Positions 1 through 64,000 of a stretch of DNA of 64,000 nt are shown one piece after another. Position numbers and translations under genes: made by a program. Within the stretch, counting starts at the first letter, position 1; the number at the start of each line of letters is the position of its first letter. Source of the stretch: Candidatus Latescibacterota bacterium (GTDB lineage Bacteria; Latescibacterota; UBA2968; GCA-2709665); assembly GCA_963667175.2 (NCBI GenBank), contig CAXXXF010000004.1, forward strand, positions 320,001 through 384,000. Reading direction: 5' to 3'. Below the pieces are notes generated by a model. The model had not been told where the DNA came from and searched no databases. It saw nothing but the letters and a program-made list of their open reading frames with translations.

Positions 1-369
1 CTGTGCCTTCTCAGCCACGTCGTCGAGGCTGTTCCGGATCTGGCGCGCCAAGCCTCCGATGACGTCCGCCGCAGGCAATTCCTGCTCGAAGCCAATGGAG
101 ACTCGCACGTTGAAAGCCCGTGCGTACATCGCCAGGTCTTCCAATTTGAGCCGATCGTTCGGGCTGTTCTCGATTCTCGAGATTTTGCTCTGCGTGCAGC
201 CCGCCCGTTCCGCAAGTTCGGCCTGCGTGACATCGTGAGAACAACGCAGCGCGGTCAAGGACCGGGACACGCCATAATCTGCAGGATGCCCATCCGATCT
301 GTTCTGGAAATTCTCATCCGGCACGGTGTGGCGAGCCATTTCCAACACGGGTGAAACCCGCTTTTCCAT
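1..369 (-). CDS. XRE-family helix-turn-helix transcriptional regulator (runs off the left edge; not in the ORF track)
   Basis: Manual translation from ATG at 369 (GAGGGAG RBS upstream) gives MEKRVSP...LTALRCSHDVTQAELAERAGCTQSKISRIENSPNDRLKLEDLAMYARAF, a typical Cro/C1 HTH. No stop before position 1. Confidence 0.85.
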   Translation of the reverse strand, partial: MEKRVSPVLEMARHTVPDENFQNRSDGHPADYGVSRSLTALRCSHDVTQAELAERAGCTQSKISRIENSPNDRLKLEDLAMYARAFNVRVSIGFEQELPAADVIGGLARQIRNSLDDVAEKAQ

Positions 370-627
370 TTTCGTGCTCCCTCTGAAGGCTGTCGAACTG
401 TGACAGCAGGTATGCCGAATTCTTTTCAAATGTCCGGGATTCCGTAAACCGAGAAGTGAGGTTATCCGTACCGCAAAACGGCAGTTTGCGATGTCAGATT
501 ATCCAAAATCACAATAAATATCGCCGAGACAGGAGGCAATTATGCAAATATAAGATAATTTATCGATCTCGCAATCGTAGTCGGCGGGGGCCCCTCCGGG
601 ACCGACCGCCTAGCTCGCTGACGGGTA

Positions 628-2187
628 TCAGGGCCCTGGACAGGGAAGACCGTTAGACAAAGTCACGGCCGCGGACGGGGGACCCTCATTCGGGGGGCGC
701 CGGTAATCCACGGCCGTGATCCGATAACAAAAGGGTCCGGATGCCGCGCCCCGATCCACGTATCGCGTTGCGGCGAGGGGGGCCTCGTTCAGCCGATCGA
801 AGGGTCCTTCCGGCCCCGATGCCCGGTACACGGTATATCCTTTCAGTCCGGTAAGCGCGGTGCCGTCGGTATCGGCTTCCGGACGGCGCCACGAAATCCG
901 CGCGTCCTGTCCGCTGCGAATAACTTCGAGGTGCAGCGGAGCGCCGGGCGCCCATCGGTCGTGCGCCTGCGTGGATGTGGCAAGCATCGCGGCCGTTGCC
1001 GCAATATGCGACGGTGCGCCCTGCATTGAAACGTGCTGTTCGAAGTACGCGGCCATCGATTCCCAGATCCGGTAGTCATATCCTGCCAGGTAGAGAAAGC
1101 CCCATCCCCTGAAGCCCCGTTCCGCGTCGAGCTTATCCGGAGGGCCGCCTATGTAGTACCTGAATGCCGGTTCCTCCAGGCTGCCATTCCAGACATGGCT
1201 GACGAACGTATTGGCCATCCTCTCAAGATCTCTCCGGGTGAAACTCAGTCCACTCTGCGCCCCCTGAAGCGCCGCCTGGATGTCGATAAAGGCATGCCCG
1301 ACGTCCTCCATCAGTTCGGGCCAGTGGCTCTTTGGACCGTATTTCCACGTATAGGCATCCGCTTCCGAATCGTACGACAGTTGACGGTGAAAGAACCGCA
1401 TCATCTGCTCGCTTTGTTCAGCGTAAAACGGAACGAACTCCTCCTTGTAAGGTTTGTAATACGGCGATCCTGAAATTCGACGGAGCGTTACCAGCGCATC
1501 CGTAAACGACAGGTACATATTCAGCGGCTGGCGTTTCCATCCAGACCATTCGTACACGTGGTATCCCGCGTCTTCGCCGTAGCGGCTGGTGTCCTCTTCC
1601 GTCCACCCGGGATCCGGCGCCCAATTGGCGTACCACTTTGCAATCACGTCCGCTTCCACAGCGAGGAGGTAGTCATCCGCTTTGGCCTTATAGGCCGTGT
1701 GGAGGTACGGATCGCCCCAGACGAGTTCCACGAATGCCAGGATGGGGCTGATAATCAACCCGTCGTCAGAAAGCCATTCGGTATATTCGGGCTCGTACTG
1801 GCGGTAGCGGTTCTGTCCCCAACCCCTGTAACCGTCCACGTACCTTGAATCGTACCCTTCATACGGCGGCACGTCCGAGCGGGCCGTCAGAATGCGGTCG
1901 ATCTGTTTTACCAGTTTATCGAGCCAGACCTTTTCGTTAAACGTCCGATAGAGGTTCAGATACATCCTCTGCACGTAGGCCGAAGGACCCCAGGCGAACG
2001 ATCCCCCGTCGCGGCCGTTCAGATAATTGTCCCCGTACGTTTGATCCCAATCTACAAAAGCCGCGTACCAGTCGGTACTCACAGGACCCTCGAACGGGAC
2101 GATCGGGGGTTTCCTTTCAGCCGCGACAGGGCCGCCTATCCACCCGAAGGCAACGTAAAAAAAGGCGTAGAGACACAGGCGCAACAT
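628..2187 (-). CDS. Secreted protein: aromatic-rich helical (possible alpha/alpha-barrel glycosidase-like) domain plus C-terminal fibronectin type III domain
   Basis: ORF 628..2217; likely start MLRLCLYAFFYVAFGW (signal-like). The C-terminus APGAPLHL...ISW..P...GYTVYRA...YRITAVD...NEGPPS is FN3-like. The enzymatic assignment is a guess. Confidence 0.6.
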   Translation of the reverse strand: MLRLCLYAFFYVAFGWIGGPVAAERKPPIVPFEGPVSTDWYAAFVDWDQTYGDNYLNGRDGGSFAWGPSAYVQRMYLNLYRTFNEKVWLDKLVKQIDRILTARSDVPPYEGYDSRYVDGYRGWGQNRYRQYEPEYTEWLSDDGLIISPILAFVELVWGDPYLHTAYKAKADDYLLAVEADVIAKWYANWAPDPGWTEEDTSRYGEDAGYHVYEWSGWKRQPLNMYLSFTDALVTLRRISGSPYYKPYKEEFVPFYAEQSEQMMRFFHRQLSYDSEADAYTWKYGPKSHWPELMEDVGHAFIDIQAALQGAQSGLSFTRRDLERMANTFVSHVWNGSLEEPAFRYYIGGPPDKLDAERGFRGWGFLYLAGYDYRIWESMAAYFEQHVSMQGAPSHIAATAAMLATSTQAHDRWAPGAPLHLEVIRSGQDARISWRRPEADTDGTALTGLKGYTVYRASGPEGPFDRLNEAPLAATRYVDRGAASGPFCYRITAVDYRRPPNEGPPSAAVTLSNGLPCPGP

Positions 2188-2226
2188 AACGGCAATCTGA
2201 CCCTCCCCTGGCCCCACACCCCCGGG

Positions 2227-2590
2227 GAGACGTTAGACGGGAGACGGGAGATGATCACACCGCGACCACGGGATGACGATATGGACTAGCGATATCAGTT
2301 CGCGGTTGCGCAAACCTCTCCCCCCGGCCTGCCTGCGCCGAGTTCTGCTCGGCAGGCAGGCCCCCTCTCCTAAAGGAAAGGGGGAGAAAACCAGGCGTCC
2401 ATCAAGCGGTGACAGTTCCCCCTTCCTCTCAGGAAGGGGGCTAGGGGGTAGGTCTCGTGAAGGCGGGGAGAGGGTAGAGGGGAGACGGTAGAGGATGTGA
2501 TTGCCCGGTGCGGTTTCATTTCGTGCCGGAGGCATAAAGGGAGAGCCAATCGGGCAAGGATGTCATCTACCGTCTTGCGTCTAACGTCTC
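2227..2590. repeat. 28-bp imperfect inverted repeats (heptamer-periodic) enclosing a REP-like palindrome cluster
   Basis: GAGACGTTAGACGGGAGACGGGAGATGA (2227-2254) versus the reverse complement of 2563-2590. The internal CCTCTCCCCCCGG...GGGGGAG REP-like unit recurs at 5531-5660. Confidence 0.65.
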
Positions 2591-2599
2591 ACCGCCATT

Positions 2600-4324
2600 A
2601 GACGTTAGAGTCTTACAGTAAGACTTCAACGCAAGATGCGTAGAAGTTTGTTCATGCTGCTTGGATAGCGTTCCGGTTTGTGTGGTTGTCGTATAGTGTC
2701 AGTGAAGTCGCGAGGGTGACGTGTCCGGCCTGTGTGACGCGCCATCTTCTGGACCGAGGTATTTTAGCGATCAGGCCTCGGACGTGTAGACGTTTGAGGA
2801 GTCGGCTGACGGCGTTGGCTTGTCGTCGTCGCTGGTCGAGGGTTCTGGGTTGTTTGAAGAGGTGTTTTCGGATGTCCCGATTGCGGAAGCCCATCAGGGC
2901 GTGTTCGCCTTTCAGGACGGCGGTGAAGAGGTCGAGGTCGCGGGTGTCGGCGGGATTGAAGCCCCGATAGGTCCGCCCCTTGTGCCTGCGTGGTCGGGCA
3001 AGTGCGGCGAGGCTGTGACGGCTCTTCCCGGTGTCTGGTGCTGCTGCCAGCGCCTGAAGATAGTGTTGGTTGGCCTTCAATGAGATCTCCCGATAGCGGT
3101 AGAGGTTGGCCACCCCTTTGGCCATGGGATACCAGCCCATCACGCGTTGTCCTTGCCGTATGCCCTGGCGGCGGACCTTGAACTGCCTTGGATGGTTGAT
3201 CACTGTCTCTATGCGTAGTACGCGCCCGTGTTTGTCGTACATTTTTATCCAGTTCTCACACATCCGGTGTTTGACCCGTGCGCCGGGTTGGCGTTTGTTT
3301 TTGAAGTCCGTGAGGACTTCGCCCTGAAAGTTGCCGTGGAGTTTGCGTCCCAGGAAGGTCAGGATGTCCTGGGGAGAGAAGCACAGCACCGTATGTCTGA
3401 GCAGATTTTCATACAGCACCTTCAGGGCGTGGGGGCTTGTGAACATCACGTCGGTGGCGAACTCAGCCTGGTCAACGACCCAGTAATAGTCCATTCCCGA
3501 AAGCAGGTCTTTGAGCAGGGGGTTGACCCTGCGGGCAAGCCCGGAGAGAATGCGCGGCCAATTTTTCTCGACAAAACGATCGGCAAACCGTTGCGCCCGG
3601 GCCACGTCGTCGATCCATAGAAACGCGTTGTCTGCTTTGCGATAGGCAATGCCGTTTTTATCGAGCTTGCGCGCCAGGTATTCGTGGCCATTGAGACAGA
3701 CCTGCACCACCAGGGGGAACCACGACTGGATGCGGATATGCAGCAACCCGAACTCACGGTCGATATAGTAGAAATAGTAGCACAGGCACTTCCGCCGGGC
3801 GTTGCGCAGGCGAGGCCTTCCTTTCCCTGGAACCAGCTTGAAACTCTGACAGCCCTCCACGGCGCGGTACACACAGACCAGGCCGCGGGTGATCCCATCT
3901 CGTTGGGCGATGCGTCGCGCTTCCTCCTCTTTCCTGACGGTGTTGCGGTCGAGATAGAGGAACGGGCGCTTGTGCCTGCTCGCCATCGCCTCCGCGTGGG
4001 CTTTGATCGTTTTGGAATGCATCGTCACAAAACGCTTGAAGTCCTTCAACAAAAAACCCTGATTACCCATGAAACGCTCCATCGCATCGCCAAATCCCAA
4101 CGGCAGGTACCCCTTGAACAGAACCCGATCAAAACACGATACCACGCCACTGATTTTTTCATTATATTGGTCCACGAAGTCGTTCACGGCGTTCCTCCTT
4201 GGATTGATGGCGGTCGGGACCACCATCATAACGGACGAACGCCGCTTTTCATACCACAAAACAACCTGCCGCTTCAATACCACACTTTTTGGTTGCGGCT
4301 GAGCAAAGCGAAGCCGCCTTAGGG
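2600..4324 (-). mobile_element. Putative insertion element carrying the 2652-4187 ORF (ends approximate)
   Basis: Perfect hairpin AGTCTTAC-A-GTAAGACT at 2609-2625; GCGGCT...AGCCGC hairpin at 4289-4324; abuts the stop of the Kelch gene. Confidence 0.45.
2652..4187 (-). CDS. Putative transposase of an IS-like element (Rep_trans-like core plus C-terminal winged helix)
   Basis: ORF 2652..4283; probable GTG start at 4187 after AGGAGG. Motifs: SCFDRVLFKG, YYFYYIDREFG, LNGHEYLAR, WIKMYDK...LRIETVIN, and C-terminal RLLKRLHVRGLIAKIPRSRRWRVT. Hairpins flank both ends. Confidence 0.6.
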   Translation of the reverse strand: MNDFVDQYNEKISGVVSCFDRVLFKGYLPLGFGDAMERFMGNQGFLLKDFKRFVTMHSKTIKAHAEAMASRHKRPFLYLDRNTVRKEEEARRIAQRDGITRGLVCVYRAVEGCQSFKLVPGKGRPRLRNARRKCLCYYFYYIDREFGLLHIRIQSWFPLVVQVCLNGHEYLARKLDKNGIAYRKADNAFLWIDDVARAQRFADRFVEKNWPRILSGLARRVNPLLKDLLSGMDYYWVVDQAEFATDVMFTSPHALKVLYENLLRHTVLCFSPQDILTFLGRKLHGNFQGEVLTDFKNKRQPGARVKHRMCENWIKMYDKHGRVLRIETVINHPRQFKVRRQGIRQGQRVMGWYPMAKGVANLYRYREISLKANQHYLQALAAAPDTGKSRHSLAALARPRRHKGRTYRGFNPADTRDLDLFTAVLKGEHALMGFRNRDIRKHLFKQPRTLDQRRRQANAVSRLLKRLHVRGLIAKIPRSRRWRVTQAGHVTLATSLTLYDNHTNRNAIQAA

Positions 4325-5403
4325 GCTGTAAATCAGAACCTGATCGGTCGCCTCGAGGTCCTTCAAGCCTCCAGCAATCAGCACGCGGCCGTCGGGAAGC
4401 AACGTTGTCGTGTAAAACGCGCGATTCTCGCCTATGCTGTCTCCGGTCGGGCCGAACGCACCGGTGGCGGGATCGTAGAGGATGACTTCGCCGCTGTTTC
4501 CAATGATAAACACGTCGCCCGATCGCAGTAACGTGGCCGCATGGATCGATTCGAGTCCCGGATCCCCTTCTGATGAGAACATCCCCGTCCCTGGATCGTA
4601 CCGCTCGGCCGCCGTAACCGACACCTCAGACCCCCTCGTCGTCGGTGGTCCCGCCAATGACCAGAACGCTGCCGTCCTGGAGAAGAATTGCCTTTGTGAT
4701 CTCGACGCTCGTATCTCAAGTCGCCTGTGCGCGTAAGCGTATTGGACAATGGGTCGTAGATTTCGCATTCCTGCACCATACCCAAGGCATTGCTGCCGCC
4801 GGCGATGAGTACGCGGCCGTCCCCCAGCCGGGTCGCCGTGTGGCCTCCGCGAATGCGGACCGTACCTGGAAGCGACGCGAAGTCACCAATTGCGGGATCG
4901 AAGAGGGAGACGCCCAGCGAGGTATAGGTGAGGATCTTCCCATTGGCCAGCAGCGTCATCGACGAGATGATCGCGAAGGCGGGCTCATACGGCTCGGGAG
5001 TGATTCGACCGGTTTGCGGATTGTAGAATTCCAGCGGGGCCTGAGCAGCGCCTGCGATCAGGACACGGCCGTCCGGCAGCAGTATTCCCACGTCGAGCGC
5101 GCGAGCCCGGGACATGTCGCCCCTTCTGCTCGAAGTGCCCGTCACGGGATCGAATATTTCCGTGCTGGCGCGAAACAGCGACGAAGGCACGTTACCCGGA
5201 CTGTCCGTGGCTGCGCCGCCCGAGATGAGCACCTTTCCGTCCTGCAACAGCACCGCCGCGTGCCAGAATCGCCTCTCCGTCATCTGACCGGCAACTTCGA
5301 AACCCTTCAGATCGCTCGTGGCTTCCGGGGACGTGGGCACGGGATTGCCGCAGGCCATCAAGAGCAAAATAAAAACCAGCGCGGAACCTGTTTTTCCGGA
5401 CAT
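4319..5403 (-). pseudogene. Kelch-repeat (galactose-oxidase-type beta-propeller) lipoprotein, frameshifted as sequenced
   Basis: Lipobox LLLMAC; repeats R.WH.A.LLQDG.VLI.GG...EIFDP. Removing one base each from the runs at 4693-4695 and 4631-4635 joins ORFs 4432..5403 and 4319..4768 into a full paralog of 31856..32950. Confidence 0.8.
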
Positions 5404-5660
5404 TCGACGTCCTTCCTCAGCGTCGTCAAAAAACAGCGATCAGCGGTCAGCATTCAGCCGTCAGCTTGAAGCAAGAAACCAACCAATTGACGTCGGCGCC
5501 GTGAAGCAGTGGGACAATCACGGGCGCAGACCTCTCCCCCCGGCCTGCCTGCGCCGAGTTCTGCTCGGCAGGCCGGGGGGAGAGGGGGAGAAAACCAGGA
5601 CACCGCGAGGGAATCACAGTTCCCCCTTCCCCCGGGATGGGGACAGGGGGTAGGTAGGCC

Positions 5661-8600
5661 CTATCGCGAGATGACGAAGACCACGTCTTTCTCCGCCGTT
5701 TCGCCGCTGTTCATGTCGTTAATCGATACGTTGAGCGAATATCGCCCCGGGACCTGTTCATCCAGCGCGAGTTCGACGTATTCGTTCTCGCGAGCGGCCG
5801 TGCCCAGCTGCTCGTACGCGACGGCCAGCTCCTCGCGCCTTCCGGTTCCCCAACGGAACAGGCGGGAGATGTTTCCCGCCCCCCCGGCGCGATCTTTCGA
5901 CGTGATGGTGTAGGAGACGTTGTAGCCGGTCTGTCCGAAATCGTCCTTCTCCAGGTTGTAGATCTCGTAATAGACGAACACGCTCTGGCCCTTCCTGTAC
6001 GTTCGGGACGGCATTGGAACAACGTTCAGGCTTCCTTTTGTGAACTTGCTATCCACGTCGTCCGCGCCAACCCGCCAGGCCAGTTCCAGGTCGCTGATCT
6101 GCAGGCGATCTTCTCCGTAGGGTTCCACGACCACCTGCTGCTGATAGATGCCCATTCGTCCTCTCAGGCGGTCCTGCGACTTGACCTCCAGACGGTAGAC
6201 GCCGGGCGGCAGAGCCAGCTTCAGGACGTCCGGCACGATAAGGCCCTCTCCGGCCCGGTTGCCGGCGGTTTCGTAGACCATCTCGTCCGATTGCCGGTAG
6301 ACCGTGTCCAGCGACGACGAAATGAGCGCCGCATGGTGCGTCAGAACCTGCCGAGTGACATCCTCTGCCGCAACGTAATGCGCCGGGACGACGGGGACGC
6401 CGTAGTAGATTTCGAGAAGGCTGTTATCGTCCTCGCCCATGAAGTCGGCCAGCGAGTAGTGGAAATCGAGCGGCTGCGTCTCATGTCTCGGCGTATAGAA
6501 ATCGGGCGTGGCCCGAGCCGCACGCCTGTAGACCGAGTGGGGCGCGTGCCTGCTTAGCGCAGCGGTTTCGCCTATGGATATATCTCCCTGGTTCGGCGGC
6601 ATGGGCGCATAATCGTACGCCCCGGAACCAGTTTCGTCGGTAAATGTGATTTCGATGCCGCCGCCCGCGTCGGTATAGATCCAGGTCTCCCAGGGCACGG
6701 TGCTTCGATCTTCGTCGGTGGTAACCGGGTGATAGTCGCCGAATCCCAGGCTTTCGTCAAGGGGCAAGATGCCGATCTTCAAGGAATCGTCATTGACGAA
6801 GAAAGACTCGCTTCCTCCATCTTGATTGAGGTCGGCGTCGGCCGCCTCCGTACCGTCGTTCGTCATGCCGGCAATCTCACACGCCGATGGATCTGCGTTC
6901 TCTATTGTGAATTCTTTCAGTTCATACCAGGCGCCATCCAGCTGTTTGAGGCTGCGAACGGGATATACCGGGCCGACGAACGTGTGCGCGCGGACGTCGC
7001 CCTTGTAGATATTGAACGCGAGCCGCTCCTTGACCCGCTGTACTTTCAGGCTCTGCTTGAAGTTGGGATCGTCCGATCGGGACCGGTGGTCGGGTTCCCC
7101 GAATCGGACGTAGACGTCCCCCCTGGCGTCCCATGGTTGCCTGCCCTTCGAGAAATCCGTCAACGCGTGCCAGACCCTCCGGTAGTGTTCCAGCAGCCGC
7201 TCGTTCACGGCGGTGGACAGGTCCGGGTCCTTCCCATTCCAGAAACGACTCAAATAGGTCTCGGGATCGTCGGCCTCGCGATACTTCCTGAGTTCTTCGC
7301 TGGAAGCGACCAGCGATATATCTTCGTACAGTCCCCGTACATCCGGCGCAAGTTTGGCAATGTAGTCCTCGAAGAACGCCATGGCCATATCCGACTCTTC
7401 CTGTTCCATGGCGGAAATGGCGACAATGGGCATCAATTCGATGGCTTCGGGGTACTTTCTCACAAAGTCCAGCAGGTGGTTCATAATCTTCGAATAGTCC
7501 CTCACCTTCAGATAGGCAACGCCCAGGCGCCGCTGCGCGTCCGCGTCTTCCGGGCGAAGCGCGAGGTACTTCGTATACCAGACAACGGCCTTTTCGAATT
7601 CCCAGGACAGGTTCAGGTAATAGTCCGCAATCATCAGATAGGCGTCCGCGTGGCCGGGATCCATCTTCAGGACCCGTTTCAGCTCCAGCTCCGCGTCGCG
7701 CTGTTTCATCTCATAACGGACTTTGGCCATCCGGAATCGCGCGTCCACAAAGTCCCGGTCCCTGACCAGCGCCTCTGTAAAGTGGTGAATCGCGAAGTGC
7801 CGCTGCATCGGCCACGTGGCGTAGAGCATTCCCAGGCCGTGGTGGGCAAGCGCTTTGCTTCCCAGGGCCATGGCGCGGTGAAACGCGTCCTTCGATTCCT
7901 CGAACCGCTCGAACGTCAGCAGGATGTGACCCAGCCTGATGTATGCATCGGGACCCTTCGGTTTCTGACGCGCGACGTTCCGATAGATCAGGCGTGCCCT
8001 TTCCAGTTCACCCGCATCCAGCGCCCGGCGACCGATCGCCGAGAGAGAATCCACCTGCTCCGCCGGTAAACGTGACACTCTCGTCCGATTCCCTGCCGGG
8101 CCATTGAGGCCGTAAATGTACTTTCCCCGGTGCCAGAAACAGGCCAGGGCCGGCGCACCGGCCAGCCCCTCGAGGCGATCGTGGTAGTCGCTGAGAAACC
8201 CGCGGCCCGAACTCGCCGGGCAGGAGAACAGGATATTGAGGACCGACATCCTGGCTTTCTCTTCAACCGGGTTCTCAGCATCTTCGGCAATCCTCCGGGC
8301 TGCCCAGCGATGCAGTTCACCAAGGTTCGTCAGTTCTCTGTTCCCGTGGACCCGCCTGAATTTCTGAATCAGACCCAGCATCCCCATCAAGCGCTCCTGA
8401 CAGTGGTGGACGTCGGCCGGGTTCCTTTCGGTCCTGGTCCAGGTCTTGCAGACTTCCTGGTAGATTGCACAGCTTTTTTCTGACAATCCGTACATAGAGG
8501 CCCTGTCAGCGAGTTTCCCGAAGGCGCTCCGCGCGCTCTTGAACCTTTCTTTCGCATTCGCGACGTTTCCTCTGTGAAGCGCGTTCCTGCCCCTGATATA

Positions 8601-9392
8601 CAGATCGAGCCCGATTCCGATCAGGCCCAGGGCGGAATCGATCGTGTCGGCCTCCCGCAGAGCCGCTTCACAATTCGATCCGAAAAAGGCTTCCGAATCT
8701 CTATATATCTTTTTTAATATGTCTCCGGGCGGTTCTGCTGGAACCATCTTCCCGGTTCCCACGTCCACACGGATCCATCCCGATCCATCCGCGGTCCGGC
8801 AGAATACAGCCTTCCCGTCGGGCGACCACGCGACCGGGCCGGTGACGTTGCCTTCGAACAGAAGCCTGACGCCGCCTCGATCGTCCACGGTCCAGAGAAC
8901 CTGTCCGGATCTCGCGAACGGACTGCCCCGATACCCCAAGGCGGCCAGGGACCTGCCGTTGGGCGAGACCCCCATTTCGAGCGGTTGAAAGTCATCGGGC
9001 AGCGGCCACAATTCCTCACCGGCGCCGTCCGCACTCAACCGCCAGATTCTGTTGTTCGAAATCGGAAGCGAATATTCGCCGTAGAAATGCGACCCCCACG
9101 CTTCGCGCCGCAGGCTGCGCTCCAGGTAGACCAGTTCCGTCCCGTCCGGCGCAAAGTGCAGGGCGCCGGGTTCACCGGGATAGGCCCTCAGCTTTTCGGG
9201 TTTATCGTCTTTCGCCGAGACGATCCATATTTCCGTCAGCGAAACCGTCCCTTCGCCGCGTTGGACGGCGTAGGCGACGCGCCCGCCATCCGCCGAACGC
9301 GCGGCGATAACCCCGGCAGGCGCCGACCCGGCCACGCCCGGCATGATCAGGAAGCCGGTGGCGCCGATGAGGAGGATTTTCATCCAATTCAT
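5661..9392 (-). CDS. Large exported TPR + GWxTD-domain protein (PWDxRG subtype) with N-terminal TolB-like propeller segment
   Basis: Signal peptide; SPDG/SPNG propeller repeats; TPRs; FW...DPDLST.VNER.LEHYRRV...PWDARGDVYVRFGEPD; beta-rich C-terminal domain with SDLELA...VFVYYEIYNL. Confidence 0.85.
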   Translation of the reverse strand: MNWMKILLIGATGFLIMPGVAGSAPAGVIAARSADGGRVAYAVQRGEGTVSLTEIWIVSAKDDKPEKLRAYPGEPGALHFAPDGTELVYLERSLRREAWGSHFYGEYSLPISNNRIWRLSADGAGEELWPLPDDFQPLEMGVSPNGRSLAALGYRGSPFARSGQVLWTVDDRGGVRLLFEGNVTGPVAWSPDGKAVFCRTADGSGWIRVDVGTGKMVPAEPPGDILKKIYRDSEAFFGSNCEAALREADTIDSALGLIGIGLDLYIRGRNALHRGNVANAKERFKSARSAFGKLADRASMYGLSEKSCAIYQEVCKTWTRTERNPADVHHCQERLMGMLGLIQKFRRVHGNRELTNLGELHRWAARRIAEDAENPVEEKARMSVLNILFSCPASSGRGFLSDYHDRLEGLAGAPALACFWHRGKYIYGLNGPAGNRTRVSRLPAEQVDSLSAIGRRALDAGELERARLIYRNVARQKPKGPDAYIRLGHILLTFERFEESKDAFHRAMALGSKALAHHGLGMLYATWPMQRHFAIHHFTEALVRDRDFVDARFRMAKVRYEMKQRDAELELKRVLKMDPGHADAYLMIADYYLNLSWEFEKAVVWYTKYLALRPEDADAQRRLGVAYLKVRDYSKIMNHLLDFVRKYPEAIELMPIVAISAMEQEESDMAMAFFEDYIAKLAPDVRGLYEDISLVASSEELRKYREADDPETYLSRFWNGKDPDLSTAVNERLLEHYRRVWHALTDFSKGRQPWDARGDVYVRFGEPDHRSRSDDPNFKQSLKVQRVKERLAFNIYKGDVRAHTFVGPVYPVRSLKQLDGAWYELKEFTIENADPSACEIAGMTNDGTEAADADLNQDGGSESFFVNDDSLKIGILPLDESLGFGDYHPVTTDEDRSTVPWETWIYTDAGGGIEITFTDETGSGAYDYAPMPPNQGDISIGETAALSRHAPHSVYRRAARATPDFYTPRHETQPLDFHYSLADFMGEDDNSLLEIYYGVPVVPAHYVAAEDVTRQVLTHHAALISSSLDTVYRQSDEMVYETAGNRAGEGLIVPDVLKLALPPGVYRLEVKSQDRLRGRMGIYQQQVVVEPYGEDRLQISDLELAWRVGADDVDSKFTKGSLNVVPMPSRTYRKGQSVFVYYEIYNLEKDDFGQTGYNVSYTITSKDRAGGAGNISRLFRWGTGRREELAVAYEQLGTAARENEYVELALDEQVPGRYSLNVSINDMNSGETAEKDVVFVISR

Positions 9393-9658
9393 AAAGAAAT
9401 CCGGAATCTGAACACTTGTCCTGCTCCTGGTTTTTCCTGCATCAGGTTTGGATCCTGTTCCTGGTTTCCAATCCTGTTATTACGGGGAGCACCGTATCGT
9501 TTACATCCTCCCACTCTTCTTTGGTGGGGCCTGGATGTCGACGATTTGTTTCTCCTGAGAATAAATGGAAGCTCACAACTGCTCTTCCTGATCACTGGCC
9601 ACTGCCCACTATTTACTGCTCCTGGTGATAATCCTGCTCAATCCTGCAAATCCTGATC

Positions 9659-12600
9659 CTACTGCGCGAGGATGAAACTGGCCTTCTTCTGTGCCAACTC
9701 GCCACTCTGCATATCGATGACGGTGACGTTCAGATTGTATTTGCCCGCGGGGCGGTTTTCCAGCTCGAGTTCCACGTATTCGACTTCCATGTTATCCTCG
9801 CCCACCATCTCGTACGTCACTTCCAGCTCTTCACGCTTGCCCTTCTTCCACCTTATAAGGCTGGTGATGATACCCAGGGGGCTGAAGCCGCCCTTCTTCG
9901 TGACGGTGTAGGATACCTGGTAGTTCGTCTGCCCGAAATCGTCCTTCGTCAGGTTATAGATTTCGTAGTAGACGAATACATTCTGTCCTACCCTGTAGGT
10001 CCGCGTCGGCATCGGAATGACCCACAGTGTGCCCTTGTTGAATTTATCCTCCTCCTTGCGGCTGGATATCCGCCACGCCAGTTCCAGGTCGCTCACCTGG
10101 AGACTGTGCCGTTCATAGGACTCGATTTCAATGTCCTGACGATACCGCCCGTGCTGAACGGACAGATTGTCCTTTATCTTCACTTCCATCCTGTAACGCC
10201 CGGGGGGCACGTCCAACCGCGCGAGGTCCGGCACGAACGCGCTGCGTTCCGCGGTCACGTCCCCCTTGGCCGCGAATTGTACCTTGTCCTCGCTCCGGTA
10301 GACCGCTCCGGTTGCCGGATTCCGTAGCGCCACGGTCCGGTCGACCATAATTTCCGTCCGGTCGTCATCGATCATATAGTGCCCCTGGCGCCGCGGTATC
10401 CCCACGTAGACCTCCAGCGCGGTCCGGAAATCCCTTTCACTCCTGAAGTCAGCCGAGTTGAAATAGAATTCCATCGGTAGCGTGTTTTTCGGCCGCACGA
10501 AGTAGTTCGGATGCGCCGCGGCGGCCATGCGGTAGATATTGCGGGGGCTGTAGCGGGTAAACATGGCCAGCCGGCGGGCGGGAATCCCGGCATCCAGCGG
10601 TTCAGGCGCATAGTTGTAGTTTCCGTTGCTGAACTCGTCGGTGAAGGTAATCTCGATGCCGCTGCCCACGTCGACGTACGTCCACGTTTCCCACGGGACC
10701 ATCGAGCCGTCGTAGGTCGCCGTGACCGGTCTGTAGGACCCCCCCGGACCCCTGCCGCCCAGGCTGCGCACGGGGTAGACCGGACCGACGAACGTTGAGC
10801 TGGCGCCGCGAAGGCCGATTCCACGGCGCGGCGGGCGCGCAGCCCCGTAGAGCGTCCTGGAAAGACGTTCCTTGACCCGCTGAACCGCCATGGATTGCTG
10901 GAAGTTCAACTCTTTGGAGGTGGAGCGGTGATCGGGTTCGCCGAAGCGGATGTAGACCTCGCCGCGCTGGTCCCAGGGCTCCCTGCCTTCGGAGAAATTC
11001 TGCATGGCGAACGACACCCGCCGATAATGCTCCAGGAGGCGCTCGTTGGCGGCCGTGGTCAGGTCCGGGTCCTGGTCCGCCCAGAACTTCCTCACAAAGT
11101 CCCATTGTTCTTCCGGCGGTGTCTGTTCGAAGGCCGCCAGCGTCTCCTTGGGCGCAACCAGCCGGATATCGTGGTAGTGCCCCTTCTCGGCCGCATCGGC
11201 CCCTTCGAGAAAGTCTCTGAAGAAGGCGGCGGCCCTGTCGTACGCCTCCAGCTTCATGCAGGCCTGGGCGAGGATTGGCAAGACCTGGTCGTCGTCCGGA
11301 TTCTGTACGGCGTAATCCTCCAGGACTTCCAGGATGCGGCCGTAGTCCTTCGTTCTCAGGTAAATCGATCCCAGCCGCTTGCGCCCCTCCGGGTCGCCGG
11401 GCCGCAAGCCCATATACTTCGCATAGTAGAGCGCGGCTTTCTCGTAGTTTTTCTCGAATTCCTCCACCCATTTCCCCATCAGAAGATAGGCGGGCGCGTA
11501 GCGGGGGTCAATTGCCAGTACTTTTTTGACTTCCCGCCGTACGTCGTGTTCGTCCAGTTTGTACCGGATATCGGCAATATTGAACCTTGCTTCCACGTGG
11601 CGCCGGTCGTACTGGAGGGCTTTCTGGAAATAGCGGATGGCGTCGTAATTTCCCCTGGGCCACTTGCGGAAGGTGAGACCCAGGCCGAAGTAGGCCTCGG
11701 CCAGCGTGTGGTCGCATTCGATCGCGCGTTCGAATGACTTGACGGCGCGCTCCAGCCTCTCCGCCTCCAGATAGGCGAACCCGAGCCTGCTGTGCCCGCG
11801 GGCGTAATCCTGAGCCACGCCGGCCAGGATTTCAAGGGTGGAGATCGCCCGCAGCGGCTCATGCGGGGTGAGTTCAGTGCCGAGGTAGAGGAGGGAGTCG
11901 ATCTGCGCCTTGCCCACGCGCCGGTCGACGGTGCGATATCCCGCGCTGCTGCGGACGGCTTCAACCAGGGTACCGTCGTGGAAGAAACTGGTGACAACGG
12001 CTTCGCCGTCCTCGGCTTCCGGGCGGTATCCGTGCGTGTAGCTGATCCGGCGGCCTTTTTCAGGGTCTATCGCCGAGCGAAACAGGGTCTTCAGAACGGT
12101 CGAGTCCGCCGGTGTGAGCGTATGGGTTTCAATCCAGTCCCTGAGCGTCGCCAGGTCGGTCGGCCGCTGGTTTTCGTGGGCATTCTCGTATGCATGGAGG
12201 GCGTCGCCAATGACGGTCAGATGGTCCCGGCAGACCCAGCGGGCGCCGGGCGTTGCTGCGGCTTGCGGCGCCATCGCGGCCAGCGCCCCCGCGTAGGACA
12301 GGACCGGCTCTTCGTAGAGCCCGTACTCTTCAAATCTGAGAGGCAGGGCCGCCCACGCCCGGGAGGCTTTCCGGTAACGCTTTACCGCCGATCGGAATTC
12401 CCAGCGGTGCACGGTGGTGTAGGCCAGGGCCGAGGCGTTGAATGCCGTCGCAACGCCCCACAGCACGGCCTTGGCGGCCGAACTCGGGCGCGGCGCGTTT
12501 CGGGTCGCCACGACCGGCGGCGTTACCGGTTCCGCCTCGAAGTCCGTCTTCGAACGCGCGATCGATCCGTCCAGAACGGAGATCTCCCAGACACCCGATT

Positions 12601-12964
12601 CGACCAGCGGCAAGGACCTGTTCGGGAGCATGGTAAGCGTATGCAGGGGGACCTTTAAGGCAGTCTCCTGAAAGCGAAGACGTTCCCCGTACGCAACCCA
12701 CGCCAGTCGCCCTGGCTGGCCGGGAAAGGTGCCGAGGTGGCGAGGCTGGCTTCCACGGGTTTCGACCCATATTTCGGTTATGGCGGAGGAACCGGTTTCC
12801 AGCCCGATCGCCCACGCGGTATGCCCCCCGCTGGAGACCGATATCGCGGTTTGACGAACTTCCGCATCGAGGCCCCGGGAGGGGAAGAATGCGAACACGG
12901 CCGCGGTCGAAAACAGGATCAACGCCTGGCGTCTCGCACGCACGGATTGGCTACGCGGTCTCAT
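9659..12964 (-). CDS. Exported TPR + GWxTD-domain protein (PWDxRG subtype)
   Basis: ORF 9659..13069; likely start MRPRSQ at 12964 (GAGG RBS). NERLLEHYRRV...PWDQRGEVYIRFGEPD; paralog of 5661..9392. Confidence 0.85.
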   Translation of the reverse strand: MRPRSQSVRARRQALILFSTAAVFAFFPSRGLDAEVRQTAISVSSGGHTAWAIGLETGSSAITEIWVETRGSQPRHLGTFPGQPGRLAWVAYGERLRFQETALKVPLHTLTMLPNRSLPLVESGVWEISVLDGSIARSKTDFEAEPVTPPVVATRNAPRPSSAAKAVLWGVATAFNASALAYTTVHRWEFRSAVKRYRKASRAWAALPLRFEEYGLYEEPVLSYAGALAAMAPQAAATPGARWVCRDHLTVIGDALHAYENAHENQRPTDLATLRDWIETHTLTPADSTVLKTLFRSAIDPEKGRRISYTHGYRPEAEDGEAVVTSFFHDGTLVEAVRSSAGYRTVDRRVGKAQIDSLLYLGTELTPHEPLRAISTLEILAGVAQDYARGHSRLGFAYLEAERLERAVKSFERAIECDHTLAEAYFGLGLTFRKWPRGNYDAIRYFQKALQYDRRHVEARFNIADIRYKLDEHDVRREVKKVLAIDPRYAPAYLLMGKWVEEFEKNYEKAALYYAKYMGLRPGDPEGRKRLGSIYLRTKDYGRILEVLEDYAVQNPDDDQVLPILAQACMKLEAYDRAAAFFRDFLEGADAAEKGHYHDIRLVAPKETLAAFEQTPPEEQWDFVRKFWADQDPDLTTAANERLLEHYRRVSFAMQNFSEGREPWDQRGEVYIRFGEPDHRSTSKELNFQQSMAVQRVKERLSRTLYGAARPPRRGIGLRGASSTFVGPVYPVRSLGGRGPGGSYRPVTATYDGSMVPWETWTYVDVGSGIEITFTDEFSNGNYNYAPEPLDAGIPARRLAMFTRYSPRNIYRMAAAAHPNYFVRPKNTLPMEFYFNSADFRSERDFRTALEVYVGIPRRQGHYMIDDDRTEIMVDRTVALRNPATGAVYRSEDKVQFAAKGDVTAERSAFVPDLARLDVPPGRYRMEVKIKDNLSVQHGRYRQDIEIESYERHSLQVSDLELAWRISSRKEEDKFNKGTLWVIPMPTRTYRVGQNVFVYYEIYNLTKDDFGQTNYQVSYTVTKKGGFSPLGIITSLIRWKKGKREELEVTYEMVGEDNMEVEYVELELENRPAGKYNLNVTVIDMQSGELAQKKASFILAQ

Positions 12965-13097
12965 GGCCTGAACCTCACCTGGATCGAACAGTCGTGTTGC
13001 CGCTGTTCCGCTTCTTCGCCGTACCCCGTTCCGATTCAGCATGTTATGCGATTTTTCACAGCGGAGCAAGCATTTCCCGAAACGTGATCTTCCAGAA

Positions 13098-13230
13098 TGT
13101 CATTCTGAGCGCTACGAAGAATCTCCCGTCGTCTCTCTTGTCCGTAACGCAACAACGCGCTAAGCACATTTGCGCGGACACATCAATGGCATGACGCGAT
13201 GCGGGCAGACAGGAATGTCTGCCTGCCTCC
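13098..13230. repeat. Composite REP-like repeat cluster
   Basis: TGTCATTCTGAGCG...GAAG..TCTCCCGTC and GCGGACACATC...CATGACGCGATGCGGGCAGACAGGAATGTC recur at 23572-23768 and 46294-46330. Confidence 0.7.
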
Positions 13231-13232
13231 CG

Positions 13233-14322
13233 TTACGGCTTGTAGACCAGCACTTCATCCGTCGAAACCAGATCCTTCAGGCCGCCGGAAAACATGACCC
13301 GGCCGTCGCTGAGCGGCGTAACGGTATACAGGATGCGATTCTGACCAATGCTGTGTCCCGTACGTAAGGCAGTACCTGTGGCCGGATCATAAATCGCCGC
13401 GTCTCTGCCGGACAGGATAAACACCTTGCCTGTTGGCAAAAGAAACGCGGCATCGACGGACGGCAGTCCCGTGTCGCCTGCCGGCGCGAACGTCTCCGTC
13501 GCGGGGTCGAAAAATTCGGCCGACGTCACATACTGCACGTCCTCCGAAACGACGTCGTCCCTGCGCCCGCCAATAATCAACACCCGTCCGTCCTGCAGCA
13601 GCATCGCTTTGTGCCGCCATCGCTCGTTATTCAAATCGCCGGCACGTGTAAAGTCACCGGTCGAAGGATCGAAGATTTCACAGATCCTGACCATTTCGGC
13701 GCCATTCGTTCCACCTGCGATCAAAACACGCCCGTCTGACAGCAGGGTCGCCGTGTGGGCGCTACGGGAAGCGATCATCCTCTTGATCGACGAAAACACT
13801 CCCGTGTCCTGGTTGAAAATGGCCGCGTTGCCCTGTCCGTCCGATATGAAGACATCACCATTGAGGAGGAGCGTCAGGTTGTTGCCGGGTCCGAACGACG
13901 GAATGGATGATGCGGCCGTGAATTTCCCTGTTCCCGGATCGAATAATTCGACCGGATGATTGCCCAAACCCATAATCGCGACCCGACCGTCCTGCAACAG
14001 GATTGCCGTGTCCTGCGTGCGGGCCTGCGACATCGTTCCCGTTGTCGACGATTTTCCACTTTCAAGATCGAACAGTTCCGCGCTGTCGTGGTTCATATTC
14101 GCCTGCGAATGGCCTGGTCGATCCGTTTCGGTACCCCCCGGCGATGAGCACCCGGCCGTTCTTCAATTGCACCGCAACGTGCCAGAACCGCGATATGGTC
14201 ATCCTCCCAACGACTTCAAACCCTCCGGGATCGCCCTGAGGATCCGAGGGCGTCGGCGAATCGGCGCCACAAGCGAGGAGACATAGGAAAACCGCCAGTA
14301 CAATCGGAAATCTCCTGGACAT
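13233..14322 (-). pseudogene. Kelch-repeat lipoprotein, frameshifted as sequenced
   Basis: Start MSRRFP with lipobox CLLAC. Removing one G from the G6 run (14134-14139) gives AGGTETDRPGHSQANMNHDSAELFD, matching the paralog's GGSRTDRPYHSSRAFRHATAELFD. Confidence 0.8.
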
Positions 14323-14335
14323 CGCATTCCCCTTC

Positions 14336-14427
14336 TCACTCAATCACGCGGAACAACACACCGCGCGACACCACCTCATCGCTATGCACATCTCTAATCC
14401 GCACCGACAGGCGATGCACACCGGCAG
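14336..14427 (-). pseudogene. Orphan C-terminal remnant of a GWxTD gene
   Basis: Translates as AGVHRLSVRIRDVHSDEVVSRGVLFRVIE*, nearly the C-terminus of 42065..44488. Confidence 0.8.
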
Positions 14428-14535
14428 CGATGGGCCGACCAATTGGGATCCCATCCGGTGACCTCGCCAGATGCCGCGGCGACACGCTGAATGGAGCAGG
14501 CTGTTCCGTTGCGTTAAAATGCCAGATTCAATGGT

Positions 14536-16980
14536 CTATCGAATCGCAAACGATACCGCCGACGTTGCTTTGCTGCCTGCGATCTCATCCGATACGTTGA
14601 CGATCAACAACTGGCGCCCCGGGTCCGTATTCGACATATTCAGTTCCAGGTAACCGTGCTCGTCGGCTTTGTCTCCCTCGTGCGCGTATTCCACGCTCAC
14701 AACCTCCGCTTTCCTGTCAATGCCGACCAACCTTCCGACCGCCTTCAATGTTCTGACCGCAATATTTCCCCTATTGAGCGAATGCAGGTCGTACGATACG
14801 CGATACTTTGTCCGGCCGAATTCATCCTTTTCCAGGTTATATACCTCATAATAGACGAACACGGGCTGCACAGACAGATAGAAGAGGCTCGGATTGGGCA
14901 CGACTTCGATCTTTCCTTTTGCAAATTTACTTCCGCGGCTGGGGCGGATCAGCGCCGCCATTTCGATATCGCTCAACCTGAGTGAATCGTCGCCGAATGC
15001 GGATAGAATCACCTCCCGGTTATAAACCTGGGATTTGTCCGACGACGCGTCAAGAATCTGGACCGACAGCCGGTAGGTACCCGGCGCCACCGAAAGCCGG
15101 TCCATCTCCGGTACAAATGCGAGTTGCGTGGTGTCCACCGTTCCCGACGCGTATAACTCCATATCCTCACTCGACCGATACACCGGCACGTTGTCCTCGT
15201 CGTACAGCACCAGGCCTCGTTTCAGGTAAGCCGTGTGCCTCCCATCCGATGCCGCCGAATAGCTCAGGTCTCGCGTTGGAATGCCGAAATAGACCTCCAG
15301 CGCGGGTCCTCCCTTGCCCTTGAACCTTGCCACGTCGAAAAAGAAGTCCAGCGGCGCCGTAGCGAAATCCTGCTCGTACACCTCCGGCGTCTTGCGCGCC
15401 ACGCGATGCATCACGATACCGGGATTCATCCGTTGCCAGATCAGATTCGACCTGGTCGCGGTATCGACCGAAGGATTGAGGTTTATGGTTGTTGGTTCGT
15501 CGGTCAACAACGCGGTACCGGGATTTCGCCCCGTGATCTCGTCCACCCAGACCAGAGCGCCGGCATGCGGCATTTCTGCGTACTTGTAAGGACCCGGCGT
15601 GTACTCCTGTGCGAACGTGACTTCAACGCCGCCCCCGACTCTCGTGTAGATCCAATATTCCCAGACCCCTCGAACCGGGTAGACCGGATAACCCAGAATA
15701 GTGGATAAAGTCTCCTGGTCATCCATGCCTCTCTCAGTGCCTCCGTCCATATCCCTGTAAAAGGTGACCATGCGCCGACTCAGAAGGAGGTGCGCCAGGG
15801 CTTCCCCGGCCTGGTTCATCAGCCGGTCCTTCACCGCCAGAACCCCGGGATCGGTCTCAAAGCGGATGTTCTCGGATGAGCTGATATGGGCAGGTCTGCC
15901 GTAACGCACGTACACCTCCCCACGCACGTCCCAGGGATACTTGTGCTCGCCGAAATGCTCCCGCGCATACGCGACTCGGCGACAGTGCTCGATCCATCGC
16001 TCGTTGGCCGGCGTTACCGGCGCAGGGTCGCGTCCGGCCCAGAACGCTTCCGATAGCGCCTTTCGATCCCCTTCAGACGCGGCCTCGAAACGCGCGAGTT
16101 CGTCGCCGATCGCCACCAGACTCAAGTCGTAATACACCGCCTGTTCTTCCGGCGTCAGCCCCTCGACGTAGGCGTCCAGCGGCGCGTCCGCAAGGTCGTG
16201 GTCTCTGGCGGTCTGATGCACCTCCGCCATTTCCAGCAGCGCCCGCCGTTGATAGGCATTCGGCGTAACCGCAACCGGCTTCAGCTGGGTCAGCGCCTCG
16301 TCCGTCCGCCCGGACTCCTTCAATGTCCGGCCGAGATACGTCCGCGCGCCGAAGTGTTGGGGATTCACCTCAAGCTGCCGCCGGTACGCCGCTTCCGCCT
16401 TCTGAGCGTTCCGATACCTGCCCGCCTCGCCATACGTATGGATCCGCCCGATCTGAAACCATGCATCCGGATGCCGGGGATCCACTTTCACCAACTTCTG
16501 ATAGGTATCCAGTTCCTTGGTATCGCCAATCGTCCGGTAAACCTGTGCGAGGTTGACGTAGGCCTCGATATATCCGCGGTCCGCCTGGTACGCGCTCCGG
16601 AAATACCTGATCGCCCAATCCAGCATCCTGTCCGTATTCCGGAATACCAGGCCCAGTCCGTTCAGCGCCGGCGCGTAGTTCTTCCGCTTTCGGAGCGCCT
16701 GGCGAAACGCTTTCTCCGCCGCCTTCAGGTCGCCTCTCTTAAGGTGCACGTGGCCCAGCCCCACGTAAGAGGGGAGATGGTCTTTGTTCAGCGTGATTGC
16801 GCGCTCAAATCGAGCAGCCTCGGCGGCCAGTGAATCCCGTTCTGCAAGTTCGATGACCTTTTTATAGAGGGAGTCAATTCTGCCGGCATTTTCTTTCGAC
16901 AAAGCATGCACAGGCGCTTTGGGCGCACACGGGACGATAGCGATTGCGACAGCGGGCAGCCACAACATAACTGATTTCAT
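14536..16980 (-). CDS. Exported TPR + GWxTD-domain protein (PWDxRG subtype, no propeller segment)
   Basis: ORF 14536..17115; likely start MKSVMLW at 16980. TPRs; FWAGRDP.P.T..NER..EH.RRVAYA...PWDVRGEVYVRYGRP. Confidence 0.85.
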   Translation of the reverse strand: MKSVMLWLPAVAIAIVPCAPKAPVHALSKENAGRIDSLYKKVIELAERDSLAAEAARFERAITLNKDHLPSYVGLGHVHLKRGDLKAAEKAFRQALRKRKNYAPALNGLGLVFRNTDRMLDWAIRYFRSAYQADRGYIEAYVNLAQVYRTIGDTKELDTYQKLVKVDPRHPDAWFQIGRIHTYGEAGRYRNAQKAEAAYRRQLEVNPQHFGARTYLGRTLKESGRTDEALTQLKPVAVTPNAYQRRALLEMAEVHQTARDHDLADAPLDAYVEGLTPEEQAVYYDLSLVAIGDELARFEAASEGDRKALSEAFWAGRDPAPVTPANERWIEHCRRVAYAREHFGEHKYPWDVRGEVYVRYGRPAHISSSENIRFETDPGVLAVKDRLMNQAGEALAHLLLSRRMVTFYRDMDGGTERGMDDQETLSTILGYPVYPVRGVWEYWIYTRVGGGVEVTFAQEYTPGPYKYAEMPHAGALVWVDEITGRNPGTALLTDEPTTINLNPSVDTATRSNLIWQRMNPGIVMHRVARKTPEVYEQDFATAPLDFFFDVARFKGKGGPALEVYFGIPTRDLSYSAASDGRHTAYLKRGLVLYDEDNVPVYRSSEDMELYASGTVDTTQLAFVPEMDRLSVAPGTYRLSVQILDASSDKSQVYNREVILSAFGDDSLRLSDIEMAALIRPSRGSKFAKGKIEVVPNPSLFYLSVQPVFVYYEVYNLEKDEFGRTKYRVSYDLHSLNRGNIAVRTLKAVGRLVGIDRKAEVVSVEYAHEGDKADEHGYLELNMSNTDPGRQLLIVNVSDEIAGSKATSAVSFAIR

Positions 16981-17080
16981 GCAGAGGCCCTTCTGAGCGA
17001 AGGAGAACGCGAGACGCAGCATCGCGGATAAGAGTGGAAGACCTGGGTCAATGAACGCACACGGGCTCTTCATTCGCCAA

Positions 17081-17189
17081 CCCGTCCTTCCCAAAAGACA
17101 CGGGCCAGGCGCCATGGGTTCAAAAAAAGCCCGGACACCCTGTCTTCCGGACTCGTTTCGCGCCTGGGCGATGAACTCTGGGTAACCGG
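17081..17189 (-). promoter_or_regulatory. Conserved block-start element, copy 1: intrinsic terminator followed by an ECF-sigma-like promoter
   Basis: Minus strand GAGTCCGGA-loop-TCCGGGC-T7, then GAACCC-N17-TCT. Four copies, each upstream of a GWxTD gene. Confidence 0.6.
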
Positions 17190-17239
17190 GGGTTATGTCA
17201 CGTCGTTGCGCAACATCGTTCCTGCTCCCTGGCGAGCGT

Positions 17240-17327
17240 GCAGCAAACTGACAGTTCGCTCTACCAGATCAAGCGTACTCATCACTGAATCGCGCTCCGT
17301 TGCATCGTAGGGACACCCCTTGTGGGC
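17240..17327. repeat. ~90-bp dispersed repeat (second copy 46431-46519)
   Basis: GCAGCAAACT.ACAGTT.GCTCTACCAGATCAAGCG.ACTCATCAC.GAATCG...GTAGGG....CCCTTGTGGGC at both sites. Confidence 0.75.
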
Positions 17328-17382
17328 CTGCCTGCCAAAGCGTCACTGGCAGGCGCAGGCAGGCCCCACCCTAACAACGGCA

Positions 17383-18915
17383 TCACACCGGATCGGACGC
17401 GGCATTTCCATAATGCGCCTGCAAAGCCCGTTCCATAGCTTCAATTTCCTCATCCGCAAGACGGCCAAAATGGCTGGCTCGTTTTCGTGCGGAGAGGCGG
17501 CCGCTGTTCTGAATACAGAAGCGAACGAAGAGATCGATCTGTCGATCCGGCATATCGACGATGTTCTGTATCGCTTGTTTGGTCGCATCGAAGTTTTGCA
17601 GAAAGGAAAGTTCGCTGGAAAGTTCGGTATCGATCGTCCGACCGATAAATCGAAAAAGCGCCTCCGCCTGGGGGGTCAGGTCGATGTAACGGTACCAGAC
17701 AGCCGTCTCGTTGTGCACAGCCAGCCTTCCGTGCTGGTCGATCGTATATTCCACCAGCGGCATGAGATTCCGTGAGAACGCGCTTAGTGAAGCGTCATAG
17801 TCGGCTGGATTCTTCAACATGAACGCTGAAATGGGAAACATGACGCTTTCGGGAGTAAAGCCTCGACGCGCAAGAATATTGTGGATCAAAAACCGGTGGA
17901 TTCGACCGTTGCCATCCTCGAAGGGGTGAAGAAAGACGAACCCGTAGGCGATGGCGGCAGCCTGAATCACGGGCGAAACGTGACCGGATTCCATGCGGCT
18001 GTGCGCGGTCATCAGGCCTTCCATCAGGTGGGCCAGATCGTCGGGCTTCGGGGCCACAAAGTGGACATGCTCGCGCTGCCAGGCCACGCTTTGACCGACG
18101 TAATTCTGCGTGATTCGATAGTCGTTGTCGCGGAACCGGGCGTCGACGATGCGGTTCTGCAACTCGACCAGCCGTGGTTTTCGACAAAAATCCTCCTGCT
18201 CAGCCAATTGGAGCAGGGCCACGAAGCGTTCGGTTCGCGTGGAGGTCGGGTTGATTCGCTCGATTTCAAATGAGGATTTCGTTTCCTTTGTATACAGATA
18301 ACTCAATGCGCGCTTCAACAATTCAGGCGAGTAGCGAGAGACCACTTGCCGGCATCTTCTGTGCAACCGGTCCATTTCCACGTTGCGAAGGGTGTCGGTA
18401 CGACGAATTGTCGGACAGAATCGCGGTTCACCCGGCAGGTTGTCATTGATCCGTTGACGGCGGACCGGCCGACCCGGCTTCACTGTAAAATAGGCATCCG
18501 GATTGAGGAGGTGGATGTAGTTTCCACGCTTCAGGTCAACCAGCGGGAGTGTCCTTCCGGTCAGGAATTCATACAGAAACCACAATCGTCTGGCATACTT
18601 GCCGGTCGGTTTGGAGCGGAAGTATTCGAGAAGCTTGTCCTCTGGAATTGCCTCGAACAACGCGGCGAGAATCGCGAGATTTGTGCCGTCGTATTTGAGA
18701 GCGAATCTCAGATGGTCGACCGGTGCGTTTCCGGGCCAGTAACGGGGTGGATAGACTTCCGTTACGGCGTCTCCATGGTAATCGATCCTGCGGGTTCCGC
18801 TTGTGGCCACGAGGGACGTGTGCCAATTCGGAATGACGTCAAGATCGTACTGCTCTATCAGAGCGGCATACCCCGCCAGTCTGTGTTTTACTTGAATTCG
18901 ATCTTGTTCAGCCAT
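17383..18915 (-). CDS. fic: Fic/DOC family protein (putative AMPylase)
   Basis: Canonical Fic motif HPFEDGNGRIHR. Likely start MAEQD at 18915 (ORF to 18969). Confidence 0.9.
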   Translation of the reverse strand: MAEQDRIQVKHRLAGYAALIEQYDLDVIPNWHTSLVATSGTRRIDYHGDAVTEVYPPRYWPGNAPVDHLRFALKYDGTNLAILAALFEAIPEDKLLEYFRSKPTGKYARRLWFLYEFLTGRTLPLVDLKRGNYIHLLNPDAYFTVKPGRPVRRQRINDNLPGEPRFCPTIRRTDTLRNVEMDRLHRRCRQVVSRYSPELLKRALSYLYTKETKSSFEIERINPTSTRTERFVALLQLAEQEDFCRKPRLVELQNRIVDARFRDNDYRITQNYVGQSVAWQREHVHFVAPKPDDLAHLMEGLMTAHSRMESGHVSPVIQAAAIAYGFVFLHPFEDGNGRIHRFLIHNILARRGFTPESVMFPISAFMLKNPADYDASLSAFSRNLMPLVEYTIDQHGRLAVHNETAVWYRYIDLTPQAEALFRFIGRTIDTELSSELSFLQNFDATKQAIQNIVDMPDRQIDLFVRFCIQNSGRLSARKRASHFGRLADEEIEAMERALQAHYGNAASDPV

Positions 18916-19019
18916 TGTGCATCCTGGGAAAAGAGTTATCGCCTGAGAATTATAGTTATATTTTGACAAAATTCAAGAAAAACAGTTATGTCCCTTTGAT
19001 TCAAAAAAACCAGAACTCA

Positions 19020-20998
19020 GTAGAGTCGAGATGTGGCGCGGTGGTTTAGGAGTGGCCTATCTGTTTCCGCCCCTTTCGTCTGGCGGTGCCTCAATAGCCG
19101 CTCCGTGCTCCGTTTCCACGTCCCGCTCATCGAACCGGACGTGCGGATTTACCGCATCCGGCTCTCGGACAAGGAGTCATGCGTTCGCCCACGGAAGGTT
19201 GCGCGCCTGTACTTCCAGCCGGGTCAGGCCCAACGTGTTGTAGAGGACCTGGTCATGGAAGCGTGACCTTCCCTTTCCCGGTATTCGGTACTTGTTGCAC
19301 AACCACCAGCGGAGCCGTTTCCGGGTGTGGCTGTCCACACTCCGATAGGCTTTGCTGGCCAGACCAAGACGGAAGTAGTTGCCCCACCCTGCCAGCTTTC
19401 GGTTCAGGTGGGCAATCCGTTCTTGATGGTCTTTCAGCAACCACCGTCGCGCCGTTGCCTCGCTGATGGCCCGGCAGATGTGCCGGATGGCCTTCTTTGA
19501 CGGGCGCGTGCCGATATAGGCCTTTCCCGTCTTTGGCGAGTAACAGCGGCCGATGGTGTAGCCCAGAAAGTCAAATCGTCCTTCCGGGAGCGTGCATATG
19601 CCCGTCTTCTGCTCGTTCACCGTCAACTTAAGCGCTTTCATGATGGATCGCATCGCACGCATCGCTTCTTCTGCACTGCCGCGACAGCAGATCACAAAAT
19701 CATCCGCGTAGTTGACAATATGAGCCTCCAGACGTTGCTGATGTCCCCGAAATTTCCATCCCAGAATGAACCGCCGCATATACAGGTTCGCCAACAGCGG
19801 GGAGATTGGGGCGCCTTGCGGTGTCCCCCTTCCCTGATCCTTGTTCGGCGTCGCTCGACGTTTGCGGCCCCGCTTGTCGGTCTCCTCAATCGGCGCGGTC
19901 AGCCACAGCTTGATCAGGCGCAGCATTCGCCCGTCACTGATGCGTCGCGCCACCGATTTCATCAACTCGGCATGCGGGATCGTGTCGAAGTAGCCGCTCA
20001 AGTCGGCGTCGATCACCTGCGTATGGCCGCGGCTCACCAGACTGTGAACCGCATTGATGGCGTCGTGCGCACTCCGTTTCGGGCGATACGCATACTGTTC
20101 CGCTGGCAGGTCCGCCTCAAAGATCGGCTCCAAGACCAGCATCGCCGCGGTTTGCACCACCCGATCCTTCACCGTCGGGATGCCCAACGGCCTTTGCTTC
20201 CCGTTCGGCTTGGGGATATATACCCGACGGATCGGAGACACCCGATACGATTTGCTCCTTACGGCTTCCGACAGTTCGCCTAACCACCGCTTTTGCCCGT
20301 ATGACTCGATATCCGCAAACGTCTCGCCGTCCACGCCCGCCGCGCCGCCGTTGGCCTTGCAGCAGCGGTACGCATAAAGCAGGATGTCCTCGCGATACAC
20401 TTTGTCATACAGCGCGTAGAATCGGTAGCCGGGCGATTCCTTCGCTTTGGCATGCAACGTCTTCCGCAACTTCCGAACCTTCTCCGGAGGTCTTAGGCTC
20501 ATACCAATCTCCAGGCTCTCGCTCCTTTGACGTTGCCCTTGAACCAAGGCCCCTTCCCTCCACCGGCATTACCCGGCTTCCCGGGTACTACGGGCCTCTC
20601 CGCCACCCCACACGGCCCGGCCTGACCCTCACGGGCGTCCGGTTGGTGTCTATACACCACCGAGGGGGGCTTCCCGTGTTGCGTCGGAACTCCTTGTATA
20701 CGTGCCTTCGCCATTACCCCGGCGGGACCGTTGGATGCGCGCGTTGCTCTCTTTTTCCAACGACGGCGGCCTTCCCCGATCCATGGGCGGGTCGGCTCCC
20801 GCATTACCTTTTTCGAGGCCTGCTCAGCGTTCACTCACGTTTCGGCCCGCATACTCGCCAGGTCGCCTTGCGACCCTCTACACCGGAGGCTTCGGAGATG
20901 TCGTTGCCTACGTCCCCGCTCCGGTTGCTACCGACCGCAGCAACATTTGTCGGGTGGGACTCTCACCCACTGAAGTTCCGCGCCTTTTCACGGCGCAC
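19020..20998 (-). mobile_element. Group II intron, copy 1 (IIB-like), intergenic insertion
   Basis: 5' end GTGCG at 20998; domain V GAGAGCCGGATGCGGTAAATCCGCACGTCCGGTTCGATGAG; 3' end CTCGACTCTAC at 19020. Boundaries agree with those of the sister copy. Confidence 0.92.
19177..20502 (-). CDS. ltrA: Group II intron reverse transcriptase/maturase (no endonuclease domain apparent)
   Basis: IPKPNGKQRPLGIPTVKDRVVQ, GTPQGAPISPLLANLY, YADDFVI, FDFLG and domain X GWGNYF. Likely start MSLRPP. Confidence 0.93.
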   Translation of the reverse strand: MSLRPPEKVRKLRKTLHAKAKESPGYRFYALYDKVYREDILLYAYRCCKANGGAAGVDGETFADIESYGQKRWLGELSEAVRSKSYRVSPIRRVYIPKPNGKQRPLGIPTVKDRVVQTAAMLVLEPIFEADLPAEQYAYRPKRSAHDAINAVHSLVSRGHTQVIDADLSGYFDTIPHAELMKSVARRISDGRMLRLIKLWLTAPIEETDKRGRKRRATPNKDQGRGTPQGAPISPLLANLYMRRFILGWKFRGHQQRLEAHIVNYADDFVICCRGSAEEAMRAMRSIMKALKLTVNEQKTGICTLPEGRFDFLGYTIGRCYSPKTGKAYIGTRPSKKAIRHICRAISEATARRWLLKDHQERIAHLNRKLAGWGNYFRLGLASKAYRSVDSHTRKRLRWWLCNKYRIPGKGRSRFHDQVLYNTLGLTRLEVQARNLPWANA

Positions 20999-21134
20999 CA
21001 TGGATAAACAGGATGGACAGGATGAAAACCGAAAAGCAAGACAAGCTCACGAAAAAACGAACATCAGAAACTACGAAACACGCGAAACACACGAAAAAAA
21101 CACGAAGAAAACCGATCAGGATTTGCAGGATTAG

Positions 21135-21349
21135 CCTTGATTCGTAGTTCTTCGGGAACGATAATTCAAATAAACGCAGGCGAATAAAGGCGATTTGACG
21201 TCCGATTTCCACGAACCTTCAGGTCACTGGACGTGAACGGAATAAACGTCGTTCCGGACGACCTTTTTGGGTCCGTTTCGCAACGATACCCTTTGTGTCT
21301 TTTGTGCTTTTTGTGGCTAATTTAACGGTTGTCTTTTTTCGAATTGAGG
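21135..21349. mobile_element. MITE copy 1 (IS1380-like ends)
   Basis: Terminal inverted repeats CCTTGATTCG / CGAATTGAGG with TTAG duplicated on both sides. The empty site GGATTAGAAACC is seen in the neighbouring unit. An inverted homolog lies at 37925-38137. Confidence 0.8.
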
Positions 21350-21690
21350 TTAGAACCCAGGAGCAGGATGAAAACCGAAAAGCAAGACAAGCTCACGAAA
21401 AAACGAACATCAGAAACTACGAAACACGCGAAAAAAACACGAAGAAAACCGATCAGGATTTACAGGATTTGCAGGATTAGAAACCAGGAGCAGGATAAAA
21501 ACCAATAAGCGCGACAAAGGCGCCAGAAAACGAACATCAGAAACTACGAAACACGCGAAACACACGAAAGATCCGTGGCTGACCCCATAAATTCACAAAA
21601 CAGTTGTCATGCCCCTTTGGGGCACCCATAATGATGAAAATGGTTGCGTCAACAGACTTGTGTGGTAGGTTGTTGGCCACCATAACCCTT

Positions 21691-21835
21691 GGCTGGTCGA
21701 AGGTCGTTTTGTAGATGGTGCTATGAGCCTGAAAAACAGTTGGACCTGGGTATCTGGAGGTATCCATTATTGTCGCCCCCTGTAAAGGGAGAGCCCGCCA
21801 AGTAGACTCTTATCCCAGCAGATACCCGACCAGCC
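21691..21835 (+). ncRNA. Candidate IS110 bridge RNA
   Basis: Nested stems GGCTGGTCG/CGACCAGCC, AGGTC/GACCT and GGGTATCTG/CAGATACCC. The loops contain matches to target and donor junction sequences. Confidence 0.5.
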
Positions 21836-21858
21836 GGATCAGACACAGGAGGCCTGCG

Positions 21859-23199
21859 ATGCATGTCATCTACCCTTGTTGCGCTGGTTTGGATGTCCAC
21901 AAAAAGACGGTCGTTGCCTGCCGGATGAAGGCCGAAGGGTCAAAGCCGAGCCGGCGAGAGGTAAAGACCTTCTCCACAATGACCCGGCAGTTGCTGGCGT
22001 TGAGCGATTGGCTTTCTCAGTGGGGCTGCACCCACGTGGCGATGGAAAGCACCGGCGAGTATTGGAAGCCCATCTTCAACGTGCTGGAAGCCAACTTTGA
22101 AGTCTTGCTGGTCAATGCGCAGCACGTCAAACAGGTGCCAGGACGCAAGACCGATGTCCGGGATGCTGAGTGGCTGGCCGGGCTGCTGCAACACGGCTTG
22201 CTCAAAGCGAGCTTTATCCCCCCTGCCCTCCAGCGGGATTTGCGTGATCTGACGCGGTATCGCACCACATTGGTGCAGGAGCGCACCCGGGTGATCAATC
22301 GGGTGCAGAAGGCTTTGGAGGGCGCCAACATCAAGCTGTCCAGTGTGGCCAGCGATACGCTGGGCGTGTCGGGTCGGGCCATACTAAAAGGGCTCATCCA
22401 AGGCCAGGAAGATCCAGCAGCGTTAGCGGAGTTGGCCAAGGGCCGCTTGCGCAACAAGAAGGCCGACCTAGAGCAGGCGCTGACCGGCTTTTTCCGACCC
22501 CACCATCGCTTTTTGTTGAGCCACTTGCTGGTGCATCTGGACTTTCTGGAAACACAACTTTCTCAGCTGTCCGACCAGATCGCTCAACACATTGAGGCGA
22601 TGGGTGTGCCCCCAAAAGACCCGCAGCCTCCTTCGGGCGGTTCGCCCAAGCCTGCGCAGTCACCAACCGCCGCCTCGTCCAAGCCTGCGCAAGCTTCTCG
22701 GCTCCTTCCCAATCAGGCCATGGCCTTGTGGGATACGATTCCTGGCGTCAACCAGACCGTGGCCGAGGTTATGGTGGCCGAAATGGGCGTGGATATGGGC
22801 CGCTTCCCCACCCACCGGCATCTGGCCTCCTGGGTCGGCTTAGCGCCTGGAAACCATGAAAGCGCAGGGAAACGTCAATCGGGGCGCACCACCAAAGGCA
22901 ATCCTGCGTTGCGTCTTGCCCTCGTCCAGGCGGCCTGGGCGGCCTCGCGCACCAAAGACACTTATCTGTCCGCTCTCTATCGTCGGTTGGCCGCACGACG
23001 GGGCAAGAAACGCGCCTTGGTGGCAGTGGCTCATTCCATTCTCACAGCCGCCTATCATATGGCCTGTCACACACAACCCTATCAAGATCCGGGCAGCAAC
23101 TATTTCGATCAGCGCAAGAAACACGACGTTGTCTCTCGGCTCTCCCATCGCCTGGAAAAGTTGGGGTACAACGTTGCGCTTACGCTACAAGCTGCTTAA
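21859..23199 (+). CDS. IS110-family transposase/recombinase (DEDD RuvC-like plus Tnp domain)
   Basis: CAGLDVHK, MESTGEYW, KTDVRDA, IPGV, LASWVGLAP..ESAG; AGGAGG RBS. Confidence 0.95.
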   Translation: MHVIYPCCAGLDVHKKTVVACRMKAEGSKPSRREVKTFSTMTRQLLALSDWLSQWGCTHVAMESTGEYWKPIFNVLEANFEVLLVNAQHVKQVPGRKTDVRDAEWLAGLLQHGLLKASFIPPALQRDLRDLTRYRTTLVQERTRVINRVQKALEGANIKLSSVASDTLGVSGRAILKGLIQGQEDPAALAELAKGRLRNKKADLEQALTGFFRPHHRFLLSHLLVHLDFLETQLSQLSDQIAQHIEAMGVPPKDPQPPSGGSPKPAQSPTAASSKPAQASRLLPNQAMALWDTIPGVNQTVAEVMVAEMGVDMGRFPTHRHLASWVGLAPGNHESAGKRQSGRTTKGNPALRLALVQAAWAASRTKDTYLSALYRRLAARRGKKRALVAVAHSILTAAYHMACHTQPYQDPGSNYFDQRKKHDVVSRLSHRLEKLGYNVALTLQAA

Positions 23200-23797
23200 A
23201 TAAAAGAAAAACAACAGGATTCTTCGAAATCTGAAAGGTTATTTTCTAAGTAGAACTTATATGGATAGACGGGATGGACAGGATGAAAACCAAGAGGCAC
23301 GAAAAATGAACATCGAAAACTACGAAATACGCGAAAAAACACGAGGAAAACCGATCAGGATTTACAGGATTAGAAACCAGGAGCAGGGCAAATGCTCACT
23401 CTTGCAGGCAACAGCGATGAGTCCATCCACCCTGAAACCCCAACGTTTGCCGGCCAGACCGATTTCGGATTCTTAATGGATTTCGTTACAATCTCCACTG
23501 ATGTTATTGAAAATCAACCGATTATATAACAAACCCACCGGTTTTCATGACTATTTCGGGCTAAACACATCTGCGCGGACACATCGCCGGCATGACGCGA
23601 TGCGGGCAGACAGGAATGTCTGCCCGCCTGCCGCCTGCCTGCGCCGCTGCGCTTCCCGCGGCAGGCAGGCGCCCGGCCTCCCGCTACGGAGACAATCGAC
23701 CGGCTTGTCATTCTGAGCGGAGCGAAGAGCCTCCCGTCTTCTTCTCGATTGTCCGTAACGCAACAACAGGGAATCGGCAACTGTCAATCCCTACACT

Positions 23798-26170
23798 TCA
23801 CTCGACCACCCGGAACACCACGTGCCGTTCAGCGATTTGTCCCGTGTAGAGATCCTTCACGCTAACGATCAGCTTGTGGAAACCGGCGGGGGTATCGCTG
23901 GATTCAATCTGCAGGAAGGTGAAGTCATTCGTCTGATCTCCCTGGTATCGCGCCGTGACCGTCGTCTCGGTGCCTTCCCTTGAACGGGGCGTATTCCGGA
24001 TCTCCTCGGAGATTTTGTTTCGTTCCGGAAGGATGTACCTCACACGATACCTGACGGACTCTTGAATCCCATCCCGCCAGATGTCGCCCTCGCTTTCAAT
24101 TACAGGTTCCTCGATGATGGTCCGGACCTCCACCCTGGCGGCGGCGCCCGGCGCGTCCAGGGCGGCGAAGCGTTCGGGAAGGATTTCTTCACGGTCCGGC
24201 CGGGTCAGCCGATAGGAAATCCGATATTTTGTTCGGCCGAATCTGTCTTTCCTGAGGTTGTAGATCTCGAGATAGATGAAGACGGGCTCGGATCGGCCGA
24301 AGGTGTGAAGCGGGTTGGGTGTGACAAGCAGATCGTCGCGGCCTTCGGGGAACGCGGTTTTCGGCCGGATCCGGGAGGCCAGCAGCAGATCGCTCATCAC
24401 GAGCAACGAATCGTGCGATCCGAATGTTCGCAATTCCCGGAAGGTCCCAATGGATCCCGTACCGCGGTCCCTGATCTCCACAACAAGACGATGTTGCCGC
24501 GGGGCGACTCGCAGCGTCCGGTATGACACGACGTGGTTGCGCCGCAGACTGTCGCTCTTTGTATCAGTCCCGGTGTCGAATTCAGGCCACTGCATGGTGA
24601 CGTCCATCTTCTTCCGGTAGACCTCGTCCCACTGCTCGTCGAACAGAAACACCCCGTCCTCCAGGTTCAGAAGGCCCTCAGGCTCGTTCACCTGCACCCG
24701 CGACTTCGGAATGGCATAGGCGAACTCCACGCGAATACTGTCGCGCTCCTGAAAGGCGGCGATCTGCCGGGGTATCCGGTATTTCCGGTCACGATAGGGG
24801 TCGATGAACCGCTGCGGCGTATCGCGAAACACATGCCGGGAGGGCGGCGAAGGCCGGTTCTGCAGTACCATTCGATTCTTACCCGAATAAAAGTCGCCCA
24901 GGTCATCCCTCCATTGTGTGATGTCGTACATATCCCGACCGTCCGTTACCCGGACATTTGCCAACTGCCCGCCCATGCTCCCTCCGCCGGCTTTCCCGAG
25001 ACCGAACCGCCATCCGTCCATCCCGTCGCTGCTTATAAATGAGATTCTAAACGTCTCATAAAACCAGGTCTTCGCCCTGCCCGTGGAAACTCGCTTAATA
25101 AACCGTCCAAACTTGATGAAGGTCTTGCCCGTGTCCGTCCGCCATCCTGCAATTTCCTTGAAAGGCCGGCTGTACCTCAGGTTGGCGTACGCCACGCGGC
25201 CAAAATGCGCCATCTTCCGCTCGTTGAACGACGTCAGAAACAGCGGATCATGCCCGCGCCAGAAACGGTCGCGCGCGACATCCGGCCAACCGTCACCTCC
25301 GTTGTCGGCATACGCGATCGCCTCCGCCATGCGCTTCCGGTCCTCTGCCGACGCAAGAATATCCACGGCCTCGATCATGGCGCGCTCATCGTTGCTCATC
25401 CGCTCCAGGGCAAGCGTGTAAAGGCTGTCCGCCGCGTCCATTTCACCCAGCATCTGGTACCCCAGACCGCAGAACATGAACGCATCCTTGTCCTCGGGCG
25501 CCTGTTCCAGAAATCGCTTGAAGACCAGGATCATCTCTTCCGGCTGTCCGGTCTCATAATGCAGGAGTCCAAGCTGGTAATACGGGCCTCGAAGACCGGG
25601 GTCCGCATCAATGCTCTGCTGAAAGTGCGTCCTTGCCCGCTCGAGGTCCTGCATGGCGAAATTCTTCCAGTAGAACATCCTTCCCAGGTTTTTGTCGATA
25701 TAGATGAAGGGGTCCTGCCTGTCGATATAGCGTAGATAATCCTGCGCTGCATAATACCCGGCCCAGTACGACGCCTCGGCGTTCTCCGGCTCCGTGTCCG
25801 CCAATTTCTCATAGTGCCGAACGGCATGCCACCAGAACCCCTGTTTGCCGAGCAATTCGCCCAGCGTCATCTGATAGTCCGTGTTCTCAGGATCGAGCCG
25901 CATCGCCTGCTTCAGCGCCTTGCGTGCGCTCTGGCGCGTGAGCGGCGTGTTCATTTCCATGTACAGCCTGGCGATCTCATAGTGCGCGGGCGCGAATTCC
26001 CAGTCCAGCTTCAGTGCGTCCTCAAATGCCTTTATACTCACCTCTGCCGACACTTCGCCAACCTGCGCCATTGCCTCACGATAAAGCGAATCTGTCCTGG
26101 CATCCTTCACCCCGGCGCGTACTTCGCCGGCCGCCAGCATCACCAGCGCCAGGACCACCAGGTGTCTCAT
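23798..26170 (-). CDS. Exported TPR + GWxTD-domain protein (GWxTDxG subtype)
   Basis: Signal peptide MRHLVVLALVMLAAGEVRA; TPRs; FW...DPLFLT.FNER...H.GRVAYANLR...GWRTDTGKTFIKFG. Confidence 0.9.
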   Translation of the reverse strand: MRHLVVLALVMLAAGEVRAGVKDARTDSLYREAMAQVGEVSAEVSIKAFEDALKLDWEFAPAHYEIARLYMEMNTPLTRQSARKALKQAMRLDPENTDYQMTLGELLGKQGFWWHAVRHYEKLADTEPENAEASYWAGYYAAQDYLRYIDRQDPFIYIDKNLGRMFYWKNFAMQDLERARTHFQQSIDADPGLRGPYYQLGLLHYETGQPEEMILVFKRFLEQAPEDKDAFMFCGLGYQMLGEMDAADSLYTLALERMSNDERAMIEAVDILASAEDRKRMAEAIAYADNGGDGWPDVARDRFWRGHDPLFLTSFNERKMAHFGRVAYANLRYSRPFKEIAGWRTDTGKTFIKFGRFIKRVSTGRAKTWFYETFRISFISSDGMDGWRFGLGKAGGGSMGGQLANVRVTDGRDMYDITQWRDDLGDFYSGKNRMVLQNRPSPPSRHVFRDTPQRFIDPYRDRKYRIPRQIAAFQERDSIRVEFAYAIPKSRVQVNEPEGLLNLEDGVFLFDEQWDEVYRKKMDVTMQWPEFDTGTDTKSDSLRRNHVVSYRTLRVAPRQHRLVVEIRDRGTGSIGTFRELRTFGSHDSLLVMSDLLLASRIRPKTAFPEGRDDLLVTPNPLHTFGRSEPVFIYLEIYNLRKDRFGRTKYRISYRLTRPDREEILPERFAALDAPGAAARVEVRTIIEEPVIESEGDIWRDGIQESVRYRVRYILPERNKISEEIRNTPRSREGTETTVTARYQGDQTNDFTFLQIESSDTPAGFHKLIVSVKDLYTGQIAERHVVFRVVE

Positions 26171-26223
26171 CGCTTTGACCCTCCGGCGTCACGTCGGTGA
26201 ATTCAACCGCGGGTTGTGGCAGT

Positions 26224-28656
26224 CTAATCGATCACCCGGAACAACGCCTCCCGCGCAGCTTCCTGACCGGTATGCATGTCTTTCAGACGCACCGATAGGA
26301 GGTGTACGCCTGCAGGCACGTGGCTCAGGTCAATCTGCAGATACGTGAAGTCGTCCTCCCGGTCTCCCTCGTACCGCGCGGTGATCGTCGTCTCCACGCC
26401 CTCTTTGCTCCGACCCATCCTCTTGATCCGGCTGGCAAGTCTATCCTCTTCCGGAAACACAAACCTTGCCCTGTACGTCAACTCCTCTTTCCTCTTCGCA
26501 TCGAAATAGTCCGGAACGACCTGTTGCTGCACCACCGGCAGACCCTGGCGCCGCTGTTCTTCTTCTTCCTCCTCCGAAACTCGTGGTGGACGGCGCATGC
26601 CCGACTCACGGGTCCTGGAGACACGAGACACTTCCAACTGCCTGCCGCCCTGGGGCAACCGTTGCGCGACGAACAGGTACGGGTCGATCTTTCTCTGTTC
26701 CGTGTTTCCGATCGTGTATGAGATCTCGTACTCCGTTCGACCGAATTCGTCCCGCTCCAGGTTGTATACTTCCAGGTAGATGAACGCAGGCTCGGAGCGA
26801 TGGTAGGTCCGCAGCGGATTGGCCACAATGTCGAGGTCCGACCGTCCCTCCGGAAAAGGCGTTCTCGAATTGATCTGTGCGGCCAGCAACAGGTCGCTCA
26901 TCGCCAGCGACGACCCCATCGCCTCGAATTCCCGGTGCTGTCGAAACGTGCCGATGGATCCTCGCCCGGCATCCCTCAATTCGCCAACATAGTGATACTT
27001 TCCCGGAGCTATCCTGAACGGCACCTGGATAACCAGATGATTATTCCGGAGGCTGTCCGAAACGGCATATCCGCTTGGCGTTAAACTCGGCCACTTCAGT
27101 TTGAAATCCGATCGCTTTCGATAGACCTCGTCCCAGCGCTCGTCGAAGAGAAATACGCCGTTTTCAATAGCAATGCTCCTGTCCGAATCCGAGACGGTCC
27201 CATTGTATCTGGGCAGCGCATAAGCCAGTTCCACGCGGAGGCTGTCTCCGTCCTTGAAACTCGCGACCTGATGAGGCACGCGGTATTTCATCCGGCCATA
27301 GGGATCGATATACCGCGTCCGGTCCGGCAAACGAGATGGAGAGAAGCCGTGGAATCCGTCGGATATCTGAAAATCAACCCGGAATCCCTCGTAGAACCAC
27401 GTCTCTTTCTGCATGGACAAATGCCAGCGCATCGGCGGTGTTTGGCCGAAGGTGTAGGTGTAGTCTATCGGACCAGAACCGACCTCCGGTCGTTGCATCC
27501 TTCGGTCCAGATATCGTCCCAGTCGTATATACGCTCGGCCCATATCCGTCCGCCAGCCCTCAATGCCCTTTGACGGACGGCTGAACCGCAGATTCGCGTA
27601 CGCGACCCGGCCGTAATGCTCCATGCGGCGTTCGTTGAATTCCGTCAGAAACAGGGGGTCCTGCCGCCGCCAGAATCGAACTCGCTCCGCACTGTCGACC
27701 CAGGGTTGATACGTGCCTCCGACCGTCTCCCCTTCGCGATGGAGGTCGTCCAGGTTCGCACGCTCCGCGTCCGGCACAATGCCCTCTACCGATTCCATCG
27801 CGGCACGCTCAGCCGGCGCCATTCTCTGAAGTGCTCGCGTATAGAACTCATGCGCCGATGTCTCGTCGCCCAGAGCCTGGTATCCGAGCCCGCAAAAGAG
27901 CAACGCATCCTTGTCGTCACGGGCGCGATCCAACAGCAGATTTGCCACCCGAATCAGTTCTACCGGCCGATTGGTCTCGAGGCAGGCAAGCCCCAGTTGG
28001 AAATACGCATCCTTGAATTGGGGATCTGCCTCGATGCACGTCTTCAAGTAGGTCACGGCTTCATTCAGTTCTTCAATGCCGAGTTCTCTTAACGAGTGCC
28101 TGGCACGCGAGCCGCCTTCTCTCCAGTCGATCGGCGACACCCTGCTTGTAAACTCCATGTCGTAATATTTCATGAAGTTCTTGATACCATGGTGACCGAT
28201 CATGTAGGCCGCCCTCGGGTTTTCGGGATCAGCTTTCAACGCCTTCTTGTACTCTCTCACCGCATTGTGCCACGATCCCTGCGCCCACAGGATGTCCGCC
28301 TTCATCAGGCGATAGGTCACATTGTTTCGATCCAGCCGAATGGCCTTTTTAACTGCCTTCATCGCGCTTTCGCGATCCAGGGGCGTGTCAAGGGACAGAT
28401 ACAGCTTCGCGATTTCGTAATGGGCCGGCGCGTGGTCCCGATCCGCCTTCAATACCTTACGGAAGGCCTTCACGCTCTCGTCAACGGTGACGCGACCCAC
28501 CTGTTCCAGCGCTGCCTCATAGAGCCGGTCGGCAACCTGCGTCGTGCTGGCGGCAGCCTGTATTGCGAAATGGTATCCAGGGCACAGCACAACCAACACG
28601 ATAGAACTCAATGTGACACGGCATCGTCGCATTCGATACGCTATCAGAGACGGCAT
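26224..28656 (-). CDS. Exported TPR + GWxTD-domain protein (GWxTDxG subtype)
   Basis: Likely start MPSLIAY at 28656; TPRs; GWRTDMGRAYIRLG. Confidence 0.9.
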   Translation of the reverse strand: MPSLIAYRMRRCRVTLSSIVLVVLCPGYHFAIQAAASTTQVADRLYEAALEQVGRVTVDESVKAFRKVLKADRDHAPAHYEIAKLYLSLDTPLDRESAMKAVKKAIRLDRNNVTYRLMKADILWAQGSWHNAVREYKKALKADPENPRAAYMIGHHGIKNFMKYYDMEFTSRVSPIDWREGGSRARHSLRELGIEELNEAVTYLKTCIEADPQFKDAYFQLGLACLETNRPVELIRVANLLLDRARDDKDALLFCGLGYQALGDETSAHEFYTRALQRMAPAERAAMESVEGIVPDAERANLDDLHREGETVGGTYQPWVDSAERVRFWRRQDPLFLTEFNERRMEHYGRVAYANLRFSRPSKGIEGWRTDMGRAYIRLGRYLDRRMQRPEVGSGPIDYTYTFGQTPPMRWHLSMQKETWFYEGFRVDFQISDGFHGFSPSRLPDRTRYIDPYGRMKYRVPHQVASFKDGDSLRVELAYALPRYNGTVSDSDRSIAIENGVFLFDERWDEVYRKRSDFKLKWPSLTPSGYAVSDSLRNNHLVIQVPFRIAPGKYHYVGELRDAGRGSIGTFRQHREFEAMGSSLAMSDLLLAAQINSRTPFPEGRSDLDIVANPLRTYHRSEPAFIYLEVYNLERDEFGRTEYEISYTIGNTEQRKIDPYLFVAQRLPQGGRQLEVSRVSRTRESGMRRPPRVSEEEEEEQRRQGLPVVQQQVVPDYFDAKRKEELTYRARFVFPEEDRLASRIKRMGRSKEGVETTITARYEGDREDDFTYLQIDLSHVPAGVHLLSVRLKDMHTGQEAAREALFRVID

Positions 28657-28713
28657 TGGAAAACCTCTCAATCTCTTGGCGAGGCGTTTTAACTGAGACT
28701 ATTTTCCACCATA

Positions 28714-28822
28714 CCCGTCCTTCCCAAAAGACACGGGCCGGGCGCCAGGGGTTCAAAAAAAGTCCGAAAATCGCGGCTTCCGGACTCATTTTGCGCCTGG
28801 ATGATGAATTTTTGGTAACCGG
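28714..28822 (-). promoter_or_regulatory. Conserved block-start element, copy 2
   Basis: GAGTCCGGAA-loop-TTTCGGAC-T7 followed by GAACCC-N17-TCT. Confidence 0.6.
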
Positions 28823-28977
28823 AGGCTATGTTACGTCGTTGCGTAACATCGTTCCAACTCCGTTCCGACCGATCAAAGCCGCAACAGGTTGTATCGGAAA
28901 ATCCGATCGCGGAATCGCCGTGTTCAGACGCAACCAGATGTGTGGAAGTGACCGCGCGTGCCCGACAAACGGGTCCA

Positions 28978-29165
28978 ATCACTCCCCCCTTGAGGGGGAG
29001 TCGCCTGCCTGCGCCTGCCTGTCCCGTTGGAACGGCAGACAGGCCAAGCGGAGCGCCTGCCTGCCGCGGGAAGCGCAGCGGCGCAGGCAGGCGGCAGGCA
29101 GGCAGAAGCCGAGCCGATCCCTGAGCTTGTCGAAGGGCCGGCGAAGGCTGATGCGGTGGGGGGAT
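28978..29165. repeat. REP-like element with nested CCTGC...GCAGG palindromes
   Basis: ATCACTCCCCC.TTGAGGGGGAGTCG...GAAGCCGAGCCG...GTCGAAGGG...GGCTGATGC. Related copies at 39445-39520 (inverted) and 50497-50700. Confidence 0.75.
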
Positions 29166-29276
29166 CGCAACACATCTTTGCTAGCTGGCAACGTGAAAAT
29201 GACATGAACGCATTTCGCGGAGAAGTCTTACTGTAAGGCTCTAACGGCCGAACGGACAGGATTCGGTGAAATCCTC

Positions 29277-31688
29277 TCACTCGTCTCTGAGCGTATCGGC
29301 CGGATTCAGCGTTGCGGCCACATAGGTCTTGCAGCTGACTGCGAGCATAACAAAGGCAGACGCCAAAACGCCGCCTGCGATAATGGGTGCGATCAGGTCG
29401 ATTCTATAGACGAAACTCTGAAGCCACTCCCTTAACGCGAAGTAAGCGACGGGTCCGGCGCCGATGGCAGCCAGGATGACGATTTTCGTGAAGTCAATCG
29501 AAAGGCGCACCATCAGACGGGAAATGGACGTGCCGAACACCCTTCGGATTCCGATTTCCTTTGTCCTCCGGGCGACGGAGAAAGAGGTCAGACCAAAGGC
29601 GCCGAGACAAGCAAGACCCAATGCGAGAATTGCCGGGAGTCGAATGGCGTTCAGCCATTTTTCATCCTTCTTGTATTGGTCCCTCAGTTCGTCTTCGAGA
29701 AACCCGGCTCGAAAGGGCTGAGACGGCGCGATTTCCTGCCATTCCTTGCGTAAAATATCAAGGATGTCTCCGTTCTCGCCGGACGTCGACACAACGAATA
29801 ACAGGTCACAATACTCGGGTTCCAGGAAAATGACCGCGGGCGCCACCTGCTTGTGGAAGGACTTGAAGTGGAAGTCTCTGACCACGCCGATAATTGGCGC
29901 GTCTCCGTTGCCGTTCCAGTCGACGACCCGGTTTGCAGCGCTTTGCCATCCAAGCTGCTTCATGAGGGCCTGATTGATAATGACGGCGTTGCGGTCGGTC
30001 GATAGCAACCTGGAAAAATCCCTGCCCTCCATCATCGGAAACTCGAGTGTCTTCAAGAAACCATAGTCCACGGCAATCGTCTCCACGCCATGGACTTTCC
30101 TGCCCTCAGCTTCGGCAAAGCCGCCGATTGACTTTCGATTGCTGAGTGGATGTTGTCCCCGGGCAACGCCGATGACGTTCGGATATGATTCTATTTTCCG
30201 CGCATAAACATCCACCAGGCCCGGCGAAGATTCCCGCAATCCCCCGGTTTGGACGGCAATGACGCCGTCCGTACGGAAGCCTGGGTTCTTGTTTACAAGG
30301 AGATTGAGCTGGGCCGCCATCCCAAGGGCGCCCATCATCATGGTCATTGACATTGCCAACTGGATTACGAGCAGCATCCGCATGAGAAAACCGGGATTTA
30401 CGCTCTCGGGCCGGGCATATAGGACGTCGGCCGGCTCCAGGCGGGATAACGCCAGGGCAGGATATAGGCCAGCCCCTGTGCCAACGGCCACGGTGAGAAG
30501 AAGAACGAACAGCAACGTTGTAACGCTCAACTGCCCGGACATGCTGATCTTGGCCCCGACAAGGGAATTGAAGTGCGGCAGGATCGCGCTCACCAGTCCA
30601 AGGCCAATAACAAGGGCCATCAGCGCCATCAATACCGATTCCATGAGGAACTGAGACATAAACTGACGCTTTCCGGCGCCGAAAAGCCGGCGAACGCCCG
30701 CTTCTTTTGCGCGAGATAACCCGCGGCCGATGGCCAGTGCCGAATAGTTGACGCTCGAAATCGTAATCACAACGAGCGCGATTCCGAGAAAGACGTAGAT
30801 GTACACCGGATTGATTGCTCGTTCCACGCCGAAAGCGTGCGGGTCGAAACGCATTTCCTTAAGAGGTTGCAGCGACATGCTTATCTGAGCGGTTGCCGGC
30901 AGCCCCTGTGCTCGTTGTACGATTTCGGGCAGCCTGTCCTCAATATTTCGAGGCTCCATATGGTCGGGTAAGAAGACAAACGTCGTGGCGACGGGAACCA
31001 TCCACAAACCGAAATTCGGAGTTTCACGTGCGGAATCGGAGGGCGACCCTTCCTTCGCCACAACACGAACGTTTACAGATACCCATGAGTTCAGTAACTC
31101 ATCCGCGGCATCGGCGGGTACCAGACAATCGAACACAAGGCTGGAGTTCTCCGGAAGTCTTGACAGCACCCCGGTGACCGTATATGCCCTTCCCTTGTCT
31201 ATGGTAATGACCTCGCCCACCGGGTTTGTGCCCGGAAACAGTCTTCTCGCCACCTTCTCGGTGATCACAATTGAACGCACGTCGCGGAGCGCGGTTGACG
31301 CATCTCCGATGACCATTGGAAACGAAAAGACGTCCAGAAACGAGGGATCCACGTAACTCACCCGAAATCTCAACGACTTTTCCCCGAACGAGACAGAACC
31401 ACTGCGCTTGAAAATCCGCACCACCGTGACATCCGGCAACTCATGCGCAATGGCGGGCCCGAGAGGCCACGCTGTCCGGCTCATGCTTCGATCGCCGAAT
31501 TTCTGGTTGATTCTGTAGATGCGCTCCGCATTGACGTGAAAGTGATCGTAGGTCAACTCGTTGTATGCAAATACAACGGCAAGCATTCCGAATGCGAGCG
31601 CGACGGACAGTCCTCCGAGATTGATCAACGAAACCAGTTTGCTCTTGAACAAGCTTCTGAAAGCAAGTGTCATGTAGTTGCGCAACAT
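29277..31688 (-). CDS. ABC transporter permease, duplicated MacB/FtsX (ADOP-like) type
   Basis: MLRNYMTLAFRSL, two periplasmic/TM halves, RAKEAGVRRLFGA and RRTKEIGIRRVFG, C-terminal NPADTLRDE. Confidence 0.92.
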   Translation of the reverse strand: MLRNYMTLAFRSLFKSKLVSLINLGGLSVALAFGMLAVVFAYNELTYDHFHVNAERIYRINQKFGDRSMSRTAWPLGPAIAHELPDVTVVRIFKRSGSVSFGEKSLRFRVSYVDPSFLDVFSFPMVIGDASTALRDVRSIVITEKVARRLFPGTNPVGEVITIDKGRAYTVTGVLSRLPENSSLVFDCLVPADAADELLNSWVSVNVRVVAKEGSPSDSARETPNFGLWMVPVATTFVFLPDHMEPRNIEDRLPEIVQRAQGLPATAQISMSLQPLKEMRFDPHAFGVERAINPVYIYVFLGIALVVITISSVNYSALAIGRGLSRAKEAGVRRLFGAGKRQFMSQFLMESVLMALMALVIGLGLVSAILPHFNSLVGAKISMSGQLSVTTLLFVLLLTVAVGTGAGLYPALALSRLEPADVLYARPESVNPGFLMRMLLVIQLAMSMTMMMGALGMAAQLNLLVNKNPGFRTDGVIAVQTGGLRESSPGLVDVYARKIESYPNVIGVARGQHPLSNRKSIGGFAEAEGRKVHGVETIAVDYGFLKTLEFPMMEGRDFSRLLSTDRNAVIINQALMKQLGWQSAANRVVDWNGNGDAPIIGVVRDFHFKSFHKQVAPAVIFLEPEYCDLLFVVSTSGENGDILDILRKEWQEIAPSQPFRAGFLEDELRDQYKKDEKWLNAIRLPAILALGLACLGAFGLTSFSVARRTKEIGIRRVFGTSISRLMVRLSIDFTKIVILAAIGAGPVAYFALREWLQSFVYRIDLIAPIIAGGVLASAFVMLAVSCKTYVAATLNPADTLRDE

Positions 31689-31742
31689 CGTTCCAGCTCC
31701 CTTCCGGCCGATCGAACCCGTGACGGGTCTTGTCCGCCAATC

Positions 31743-31817
31743 CTATTCCGCGATGACGAACCCGGCGTCCTTCTCGGCGGTTTCACCGCTGTTCACGTCC
31801 CTGACGGTGACATTCGT
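31743..31817 (-). pseudogene. Orphan C-terminal remnant of a PWDxRG-type GWxTD gene
   Basis: Translates as NVTVRDVNSGETAEKDAGFVIAE*; compare SGEAVEKDAVFVIAE* at 52181. Confidence 0.75.
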
Positions 31818-31855
31818 GAATCTCTATTCGGCAGGTGACCGGGCGCCGCAAATAG

Positions 31856-32950
31856 CTAAGGTGTGTACGCCAGGATCTGATCCATCGTTTCTCCGTTTCT
31901 TGTTCCGCCGATAACCAGTACACGCCCGTCGCGAAGCACCGTCACCGTGTACAGGCTGTAGTCTCGCCCGATACTGTCGCCTGTGGGATGAAATGTCCCG
32001 TTTTCCGGGTCGTAGAGTACCACGTCGCCGCTGCGGAGGATGAGAAACACTTTCCCTGTGTGTAACACGGCGGCAGCTCGAATCTGCTCGTTGCCGGGAC
32101 TGCCAGCCCGCGAAAACGTCCCGGTGGAGGGGTCGTAACGCTCTGCGACCGTCACCTGCGCCGGAGAAGCTGGATCGCCTATTCTGCCGCCTGCAATCAA
32201 CACGCTGCCGTCCGGAAGCAGCAGCGCCGTGTGTCCGTACCGCTCGTGTGCCAGACCCGCGACCTTCGTAATGACATTGGACGACGGGTCGTAGACTTCA
32301 GAATCTCTAACCGCACGATCGGTGATCCCACCGGTAATCAAGGTCCGCCCATCCTGCAGCATGGTCGCCGTAAAGGCCCCGCGAGCGACCGCCAGCCTGT
32401 TCCTGAATTCAAACTCGCCCGTTTCAGGATCTATCGTCGTGATCACGCCGAATCGACCGAATGCAAGAATCTTTCCATTTGAAAGTAACGTAGACCTGGA
32501 GATTTTTTCGAATGCGGGATTGAACTGAAATGGCGTAAATTCGCCGGTTCGCGGATCGAATATTTCCACCGGGTAAGTCTTTGCACCGGTATGCTGAATC
32601 GCGCTCGCAAATACAACCCGACCGTCGGGCAGCAATGTTCCTTTGTCGCCCATTCGTGAGGTCGACATGCTGCCGGTTGCTCTGGAGGATCCAGTTTCGG
32701 GATCGAAAATTTCCGCACTGCTATGATACGTCGTATATGCACCGGACCCACCCGTCGCGGCGCCTCCACCGATAAGTACCCTTCCGTCCTGCAACAATGT
32801 CGAATAATGCCCGTACCGCTTGTCCGTCATGTGCCCGGCGACTGCAATGCCCTTCGGGCCTGCGTTTGAATCAATACCTGCAGGCACAGTTCCGCCGCAG
32901 CCCGTCAGAATCGATAAGATGATGAACGCCAGGATACTCTGCACGGACAT
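31856..32950 (-). CDS. Kelch-repeat lipoprotein (intact)
   Basis: Lipobox ILTGC; repeated H.STLLQDGRVLIGGG...EIFDP blades. Confidence 0.9.
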   Translation of the reverse strand: MSVQSILAFIILSILTGCGGTVPAGIDSNAGPKGIAVAGHMTDKRYGHYSTLLQDGRVLIGGGAATGGSGAYTTYHSSAEIFDPETGSSRATGSMSTSRMGDKGTLLPDGRVVFASAIQHTGAKTYPVEIFDPRTGEFTPFQFNPAFEKISRSTLLSNGKILAFGRFGVITTIDPETGEFEFRNRLAVARGAFTATMLQDGRTLITGGITDRAVRDSEVYDPSSNVITKVAGLAHERYGHTALLLPDGSVLIAGGRIGDPASPAQVTVAERYDPSTGTFSRAGSPGNEQIRAAAVLHTGKVFLILRSGDVVLYDPENGTFHPTGDSIGRDYSLYTVTVLRDGRVLVIGGTRNGETMDQILAYTP

Positions 32951-32962
32951 GCCGTTTCGTTC

Positions 32963-35900
32963 CTATCGCGCGATGACGAAGACCGCGTCTTTCTCCGCCG
33001 ATTGGCCGCTGTTCCTGTCGCTGATCGTTACCTTCAGCGTATATCGACCCGGGACCTGATCGGCGAGGTCCAATTCCACGTATTCCACTTCCTGCGGGTT
33101 CTCGCCCTGCTGTTCGTACGTGACGGCCAGTTCTTCTCTCGTGCCGGTCTTCCACCGGAACAGGCGCGAGACGTTGCTCAACGTGACCTGCGCGTCCGAG
33201 GACGTGATCGAATAGGATACGTAATAGTCCGTCCGGCCGAACGCGTCCTTCGCCAGGTTGTAGATTTCGTAGTAGACGAAGACGCCCTGACCCCTTTTGT
33301 ACGTCCGGGACGGCATGGGAACGACGTTCAGGTTGCCCTTGCTAAAACGGCTGTCCGCTTTTTCCGCGGCTACATGCCAGGCCAGTTCCAGGTCGCTGAT
33401 CTGCAGCCGGTCTTCACCGTACGGCTCCACGACAACGTGCTGACGATAGGCGCCCACGCGCCCCCTGAGCCGGTCCTGCGCCCTCACCTCCAGCCGGTAG
33501 GCGCCCGGCGGCAGGTTCAGCTTCAGCACGCCGGGGACCTGGATGCCCTCCCCCGCCTGGTTGCCGGCGGCTTCATACGTGAACCCGTCCGATTGCCGGT
33601 AGACCGTGTCCAGCGCGGATGATATGAGCGCCGCGTGGTGCGTGAGTACCTGCCGTGTGACGTCCTCTTCCGGAACGTAGTGGGCGGGAAGGATAGGGAC
33701 GCCGTAGTAAATTTCCAGGAGGCTGCGCTCGTCTTCCCCCCTGAAGTCCGCCAGCGAGTAGTGGAAATCCAGCGGCGCCGTTTCCTCTTCGGGCGCATAG
33801 TAATTGGGCGCTACCCGGGCGGCTCTCTTGTAGACCTCTCCTGGTGAGTGCGTTCTCAACTTCGCGGTCTGCCTGAGCTCTATGTCCCCCCGGTTGGGCG
33901 GCATGGGGGCGTATTCATACGTTCCCGCGCCGAATTCATCCGTAAACGTGATTTCAATGCCGCCGCCCACGTCCGTGTAGATCCACGTTTCCCATGGGAT
34001 GGTGCTCATGTCTTCGCCGGAGGTAACCGGATGATAGTTGCCGAAGCCCAGCCGCTTGTCCATGGGCAGGGTTCCCAGCCTCACCGTATCCATGACGTCC
34101 TCCGACGGTACAGCTTCGTTCATCCCGCCGCCAACAAAAGAGGCCTCGCCACCGCCTCCGGCCCCCCCGCCACCGCCAGCTGCTCCCGTCTGGCTGAGTC
34201 CCGGCGTCTCCGCTTCTCGAAACTCGTACCAGGATCCTTCCAGCCGACGCTTGCCGCGTATGGGAAAGACCGGCCCCATAAACGTCGCCTCCATTGCGTC
34301 CGCGCCGTAGATGCCCGCGGCCAGACGTTCCTTGACCCGCTGGACCGCGAGGCTCTGCCGGTAGTTGGGTTGATCCGACCTGGACCGGTGGTCCGGTTCC
34401 CCGAAACGGATATAGACCTCGCCCCTGACGTCCCACGGCTGCTTGTTCTCCGAGAATTCCGTGAGCGCGTTCCAGACGCGCCGGTAGTGTTCCAGCTGGC
34501 GTTCATTTACCGGCGTGGACAGGTCCGGGTCCCGGTCGTTCCAGAATCGTTTCAGGAACGCGGCGCGGTCGAGCTCGGGCGTATTCTTGAATTCGGCGAT
34601 TTCCTCGGACGACGAAACGAGCCGGATATCTTCGTACAATAACCTTTCTTCGGCGGGGAGTTTCGATACATAGTCCTGAAAGAACTCCATCGCCATGTCC
34701 TGCTTACCCTGCTTCATGGACGCCTGGGCGACGATGGGCATGAGTTCAATCGCATCGGGGTTCTGCTCCACGAAACCGAGCAGTTTTGCCATGATTTTTT
34801 CGTAGTCTTCGATCATCAGATACGCAATGCCCAGCCGGCTGCGCAGGCTGGTATCGTCAGGGCGCAGCGCCATGTAACGGGTATACCAGACGATGGCCTG
34901 CTCGTAGTCCTTCCAGAAATCGGCGTGCCAGTCGCCCATCAGGAGGTAGGCGTCCGCGTAGTTCGGGTCGAGTTCCAGCACCCGGTCCACCGCGCGGCCC
35001 ACGTCGTATTCATTCATCTGGTAGCGCATTCTGGCGATCTGATACCGGGCGTCCACGTACCCGTGGTCCCGGGCGAGCGCTTCCTGGAAATAGTGGATGG
35101 CCAGGTTGCGTTCCTTCGGAAGCTCCCCGTACACCAGGCCCACTCCGTAATAGGCCCTGGCGCCGCCCTGTAGCGAGATGGCTTTCTTGAAGGCCCACAT
35201 CGCACGCTCGTAGTCTTCCGCCTCGTGGTACGCATGTCCCAATTCAATGTGGAGGGGCGCGTCCTTCGGCCGCTGGACGGCCACAAGCCGGAACAGGGCC
35301 GCTGCCTCCTTGAGCCGGTCCTCGCGTGTGTGCGCCAGCACGACGGCGAAGAGAGAGTCCACCGTATCGGAACGCATGTCCACCGCTTCGAGCCGCCGGT
35401 CGCCTGTCGTTTCCGTCAGGTGGAGATACCGGTCCCGGTGCCAGAAACAGGCCAGGACAGGCAGGCCGGGCGCGGCCTGGGGGCTGTAGAGATATCTGAC
35501 CTGCGGATCCGATTCGGGAATCGCAGGACAGCTGAAGAGAACGTCGAGGACGTCCGCGTCTCTCTTGCGTTCCGCCTCGCTGGAAGCCTGCGTTTCGGCT
35601 TTCTGTTTTACCCACCGACGGAGAATGCCGTGGTCTGCAGGAAGCGCGTCGTGGATTTCCGCATAGCCGCGCGCCAGATCGTTCAAGACAATCATGTGTT
35701 CCAGGCAGACACGCTCGTTTGCGGCAGTCTTCGGTCGAAGTTGCTGTTCGCGCAGCGTTGCCACGTACGCAAGGCAACTTGCCCTCGAGACGCCGAGTTT
35801 CTTGTGGCGCTTGTGGAGAGCCTCGAACATCCGCTCCACGGCCTTTCGCGCGTCCTTCTCCCTGTGCCGGTCCGCCCGATGCGCGGCGGAGTTCATCCGG

Positions 35901-36745
35901 CTGTATCGAATCAATCCTCTCTGCAGCGCGGCAAGCGCCCTCTGCAGCGAGACCTGTTCGCCGGAAGACAGCGTGGTGTTCAGATCGGTCCCCTGCGCGT
36001 TTGGGACATCCCGAACGTTGGCGTTGTCCGAGGCAGTTTCGCTGCCCACTTCGCCGGTTGCCGCGCGCACGAACTTCACATCTTCAGACGTCGTATCGCT
36101 CCCGACGAAATAGACTCTCGCGCCGTCTGCAGACCACCGCGGGGCGCCGGTCGTCCTGCGTTTCAAGAGTTGCGTTGCCTTTCCCGTTCGGTCCACCGTC
36201 CATAGCCCGGGCCGACCTCCGTCCGCGACGTCGCCCCACTCGCCGCGAATTGCGAGACGATTCCCTTCCGGAGAAACGGCAATGCCCATTGGATTCAGTT
36301 CAGGCGGGAGCGGCCAGCGGCTCTCGTCCGAACCGTCCACGCTGACAAGCCAGATACGGTTCCTGACGATCGGCAGGGTGCGGCCGCCCGCGAGATACGA
36401 ACCGAAGGCCGGATATCTGAGGCTTCGTTCGAGATAGACCAGGGCGCTGGCATCCGGCAGGAATTCCAGGGCGCCCGCCGCGCCCGGATAGGTCCTTAGC
36501 CGCCGGGGACTCTCGCCATCTCCTCGCGACAGCCATATTTCCGTCAGCAACGCCCTCCGTTCGCCATGTTCCACGGCACAGGCGCGCATCCGCCCGTCGG
36601 GAGACGTCACCGGGCGAGTCTCCGCTGACGAAGAGGGCCGAGGGCATAGCAGCGTTGTGAAAAGCAACACGAACCCGACCGCGAGTGCGGTATCTGGAGC
36701 CGTCCCGTCGGTCTTCCGGTTGACGGTGGTCTTAGAATCGGTCAT
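32963..36745 (-). CDS. Large exported TPR + GWxTD-domain protein (PWDxRG subtype) with propeller segment
   Basis: ORF to 36793; likely start MTDSK at 36745. PWDVRGEVYIRFGEPD; paralog of 5661..9392. Confidence 0.85.
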   Translation of the reverse strand: MTDSKTTVNRKTDGTAPDTALAVGFVLLFTTLLCPRPSSSAETRPVTSPDGRMRACAVEHGERRALLTEIWLSRGDGESPRRLRTYPGAAGALEFLPDASALVYLERSLRYPAFGSYLAGGRTLPIVRNRIWLVSVDGSDESRWPLPPELNPMGIAVSPEGNRLAIRGEWGDVADGGRPGLWTVDRTGKATQLLKRRTTGAPRWSADGARVYFVGSDTTSEDVKFVRAATGEVGSETASDNANVRDVPNAQGTDLNTTLSSGEQVSLQRALAALQRGLIRYSRMNSAAHRADRHREKDARKAVERMFEALHKRHKKLGVSRASCLAYVATLREQQLRPKTAANERVCLEHMIVLNDLARGYAEIHDALPADHGILRRWVKQKAETQASSEAERKRDADVLDVLFSCPAIPESDPQVRYLYSPQAAPGLPVLACFWHRDRYLHLTETTGDRRLEAVDMRSDTVDSLFAVVLAHTREDRLKEAAALFRLVAVQRPKDAPLHIELGHAYHEAEDYERAMWAFKKAISLQGGARAYYGVGLVYGELPKERNLAIHYFQEALARDHGYVDARYQIARMRYQMNEYDVGRAVDRVLELDPNYADAYLLMGDWHADFWKDYEQAIVWYTRYMALRPDDTSLRSRLGIAYLMIEDYEKIMAKLLGFVEQNPDAIELMPIVAQASMKQGKQDMAMEFFQDYVSKLPAEERLLYEDIRLVSSSEEIAEFKNTPELDRAAFLKRFWNDRDPDLSTPVNERQLEHYRRVWNALTEFSENKQPWDVRGEVYIRFGEPDHRSRSDQPNYRQSLAVQRVKERLAAGIYGADAMEATFMGPVFPIRGKRRLEGSWYEFREAETPGLSQTGAAGGGGGAGGGGEASFVGGGMNEAVPSEDVMDTVRLGTLPMDKRLGFGNYHPVTSGEDMSTIPWETWIYTDVGGGIEITFTDEFGAGTYEYAPMPPNRGDIELRQTAKLRTHSPGEVYKRAARVAPNYYAPEEETAPLDFHYSLADFRGEDERSLLEIYYGVPILPAHYVPEEDVTRQVLTHHAALISSALDTVYRQSDGFTYEAAGNQAGEGIQVPGVLKLNLPPGAYRLEVRAQDRLRGRVGAYRQHVVVEPYGEDRLQISDLELAWHVAAEKADSRFSKGNLNVVPMPSRTYKRGQGVFVYYEIYNLAKDAFGRTDYYVSYSITSSDAQVTLSNVSRLFRWKTGTREELAVTYEQQGENPQEVEYVELDLADQVPGRYTLKVTISDRNSGQSAEKDAVFVIAR

Positions 36746-36857
36746 TTGTCCTGTCCCGGCGGCAGCATACGAAGAAAACATCGTGAAGCACAATGCTCAA
36801 GGACACTGACTCTTGAAACAACGGCTATTGACTTCAGCTGGACTCACTGCATAGCAT

Positions 36858-37904
36858 TCATCGGCGCTCCATCAGCACGCGAATTCCAGTGTATTCTCCC
36901 CATCCTCGGCCCCGCCTGCGAACTGCCGAACGCACTTCCGGAGCAGTGTCCAGATACGATCCCCCTTTGACGACGTGGAGTGTACCCGGCCACCCGACAT
37001 TGACGACTACAGCCGGCGCAGGTCCTTCGGGGCCTTTTGGATCGATCCGTGACTCTTCTGAATACGGACCGTAGAAATCCTGTACCCATTCCCATACGTT
37101 TCCGTGCATATCGTAAAGGCCCCACGGATTCGGAAAGACGCCCCCTGCTTCCTGTGCCTCCGGGCTTCCGTAGACGACGCGCCCGTCGTCCTTGATGGTC
37201 GCCGTACGCGAGTTCTGATAAAAACGTGCGTAGTCAACGATACGCGTTGAGTCGTTGCCGAAGAACCACCGCGTCGTCGTTCCGGCTCTGCACGCGTATT
37301 CCCACTCCGCCTCCGTGGGCAACCGGAAAATTCCTCTGCCGTTAACTTCGTTCATTTTGCGGAAGAATGTCTCAACGTCCCGCCAGCGCAATCTGTGGGC
37401 AGGAAAATTCGCTCTTGAGGGGTCCTGAGTGTACACACCCAATAACCACGGCCGCGTATTCATCACGCTCTCCCACTGCGTCCGGGTGAGTTCGTATCTG
37501 GCCAGGTAGAAACCCTTTGTGATAATGACCTCATGCCGCGGACCCTCGTCCTCATCCCGGCCAGGCTCAGTATCGGGCGACCCCATCATAAACCTTCCGG
37601 GTTGGATCCACACCATCTCCAACTTTGCACCGCCGGGAAGCGTCACCGTGATCTCCGCTTCCGGCATTCCCTCGCCAAACCGCTTCGCGAAGAGGATGAA
37701 ATCCGAAAAATCGACGCTTCCGTTGCCGTCGAGGTCGAAACTGGATTGATTCGACCCGAACGCCTGTGCGAAAAGGATGAAATCCCCGAAATCCACGATT
37801 CCGTTGGCGTCGAAGTCGGCATCGCGGGACTGTGCCATCAGAAGTTGGTTCAGGCTCAGTACACCCAAAACGGCGAATATCAGCGCGATCGTCTTTCGTC
37901 TCAT
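36858..37904 (-). CDS. Exported dockerin/EF-hand-like + FGE-sulfatase (SUMF1/CLec-fold) protein 1
   Basis: Signal peptide; DFDANGIVDFGDF...DLDGNGSVDFSDF; RLPTEAEWEYACRAG; NPWGLYDMHGNVWEW. Confidence 0.9.
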   Translation of the reverse strand: MRRKTIALIFAVLGVLSLNQLLMAQSRDADFDANGIVDFGDFILFAQAFGSNQSSFDLDGNGSVDFSDFILFAKRFGEGMPEAEITVTLPGGAKLEMVWIQPGRFMMGSPDTEPGRDEDEGPRHEVIITKGFYLARYELTRTQWESVMNTRPWLLGVYTQDPSRANFPAHRLRWRDVETFFRKMNEVNGRGIFRLPTEAEWEYACRAGTTTRWFFGNDSTRIVDYARFYQNSRTATIKDDGRVVYGSPEAQEAGGVFPNPWGLYDMHGNVWEWVQDFYGPYSEESRIDPKGPEGPAPAVVVNVGWPGTLHVVKGGSYLDTAPEVRSAVRRRGRGWGEYTGIRVLMERR

Positions 37905-37924
37905 GGTTCCACGGCTCCGTTTAA

Positions 37925-38137
37925 CCTCAATTCGAAAAAGATAACCGCTAAATCAGCCACAAAAAGCACAAAAGTCACAAAAGGTATCGGCGCCAAACGG
38001 GGCGTAAAGGTCGTCCAAATGGACAATTCTTCCGTTCACGTCCAGTGACCTGAAATATCCTGGATATCCGACGTCAAATCGCCTTTATTCACCTGGATAT
38101 ATTCGATATAACGTCACCGGAGAATTACGAATCAAGG
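37925..38137. mobile_element. MITE copy 2 (inverted relative to copy 1)
   Basis: CCTCAATTCG...CGAATCAAGG flanked by duplicated TTAA; aligns end to end with the reverse complement of 21135-21349. Confidence 0.8.
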
Positions 38138-38248
38138 TTAACTGCTTAGCCCGAAACGGCCGGCGAATCGTGGCGGGACTCGAATCTCCTGGAGTACCGA
38201 TACGTCGCATACAACCCGGAAGAAATCTCCTATCTGCCATCGCTTGAT

Positions 38249-39283
38249 TTATCTATGTTCCATCACAACTCGAAAGCCAGTGAAGATACTTTGCCCCATT
38301 GCACGATAACGGACAGCAGACCGTACCGATCTGGGGCGGTCGTTGTACGCTCCCCCTCTTGAGACGTAGCTATTTTCCGGTGCGTGTCCTTCGGTTGGCC
38401 ACTCCGGCCCCTTGGGGTCAATCTGCGGTTGTGCCGAATACGGACCATAGAAGCTCTGCACCCACTCACGTGCGTTCCCGTGCATATCGTATAGCCCCCA
38501 CGGATTCGGAAAGACGCCACCTGTCTCCTGTGCCTCCGGGCTTCCATACGCAATGCTTCCGTCATCTCTTACGATCACCATCCGTGAGTTTTCAATATAA
38601 CGTGCGTAATCCGCGATACGGGTCGAATCCTCTCCGAATGACCAGCGGGTTGTCGTGCCGGCCCTGCACGCGTATTCCCACTCCGCCTCCGTCGGCAATC
38701 GGAAAAGTTCCTTTCCTTCCGATTCGTTTAGTCGAAGAATGAACGTCTCAACTGCTCGCCACGCCATGTTGACGGCTGGATACTTTGATTTTTCGGGATC
38801 TTCGAAAGTGCCGGCCCAATCCCAAGGCCGTGTGTTCATGACACTCTCCCATTGCGCTCGTGTGACTTCGTACTTGCCCAGGTAGAATCCTTTTGTGATG
38901 GTGACTTGATGTTGGGGACCCTCGTCGTCATACCGACCCGGCTCAGAATCGGGCGATCCCATCAGGAACCTGCCGGGTTCGATCCAGACCATTTCGAGTT
39001 TCGCACCACCTGGAAGCGTTACCGTGACGTCCTCTTGCGGCACACCCTCACCAAATTGCTCAGCAAATAGGATAAAATCCGGAAAATCGACGATTCCGTT
39101 TCCGTCGAGGTCGAAATTGGATTGCTCAGACCCGAACGCCTGTGCGAACAGGACGAAATCTCCAAAGTCCACAATACCATTGGCGTCGAAATCGGGATTG
39201 CGGGTGGATTGGGCGATCAGAAGCTGGTTCAGGCCCAACAAAGCCAGAACGGCGAAGTTCAGCGTGATTGACTTTCGTCTCAT
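38249..39283 (-). CDS. Exported dockerin-like + FGE-sulfatase-fold protein 2
   Basis: Same architecture and motifs as 36858..37904. Confidence 0.9.
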   Translation of the reverse strand: MRRKSITLNFAVLALLGLNQLLIAQSTRNPDFDANGIVDFGDFVLFAQAFGSEQSNFDLDGNGIVDFPDFILFAEQFGEGVPQEDVTVTLPGGAKLEMVWIEPGRFLMGSPDSEPGRYDDEGPQHQVTITKGFYLGKYEVTRAQWESVMNTRPWDWAGTFEDPEKSKYPAVNMAWRAVETFILRLNESEGKELFRLPTEAEWEYACRAGTTTRWSFGEDSTRIADYARYIENSRMVIVRDDGSIAYGSPEAQETGGVFPNPWGLYDMHGNAREWVQSFYGPYSAQPQIDPKGPEWPTEGHAPENSYVSRGGAYNDRPRSVRSAVRYRAMGQSIFTGFRVVMEHR

Positions 39284-39638
39284 GGTTCCACGGCTCCTCT
39301 AGCCTGCTTAGCCCGAAACTGCCCGCGAATCGCATGCCGGACTCGAATTTCGGAGAGCCCCGGTACGTCGCAAGCAGCAAGACCATCCAATAAGATTAAG
39401 AAAAGTTATTTTCAATATAAATCAAGGGTTCAAATGTCCGACCCCTCGCGGCTTCGCTGTGCTCATCCCTGCCTGTGCCTGCACGGCAGGCAGGCGACTC
39501 CCCCTCAAGGGGGGAGTGATTGCAACGTCAAACGGGTTCAGACGTTCACTTCGATCTATGTGGTTGCGGCTCAACAGAGCGGAGCCCGATAGGTTATTTT
39601 CCGAAAGGTTAGCATGTGCGACTGTAAGTCCGGATCGT

Positions 39639-42011
39639 TCACTCGACCACCCGGAACACCACGTGCCGTTCCGCGATTTGTCCCGTGTAGAGATCCTTCA
39701 CGCTAACGATCAGCTTGTGAAAACCGGCGGGAGTGTCGTTCGATTCAATCTGCAGGAAGGTGAAGTCATCCGTCTGATCTCCCTCGTATCGCGCCGTGAC
39801 CGTCGTCTCAGTGCCTTCCCTTGAACGAGGCGTATTCTCGATCTCCTCGGAGATTTTGTTTCGTTCCGGAAGGATGTACTTCATACGATACCTCACGGAC
39901 TCCTGAATCTCATCCCGCCAGAGGTCGTCCTCGCTGTCAATCGCAGGTTCCTTGATGATCCTCCGGACCTCCACCCTGGCGGCGGCGCCCGGCGCGTCCG
40001 TGGCGGCGAACCGTTCGGGATGGATTTCTCCGCGGTCCGGCCGGGTCAGCCGATAGGAAATCCGGAATTTTGTTCGGCCGAATCTGTCTCTCTTGAGGTT
40101 GTAGATCTCGAGATAGATGAAGACGGGCTCGGACCGGCCGAAGGTGTGAAGCGGGTTGGGGGTGACAAGCAGATCGTCGCGCCCTTCGGGGAACGCGGTT
40201 TTCGGCCGGATCCGGGAGGCCAGCAGCAGGTCGCTCATCGCCAGCAACGAATCGCGCGAACCGAATATCCGCAATTCGCGGAAGGTTCCTATGGATCCCG
40301 TACCGCGGTCCCGGACCTCCACAACAAGACGATGCTGCCGCGGGGCGACCCTCAGCGTCCGGTACGACACCATGTGGTTGCGCCGCAGACTGTTGCTCTT
40401 CGTTTCAGTCCCGGTGTCGAATTCAGGCCACTGCATGGTGACGTCCATCTTCTTCCGGTAGACCTCGTCCCACTGCTCGTCGAACAGAAACACCCCGTCC
40501 TCCAGGTCCAGAAAGCCCTCAGGCTCGTTCACCTGAACCCGCGACTTCGGAATGGCATAGGCGAACTCGACGCGAATACTGTCACGCTCCCTGAAAGCGG
40601 CGACTTGGCGAGGCATCCGATATTTCACGTCACGATAGGGGTCAACGTAACGCTGTGGTGTTTTTTGAAATACCTGTCGTGCGTGTGGCCGCGTTCCTTT
40701 CAAACGTTCCCGTCGGCTTTTTCCCGAATAAAAATCTCCCAGATCGTCTCGCATCCTTGTAATCTTGAATACACTCTTACCCACACACACCCAATAGTCC
40801 TTCGTCGATTCTCTCGCACCCTTTCCTGTATTCGATCCTCGCGCAAAACGCCAGGCGTCCAAACCGTCACCGTTCTCGAACCAAATTCGAAACTTCTCAT
40901 AATTCCAAACCTTCCAGTTGGTAAAGACATCTCGTCCTATATATCGTCCGAATTTGATGAACGCTTTCCCCGGATCAGTCTGCCACCCCATAATGCCCAT
41001 AAAAGGGCGGGAAAACCTGAGATTAGCGTAAGCAACCCGCCCATAGTGTTCCATCTTTCGCTCATTAAATTCCGTCAGAAACAGGGGATCCTGCTTGCGC
41101 CAGAAGCCTTTGACACTGTCATTTGTCCAAGTCTCAACTCTATTGAGACCGCTTGCAACTGCCTTCGCCATCCGTCTCGTATCTTCTTTCGACGCGATAA
41201 TGTCCACCGACTCCATCAAGGATCGCTCCTCGACGTTCATTCGTTCAATGGCTCGCCGGTAATAGTCATGCGCTGCCTCCATTTCGCCGAGCATCTGATA
41301 GCCCAGACCACAGAACATAAATGCATCCTTGTTGTCGGGGGAATGCCTCAGAAGACGCTTGAACAGCAATACCAACGCTCCCGGTTTTCCAGTCTCGACA
41401 TGGAGGAGTCCCAGCATGTTGTACGCGCCTCGAAATCCTGGATCCGCTTCAATGCTTTGCCTCAAATACCCGTACGCGCGTTCCACGGCTTTTTCGGCGA
41501 AAGCATTCCAGTAGAACACGTGAACATTACTAGATTTCTCGAAGGATACGAATTCCTTCTTATCGATCAACGCGAGATACTCCTGTACCGCGAAAAACCC
41601 CGCCCAATATGCGCCTTCAGCATTGCCAGTGTATTCCCTTGCAAGTTCTTGAAATTGTCGTTCCGCATTGTACGTGAAACCCTGGCTGCTTAGCAACTCA
41701 CCCATTGTCAACTGGTATTCGTTGTTCGCCGGATCAAGCCGTATGGCCTCGTTCAGCGCGTTGCGAGCGCTCTGACGCGTAAGTGGCGTGTTAATTTCCA
41801 TGTACAGTTTTGCGATCTGATGATGCGCTGGCGCAAATTCCCAGTTTAACTTCAAGACTCGCTCAAACGACCCGATGCTCACCTTCGGAGGCACCTGACC
41901 GACCTGCGCCAATGCCTTCCGAAAGAGCGAATCCATTCGCGCAGACTTCGTCAAAGCGAGAACTTCGCTTGCCGACAGGAACACCAGCACCAGGACCACC
42001 AGTTGTCTCAT
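39639..42011 (-). CDS. Exported TPR + GWxTD-domain protein (GWxTDxG subtype)
   Basis: Likely start MRQLVV at 42011; GWQTDPGKAFIKFG; close paralog of 23798..26170. Confidence 0.9.
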   Translation of the reverse strand: MRQLVVLVLVFLSASEVLALTKSARMDSLFRKALAQVGQVPPKVSIGSFERVLKLNWEFAPAHHQIAKLYMEINTPLTRQSARNALNEAIRLDPANNEYQLTMGELLSSQGFTYNAERQFQELAREYTGNAEGAYWAGFFAVQEYLALIDKKEFVSFEKSSNVHVFYWNAFAEKAVERAYGYLRQSIEADPGFRGAYNMLGLLHVETGKPGALVLLFKRLLRHSPDNKDAFMFCGLGYQMLGEMEAAHDYYRRAIERMNVEERSLMESVDIIASKEDTRRMAKAVASGLNRVETWTNDSVKGFWRKQDPLFLTEFNERKMEHYGRVAYANLRFSRPFMGIMGWQTDPGKAFIKFGRYIGRDVFTNWKVWNYEKFRIWFENGDGLDAWRFARGSNTGKGARESTKDYWVCVGKSVFKITRMRDDLGDFYSGKSRRERLKGTRPHARQVFQKTPQRYVDPYRDVKYRMPRQVAAFRERDSIRVEFAYAIPKSRVQVNEPEGFLDLEDGVFLFDEQWDEVYRKKMDVTMQWPEFDTGTETKSNSLRRNHMVSYRTLRVAPRQHRLVVEVRDRGTGSIGTFRELRIFGSRDSLLAMSDLLLASRIRPKTAFPEGRDDLLVTPNPLHTFGRSEPVFIYLEIYNLKRDRFGRTKFRISYRLTRPDRGEIHPERFAATDAPGAAARVEVRRIIKEPAIDSEDDLWRDEIQESVRYRMKYILPERNKISEEIENTPRSREGTETTVTARYEGDQTDDFTFLQIESNDTPAGFHKLIVSVKDLYTGQIAERHVVFRVVE

Positions 42012-42064
42012 CGCCTTGACCCTCCGGCATGACGACGGTGTATTCAACCGCCGGTTTTGGCAGG

Positions 42065-44488
42065 CTAATCAATCACCCGGAACAACACATCGCGGGACAC
42101 CACGTCATCGTTATGCACATCTCTAATCCGCACTGACAGGCGGTGCACGCCCGCAGGCACGTGGCTCAGGTCAATCTGCAGATACGTGAAGTCATCCTCC
42201 CGGCTGCCCTCGTAGCGCGCCGTGATCGTCGTCTCCACACCCTCTTTGCTCCGGCCCATCCTCTTGATCCGGCTGGCGAGTTCATCTTCTTGCGGAAAGA
42301 CGTACCTCACGCGGTACGTCACCTCTTCTTCTCGTCCCCGTTCGAATAGGTCCGGGCTCACGTATCGGCCAGGTACGAAAACACCCGGCGGAGTCTGATC
42401 TTCATCCATTGCGAGCCGTGCCGGGAGACCTGGTTCGCCCCTGTGTATCGCTCGCGCGCGTGTCAATTCCAATTGAACGTCTCCATCCGGCAACCGCTGT
42501 GCCATGAACAGGAACGGATCGATTTCCTCCGGTTTCGGACGGCCGATCTGATACGAGATCTCATACTCCGTGCGCCCGTACCTGTCCCGCTTGAGATTGT
42601 ACGCCTCCAGATAGATGAACGCGGGTTCCCACCGATGGTAGCTCCGCAGTGGATTCGCCACAATCCTGAGATCGCGCCTTCCTTCCGGAAACGGCGTTCG
42701 CGATTCGATTTGTGTGGCCAGCATCAAATCGCTCATTGACAACAGAGAATCTACTGCCTCGGACCTGCGCCTTTCCCGAAACGTCCCGATCGACCCGCGC
42801 ATCCGGTCACGAACCTCGCCAACCAGATTATAACTGCCGTTCGGCACCTCGAACGCCAATTGAAACACCAGATGACTATTCCTCATGCTGTCCGCAGCGG
42901 GATACCCGCCGGGTGTCAGCTCCGGCCACTTCAGGGTTAGATCGGAATGCTTGCGATACACCTCGTCCCACTCCTCATTAAACACGAAAACTCCATTCTC
43001 GATAGCAATGGTCCTGCCCGAATCCACTACAGTCACGTTGTACCTGGGCAGCGCATAGGCCAGTTCCAAGCGGTGGCTGTCGCCGTCGCGGAAGATTGCA
43101 ACCTGGTATGGGATTCTGTATTTGTAATGACCATATGGGTCTATAAAATGGGTAGGTTGATAATTGAACACATATCGACTCGATGTCCGACCCGGGCGGG
43201 TATCGAAACGCCAGGAATCCAGCCCGTCGCTATTGACAAAGGAAATCGTAAATCCCTCGTAGATCCACGTCTCGTCACCGCCGTGGAAATCTCGGCGGAA
43301 CTTGCCATCGAACGAGTCAACACCGCCTCCGATTTCAGGGCGCTCTGCCTTCTTTTTCAGATACCGCCCGAACTTGACATATGCCTTCCCGCGGTCTGTC
43401 TTCCATCCCGGTATTCCCTTCAGTCGCTGCCCATATCGGAGATTGGCATACGCTACGCGTCCATAGTGTTCCAATCGACGTTCGCTGAATGCCGTCAGGT
43501 AAAGAGGATCGCGTTTTCGCCAGAATCGCACCCGCTCACGGCTTTCCTTCCATGCGTTTTGGTTCGCATAGGTCGTCGCATTTGAATCAATCGCCGATAG
43601 TTCCTTCTGGCTCGCAATCACGTCCACAGACTCCATTAGCGCGCGTTCCTCCGCCGACATTCCCTCCAATGCGCGCCTGTAATACCCATGAGCTGTTTCC
43701 CATTCTCCGATCCCCTGGTATCCCAACCCACAATAGAGCAACGCGTCCTTGTCCGCGGGATACTGGTCCAGACACAGCTTTGATGCCGTTACCAATCCTT
43801 TGGGGTTCTTGCTCTCATAATGAATCAGTCCCAGATCATAGTAAGCTTCTCGATAGCCAGGGTCGGTGTCGATGCTTTTGGTGAGGAATTCCAGTGCTTT
43901 CTCGCGGTCTCGCGAACCGAATTCCTCCCATCGAAACAGGTGATATGACGGGCCGCCCGCCCCAACCGTAACGTCTATATGCTCCATATCTATGTACTTA
44001 AAGAATGCTTGCATCGCAAAAAAGCCCACCATATATGCCGCCTGGGCGCGTTTTTCAGGATGGGTCTCACATATCCTCTCATAATGCTCTTCTGCATTTA
44101 GCCAGAGCCCCTGGTTGCCGAGTAATTCACCGAGCGTCATCTGATAATCACCATTTCTCGGCTCCAGCCGAATCGCCGCATCCAGGGCATTCCGAGCACT
44201 CTGGCGATCCATCGGCGTACCGAGCGACATATACAGCTTTGCAATTTCGTAATGGGCCGGTGAGTAGTCCCGGTCCGCCTTCAATACGTCACGAAATGCC
44301 TTCAGGCTCTCCTCGACGGTGACCTCATCAACCTGGTCCAGTGCTGTCTCATAGAGCCTGTCGGCAGCCTGCGTCGTGTTGGCGGAAAGCGGTATTGCGA
44401 GATGGTATCCAGGGCACAGCACAACTAACGCGATAGAGCTCAATGTGACACGGCATCGTCGCATGCGATGCGCTATCAGAGACGGCAT
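42065..44488 (-). CDS. Exported TPR + GWxTD-domain protein (GWxTDxG subtype)
   Basis: Likely start MPSLIAH at 44488; GWKTDRGKAYVKFG. Confidence 0.9.
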   Translation of the reverse strand: MPSLIAHRMRRCRVTLSSIALVVLCPGYHLAIPLSANTTQAADRLYETALDQVDEVTVEESLKAFRDVLKADRDYSPAHYEIAKLYMSLGTPMDRQSARNALDAAIRLEPRNGDYQMTLGELLGNQGLWLNAEEHYERICETHPEKRAQAAYMVGFFAMQAFFKYIDMEHIDVTVGAGGPSYHLFRWEEFGSRDREKALEFLTKSIDTDPGYREAYYDLGLIHYESKNPKGLVTASKLCLDQYPADKDALLYCGLGYQGIGEWETAHGYYRRALEGMSAEERALMESVDVIASQKELSAIDSNATTYANQNAWKESRERVRFWRKRDPLYLTAFSERRLEHYGRVAYANLRYGQRLKGIPGWKTDRGKAYVKFGRYLKKKAERPEIGGGVDSFDGKFRRDFHGGDETWIYEGFTISFVNSDGLDSWRFDTRPGRTSSRYVFNYQPTHFIDPYGHYKYRIPYQVAIFRDGDSHRLELAYALPRYNVTVVDSGRTIAIENGVFVFNEEWDEVYRKHSDLTLKWPELTPGGYPAADSMRNSHLVFQLAFEVPNGSYNLVGEVRDRMRGSIGTFRERRRSEAVDSLLSMSDLMLATQIESRTPFPEGRRDLRIVANPLRSYHRWEPAFIYLEAYNLKRDRYGRTEYEISYQIGRPKPEEIDPFLFMAQRLPDGDVQLELTRARAIHRGEPGLPARLAMDEDQTPPGVFVPGRYVSPDLFERGREEEVTYRVRYVFPQEDELASRIKRMGRSKEGVETTITARYEGSREDDFTYLQIDLSHVPAGVHRLSVRIRDVHNDDVVSRDVLFRVID

Positions 44489-44767
44489 TGGAACACCTCT
44501 CAAACTCTCGGCGAGGCGATTTATTACCAAGAGCAGCAAATGGATGACGGCTTAAGTTCCTGCTAAAGTGGAAGGGGACTTGCCGGAACGGGGACGCTGA
44601 GTTTGTCGAAGCGCCCGCGCTTCGGTGCCTTTGTGACCCTTCGCCGACCCTTCGTCAAACTCAGGACACCGCATTCTCAGGGCGCGGCTCAGGGTGCCAG
44701 GCCATTGGTGTGTAATAATGTAAATTGTAGAGTGCTCCTTTTAATAGCCGAGATTAATATCCGCCAG

Positions 44768-44876
44768 CCCTTCCTTCCTAAAAGACACGGCCCACGCGCC
44801 ATGGGTTCAAAAAGAGCCCGGAAACCGCGTCTTCCGGACTCTTTCCGCGCCTGGACAATGAAATTTGGGTAACCCG
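44768..44876 (-). promoter_or_regulatory. Conserved block-start element, copy 3
   Basis: AGAGTCCGGAA-loop-TTCCGGGCTCT-TTTT followed by GAACCC-N17-TCT. Preceded by a short GWxTD tail remnant (DALFRVIE, ~44897-44922). Confidence 0.6.
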
Positions 44877-45045
44877 TGCCTGCGCCCTTTCCATTCGATT
44901 CAATCACACGGAACAACGCATCAGGCGCGGCCACGCCGGTGGGGGGTCCTGAACGCCTTCACGACCCTACCGCAAGAATGCCCGGCCCCGAGCCAATCCC
45001 TGACTTTAAATGAATCTCAATTCTTCAGGTGAACGGGCGACGCCG

Positions 45046-46143
45046 CTATAACGGCTGAGGTCTGTACACCAGAACTTGATCTGTGGATACGTCGTTGATC
45101 ATCCCGCCAAAAACGAGCACACGGGCGTCACGAAGGGCTGTCACCGAATACCACATGCGTTCATACCCAACGTTGTCTCCATTGCGATGATAACTGTCGG
45201 TGCTCGAATCGTAGAGAACCACATGGCCATTTATGCCGCCCATCAGAAACAAAATGCCTGTCGGCAACAGGACAACTGCATGTAAGGGGGCGATGCGTGG
45301 ATCTCCCGCTGGCGTGAACAACTCAGTGGCCGGGTCATACCGCTCCGCGGCGGTTTCGTCCTCGGGATCATCTACGTTGCCTGTCTCTCCGCCAAGAATC
45401 AACACCGTACCATCCAGAAGGAGTACAGCCCAGTGCCCCCAACGTTCGTGCCGCAGATCGCCAACACGGACAAGAGTATTTGACGAAGGGTCGTAGACGT
45501 CAGCTCTCTTGAGGGCGCCGGTGGCATTGGCGCCACCGACGATTAGAACTCGACCGTCCTGTAACAAAGTCGCGGAATGGTCAGAGCGGGGAACGTCCAT
45601 TTTCGTCAGAAATTCGAACTGCCAGGAATCGGGATCGAAACGGCTCACATTTCCTTGTGTGTCCGTCGTTAGCAAATCACCGGTGGGAAGCGCCGTAATC
45701 GTTGCATCCCTTGTCAGTTCGGGCCTGTCCTCCATAGCGAAGAAACGTCCTGACCGTGGATCGTAGACTTCGGGCGGATCAAAAGAGGTACCTTTAATGA
45801 GGATCCGACCGTCTGGAAGCAACATTGCACGGTCTCTGAAACGACTGACCGACATGCTTCCCGTTACAGTCGAGGTTCCGGTGTCGGGATCGAATAGCTC
45901 CGCTGTGGCATGGCGAAATGCGCGCGACGAGTGGTACGGCCGATCCGTCCGGGAACCACCGGTGATCAGAACCCTTCCGTCCTGAAGCAATACCGACGCC
46001 GGCCAGAAACGCTGAAAGTTCATGCGTCCCGCCAACTTGAACCCCTTCAGTTCTGCTCCAACCTCCGAAGAGGTCGGCACGCTTCTACCGCAGCCTGTCA
46101 TGTTCCAGGCAATGATCAGCGCGGATACGATTCTACCGGTCAT
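45046..46143 (-). CDS. Kelch-repeat lipoprotein (intact)
   Basis: Lipobox-like NMTGC; Kelch blades LLQDGRVLI.GG...DP. Confidence 0.88.
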   Translation of the reverse strand: MTGRIVSALIIAWNMTGCGRSVPTSSEVGAELKGFKLAGRMNFQRFWPASVLLQDGRVLITGGSRTDRPYHSSRAFRHATAELFDPDTGTSTVTGSMSVSRFRDRAMLLPDGRILIKGTSFDPPEVYDPRSGRFFAMEDRPELTRDATITALPTGDLLTTDTQGNVSRFDPDSWQFEFLTKMDVPRSDHSATLLQDGRVLIVGGANATGALKRADVYDPSSNTLVRVGDLRHERWGHWAVLLLDGTVLILGGETGNVDDPEDETAAERYDPATELFTPAGDPRIAPLHAVVLLPTGILFLMGGINGHVVLYDSSTDSYHRNGDNVGYERMWYSVTALRDARVLVFGGMINDVSTDQVLVYRPQPL

Positions 46144-46632
46144 TTGGTGTTCTTCTGTCGATGTGAATATTTCTGCGCGTGGCCATTGCTTGCATGGACG
46201 GACGTGCCGCCCGCCAGGTAGGGCGTGGCGCCAGTCGCCCGGGCATCATCCGATGCCACAGTAGATCCTTCGTCGGACTCATGCACCCGTCGACATGACG
46301 CGATGCGGGCAGACAGGAATGTCCGCCCCACCTTCAAACCCAGGTTCTGCGGTTCGCCAGGGCTGTCGATCGCTTTGCGTTGTAGGCTAAGGCACGCTCA
46401 GTACATCACAGACGGCGGCCGGGCGACCGTGCAGCAAACTAACAGTTTGCTCTACCAGATCAAGCGCACTCATCACCGAATCGGGCTCAGTCGCACTGTA
46501 GGGGCGCCCCTTGTGGGCGCCCGGCATCCCGCTACGGAAGCGATCGGCCGGCCTGTCATTCTGAGCGACGTCGACGCAGGCAGACAGCAGTGTCTACCCC
46601 ACCCTCACAACGGCTTCCTTTGCAGGAGAGCA

Positions 46633-47670
46633 TTATCGCGCGATGACGAAGACCGCGTCTTTCTCCGCCGATTTGCCGGCGTTCCTGTCGTTGATCGTTA
46701 CCTTCAGCGTATATCGACCCGGAAGAAGCTCGGCGAGGTCCAATTCCACGTATTCCACTTCCTGCGCGGCCTCGCCCTGCTGTTCGTACGTAACGGCCAG
46801 TTCTTCTCTCTTGCCGGTCTTCCACCGGAACAGGCGAGAGATGTTGCTCATCGTGACCGGCGGGTCCGCGGACGTGATCGAATAGGATACGTAGTAGTCC
46901 GTCCAGCCGAACGCGTCCTTCGCGATGTTGTAGATTTCGTAGTAGACGAAGACGCTTTGACCTTTCTTGTAGGTTCGGGATGGCATCGGAACGACGTTCA
47001 GGTCGCCCTTGTTAAAACGGCTGTCCGCTTTTTCCGCGGCTACATGCCAGGCCAGTTCCAGGTCGCTGATCTGCAGCCGATCGTCGCCGTACGGCTCCAC
47101 GACAACGTGTTGACAATAGGCGCCCATGTCCACGGCCTTTCGCGCGTCCTTTTCCCTGTGCCGGTCGGCGCGAATTGCGAGGCGATTCCCTTCCGGAGAA
47201 ACGGCAATGTCCATTGGATTCAGTTCAGGCGGGAGCGGCCAGCGGCTCTCGTCCGAACCGTCGACATTGACGAGCCAGGTACGGTTTTTGTCAATCGGCA
47301 GGGTGCGCCCGCCCGAGAGGTACGATCCGAATGCAGGATATCTGAGACTGCGTTCCAGATAGACCAAGGCGCTGCCATCACGCAGGAATCCGAGGGAGCC
47401 CGCCGAGCCAGGACAGGTCCTGATCCTTTCGCGACTGGCACCGCCGTCTCGGGACAGCCATATCTCCGCGAGCAACGCTCTCCGTTCGCCGCGTTGGACG
47501 GTATAAGCGAGCGTGCTCCCGTCCGGAGACCGAGCCGGGCGGTTTTCTCTTGAAAATGTGGGCAGGGGAAACAGAAGCGTTACGGCAATTAAAAACGCAT
47601 AGTGAGGGCGGCTCGGGCTGGGCGAATTCCCGAGTGTCTTCCGGCTGATTGTTCTCTTTGAAATTGCCAT
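46633..47670 (-). CDS. Internally deleted in-frame mini-copy of the 32963 GWxTD gene (TPR and GWxTD domains lost)
   Basis: N-terminus matches 32963 up to GNRLAIR, then ADRHREKDARKAV, then GAY.QHVVVEPY...FVIAR C-terminus. Confidence 0.8.
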   Translation of the reverse strand: MAISKRTISRKTLGNSPSPSRPHYAFLIAVTLLFPLPTFSRENRPARSPDGSTLAYTVQRGERRALLAEIWLSRDGGASRERIRTCPGSAGSLGFLRDGSALVYLERSLRYPAFGSYLSGGRTLPIDKNRTWLVNVDGSDESRWPLPPELNPMDIAVSPEGNRLAIRADRHREKDARKAVDMGAYCQHVVVEPYGDDRLQISDLELAWHVAAEKADSRFNKGDLNVVPMPSRTYKKGQSVFVYYEIYNIAKDAFGWTDYYVSYSITSADPPVTMSNISRLFRWKTGKREELAVTYEQQGEAAQEVEYVELDLAELLPGRYTLKVTINDRNAGKSAEKDAVFVIAR

Positions 47671-47784
47671 TCAACAAATCTAATGTGTGGCATGGTGACA
47701 GATGTACCTGAAGTAAGTTCCTTACAAGACTCTGGATCTCGCAACAATAAACAAAAAGTGGCCACCGATCCCGCTTTTCGGGTG

Positions 47785-48831
47785 TTAACGGTGTTCCATC
47801 AGCAGACGAAACCCCTGGTTGCGACCCCAACCAACACCGCGTACACGCATCGCCGACCGCATTTCGAGAGCGGTTCCAACAAAGTATCCCCCTCTGAGAA
47901 CATGGAATGAACCCTCCCATCCGGCATTGGCATTTTCAAACTCCGCGGGATCCGGGGGACCCTTCGGATCGGTCTGCGCCTCTCCTGAATACGGTGCCCA
48001 GTAATCCTGAACCCATTCACGCACATTACCATACATATCGTATAGGCCCCACGGATTCGGTAATACGCCCCCCGTCTCCTGAGGCTCCCGGCTGCCGTAG
48101 ACCACGCGGCCGTCTGGCATCAACGTCGCCGTCCGCGAGTTCTCACGATAGCGGGCATAATCGCCGATACGGCTCGGGTCGTCTCCGAAGAACCATGTCG
48201 TCGTGGTCCCTGCCCTGCATGCGTATTCCCACTCAGCCTCCGTTGGCAACCGGAAAATGTCCCGTCCTTCCGCCTCGTTCAATCTCCGAATGAATGACTT
48301 TATGCGCTCCCACTCCATGCTGCGAGCCGGGTATTTCGACTTCGCGGGATCGTCAGTTGATCCCAACCGCGCCCACGGACGCGTATTCATCACGCTCTGC
48401 CACTGCGCCTGCGTGATTTCATACCTGCCAAGATAGAATCCCTTTGTGATCGTAACTTCATGCCGGGGACCTTCGTCATCCCGCCGCCCGGGCTCAGAAT
48501 CGGGCGACCCCATCAGGAACCTGCCCGGCTGAATCCATACCATCCCCAGCTTTGCGCCACCCGGAAGCGTAATCGTAATCTTCTTTTCAGGCATACCCTC
48601 CCCGAAATGCGTCGCGAAGAGGATGAAATCCGAAAAGTCGACGCTTCCGTTGCCGTCGAGGTCGAAACTGGATTGATTCGACCCGAACGCCTGTGCGAAC
48701 AAAATGAAATCTCCGAAATCCACAATACCATTGGCGTCGAAGTCGGGGTTGCGAGACTGGGCAATGGGAGACTGCCACGCAGCCAACATCACTCCAGCGG
48801 CAAACATCATAACGATGGCATTTCGTTTCAT
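47785..48831 (-). CDS. Exported dockerin-like + FGE-sulfatase-fold protein 3
   Basis: ORF to 49041; likely start MKRNAIV at 48831; same motifs as protein 1. Confidence 0.88.
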   Translation of the reverse strand: MKRNAIVMMFAAGVMLAAWQSPIAQSRNPDFDANGIVDFGDFILFAQAFGSNQSSFDLDGNGSVDFSDFILFATHFGEGMPEKKITITLPGGAKLGMVWIQPGRFLMGSPDSEPGRRDDEGPRHEVTITKGFYLGRYEITQAQWQSVMNTRPWARLGSTDDPAKSKYPARSMEWERIKSFIRRLNEAEGRDIFRLPTEAEWEYACRAGTTTTWFFGDDPSRIGDYARYRENSRTATLMPDGRVVYGSREPQETGGVLPNPWGLYDMYGNVREWVQDYWAPYSGEAQTDPKGPPDPAEFENANAGWEGSFHVLRGGYFVGTALEMRSAMRVRGVGWGRNQGFRLLMEHR

Positions 48832-49230
48832 TATTACACGGCTCCCATTATTACCACGTGCAGTGAATAGTAGACCTGAATTAGTCTGCCTTTTGCGGGT
48901 CATCCAACGTACGCACCTTGAGAAGCTCAATGACGGCGTTTCGACAAGCTCAACGAACGTCATTGAGCCCATTGCCTCCAGGCGCTGCCCCGATGCGCTC
49001 CCTGAGCCTGCCTGCATTGAGCTTGTCGAAATGTCGGCCACGGTGACGAAACCGCATAATGACGGTCAAGACGAACGTGCTTTGCAATGCTCAACTGTTG
49101 TAAAAGTGGATGTAAACCTAAAATGTGCTCGCCGTAGTAACCGCTTTGCCAGACAGGGCCGGCGAATCTCGGAGAGCCCCGGTACGTCGCAAACAACCCA
49201 GTAGAATCCTCGTATCTGCCATCGCCTGAT

Positions 49231-50262
49231 TTATCGATGTTCCATCAACACACGAAACCCAGTGAGAGAGTTTGGTATCCAACCGAGGGATCGTGTAGCC
49301 GACCTGATCCCCGCTGGCTGGTCGAAACTAGAACCTCCTCTTTCGACGTGACTGTATTGTGGAAGTCTTCTTCCAGTGGGACCGTCGGGCCCTTTGGGGT
49401 CGACCTGCGGCGCTTCCGAATACGGTCCATAGTAATCCTGCACCAACTCCCGTACATTCCCGTGCATATCGTACAGGCCCCAGGAGTTCGGAAATCCGCC
49501 CCCGGTTTCCTGCGCCGCTGGGCTTCCGTAGACTGTACGCCCGTCGTCAAGGACGATTGCCGTACGGGAGTTCTCATTATATCGCGCGTAATCGGCAATA
49601 CGAGACGAGTCTTCCCCAAATGACCACGGAGTCGAGGTGCCAGCCCGGCATGCATATTCCCACTCCGCCTCCGTAGGTAGTCGGTAGACATCGGTACTCT
49701 CCAATTCGTTCAATCTTTGGACGAACGATTGGACTTCGTGCCAGCGCATTCTGTTAGCTGGAAAGTTCGCTCTCCCTGAAACTTCGGAAGTCGATCCGAC
49801 TAGCCACGGACGTGTGTTCATCACGCTTTCCCACTGAATCTGCGTGACTTCGTACTTGCCCAGGTAGAACCCCCTTGTTAAAGTAACTTCATGGCGTGGA
49901 CCCTCATCTTCATTCCGGCCGGGCTCGTAAATAGGCGATCCCATCAGGAACCTGCCCGGCTGGATCCAGACCATCTCCAGCTTTGCGCCGCGGGGTAGCG
50001 AAACCGTGATCTCCGCCTCCGGCATTCCCTCCCCGAACTGCTTCGTGAACAGGATGAAATCCGGAAAATCCACGCTTCCATTGCCGTCAAGGTCGAAAAG
50101 GTGTTGATTCGACCCAAAAGCCTGCGCGAACAGGATGAAGTCCCCGAAATCCACGATTCCGTTGGCATCGAAGTCAGCATCGCGGGACTGGGCTATCAGA
50201 GGCTGGTTCAGACTAAACAAAGCCAGAACGGCGAAGTTCAGTGTGAACGTCATTCGTCTCAT
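49231..50262 (-). CDS. Exported dockerin-like + FGE-sulfatase-fold protein 4
   Basis: Same architecture and motifs as protein 1. Confidence 0.9.
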   Translation of the reverse strand: MRRMTFTLNFAVLALFSLNQPLIAQSRDADFDANGIVDFGDFILFAQAFGSNQHLFDLDGNGSVDFPDFILFTKQFGEGMPEAEITVSLPRGAKLEMVWIQPGRFLMGSPIYEPGRNEDEGPRHEVTLTRGFYLGKYEVTQIQWESVMNTRPWLVGSTSEVSGRANFPANRMRWHEVQSFVQRLNELESTDVYRLPTEAEWEYACRAGTSTPWSFGEDSSRIADYARYNENSRTAIVLDDGRTVYGSPAAQETGGGFPNSWGLYDMHGNVRELVQDYYGPYSEAPQVDPKGPDGPTGRRLPQYSHVERGGSSFDQPAGIRSATRSLGWIPNSLTGFRVLMEHR

Positions 50263-50743
50263 GGTTCCACGGCTCCTTTGAACCGTTTAGCCCGAAAAGG
50301 CAGGCGAATCGCGGGAAGGCGCTCGAATTTCGGAGAGCCTAAGTTCGTCGTAAACAGCAAGATCCTTCATCGAGATTTCGAAGGGGGAATTCGAACATTG
50401 GTCAGGGCTTCGTATTCAAGATCCCTGACGTGGCTTCGGTGTTCTCAGCCGCAGCCAAATGGGTGGCAGTGAGCGCTCGCCTGTTGAACCGTCTTATCAC
50501 TCCCCCTTTAGGGGGAGTCGCCTGCATGCGCCTGCCTGTTCCGTTGGAACGGCAGACAGGCCAAGCGGAGCGCCGTGCCTGCCGGCAGACAAGCAGAAGC
50601 CGAGCCGGTCCCTGGGCCTGATGTCCCTGAGGCTTGCCACAAGCCAGTCGAAGGGTGTCGAAGACTCGAGGACCGGCGACGGCTGATGCAGAGGGGGATT
50701 TCAAGGGCGCCCCAATGACATTTCGAATATGTCGTCGCTTGAT

Positions 50744-51778
50744 TTATCGATGCTCCATCACCACACGAAACCCGGTGAAAGCGTCCGGCACCCACCCGAA
50801 CGAACGGGCAGCCGCCCGAATCCACGCGGGGCGATCAAAACTCGATCCTCCTCTCACAACGCGGCTGCCATCCAGAGCGCGTCCTCCAGCGGGTCCGTCG
50901 GGCCCTTTGGGATCGACCTGCGGCTCATCCGAATACGGACCGTAGTAATCCTGCACGAGTTCACGTACATTTCCGTGCATATCATATAGGCCCCACGGGT
51001 TCGGAAAAACGCCCCCTGTTTCCTGCACCTCCGGAGGTCCAAAGACTCTTCGCCCGTCGTCCAGAATGGTGGCTCTGCGTGAGTTCCCGAAATATCGCGC
51101 GTAATCGGCGATGCGGGTCGTGTCGTTTCCGAACGACCAGGGTGTCTTGGTGCCTGCCCTGCAGGCGTATTCCCACTCCGCCTCCGTGGGCAACCGGAAA
51201 ATATCCGATCCTTCGGCCTCGTTCAATTCACGTATGAATGTCTCGATTTCGCGCCAGCGCATTCTATTTGCCGGAAAGTTCCCTCTCCCGGGAACCTGAG
51301 AAACCACTCCCATAAGCCACGGACGCGTATTCATCACGCTCTCCCACTGCGACTGCGTGACTTCGTGCTTGCCCATGTAGAATCCCGTTGTAATCGTGAC
51401 TCCATGCCGGGGACCCTCGTGATCGTCTCGGTCGGGCTCAGAATCCGGCGACCCCATCAGGAAGCGTCCTGGCTGGATCCAGACCATATCCAGCTTTGCG
51501 CCTCTCGGAAGCGTCACCGTAATCTTCTCTTCCGGCGCACCCTCTCCGAACCGCTGTGCAAACAGGATGAAATCCGGAAAACCCACGCTTCCATTGCCGT
51601 CAAGGTCGAAAAGGTGTTGATTCGATCCGAAAGCCTGCGCGAACAGGATGAAGTCACCGAAATCCACGATTCCGTTGGCGTCGAAATCAGCGTCGCGGGT
51701 GGATTGGGCGAGCGGGGCTTGCCAAACAATCAGCAATGCGCTCAGGGCAAGTATTACAAGAACGGTATTTCGTCTCAT
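50744..51778 (-). CDS. Exported dockerin-like + FGE-sulfatase-fold protein 5
   Basis: Same architecture and motifs as protein 1. Confidence 0.9.
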   Translation of the reverse strand: MRRNTVLVILALSALLIVWQAPLAQSTRDADFDANGIVDFGDFILFAQAFGSNQHLFDLDGNGSVGFPDFILFAQRFGEGAPEEKITVTLPRGAKLDMVWIQPGRFLMGSPDSEPDRDDHEGPRHGVTITTGFYMGKHEVTQSQWESVMNTRPWLMGVVSQVPGRGNFPANRMRWREIETFIRELNEAEGSDIFRLPTEAEWEYACRAGTKTPWSFGNDTTRIADYARYFGNSRRATILDDGRRVFGPPEVQETGGVFPNPWGLYDMHGNVRELVQDYYGPYSDEPQVDPKGPDGPAGGRALDGSRVVRGGSSFDRPAWIRAAARSFGWVPDAFTGFRVVMEHR

Positions 51779-52180
51779 CGTTCTTTGGGCTCCCTTCGGC
51801 CGCTGTGTTCAGTTATGTGATGGTCGCGCCGTTCAGATTTCGAGCCATCGACAGACCGAAATTGTCGGCTGCATGGCGACTCATCGTTTCCATAAAGTAA
51901 GTTGATTTTAATATTAATCAAGACTTGCAATCGTCGTCCGGGTTCAATACATCGACCTGCCATAGGAACGGGGCATCGGAGAGGCAATCCATTCAGACGG
52001 GGATCCTGTTGGGAACGGTGGAGATCGTCTAAGGAGCTACCTGCTGCGCATTGAATTGTCGAATGCTGTCATTCATGATCGAACTTGTGAACATCTCTAT
52101 ACCGAATCTGAGTTTAGCTCGAGTCAATCCAAGCCGGTTGACTGTGTATTCAGGATACCCGAAGTGTTCGGATGTCAATC

Positions 52181-55100
52181 CTATTCCGCGATGACGAAAA
52201 CGGCGTCCTTCTCCACCGCCTCGCCGCTGGTCCTGTCGTTAATCGATACTTTCAATGAATATCGGCCTGGAACCTGATCGTCCAGGGCCAGTTCCACGTA
52301 TTCCACTTCCTGAGCATCGTCGCCCAGTTGTTCGTACGAAACGGCCAGTTCTTCTCTCTTGCCGCTATCCCACCGGAACAGACGGGAGATATTGCTCACC
52401 TGATCAGGCGCCTCTCTGGACGTGATCTTATAGGAGACACTGTAGTTCGTCTGCCCGAATTCGTCTTTTTTCAGGTTGTAAACCTCGTAGTAAACAAAAA
52501 CGCTTTGGCCTTTCCGGAATGTTCGAGAAGGCATTGGTATTACTTGCAGATCTCCCTTGGCGAATCTGCCTGCCGTCTTTTCGGCAGTAATCCTCCAGGC
52601 CAATTCCAGGTCGCTGATCTGCAATGCATCCGCGCCATAGGGCTCTACCACGACCTGTTGCTGATAGATGCCCATTCTTCCTTTCGCGCGATCCTGCGAC
52701 TTCACCTCCAGACGATAAGCGCCGGGCGGCAGGTTCAATTTCAGCACGTCCGGCACGAGCTGACCTTCACCGGCCAGATTACCCTCAGCCTTGTAGTCGA
52801 TCTCATTTGTCTTCCGGTAGACCGTGTCCAGCGCGGATGAAATCAGCGCTGCGTGGTGCGTCAGAACCAGCCGAGTCACATTTTGTTCTGACATGTAGTG
52901 GCCTGTTAGGACCGGAACGCCATAGTAGATCTCCAGGAGGCTACGGTCGTCGCTTCCTTTAAAGTCAGCTAACGAATAGTGGAAATCGAGAGGCGGTTTC
53001 CTGTCTTCGGGGACATAGAAGTCGGGAGTACTCGCCGCCGCTCGATGGTAGACGGATTCCGGCGAGTGGGTGCTCAACGACGCGGTCTGACGTATCGAGA
53101 TCCCTCCCTGGTTCGGCGGCACCGGTGCATAGTCATATATTCCGGAACCGATTTCGTCTGTAAAGGTGATTTCAATACCGCCTCCCACGCCGGTATATAT
53201 CCACGTCTCCCAGGGCACCGTACTCGGATCGTCGCCTGAGGTAACCGGGTGATAGTCCCCGAATCCCAGCCGTTCGTCCATTGGAAGGATGCCTATACGG
53301 ACCTCATCATCAGGCGCTGGCGACGGCGTCGTTACGCCTTCATCAGAGGACGGGCCTTGACCCGAGAAACCGGAACCATCGGCATCGCCGACCGCCGCAT
53401 CAATGGACCCGACGTCGCCAGCCCCCGGATCGGCGGAGGATGCCGACGCGTTCTCTATGTTGATGTCTTTCAGATCATACCACGCGCCATCCAGTTGTTT
53501 GTGGCTGCGTACAGGGTAGACGGGTCCGACAAACGTGTGCGCCCTGACGTCGCCCTTGTAAATATCGAATGCGAGGCGTTCTTTGACCCGCTGTACTTCC
53601 AGGCTCTGCTTGAAATTGGGTTCGTCTGATCTTGATCGATGATCGGGTTCCCCGAACCGGATGTAGACGTCTCCTCGAGTGTCCCAGGGCTTCTTGCCTT
53701 TGGAGAACTCCGTGAGCGCGTACCAGACCCTTCTGTAGTGTTCCAGCAGACGTTCGTTAACGGACGTGGAGAGATCCGGATCCTTGGAATTCCAGAAGCG
53801 CCGCAAATGGTCTGCGCGGTCGGCGGCTACGGCTTCTCGATGGGCACGAAGCTCTTCGCTGGACGCAATTTGCGATATGTTTTCGTAAAGTCTTCGTTTA
53901 TCGTCAGGAAGATTGGATATATAATCCTCGAAGAACCCCATTGCCATTTCCAGACTGTCCTGTTTGATGGCAGAAATAGCGACGATTGGCATCAGTTCAA
54001 TCGAATTCGGATGCCTCTGGACGAAGTCATACAGGTGGTCCATAATCTTCGAATAATCCTTAACTTTCAGGTATGCAATCCCAAGGCTGCGTTGCGCATC
54101 CGAATCTTCCGGGTGTAGCGCAAGGTATTTCGTATACCATACGACGGCCTTTTCAAATTCCCACGAAAAGTTCAAATAATAGTCCGCAATCAACAAATAG
54201 GCGCCCGCATGCTCGGGGTCCATTTCCAGGACTCTCTTTGCTTCCAACTCGGCATCTCGTTCCTTCATGTCATAACGCACTCTGGCCATCTGATATCGCG
54301 CGTCCACAAAGTTCCGATCTTTAATCAATGCCTCCGTGAAATGGTGGATCGCAAAATGCCGCTGCATCGGCCATGTCTTGTAAAGCATACCCAGGCCAAC
54401 GTGCGCCTCCGCCTTACCTCCCAGTCTCAGCGCTCGATGAAACGCTTCCTTCGATTCCTCGAATCGTCTCAATTTCAGAAGAATGTGACCCAGGTGGATA
54501 TATGCGTCGGGACCCTTCGGCCGTTGACGCGCCACGTTCCGAAAGATCAGACGCGCCCGGTCCAGTTCATTCGCGTCCATGGCGCGGCGACCGGTGGATG
54601 CCAGGCTGTCGACCCGTGCTGCGGGTATGTGCGAAATCTCCGTGTGACCGCCTTCGAGGTCCGCGACACCGTCGATTTGCTCGCCGCGGTGCCAGAAACA
54701 GGCCAGGGCCGGCGCGCCTGGCAATCCCTGGTGCTTATACAGATAATCGCTGAGAAATGTGTAATCCCGGTTTGATGGGCACGAGAACAGCACGTCAAGG
54801 ATCGCTTTCCTGTCATCCAGTTCCTTTCCGGCCGGCGTGTCTGCAACAATCCTCCGCGTTGCCCACTGATGCAATTCAGCAAGGTCTGCGGGTTCGTTGT
54901 TGTTCCGCGCACGCTTGAATTCGTCCATCAGCCGGAGCATCCCCGTCAAGCGCTCCTGGCAGTTGCGTCTGTCGGCCTTCCTGGCGTCTGCTTTGATCCA
55001 AATCTCACAAGCTTTGATATATCTTGCGCAACTATTCCTCGACAATCCGTACGTCGCGGCCTGATCGTAGAGTCTCTTGAATTCGCGCCTGGCATGCTCG

Positions 55101-57927
55101 AACAATTCTTTCGCATTGTCTTCGTTTCCTCTGTGGAGGGCATTTCTGCCGCGTATGTACAGGTTCAGGCCGGAACTGATTAAACGTAGGGGGATATCTG
55201 ACGAATCGGACTGACGCAAAGCGTCTGTGGACCTCGCCCTGGACAGGGATTCTCGATCTTGTCTTCCGTTCGCAGGAATTCCTTCCTTCGGAATGTAGGG
55301 AACAGTTTCGCCCGTCTCTACGTGAACACGGATCGCCTCCCCCTCGTCCTTGACACCGCATGAAACAGTTTTTCCATCATCTGACCAATCTACAGGCCCA
55401 CTTACGTTACCGGCAAACAAAAGCCTGATGTCTCCCCGTCTGTCGACTGTCCAGAGGCCGTGGCTTGTGCGCTCGAAAGCATTGCGTCGATAACCGATAA
55501 TCGCCAATGACCGTCCATCAGGAGAAAGCGCGAATTGGAGAGGTTGAAGATCCGTAGGAAGCGGCCACGCTTCCTCTTTGGTACCGTCCGGATACAACGA
55601 CCATATTATGTTTTTCGTGATCGGTATCGAGTGGCCTCCATAGAAATACGACCCCCACGCTTCGTGTCGCAAGCTTCGTTCCAGATATATCAAGGCATCG
55701 CCAGCCGGATCAAAATAGAGGTCGCCTGGTCTTCCGGGATAAGTCTTGATCCTCCTGGGTTGTGTGTCCAAAATCGAGACAATCCAGATTTCAGTGACAG
55801 AAATCGCACCCTTGCCCCTCTGGATTGCAAAAGCTCGATCCCCGGCCACTGACGTTACAGGTAGAGTCGAGAGGTGGCGCGGTGGTGTAGGAGAGGCCTA
55901 TCTGTTTCCGCCCCTTTCGTCTGGCGGTGCCTCAATAGCCGCTCCGCGCTCCGTTTCCACGTCCCGCTCATCGAACCGGACGTGCGGATTTACCGCATCC
56001 GGCTCTCGGACAAGGAGTCATGCGTTCGCCCACGGAAGGTTGTGCGTCTGCACCTCCAGCCGGGTCAGGCCCAACGTATTGTAGAGGACCTCGTCAGGGA
56101 GACGGGACGTCCCCTTTCCCGGTATTCGGTACTTGTTGCACAACCACCAGCGGAGCCGTTGCCGGGTGTGGCTGTCCACACTCCGGTAGGCTTTGCTGAC
56201 CGGACCAAGACGGAAGTAGTTGCCCCACCCTGTTAGCTTTCGGTTCAGGTGGGCAATCCGTTCTTGATGGTCTTTCAGCAGCCACCGCCGCGCCGTTGCC
56301 TCGCTGATGGCCCGGCAGATGTGCCGGATGGCCTTCTTTGACGGGCGCGTGCCGATATAGGCCTTTCCCGTCTTTGGTGAGTAACAGCGTTCGATGGTGT
56401 AGCCCAGAAAGTCAAATCGTCCTTCAGGAAGCGTGCATATGCCCGTCTTCTGCTCGTTCACCGTCAACTTGAGCGCCTTCATAATGGATCGCATCGCGCG
56501 CATCGCTTCTTTTGCGGTGCCGCGACAGCAGATCACAAAATCGTCCGCGTAGTTGACAATATGAGCCTTCAGGCGTTGCTGATGTCCCCGAACCTGCCAT
56601 CCCAGAATGAACCGCCGCATATACAGGTTCGCCAGCAGGGGCGAGATCGGGGCGCCTTGCGGTGTCCCCCTTCCCTGATCCTTGTTCGGCGTCGTTCGAC
56701 GTTTGCGGCCCCGCTTGTCGGTCTCCTCAATCGGCGCGGTCAGCCACAGCTTGACCAGGCCCAGCATACGCCCGTCACTGATGCGACGCGCCACACATTT
56801 CATCAGCTCGGCATGCGGGATCGTGTCAAAGTAACCGCTCAAGTCCGCGTCGATCACCTGCGTATGGCCACGGCTCACCAGACTGTGAACCGCCCTGATG
56901 GCGTCGTGCGCACTCCGTTTCGGACGGTACGCATACTGCGCCGCTGGCAGGTCCGCCTCAAAGATCGGCTCCAATACCAGCATCGCCGCGGTTTGCACCA
57001 CCCGATCTTTCACCGTCGGGATGCCCAGCGGCCTTTGCTTCCCGTTCGGCTTGGGGATATACACCCGACGGATCGGAGACACCCGATACGATTTGCTCCT
57101 TACGGCTTCCGACAGTTCGCCTAACCACCGCTTTTGCCCATATGACTCGATATCCGCAAACGTCTCGCCGTCCACGCCCGCCGCGCCGCCGTTGGCCTTG
57201 CAGCAGCGGTACGCATAAAGCAGGATGTCCTCGCGATACACCTTGTCATACAGCGCGTAGAATCGGTAGCCGGGCGATTCCTTCGCTTTGGCATGCAACG
57301 TCCTCTGCAACTTCCGAACCTTTTCCGGAGGTCTTAGGCTCATACCAATCTCCAGGCTCTCGCTCCTTTGACGTTGCCCTTGAACCAAGGCCCCTTTCCT
57401 CCGCCGGCATTACCCGGCTTCTCAGGTACTACGGGCCTCTCCGCCACCCCACGCGGCCCGGCCTGACCCTCACGGGCTGCCGGTTGGTGTCTCCACCACC
57501 GCCTGGGGCTTCCCGTGTTGCGTCGGAACTCCTTGTATACGTGCCTCCGCCACTACCCCGGCGGGACCGTTGGGTGCTCGCGTTGCCTGCTTCCCCAACG
57601 ACGGCGGCCTTCCCCGAAATTCAGGCGGGTCGGCTCCCGCATTACCCTTTTCGAGGCCTGCGCAGCGTTCACTCACGTTTCGGCCCGCATACTCGCCAAG
57701 TCGCCTTGCGACCCTCTACACCGGAGGCTTCGGAGATGTCGTTTCCTACGTCCCCGCTCCGATTGCTACCGACTGTGGCAACACTTGTCGGGTGGGACTC
57801 TCACCCACTGAAGTTCCGCGCCTTTTCACGGCGCACTGAGATAATCAGGGTCAGACGCTTCGACAACACGGGGGGTTGCCAGGATGCAGAATGCAATTAC
57901 GAGTGTAACCCGTATGTTCCACCGCAT
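52181..57927 (-). CDS. Large exported TPR + GWxTD-domain protein (PWDxRG subtype), split by a group II intron: exon 1 57837-57927, exon 2 52181-55860
   Basis: Removing 55861-57836 gives in-frame MRWNIRVTLVIAFCILATPRVVEASDPDYL-T-VTSVAGDRAFAIQRGKG, with a GGAGG RBS. PWDTRGDVYIRFGEPD; close paralog of 5661..9392. Confidence 0.88.
55861..57836 (-). mobile_element. Group II intron, copy 2 (IIB-like), intragenic
   Basis: GTGCG 5' end at 57836, domain V, CTCGACTCTAC 3' end at 55861; highly similar to copy 1. Confidence 0.93.
56018..57343 (-). CDS. ltrA: Group II intron reverse transcriptase/maturase
   Basis: Near-identical to 19177..20502; YADDFVI and GTPQGAPISP motifs. Confidence 0.93.
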   Translation of the reverse strand: MSLRPPEKVRKLQRTLHAKAKESPGYRFYALYDKVYREDILLYAYRCCKANGGAAGVDGETFADIESYGQKRWLGELSEAVRSKSYRVSPIRRVYIPKPNGKQRPLGIPTVKDRVVQTAAMLVLEPIFEADLPAAQYAYRPKRSAHDAIRAVHSLVSRGHTQVIDADLSGYFDTIPHAELMKCVARRISDGRMLGLVKLWLTAPIEETDKRGRKRRTTPNKDQGRGTPQGAPISPLLANLYMRRFILGWQVRGHQQRLKAHIVNYADDFVICCRGTAKEAMRAMRSIMKALKLTVNEQKTGICTLPEGRFDFLGYTIERCYSPKTGKAYIGTRPSKKAIRHICRAISEATARRWLLKDHQERIAHLNRKLTGWGNYFRLGPVSKAYRSVDSHTRQRLRWWLCNKYRIPGKGTSRLPDEVLYNTLGLTRLEVQTHNLPWANA

Positions 57928-57996
57928 GACGTTGCCCTCCTGCCATTCAACAATGCAGTTCGGACTTTAATTATCCTGAACCGGAAGTCGAGTTTG

Positions 57997-58774
57997 CATT
58001 GGTACCCCAACCCACAATAGAGCTACGCGTCCTTGTCCTCGGGAAACTGATCCAGGCATCGCTTTGAGGCCAATACCAACCCCCTCGGATTCTTGCTCTC
58101 ATAGTGAATCAGTCCCAAGTCGTAATGCGCATCTCGATTTTCAGGATCGACCTCGGTGCCTTTTATCAGGAATGCCAGTGCTTTATCTCTATCCCGCGTT
58201 CCGTGTTGTTCCCAGCGAAAAAGGCGGTACATTGGTGGCCCTACTCCACCTGCGACGATTCCTACAGGCTCCATCTCGAAATACTTCAGGAAAGCCTGCA
58301 CGGAAAAAATCCAACCAGGTACGCTGCTTGGGCGCGTTGTTCCGGAAAGTTCTCGTAAATCTTCTCATAATGCCGTTCGGCACTTAGCCAGAGCCCCTGC
58401 TTGCCGAGCAACTCACCGAGCGCCATCTGATAATCACCACTTCTCGGCTCCAGCCGAATCGCCTCATCCAGCGCATTTCGTGCACTCTGGCGATCCATGG
58501 GCGTGTCAAGCGACATATACAGCTTCGCGATCTCGTAGTGGGCCGGCGCGAAGTCCCGGTCCGCCTTCAATACGTCATGGAAGGCCTCTATACTTGCCTC
58601 AGCGCTGACACTTCCGACCTGCTCTAGAGCTGACTCGTAAATCGTATCGGCGATTTGCTTCGGCGTGCCTTCGAGTGGTGAAATGACAGAGAGTCCGAAG
58701 CAAAAAAGCACAACTCCATATGAAGTAAACCTCCTACACCATCTTTGGATGTGACGAAATTTTCGAAATGTCAT
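57997..58774 (-). pseudogene. Truncated GWxTD/TPR gene (N-terminal part only)
   Basis: Paralog of the 58808 N-terminus. Frameshift in the A6 run at 58304-58309; TTG>TAG stop at 58023; homology ends after LYCGLGYQ. Confidence 0.85.
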
Positions 58775-58807
58775 AACAGCACCTCGTGAGCTTCCATTTG
58801 CTCGCGT

Positions 58808-61123
58808 TCACTCAATCACGCGGAACAACGCATCCCGCGACGCTTCCTGACCGGTATGCATATCCGTCAGACGCACCGATAGGCGGTGCACACCCGCAGG
58901 CACGTGGCTCAGGTCAATCTGCAGATACGTGAAGTCATCCTCCCGGTCCCCCTCGTACTGAGAGGTAATTGTCGTTTGGGTGCCTTGTGTATCCTTTTCC
59001 ATTTCTTTCATCAGCAGGGCGATTTCGTCTTCGCGATCTCCCATTCCCTCGCTCACGTGCAGCACCTCATATTTGTGGTTCCGCGTCACAATCACGTCTG
59101 GCGTCCTCGTTGGCTTGCCATTGCCTGGCAGCCGCTGCGCTGTAAACAAGTAAGGATCGATCCTTTCCTCGCCTGGACGGCCGATCCGATAAGAAATCTC
59201 ATACTCCGTGCGTCCATACCTGTCACGCCTCAGGTTATATAGTTCCAGATAGATGAACGCTGGCTCCGACCGATGGTAGGTCCGTAAGGGATTCGCAACA
59301 ACATTCAGATCATCCCTGTCTTCCGGAAACGGCGACTGTGTTGCGATTTGCGTGGCCAGCAGCAGATCACTCATTGCGAGCGTAGAATCCGCCATCTCGA
59401 ACGTGCGCTGCTCTCGAAACGTCCCGATCGACCCACTTTCTGCGTCCCTCACCTCGCAAATCAGATTGTACGTGCCCGGGGCCAACGTGAATGCTTTCTG
59501 AAACACCAGATGGTTTTCCCGCAAGCTGTCCACAACGGGATACCCGCTATCCGTCAACTCGGGCCACCTCAGATCCAGAGCCGACCGCTTTCTAAAGACA
59601 GCATCCCATCGCTCGTCAAAAAGGAAGATCCCGTTCTCCAGAACCATACTATCCGCTACCGACGCGGACACGTTGTACTTCGGCAGCGCATACGCCAATT
59701 CTACGCGGAGGCTATTTCCATCCTTGAAGCCAACCACCTGATAGGGAATTCTATATTTGTGATGTCGATAGGGGTCCAGAACGTGGGGTGGTTGACGATT
59801 GAAGATATATCGACTCGAAATCCGGCCTGGACGAGTATCGAAACGCCATGAATCCAGACCGTCGCTGTTGAAAAACGAAATTGAAAAACCATCATAATAC
59901 CACTCTTCATTCCCACCCTGAACGACTCTACTAATGCCGGTGCTCGCTCCATCGACACCGCCTGGCAACTCCATACGCGTTGCCGTTTTGTTGAGATACC
60001 TCCCGAATTTGATATGGGCCTTGCCACGGTCGGTTTGCCATCCCTGTATCCCCTTCAGCCGCTGCCCGTATCTGAGATTGGCATACGCCACCCGTCCATA
60101 GTGCTCCATGCGTCGCTCGCTGAATGCTGTCAGGTAAAGGGGATCGCGTTTCCGCCAGAACCGCACCCGCTCACGGCTATCCGTCCATCCGTTTTGGGTC
60201 GCATCGGTCGTCGCAATTGAATCAAGCGCCGATAGTTCCTTCTGGCTTGCAATTACGTCCACCGACTCCATCAGAGCGCGTTCCTGTGCCGACATTCGCT
60301 CCAACGCGCCCAAATAATAGTCGTGGGCAGTTTCCAATTCACCCATCCTCTGGTATCCCAGACCACAGTAAAGCAACGCGTCCTTATCCTCGGGAAATTG
60401 ATCCAGGCACAGCTTTGATGCCGTTACCAGTCCATTGGGATTCTGGCTTTCGTAATGGATCAGTCCCAAATCATAGTACGCTTGTCGATATCCGGGATCG
60501 GTCTCGATGCTCCTGATCAGAAATGCAAGTGCTTTCTCACGGTCGTGTGCGCCGTATTTTTCCCAACGAAACAGGTGATATGTAGGTGGCCCGCCGCCAG
60601 TAATAATATCTATGTGCTCCATATCGATATACTTCAAAAACGCCTGCAGGGAAAAAAAACCTACCATATACGCTGCCTCGGCAAACCTTTCGGGATGGGT
60701 CTCACATACCTTTTCGTAATGCCTCTCGGCATTCAACCAGAGCCCCTGCTTGCCGAGCAACTCACCGAGCAACAGTTGATAATTCCCGTTGCCCGGTTCC
60801 AGTAGAATCGCCTCGTCCAGCGCCTTGCGCGCACTCTGGCGATCCATGGGCGTATCCATAGACATATACAGCTTCGCGATTTCATAATGGGCCGGTGCGT
60901 GGTCCGGATCCGCATTCAATACCTCACGGAAAGCCCCCAGGCTCTGCTCGACGGTGACATTTCCGACTTGCTCCAGAGCTTTCTCGAAGAGCCTGTCTGC
61001 AGCCTGCTTCTCACCGGCCGCAATCGGCGACGCGAGACAGAATCCGAGCCACAGTACCGCTAACACGAAGGAACTCAATCCCGCGCGGCAAATTCGCGTT
61101 TGACGAATTATCAGGGATGGCAT
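58808..61123 (-). CDS. Exported TPR + GWxTD-domain protein (GWxTDxG subtype)
   Basis: Signal peptide, TPRs, GWQTDRGKAHIKFG. Confidence 0.9.
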   Translation of the reverse strand: MPSLIIRQTRICRAGLSSFVLAVLWLGFCLASPIAAGEKQAADRLFEKALEQVGNVTVEQSLGAFREVLNADPDHAPAHYEIAKLYMSMDTPMDRQSARKALDEAILLEPGNGNYQLLLGELLGKQGLWLNAERHYEKVCETHPERFAEAAYMVGFFSLQAFLKYIDMEHIDIITGGGPPTYHLFRWEKYGAHDREKALAFLIRSIETDPGYRQAYYDLGLIHYESQNPNGLVTASKLCLDQFPEDKDALLYCGLGYQRMGELETAHDYYLGALERMSAQERALMESVDVIASQKELSALDSIATTDATQNGWTDSRERVRFWRKRDPLYLTAFSERRMEHYGRVAYANLRYGQRLKGIQGWQTDRGKAHIKFGRYLNKTATRMELPGGVDGASTGISRVVQGGNEEWYYDGFSISFFNSDGLDSWRFDTRPGRISSRYIFNRQPPHVLDPYRHHKYRIPYQVVGFKDGNSLRVELAYALPKYNVSASVADSMVLENGIFLFDERWDAVFRKRSALDLRWPELTDSGYPVVDSLRENHLVFQKAFTLAPGTYNLICEVRDAESGSIGTFREQRTFEMADSTLAMSDLLLATQIATQSPFPEDRDDLNVVANPLRTYHRSEPAFIYLELYNLRRDRYGRTEYEISYRIGRPGEERIDPYLFTAQRLPGNGKPTRTPDVIVTRNHKYEVLHVSEGMGDREDEIALLMKEMEKDTQGTQTTITSQYEGDREDDFTYLQIDLSHVPAGVHRLSVRLTDMHTGQEASRDALFRVIE

Positions 61124-61177
61124 TGCAAGACCTCTTATTCACGCGTCGGGAACAATTCACTGTGCCAATTTCCGAAG

Positions 61178-61273
61178 CCCGTCCTACCGAGAAGACACGG
61201 CCCGCGCGCCATGGGTTCAAAAAAACAAAAGAAAAGAGCCCGGATCGTGCTTCTTCCGGGCTCCAATTGCGCC
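61178..61273 (-). promoter_or_regulatory. Conserved block-start element, copy 4
   Basis: GAGCCCGGA-loop-TCCGGGCTC with a long T-rich tail, then GAACCC-N17-TCT. Confidence 0.55.
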
Positions 61274-61804
61274 ACTGGATTCATTTCCGAATCTCGTTTG
61301 CCTATGTCCTCAGGATTCTATACGACCCTGTTGCGATATCTTCCCCCTGCAATTATCCGACTGGCTTCCGTTTTGGTCAGGTGTCGATCCCTGTCGGAAG
61401 TCGGCGATCAATAATCCAGAACGGTGTAGTCGCCGTCCAGAATCAGGCGAACGGACACATTCAGTCCCAATTTCGCGAATAGCACCCAGGGTGCATTCAA
61501 TACACCGATGCAGGTGTACACCTCACGCCTGTCGATCTGGCGCTGCCTTCCGGCCACAAAGAAACTGACCCAATAGACCGACGTCACGTATGGCCAATCA
61601 GGAGTTCACCACCGGTATTGGGCAATCCATCGCGTTACTTTGCCGCCACGTTTTTGGAAATTCCGGCAGCAGATGGTGATAATCGGCGATCCCGCAATAG
61701 TCATTGTCAAAGATCCACATCCTTGACCGATGTTATGGCGAGCCATCCCGTCATCGTACAGTCATTCAACCTACAGGTTTCAAATCACCTTTATGCTGTG
61801 TACT

Positions 61805-63691
61805 TCACATTCGGACCACTTCTGGTTCCTCAAACCACCCAACACGGGACATATGGCTGGCGACCTTTTCCGTCTCTTTCGTGTACACGATCACGGCGAG
61901 GCTTTGCTGAGCCCTGCTGCAAGTAACGTAGAACAGACGTCGGGTTCTGTCTACAGACGTTTCCTTCCCTTCACGCCGGTTTTTTTCATCCGTGCTCGTC
62001 GGAACTTTCGCCCCAAGCAACTTCTCATAGCTGAACATGAAACCGCGGGCTTCGTTGTCATCAAGGATGACCATAACTCGCGGGAACTGCAGCCCTTTGA
62101 TGCCCTGATGTGTGCCGAAAGGTGATCTGTCAGAGATGTACTCTGCATATGCCTCGAACTGACTGAACGGGACAGAAAGCGCTTCCCTCCAGGCATCTAC
62201 CGCAGGATTCCTGTCGCCTTCCGCATCTGCGGGAACTGACACTATCTCTTCTCGCTGTCCAACAGCGTCGGACAGGATAGGCGCGAATACATCAGGGATG
62301 CCGAATAGGCCTTCGTTATCGATCATCTTGAGAACATCCAACAAGACCGGATCTGCGCCATCGTTCCACAGGGAGAAGATGGACTTCACGGACCTGTCGG
62401 CCGTACGAATTTCCTCCAATGAAGTCACGCTTGCGCTCAGTCTTTCGGGAGACATGATCGGGGAGTGATCCTTCACGATCCGAGCGACGGCAAACCTGTC
62501 TTCGGATCGCATGGCTTGTACCAGTGGAAGAACCCGCTGCGTGAAGAAAGCAACCCCGTTCAAAGTCCCATTGAGCAGGCCAGTCCTGAAATTGTCTATA
62601 CTGTAAAGTGGCTTAAAGAAACGGTCGAAGCCGCCCCTGCGTGCGGCCATGTGATGCTCGAGGGTAAGTACTTTAATCGCCTGTTGGTTCATCCACTCGT
62701 CATCGGAAGTGACCTCTGCCATTTTTCTTACCACTGCGGTTTCAACTATCGATTTGTCCACGTCATCAACATCATTGATCAGGAACAGGCGCACGACCCC
62801 TTCTTGCGCGTCTTGTCCAGGCTCCTGCTGAGCGCCGTCCGCTTCCGATCTGATCTGATTGAGAAGCGTCACAATTCGTCTGGGACACCTGTGGTTGACG
62901 TCAATGGCAGGTTTCTCCCAATCTGCCGGGACAGCCTCCTCCAATCCGACTTTCCCGTCCGCGTAGATGCGCTGCATCGTGTCACCGAACAGAGACAGAC
63001 AGAATTGGTCTGGATACTTCGCTTGGAGGGCAAAAAACGCGTCAATCAGGTCTTTCTGCGTGTCCTGGCTTTCGTCGATGAGCAGGACGGGGTGCTTCCG
63101 AATCAGTATCTGACGCATGAGTGGCTTCTCGGCGAGAAATGCCGCTGTGATGGCTATGACCTCAGCGTGGTTCAGTGAGTTCCTGCCGATGTTTTCGCCG
63201 TTTGGATTGTAGGTGAACTGCTTGATGACATCGAGATGCTGAAGTCGCGTCTCGTTCGATTCTATCTGAACCCGCCGCTCAGCAGAGGCCTTTGTTCCTG
63301 CCCTCCCGGACGCTTGCTTCTCCTGAAGTTCGGTGATTTCGGTAGACAAACGTACTCGGAGCCAAGTAGAGATGTCTTTGTGGTATGTGCGGATCTGTTC
63401 CCAAGCAAAGCTATGGATAGTTGACACGACAAAGATTGGATCAAAGTCAATTCTGCGCCTGATCTCGTCGCATGCGGCATTGGTGTAGGTTATGACAGCA
63501 ACTTTCTGGCCCGACTGCCGGAACTGCGTGCCATAGCGGGTCCGAAAGATGTCCATTGCCTCAACGACCGCCCTTGTCTTGCCGGTGCCAGCGCCGGCAT
63601 AGAGGAAGAAGCTCCTGGGCTTCTCCAGGTCGAGGCATGCCGCAATTGTCTTACTGAGGTTATCCCCATGAGTGACTGCCTCAGGCATCAT
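61805..63691 (-). CDS. gajB: UvrD/PcrA-like SF1 helicase, probable Gabija GajB
   Basis: AGAGTGKT, ITYTNAA, IDESQD, FGDTMQRIY, THQGIKGLQF, RRLFYVTCSRA. The start overlaps the stop of the upstream OLD-like gene. Confidence 0.75.
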   Translation of the reverse strand: MMPEAVTHGDNLSKTIAACLDLEKPRSFFLYAGAGTGKTRAVVEAMDIFRTRYGTQFRQSGQKVAVITYTNAACDEIRRRIDFDPIFVVSTIHSFAWEQIRTYHKDISTWLRVRLSTEITELQEKQASGRAGTKASAERRVQIESNETRLQHLDVIKQFTYNPNGENIGRNSLNHAEVIAITAAFLAEKPLMRQILIRKHPVLLIDESQDTQKDLIDAFFALQAKYPDQFCLSLFGDTMQRIYADGKVGLEEAVPADWEKPAIDVNHRCPRRIVTLLNQIRSEADGAQQEPGQDAQEGVVRLFLINDVDDVDKSIVETAVVRKMAEVTSDDEWMNQQAIKVLTLEHHMAARRGGFDRFFKPLYSIDNFRTGLLNGTLNGVAFFTQRVLPLVQAMRSEDRFAVARIVKDHSPIMSPERLSASVTSLEEIRTADRSVKSIFSLWNDGADPVLLDVLKMIDNEGLFGIPDVFAPILSDAVGQREEIVSVPADAEGDRNPAVDAWREALSVPFSQFEAYAEYISDRSPFGTHQGIKGLQFPRVMVILDDNEARGFMFSYEKLLGAKVPTSTDEKNRREGKETSVDRTRRLFYVTCSRAQQSLAVIVYTKETEKVASHMSRVGWFEEPEVVRM

Positions 63692-64000
63692 TGACCTCTG
63701 CCGATTCTGTTGAGTTGGCGTCAAACTTTCTCGCGTCAAGGTTCTTCTGAAGCCACGCAAGGCCATCAGCGATGTAGACTGGCGGCTCTACCTGACTCGG
63801 CTCACCCAGGAAGAGTAACTCCAAGGCCATCTCAGCCTTGCTGCCCTTCTCCAAGTTGGCGAACATAACCCTGCTGGCATTTTCAAGTGTGTCCGCTCCC
63901 AAAGCTGCTTGGAGCTTCTTCAATAGGCCGACCGGTTTTACATATCCCCGGAACAGTTCAAGATTCGTCAAGGCCAATGAATCTTCGAAAGTATAGGGTA
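63681..64000 (-). CDS. gajA: C-terminal part of an OLD-family ATP-dependent nuclease, probable Gabija GajA (runs off the right edge)
   Basis: YPYTFEDSLALTN...GSKAEMALELL...PPVYIADGLAWL resembles OLD/TOPRIM C-termini; coupled to a UvrD gene. Confidence 0.65.
   Translation of the reverse strand, partial: PYTFEDSLALTNLELFRGYVKPVGLLKKLQAALGADTLENASRVMFANLEKGSKAEMALELLFLGEPSQVEPPVYIADGLAWLQKNLDARKFDANSTESAEVNDA

Follow-up and report, generated by a model that had tools for sequence, protein, structure and literature searches.

A repeated array of GWxTD, Kelch and FGE-like genes in Candidatus Latescibacterota as a candidate modular binding apparatus of the outer membrane

Introduction

What does a bacterium gain from ten diverged copies of an exported repeat protein, and do the lipoproteins and lectin-like proteins encoded beside them act in the same structure? 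The question is raised by a 64,000-nt window, the whole stretch of DNA analysed here, from Candidatus Latescibacterota (assembly GCA_963667175.2, contig CAXXXF010000004.1, positions 320,001-384,000). About 60 kb of this window consist of repeated operons encoding exported TPR/GWxTD proteins, Kelch lipoproteins and lectin-like proteins with a docking tag. A full-text literature search for the term "GWxTD" returned no match. Coordinates below are positions in the window.

Results

Four co-oriented blocks

All array genes share the minus strand and fall into four blocks. Read 5' to 3', block 1 contains a short GWxTD gene, a GWxTD pseudogene, a PWDxRG-type gene, three FGE-like genes, a PWDxRG-type mini-copy and a Kelch gene, and block 2 two GWxTD genes, two FGE-like genes, a PWDxRG-type gene, a Kelch gene and a permease gene. 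Block 3 consists of two GWxTD genes, an insertion hotspot and a Fic gene, and block 4 of a PWDxRG-type gene, a Kelch gene, two more PWDxRG-type genes and a second Kelch gene. This order and orientation agree with a first-pass annotation of the DNA, which had placed the array at 4319-61273; the array does lie there, but the conserved neighbourhood runs further left, to 628. The paralogues are 40-74% identical across the array and predate species splits, and all array families are under purifying selection (dN/dS 0.16-0.47, 10 pairs). Segmental duplication is evident from 3'-end remnants of short genes at block heads, the pseudogene and the mini-copy. The new element here is the multiplication of the GWxTD genes together with their fixed partners.

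GWxTD genes and their fragments

The GWxTD genes and fragments are as follows.
58808-61123, minus: short TPR+GWxTD gene, 771 aa, TIGR04514 51.4 bits
42065-44539, minus: short TPR+GWxTD gene, likely start 44488
39639-42047, minus: short TPR+GWxTD gene, 802 aa
26224-28671, minus: short TPR+GWxTD gene, likely start 28656
23798-26170, minus: short TPR+GWxTD gene, 790 aa, used for the structure model
57837-57927, minus: long PWDxRG-type gene, exon 1 (start codon and signal peptide)
52181-55860, minus: exon 2 of a long PWDxRG-type gene
32963-36793, minus: long PWDxRG-type gene, 1276 aa
9659-13069, minus: long PWDxRG-type gene, likely start 12964
5661-9392, minus: long PWDxRG-type gene, 1243 aa
14536-17115 (listed ORF; start taken at 16980), minus: 859-aa-type PWDxRG gene
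46633-47670, minus: long-type mini-copy, 345 aa
57996-58753, minus: pseudogene, 5' third of a short GWxTD gene
14339-14431, minus: remnant, last 31 codons of a short GWxTD gene
44900-44915, minus: remnant of a short-gene 3' end, before cis element copy 2

Five of the ten full-length genes are of a short type (771-824 aa) with a true GWxTD motif, four are of a long type (1136-1276 aa) with a PWDxRG motif, and one is an 859-aa form, whose start we took at 16980 because the listed ORF start overlaps a cis element. NCBIfam TIGR04514 scores all ten at 42-61 bits, above its 28-bit cut-off, while Pfam PF20094 is weaker, with E<=0.01 in 8/10 and the gathering score passed by one. The annotated inventory of ten full-length genes, a mini-copy and a pseudogene is thus borne out. 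The mini-copy joins ~170 N-terminal residues of the long type in frame to ~190 C-terminal ones and is 67-77% identical to the gene at 32963-36793; the pseudogene spans residues ~10-275 of a short gene, with a single frameshift near 58305. Of three tail remnants annotated, two are clear, at 14339-14431, where relatives carry an intact short gene, and at 44900-44915; the other two block heads hold degenerate traces only, so the number three is approximate.

The structure model of the short protein (pLDDT 88, pTM 0.86) predicts a TPR superhelix, a helical/small-sheet GWxTD unit and two beta-sandwiches. To this architecture the long form adds an N-terminal propeller-like and helical region, with a PD40/TolB-like N-terminal stretch. 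Foldseek searches with the model returned generic TPR and tandem beta-sandwich matches only (TM 0.12-0.32 for the C-terminal half), and these uninformative matches therefore give no functional clue to the GWxTD domain. A database search with the short protein found 14291 matches at E<=1e-3; both the domain and the complete short architecture occur widely among bacteria, and look-alikes in the Atlas belong to Gemmatimonadota, WOR-3 and Acidobacteriota. None of the ten window GWxTD C-termini matched a T9SS C-terminal sorting domain.

Kelch lipoproteins follow GWxTD-family genes

Four Kelch lipoprotein genes are present.
45046-46143, minus: Kelch beta-propeller lipoprotein, 365 aa, intact
31856-32950, minus: Kelch lipoprotein, 364 aa, intact
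13233-14322, minus: Kelch lipoprotein gene, one frameshift needed near 14100
4319-5403, minus: Kelch lipoprotein gene, one frameshift needed (ORFs 4432-5403 and 4319-4768)

The annotated number of four therefore stands, with the qualification that two need a frameshift. Unless assembly indels account for this, it would be unexpected in obligate partners. All four proteins show an L-x-[GA]-C lipobox, judged by eye. The earlier rule that each Kelch gene follows a PWDxRG-type gene holds in the window, where for example only 12 nt separate the stop of the long gene at 32963-36793 from the start of the Kelch gene at 31856-32950, but among relatives 6 of 31 follow a short GWxTD gene. Directly upstream of 29 of these 31 distinct high-scoring Kelch genes lies a GWxTD-family gene. 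The GWxTD-to-Kelch order is kept among orthologues that are ~50% identical, with tight or overlapping junctions. At least 7858 proteins were found in the Kelch database search.

FGE-like proteins combine a constant module with variable patches

Blocks 1 and 2 encode five FGE-like proteins.
50744-51778, minus: FGE-like protein with dockerin-like module, 344 aa
49231-50262, minus: FGE-like protein with dockerin-like module, 343 aa
47785-48831, minus: FGE-like protein with dockerin-like module, start probably 48831 and not 49041
38249-39283, minus: FGE-like protein with dockerin-like module
36858-37904, minus: FGE-like protein with dockerin-like module

Annotated as dockerin-FGE proteins, all five carry an FGE-sulfatase domain (PF03781, 125-133 bits), while the dockerin assignment is below threshold (Dockerin_1 20.1 and 14.9 bits vs a cut-off of 22.9; dockerin_GC 27.9 bits vs 29). 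The closest solved relatives are PvdO, FGE, PorK and a T. denticola variable protein. Each protein has one cysteine, and none lies within the C-terminal RGGS region; the catalytic cysteine pair of FGE, at the positions we take it to occupy, has no counterpart. In public records, relatives bear the name "SUMF1/EgtB/PvdO family nonheme iron enzyme"; this label denotes the family and does not stand for a demonstrated function. The database search found at least 7977 such proteins.

Although the paralogues differ by 26-38% overall, the dockerin-like module is near-invariant (entropy 0.04-0.56 bits), pointing to a common partner, and two surface patches are variable (residues 151-180 and 291-335, entropy 1.3-1.7 bits). 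In a quick maximum-likelihood tree, each of the five window paralogues groups in a pair with its orthologue in a different genome (SH-aLRT 99-100), and dN/dS is 0.16-0.22. Judged by these sequences, the paralogues are old, separately maintained lineages. The suggestion that they serve as variable binding subunits gains support from the constant module, the variable patches and these old lineages. A Pfam search of the array proteins at E<=0.01 detected no cohesin.

One cis element heads every block

A 125-nt cis element occurs in exactly four copies in the window, one at each block head as annotated, against none expected (100 shuffles).
61167-61308, minus: copy 1, head of block 1
44757-44886, minus: copy 2
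28703-28832, minus: copy 3
17070-17199, minus: copy 4

The element consists of an A-tract, a GC hairpin (folding at -16 to -24 kcal/mol), a T-run and then TTGAAC-N16/17-GTGTCTT, the hairpin resembling an intrinsic terminator. Seven more distinct sites lie at heads of GWxTD genes in 5 of 23 assemblies, and other genomes keep the cassette at the heads of their orthologous blocks. All 11 aligned copies have TTGAAC and GTGTCTT unchanged, with a variable spacer; by comparison with consensus motifs, the two are putative promoter boxes. A sigma-70 scan gave no match, and no sigma factor gene was seen. The cassette may combine an intrinsic terminator with a promoter that a single alternative (ECF-like) sigma factor would recognise, in which case the blocks would form a regulon.

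Insertions, permease and X529

The remaining features include mobile elements.
55861-57836, minus: group II intron copy B (RT/maturase ORF 56018-57388)
19020-20998, minus: group II intron copy A
21859-23199, plus: IS110 transposase
17383-18969, minus: Fic/PDC-S24 gene
29277-31688, minus: MacB/ADOP-like duplicated FtsX permease, 803 aa (MacB_PCD and two FtsX)
628-2217, minus: X529, a 529-aa exported protein, conserved after the Kelch gene in relatives

What had been called a hotspot (17383-23199) resolves into the IS110 element, intron copy A and the Fic/PDC-S24 gene, and lies outside the array proper. Intron copy B interrupts a long GWxTD gene, and splicing would restore a 1256-aa ORF with a signal peptide and a start at 57927. 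The window's two reverse transcriptases are both maturases of group II introns (TIGR04416, 360 bits vs a 300-bit cut-off), and Rfam group II intron domains flank both.

The annotated ABC permease is present at 29277-31688 with no adjacent ATPase gene; with 255 bits from the ADOP model, whose cut-off is 622, it counts as no more than ADOP-like. X529 has a C-terminal FnIII domain and ~400 N-terminal residues without a family match. A weak (alpha/alpha)6 glycosidase-like lead for it scores 0.84, short of the tool's threshold of 0.9. Both X529 and the paralogue set are confined to one clade.

Neighbourhoods in related genomes

We compared 57 loci from 23 Latescibacterota assemblies; all were picked for a GWxTD gene within one phylum, so the adjacency counts are ascertainment-biased and phylogenetically non-independent. 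In 12/23 assemblies, complete chromosomes among them, a Kelch gene comes directly after a GWxTD-family gene, and in 13/23 a dockerin-like FGE gene adjoins one, so the three families are neighbours elsewhere too.

Deeper relatives carry a trio encoding a SusC/RagA-like TonB-linked protein, a ~800-aa protein and a PorV/PorQ-family barrel (152 bits vs a 90-bit cut-off), directly followed by a GWxTD gene. The GWxTD-family gene follows the PorV/PorQ gene in all nine loci holding downstream DNA, and the ~800-aa gene precedes it in all nine holding upstream DNA; weak CTD-like C-termini occur in 6/9 of the ~800-aa proteins. The SusC/RagA-like N-terminus scores 66-73 bits (SusC model cut-off 368). Sulfatase, heparinase II/III-like and S15 peptidase genes also lie in these loci. 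The 64-kb window holds no SusC-like, PorV-like or TonB gene, and the outer-membrane barrel link rests on other loci in other genomes. The periplasmic or surface location proposed at first pass fits three observations: signal peptides and lipoboxes can be made out by eye, the domains are of types found in exported proteins, and PorV/PorQ and SusC-like genes neighbour GWxTD genes in deeper relatives.

Discussion

We tentatively favour, at somewhat under even confidence, a lineage-specific expansion of exported envelope proteins in operon-like blocks, which would form an outer-membrane-associated modular binding apparatus under one promoter type. The products, proposed at first pass to form one complex with GWxTD scaffolds, may gather at the outer membrane as a binding or capture layer, in which GWxTD proteins would serve as adaptors linked to barrels of the PorV/PorQ type, with Kelch lipoproteins as their partners anchored in the membrane. 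The FGE-like proteins could then act as exchangeable ligand-binding heads, docked via the constant module and differing in the variable patches. Glycans or other macromolecules would be the likely ligands, given the sulfatase, heparinase-like and peptidase genes next to the deeper loci and X529 with its weak glycosidase-like lead.

A serious if rather unlikely alternative is that these are independent exported proteins, such as solute or polymer binders or non-FGE enzymes, co-regulated and duplicated together without forming a complex; adjacency would then reflect only tandem duplication and shared regulation. The signs of segmental duplication, the very large families that also occur without each other (14291 GWxTD, at least 7977 FGE-like and at least 7858 Kelch proteins) and the failure of Pfam to detect a cohesin fit this account, but the conserved GWxTD-to-Kelch order with its tight junctions and the near-invariant module of diverged paralogues speak against it. 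It is improbable that the array encodes biogenesis or maintenance factors acting like BAM, Tol-Pal or Lol and multiplied for robustness. The PD40/TolB-like stretch and the MacB/LolC-type permease adjoining a lipoprotein gene would suit such a role, as would TPR matches to PilW, LapB, BcsC, YbgF and Tgl, but these matches are far under the cut-offs and confined to generic TPRs. Housekeeping machines, moreover, do not normally come as ten diverging paralogues with variable lectin-like partners, and the set with X529 is restricted to one clade.

Kelch and TPR are classic host-mimic repeats, and the array might encode eukaryotic-like proteins by which a symbiont manipulates its host. According to a passage in PMC12993501, the TPR class predominates among the eukaryotic-like proteins of Latescibacterota MAGs associated with sponges. 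We nevertheless consider this quite improbable: the GWxTD domain and short architecture are widespread in bacteria, the Kelch proteins with their lipoboxes look more like residents of the envelope than like injected effectors, neither secretion-system genes nor T9SS sorting domains (0/10) were found, and deeper loci link the family with barrels of the outer membrane. Diversity-generating retroelements are known to target the FGE/C-type-lectin fold; the T. denticola variable protein among the PDB matches, the clustering of FGE-like variation near the C-terminus and the two window reverse transcriptases would suit such targeting. Both enzymes, however, are intron maturases, a search outside genes found no template-repeat copy of the FGE 3' end, and the paralogues have stable orthologues under low dN/dS, which largely refutes this very unlikely explanation. 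To an assembly artefact from collapsed or chimeric repeats we give almost no credence. Many paralogous repeats and two frameshifted Kelch genes, possibly indel errors, could suggest one, but identical block orders recur in 12 independent assemblies, including complete chromosomes and chromosome-level MAGs, and paralogues 40-74% identical are too diverged for collapse.

Comparison with known systems

The candidate binding apparatus resembles several known systems in part. Like the Sus-like polysaccharide utilisation loci of Bacteroidota, which pair SusC/SusD with surface glycan-binding lipoproteins, it combines exported helical TPR-type and tandem beta-sandwich proteins with lipoproteins in many diverging paralogous sets, and the deeper loci share the SusC/RagA-like N-terminus and the sulfatase and heparinase-like genes. 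Since SusC and SusD genes are both absent from the window, the SusC model scores far under its cut-off in the deeper loci and no glycoside hydrolase was confidently identified, the likeness is one of functional analogy only and the array is not a Sus member. In relation to T9SS PorV/PorQ/PorP, the order of CTD-like ~800-aa protein, PorV/PorQ barrel and GWxTD gene in relatives recalls cargo/barrel pairs, and the FGE-like proteins have the PorK/GldK fold; however, the GWxTD proteins lack the T9SS C-terminal domain, the GldK/PorK models score 70-81 bits vs a cut-off of 350, and core T9SS genes are absent from the window. As in cellulosomes, several paralogous heads share a duplicated Ca-binding docking-type module whose conservation far exceeds that of the remainder, but here the dockerin match is sub-threshold, no cohesin appears at the Pfam threshold used, the bacterium is a diderm and non-catalytic proteins of the lectin fold, not glycosidases, form the heads.

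Within the FGE/PvdO/DGR variable-protein superfamily (PF03781), the array domain is clear and PvdO and FGE are its best PDB relatives, but the two active-site cysteines of FGE are missing and the single cysteine lies elsewhere. The permease shares the MacB periplasmic core, the duplicated FtsX and the lack of an ATPase neighbour with acidobacterial duplicated orphan permeases (ADOP). From the GWxTD family itself (TIGR04514/PF20094), the array differs in that PWDxRG replaces GWxTD in half of the copies and four copies bear a ~470-aa N-terminal extension; the domain is nevertheless shared by 10/10 genes and mostly follows TPRs, which is the usual architecture of that family.

Gene content of the array

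The window has a G+C content of 53-62%, and almost every long ORF lies on the minus strand. Candidate proteins were scanned with Pfam (31 proteins) and NCBIfam (27 proteins) and compared by all-against-all BLASTP. The gene inventory and gene order drawn up in the first-pass annotation were borne out by these scans and by BLASTP. Ten large genes encode TPRs followed by a GWxTD domain and form two sequence groups, five short and five PWDxRG-type. All ten match TIGR04514 in the NCBIfam scan with 42.2-60.8 bits, above the curated cut-off of 28 bits. PF20094 matches eight of the ten at E<=0.01, and its gathering score of 26.9 is passed only by gene 5661-9392 (27.3 bits).

Genes and gene remnants in the four minus-strand blocks
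Short GWxTD genes, n=5: 771-824 aa, true GWxTD motif, mutual identity 40-70% (BLASTP)
Long PWDxRG-type genes, n=4: 1136-1276 aa, N-terminal extension of ~470 aa
Remaining PWDxRG-type gene (859-type, 14536-17115), n=1: 859 aa
46633-47670: mini-copy, in frame, without a TIGR04514 match in the NCBIfam scan
57996-58753: 5' pseudogene
14339-14431 and 44900-44915: two clear 3'-end remnants
Kelch genes with lipobox, n=4
FGE-sulfatase-domain genes, n=5: mutual identity 62-74%
MacB/ADOP-like permease gene, n=1

The ORF start of the 859-type gene (17115) falls within the cis element at its block head, and thus the true start is probably 16980. Alignment shows that an internal deletion has removed both the TPR region and the GWxTD region from the mini-copy. 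It arose recently from the long gene 32963-36793; over its C-terminal part, dS between the two is 0.24. The Kelch gene 3' of the mini-copy shares only 43% identity with Kelch gene 31856-32950, which adjoins the long gene, and therefore the mini-copy and its Kelch gene were not duplicated as a pair. This history suggests a gene conversion or replacement event.

All four Kelch genes or gene halves score 44-85 bits against Kelch_6 (Pfam cut-off 25.3), and in all four N-termini, read by eye, the signal peptide ends in an L-x-[GAS]-C lipobox. Kelch genes 13233-14322 and 4319-5403 each carry a single frameshift in an otherwise conserved frame, and may be young pseudogenes or contain assembly indels. 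The permease matches TIGR03434 (ADOP) over its full length with 254.9 bits, below the 622-bit cut-off, while MacB_PCD and FtsX are both over their Pfam cut-offs.

Structure and spread of the GWxTD proteins

To our knowledge, the GWxTD domain has no assigned function, and a search of 8.4 million full texts found no mention of the term "GWxTD". The structure of a short GWxTD protein was modelled from a 105-sequence alignment (pLDDT 88, pTM 0.86). In the model, a TPR superhelix extends up to about residue 290 and is followed by a helical unit with a small sheet, bearing the invariant W/D/P/T/E/R/H/R residues; further on, a disordered loop leads into two C-terminal beta-sandwich domains. Foldseek searches of the full model against the PDB returned generic TPR proteins. 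For the C-terminal half, of which a separate model was made (pLDDT 71), the matches were RbmA, transglutaminase barrels and arrestins, at TM-scores of 0.12-0.32 only, and neither model yielded a PDB analogue of the GWxTD unit. In the ESM Atlas, the GWxTD half matched only GWxTD or unnamed clusters. The short GWxTD architecture is widespread: a search with one such protein matched 14291 representative clusters at E<=1e-3, and 202 when the limit was set to E<=1e-30.

FGE-like proteins combine a dockerin-like module with a lectin-type fold

All five FGE-like proteins contain a PF03781 FGE-sulfatase domain (125-133 bits). Among solved structures, they are closest to PvdO (2e-19), followed by FGEs, PorK and a variable protein of T. 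denticola. Each mature protein has one cysteine, located in EWEYACRAGT; the last 130 residues and the C-terminal RGGS segment are free of cysteine. In FGE, the catalytic cysteine pair lies in a C-terminal GGS...C....C segment, which the PDB alignments do not reach. As they lack such a pair, the FGE-like proteins are not true formylglycine-generating enzymes.

The dockerin-like module is N-terminal, duplicated and of the Ca-binding type. Its matches to Dockerin_1 (PF00404; 20.1 and 14.9 bits, cut-off 22.9) and dockerin_GC (27.9 bits, cut-off 29) are sub-threshold, and the precomputed annotation of a homologue at 45% identity (P0270) includes PF00404. Across 28 paralogues and orthologues, column entropy is 0.04-0.56 bits in the dockerin-like module and 1.3-1.7 bits at residues 151-180 and 291-335. 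At the level of sequence, the FGE-like proteins are a constant anchor with variable patches.

A shared cis element heads each block

A 30-nt cis core occurs exactly four times in the window, once at each block head, against 0 occurrences expected from 100 shuffles. Searching for the exact pattern in loci fetched from related genomes gave no match. A profile built from the four ~125-nt copies gave eight plus-strand matches in eight related loci, upstream of orthologous GWxTD genes; because two of these loci overlap at one genomic site, the matches represent seven distinct sites in five assemblies. In the resulting 11-copy alignment, the invariant parts are a GC hairpin between an A-tract and a T-run, a TTGAAC box and, after a variable spacer of 16-17 nt, a GTGTCTT box.

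The hairpins have folding energies of -16 to -24 kcal/mol. In RNAalifold, covariation among the 11 copies contributed -0.26 kcal/mol and only three pairs had changed on both sides, and Rfam at the gathering threshold matched only group II intron domains in the window, none at the cis element. The negligible covariation and the absent Rfam match speak against a structured RNA, and on these grounds we read the element as a probable terminator followed by a putative promoter. A sigma-54 promoter is rejected, as its TGGCGC box varies among orthologous copies, and scanning the surroundings of copy 2 for the sigma-70 consensus gave no promoter. The boxes of the cis element appear closer to those of ECF-type promoters (GAAC...GTCT) than to a sigma-70 -10 box.

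Blocks recur in related genomes and are maintained

A family-alignment scan of species-representative genomes identified 57 loci in 23 assemblies, which belong to Candidatus Latescibacterota or to MAGs labelled Gemmatimonadota or "uncultured", with a best match of 85% identity. HMMs of the window families, applied to the stop-to-stop ORFs in the 57 loci, revealed three recurring blocks: short, short, three to five FGE-like genes, long, Kelch; 859-type, short, Kelch, long, long, Kelch, X529, four to five Kelch genes; and long, Kelch, long, permease, 859-type. A GWxTD-family gene is directly followed by a Kelch gene in 12 of the 23 assemblies and adjoined by an FGE-like gene in 13. The association of GWxTD, Kelch and FGE genes noted in the first-pass annotation, together with the block types themselves, is found again outside the window. 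Between the stop of the long GWxTD gene and the Kelch start lie 12 nt in the window; in relatives, the two ORFs overlap.

The neighbours of the individual genes were counted as well; these counts, like those per assembly, are biased and non-independent, because each locus was selected for its GWxTD gene and the genomes belong to related organisms. Upstream of 31 distinct high-scoring Kelch genes lies a long gene in 21 cases, a short gene in six, an 859-type gene in two, and a Kelch gene and the locus end in one each. For 33 lower-scoring Kelch genes, the upstream neighbour is another Kelch gene (18), a long gene (4), X529 (4) or nothing recognised (7). Downstream of 72 distinct long-type genes we found Kelch (25), FGE-like (14), long (7), short (3) and permease (3) genes, nothing recognised (19) and the locus end (1).

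The dN/dS values of ten orthologue or paralogue pairs are 0.16-0.47. In a quick maximum-likelihood tree of 29 FGE-like proteins, all five window paralogues pair with copies from other genomes (SH-aLRT 99-100) and not with one another. Thus, the paralogue sets are old and have been kept under purifying selection.

The conserved neighbourhood extends leftward to the gene of X529, a 529-aa exported protein (628-2217, minus strand) with 32 relatives only. An FnIII domain at its C-terminus is the sole match of a PDB profile search with X529 homologues, and its N-terminal ~400 residues contain many invariant aromatic and acidic residues. The ESM Atlas scores X529 at 0.84 to GH76-type (alpha/alpha)6 enzymes, under the tool's line of 0.9, and kinship with (alpha/alpha)6 glycosidases is a weak lead.

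Introns, insertions and flanks

Two group II introns, 94% identical to each other, match RF02003 and RF00029 and encode an RT/maturase (TIGR04416, 360 bits).

Group II introns of the window
19020-20998, minus strand: intron A, upstream of the Fic gene in an AT-rich intergenic stretch
55861-57836, minus strand: intron B, in a long GWxTD gene directly after the signal-peptide codons

Splicing 57927-57837 to 55860-52181 gives an uninterrupted ORF of 1256 aa with the signal peptide restored, and residues 1-1255 of the product align with the paralogue 5661-9392 at 64% identity. Since the spliced ORF is uninterrupted and aligns end to end, this long gene is intron-split rather than truncated. Bacterial group II introns that split a protein-coding gene are rare. 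The 5' flanks of the two introns are alike over ~13 nt, and similar 5' flanks are expected for group II intron target sites.

The first-pass annotation had placed a "hotspot" and a Fic gene within the array; the Fic gene was confirmed, and the hotspot resolved into an IS110 transposase, intron A and the Fic gene itself. The Fic protein (17383-18969, minus strand, 528 aa) matches the candidate defence family PDC-S24 of PADLOC with 610 bits and SoFic with 79 bits, and none of the 57 related loci contains a homologue. At the right flank lies a Gabija pair on the minus strand, comprising GajB (PADLOC 802 bits) and the C-terminus of a GajA that leaves the window (61805-63766 and 63681-63998).

A 543-aa ORF (2652-4283, minus strand) lies between a Kelch gene and the X529 gene and matches no Pfam, NCBIfam or PADLOC family; it is probably an insertion, because Kelch and X529 adjoin in relatives. 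The left edge encodes an XRE-type HTH protein (1-429, minus strand; HTH_3, 37 bits). As relatives hold four to five further Kelch genes there, it seems that the array either ends at this edge or is interrupted there. Two intergenic repeat pairs, 28927-29280/50501-50695 and 2233-2535/5524-5628, have translated identities of 51% and 72% and show themselves as similar spurious ORFs.

Distant loci carry another gene order

In distant Latescibacterota loci, the partners seen in the window fade and another gene order appears: a SusC/RagA-like gene with CarboxypepD_reg and Plug domains, a gene of ~800 aa, a PorV/PorQ-family barrel gene and a PWDxRG-type GWxTD gene of ~820 aa, often followed by a long gene.

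Loci with the conserved trio of SusC-like, ~800-aa and PorV/PorQ genes
L027, L028, L049, L050, L051, L052-L055

The barrel matches NF033709 with 152 bits (cut-off 90). The ~800-aa protein matched no family over its length, and CHU_C/Por_Secre_tail matches at its C-terminus are weak (six of nine, 15-17 bits, cut-off 27). In all nine loci with downstream DNA, the next gene after the PorV-like one belongs to the GWxTD family; four more loci, which end within the barrel gene, are left out of this count. The gap between the two genes is 4-486 nt in eight loci and 1457 nt in one. As far as gene adjacency goes, the GWxTD family is tied to outer-membrane barrels.

L031 shares its genome with L001, the closest relative of the window. 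In L031 and its orthologues, about a dozen loci, the gene after the long one encodes a dockerin-like FGE-like protein, and a sulfatase gene lies two genes further. Directly upstream of the long gene, about a dozen orthologous loci among L031-L047 (e.g. L031:6644-8614) encode a class-III aminotransferase and a DUF6785/DUF6784 membrane protein; an S15 peptidase and a sulfatase are encoded downstream.

Discussion

We rate the array as a candidate modular envelope or surface protein apparatus. Our leading reading is that the blocks may form a regulon whose exported products would build a modular binding layer, either at the outer membrane or beneath it. The GWxTD proteins would act as adaptors of this layer, the Kelch lipoproteins as their anchored partners and the dockerin-like lectin-fold proteins as exchangeable heads. 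This model starts from the gene content and its conservation, the purifying selection, the constant and variable parts of the FGE-like proteins and the common cis cassette; the localisation and mutual contacts of the proteins, their ligands and the sigma factor are those that the model predicts.

The same genes could also encode co-duplicated and co-regulated exported proteins that are physically independent of one another, which is the main rival and in our judgement somewhat improbable. Envelope-biogenesis factors are unlikely, and host-directed "eukaryotic-like" repeat proteins are slightly less probable again; TPR proteins are abundant in sponge-associated Latescibacterota, according to a published account (PMC12993501). 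A diversity-generating retroelement (DGR) acting on the FGE-like genes is very improbable: such an element needs a DGR-type RT and a template repeat, whereas both RTs found in the window are group II intron maturases and no spare copy of an FGE 3' end is present in it. An assembly artefact can practically be dismissed, as the block types recur in related assemblies and the paralogue sets are old and kept.

Returning to the binding-layer model, it is tempting to speculate further that the GWxTD proteins are adaptors of a hitherto undescribed docking apparatus in the outer membrane of the FCB group, with a barrel base, a scaffold, heads and a regulon under one sigma factor, although we regard this extended version as rather unlikely. 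Here, a PorV/PorQ-type barrel and a SusC-like transporter would form the membrane base, and TPR-GWxTD proteins with their Kelch lipoprotein partners the scaffold. Lectin-fold heads without the FGE catalytic cysteines would plug in via the constant dockerin-like module, and the Latescibacterota clade represented by the window would have multiplied scaffold and head genes into a ~60-kb regulon with one dedicated sigma factor.

The array and its relatives represent the first reproducible genetic context for the GWxTD domain, consisting of a Kelch lipoprotein, dockerin-like lectin-fold proteins, a MacB-like permease and a common regulatory cassette and, in deeper loci, of a PorV/PorQ barrel and a SusC-like protein. 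With this context, a domain without an assigned function yields pairings that can be tested in an uncultured phylum. If modular docking is true, diderm bacteria would have a new means of making a variable binding surface. If docking is wrong, the array still provides a clear case of long-maintained paralogue sets under purifying selection, plus a rare intron-split gene.

The array genes are members of the GWxTD, Kelch and PF03781 families. Our literature searches for this gene set (Latescibacteria with dockerin, sulfatase, TPR, Kelch/FGE or T9SS; FGE with dockerin) found no report. The array resembles polysaccharide utilisation loci (PULs), barrel-linked surface proteins of the type IX secretion system (T9SS) and cellulosomes in logic only. 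A Sus-like PUL has adjacent SusC and SusD genes, whereas the window scans found neither, and sub-cut-off SusC-like N-termini occur only in distant loci. T9SS cargo carries a C-terminal sorting domain, whereas none of the ten GWxTD C-termini of the window matches Por_Secre_tail or CHU_C at E<=1; the ~800-aa gene and PorV/PorQ barrel of the deeper loci recall T9SS cargo/barrel pairs. By score, the array permease fails as an ADOP. A cellulosome is built on a cohesin scaffold, whereas Pfam cohesin families match none of the 31 scanned window proteins at E<=0.01 and cohesin is absent from the best 50 Foldseek matches of the beta-sandwich half of the GWxTD protein. If the docking apparatus exists as proposed, it would be a diderm counterpart of the cellulosome and PUL principle, made from unrelated parts.
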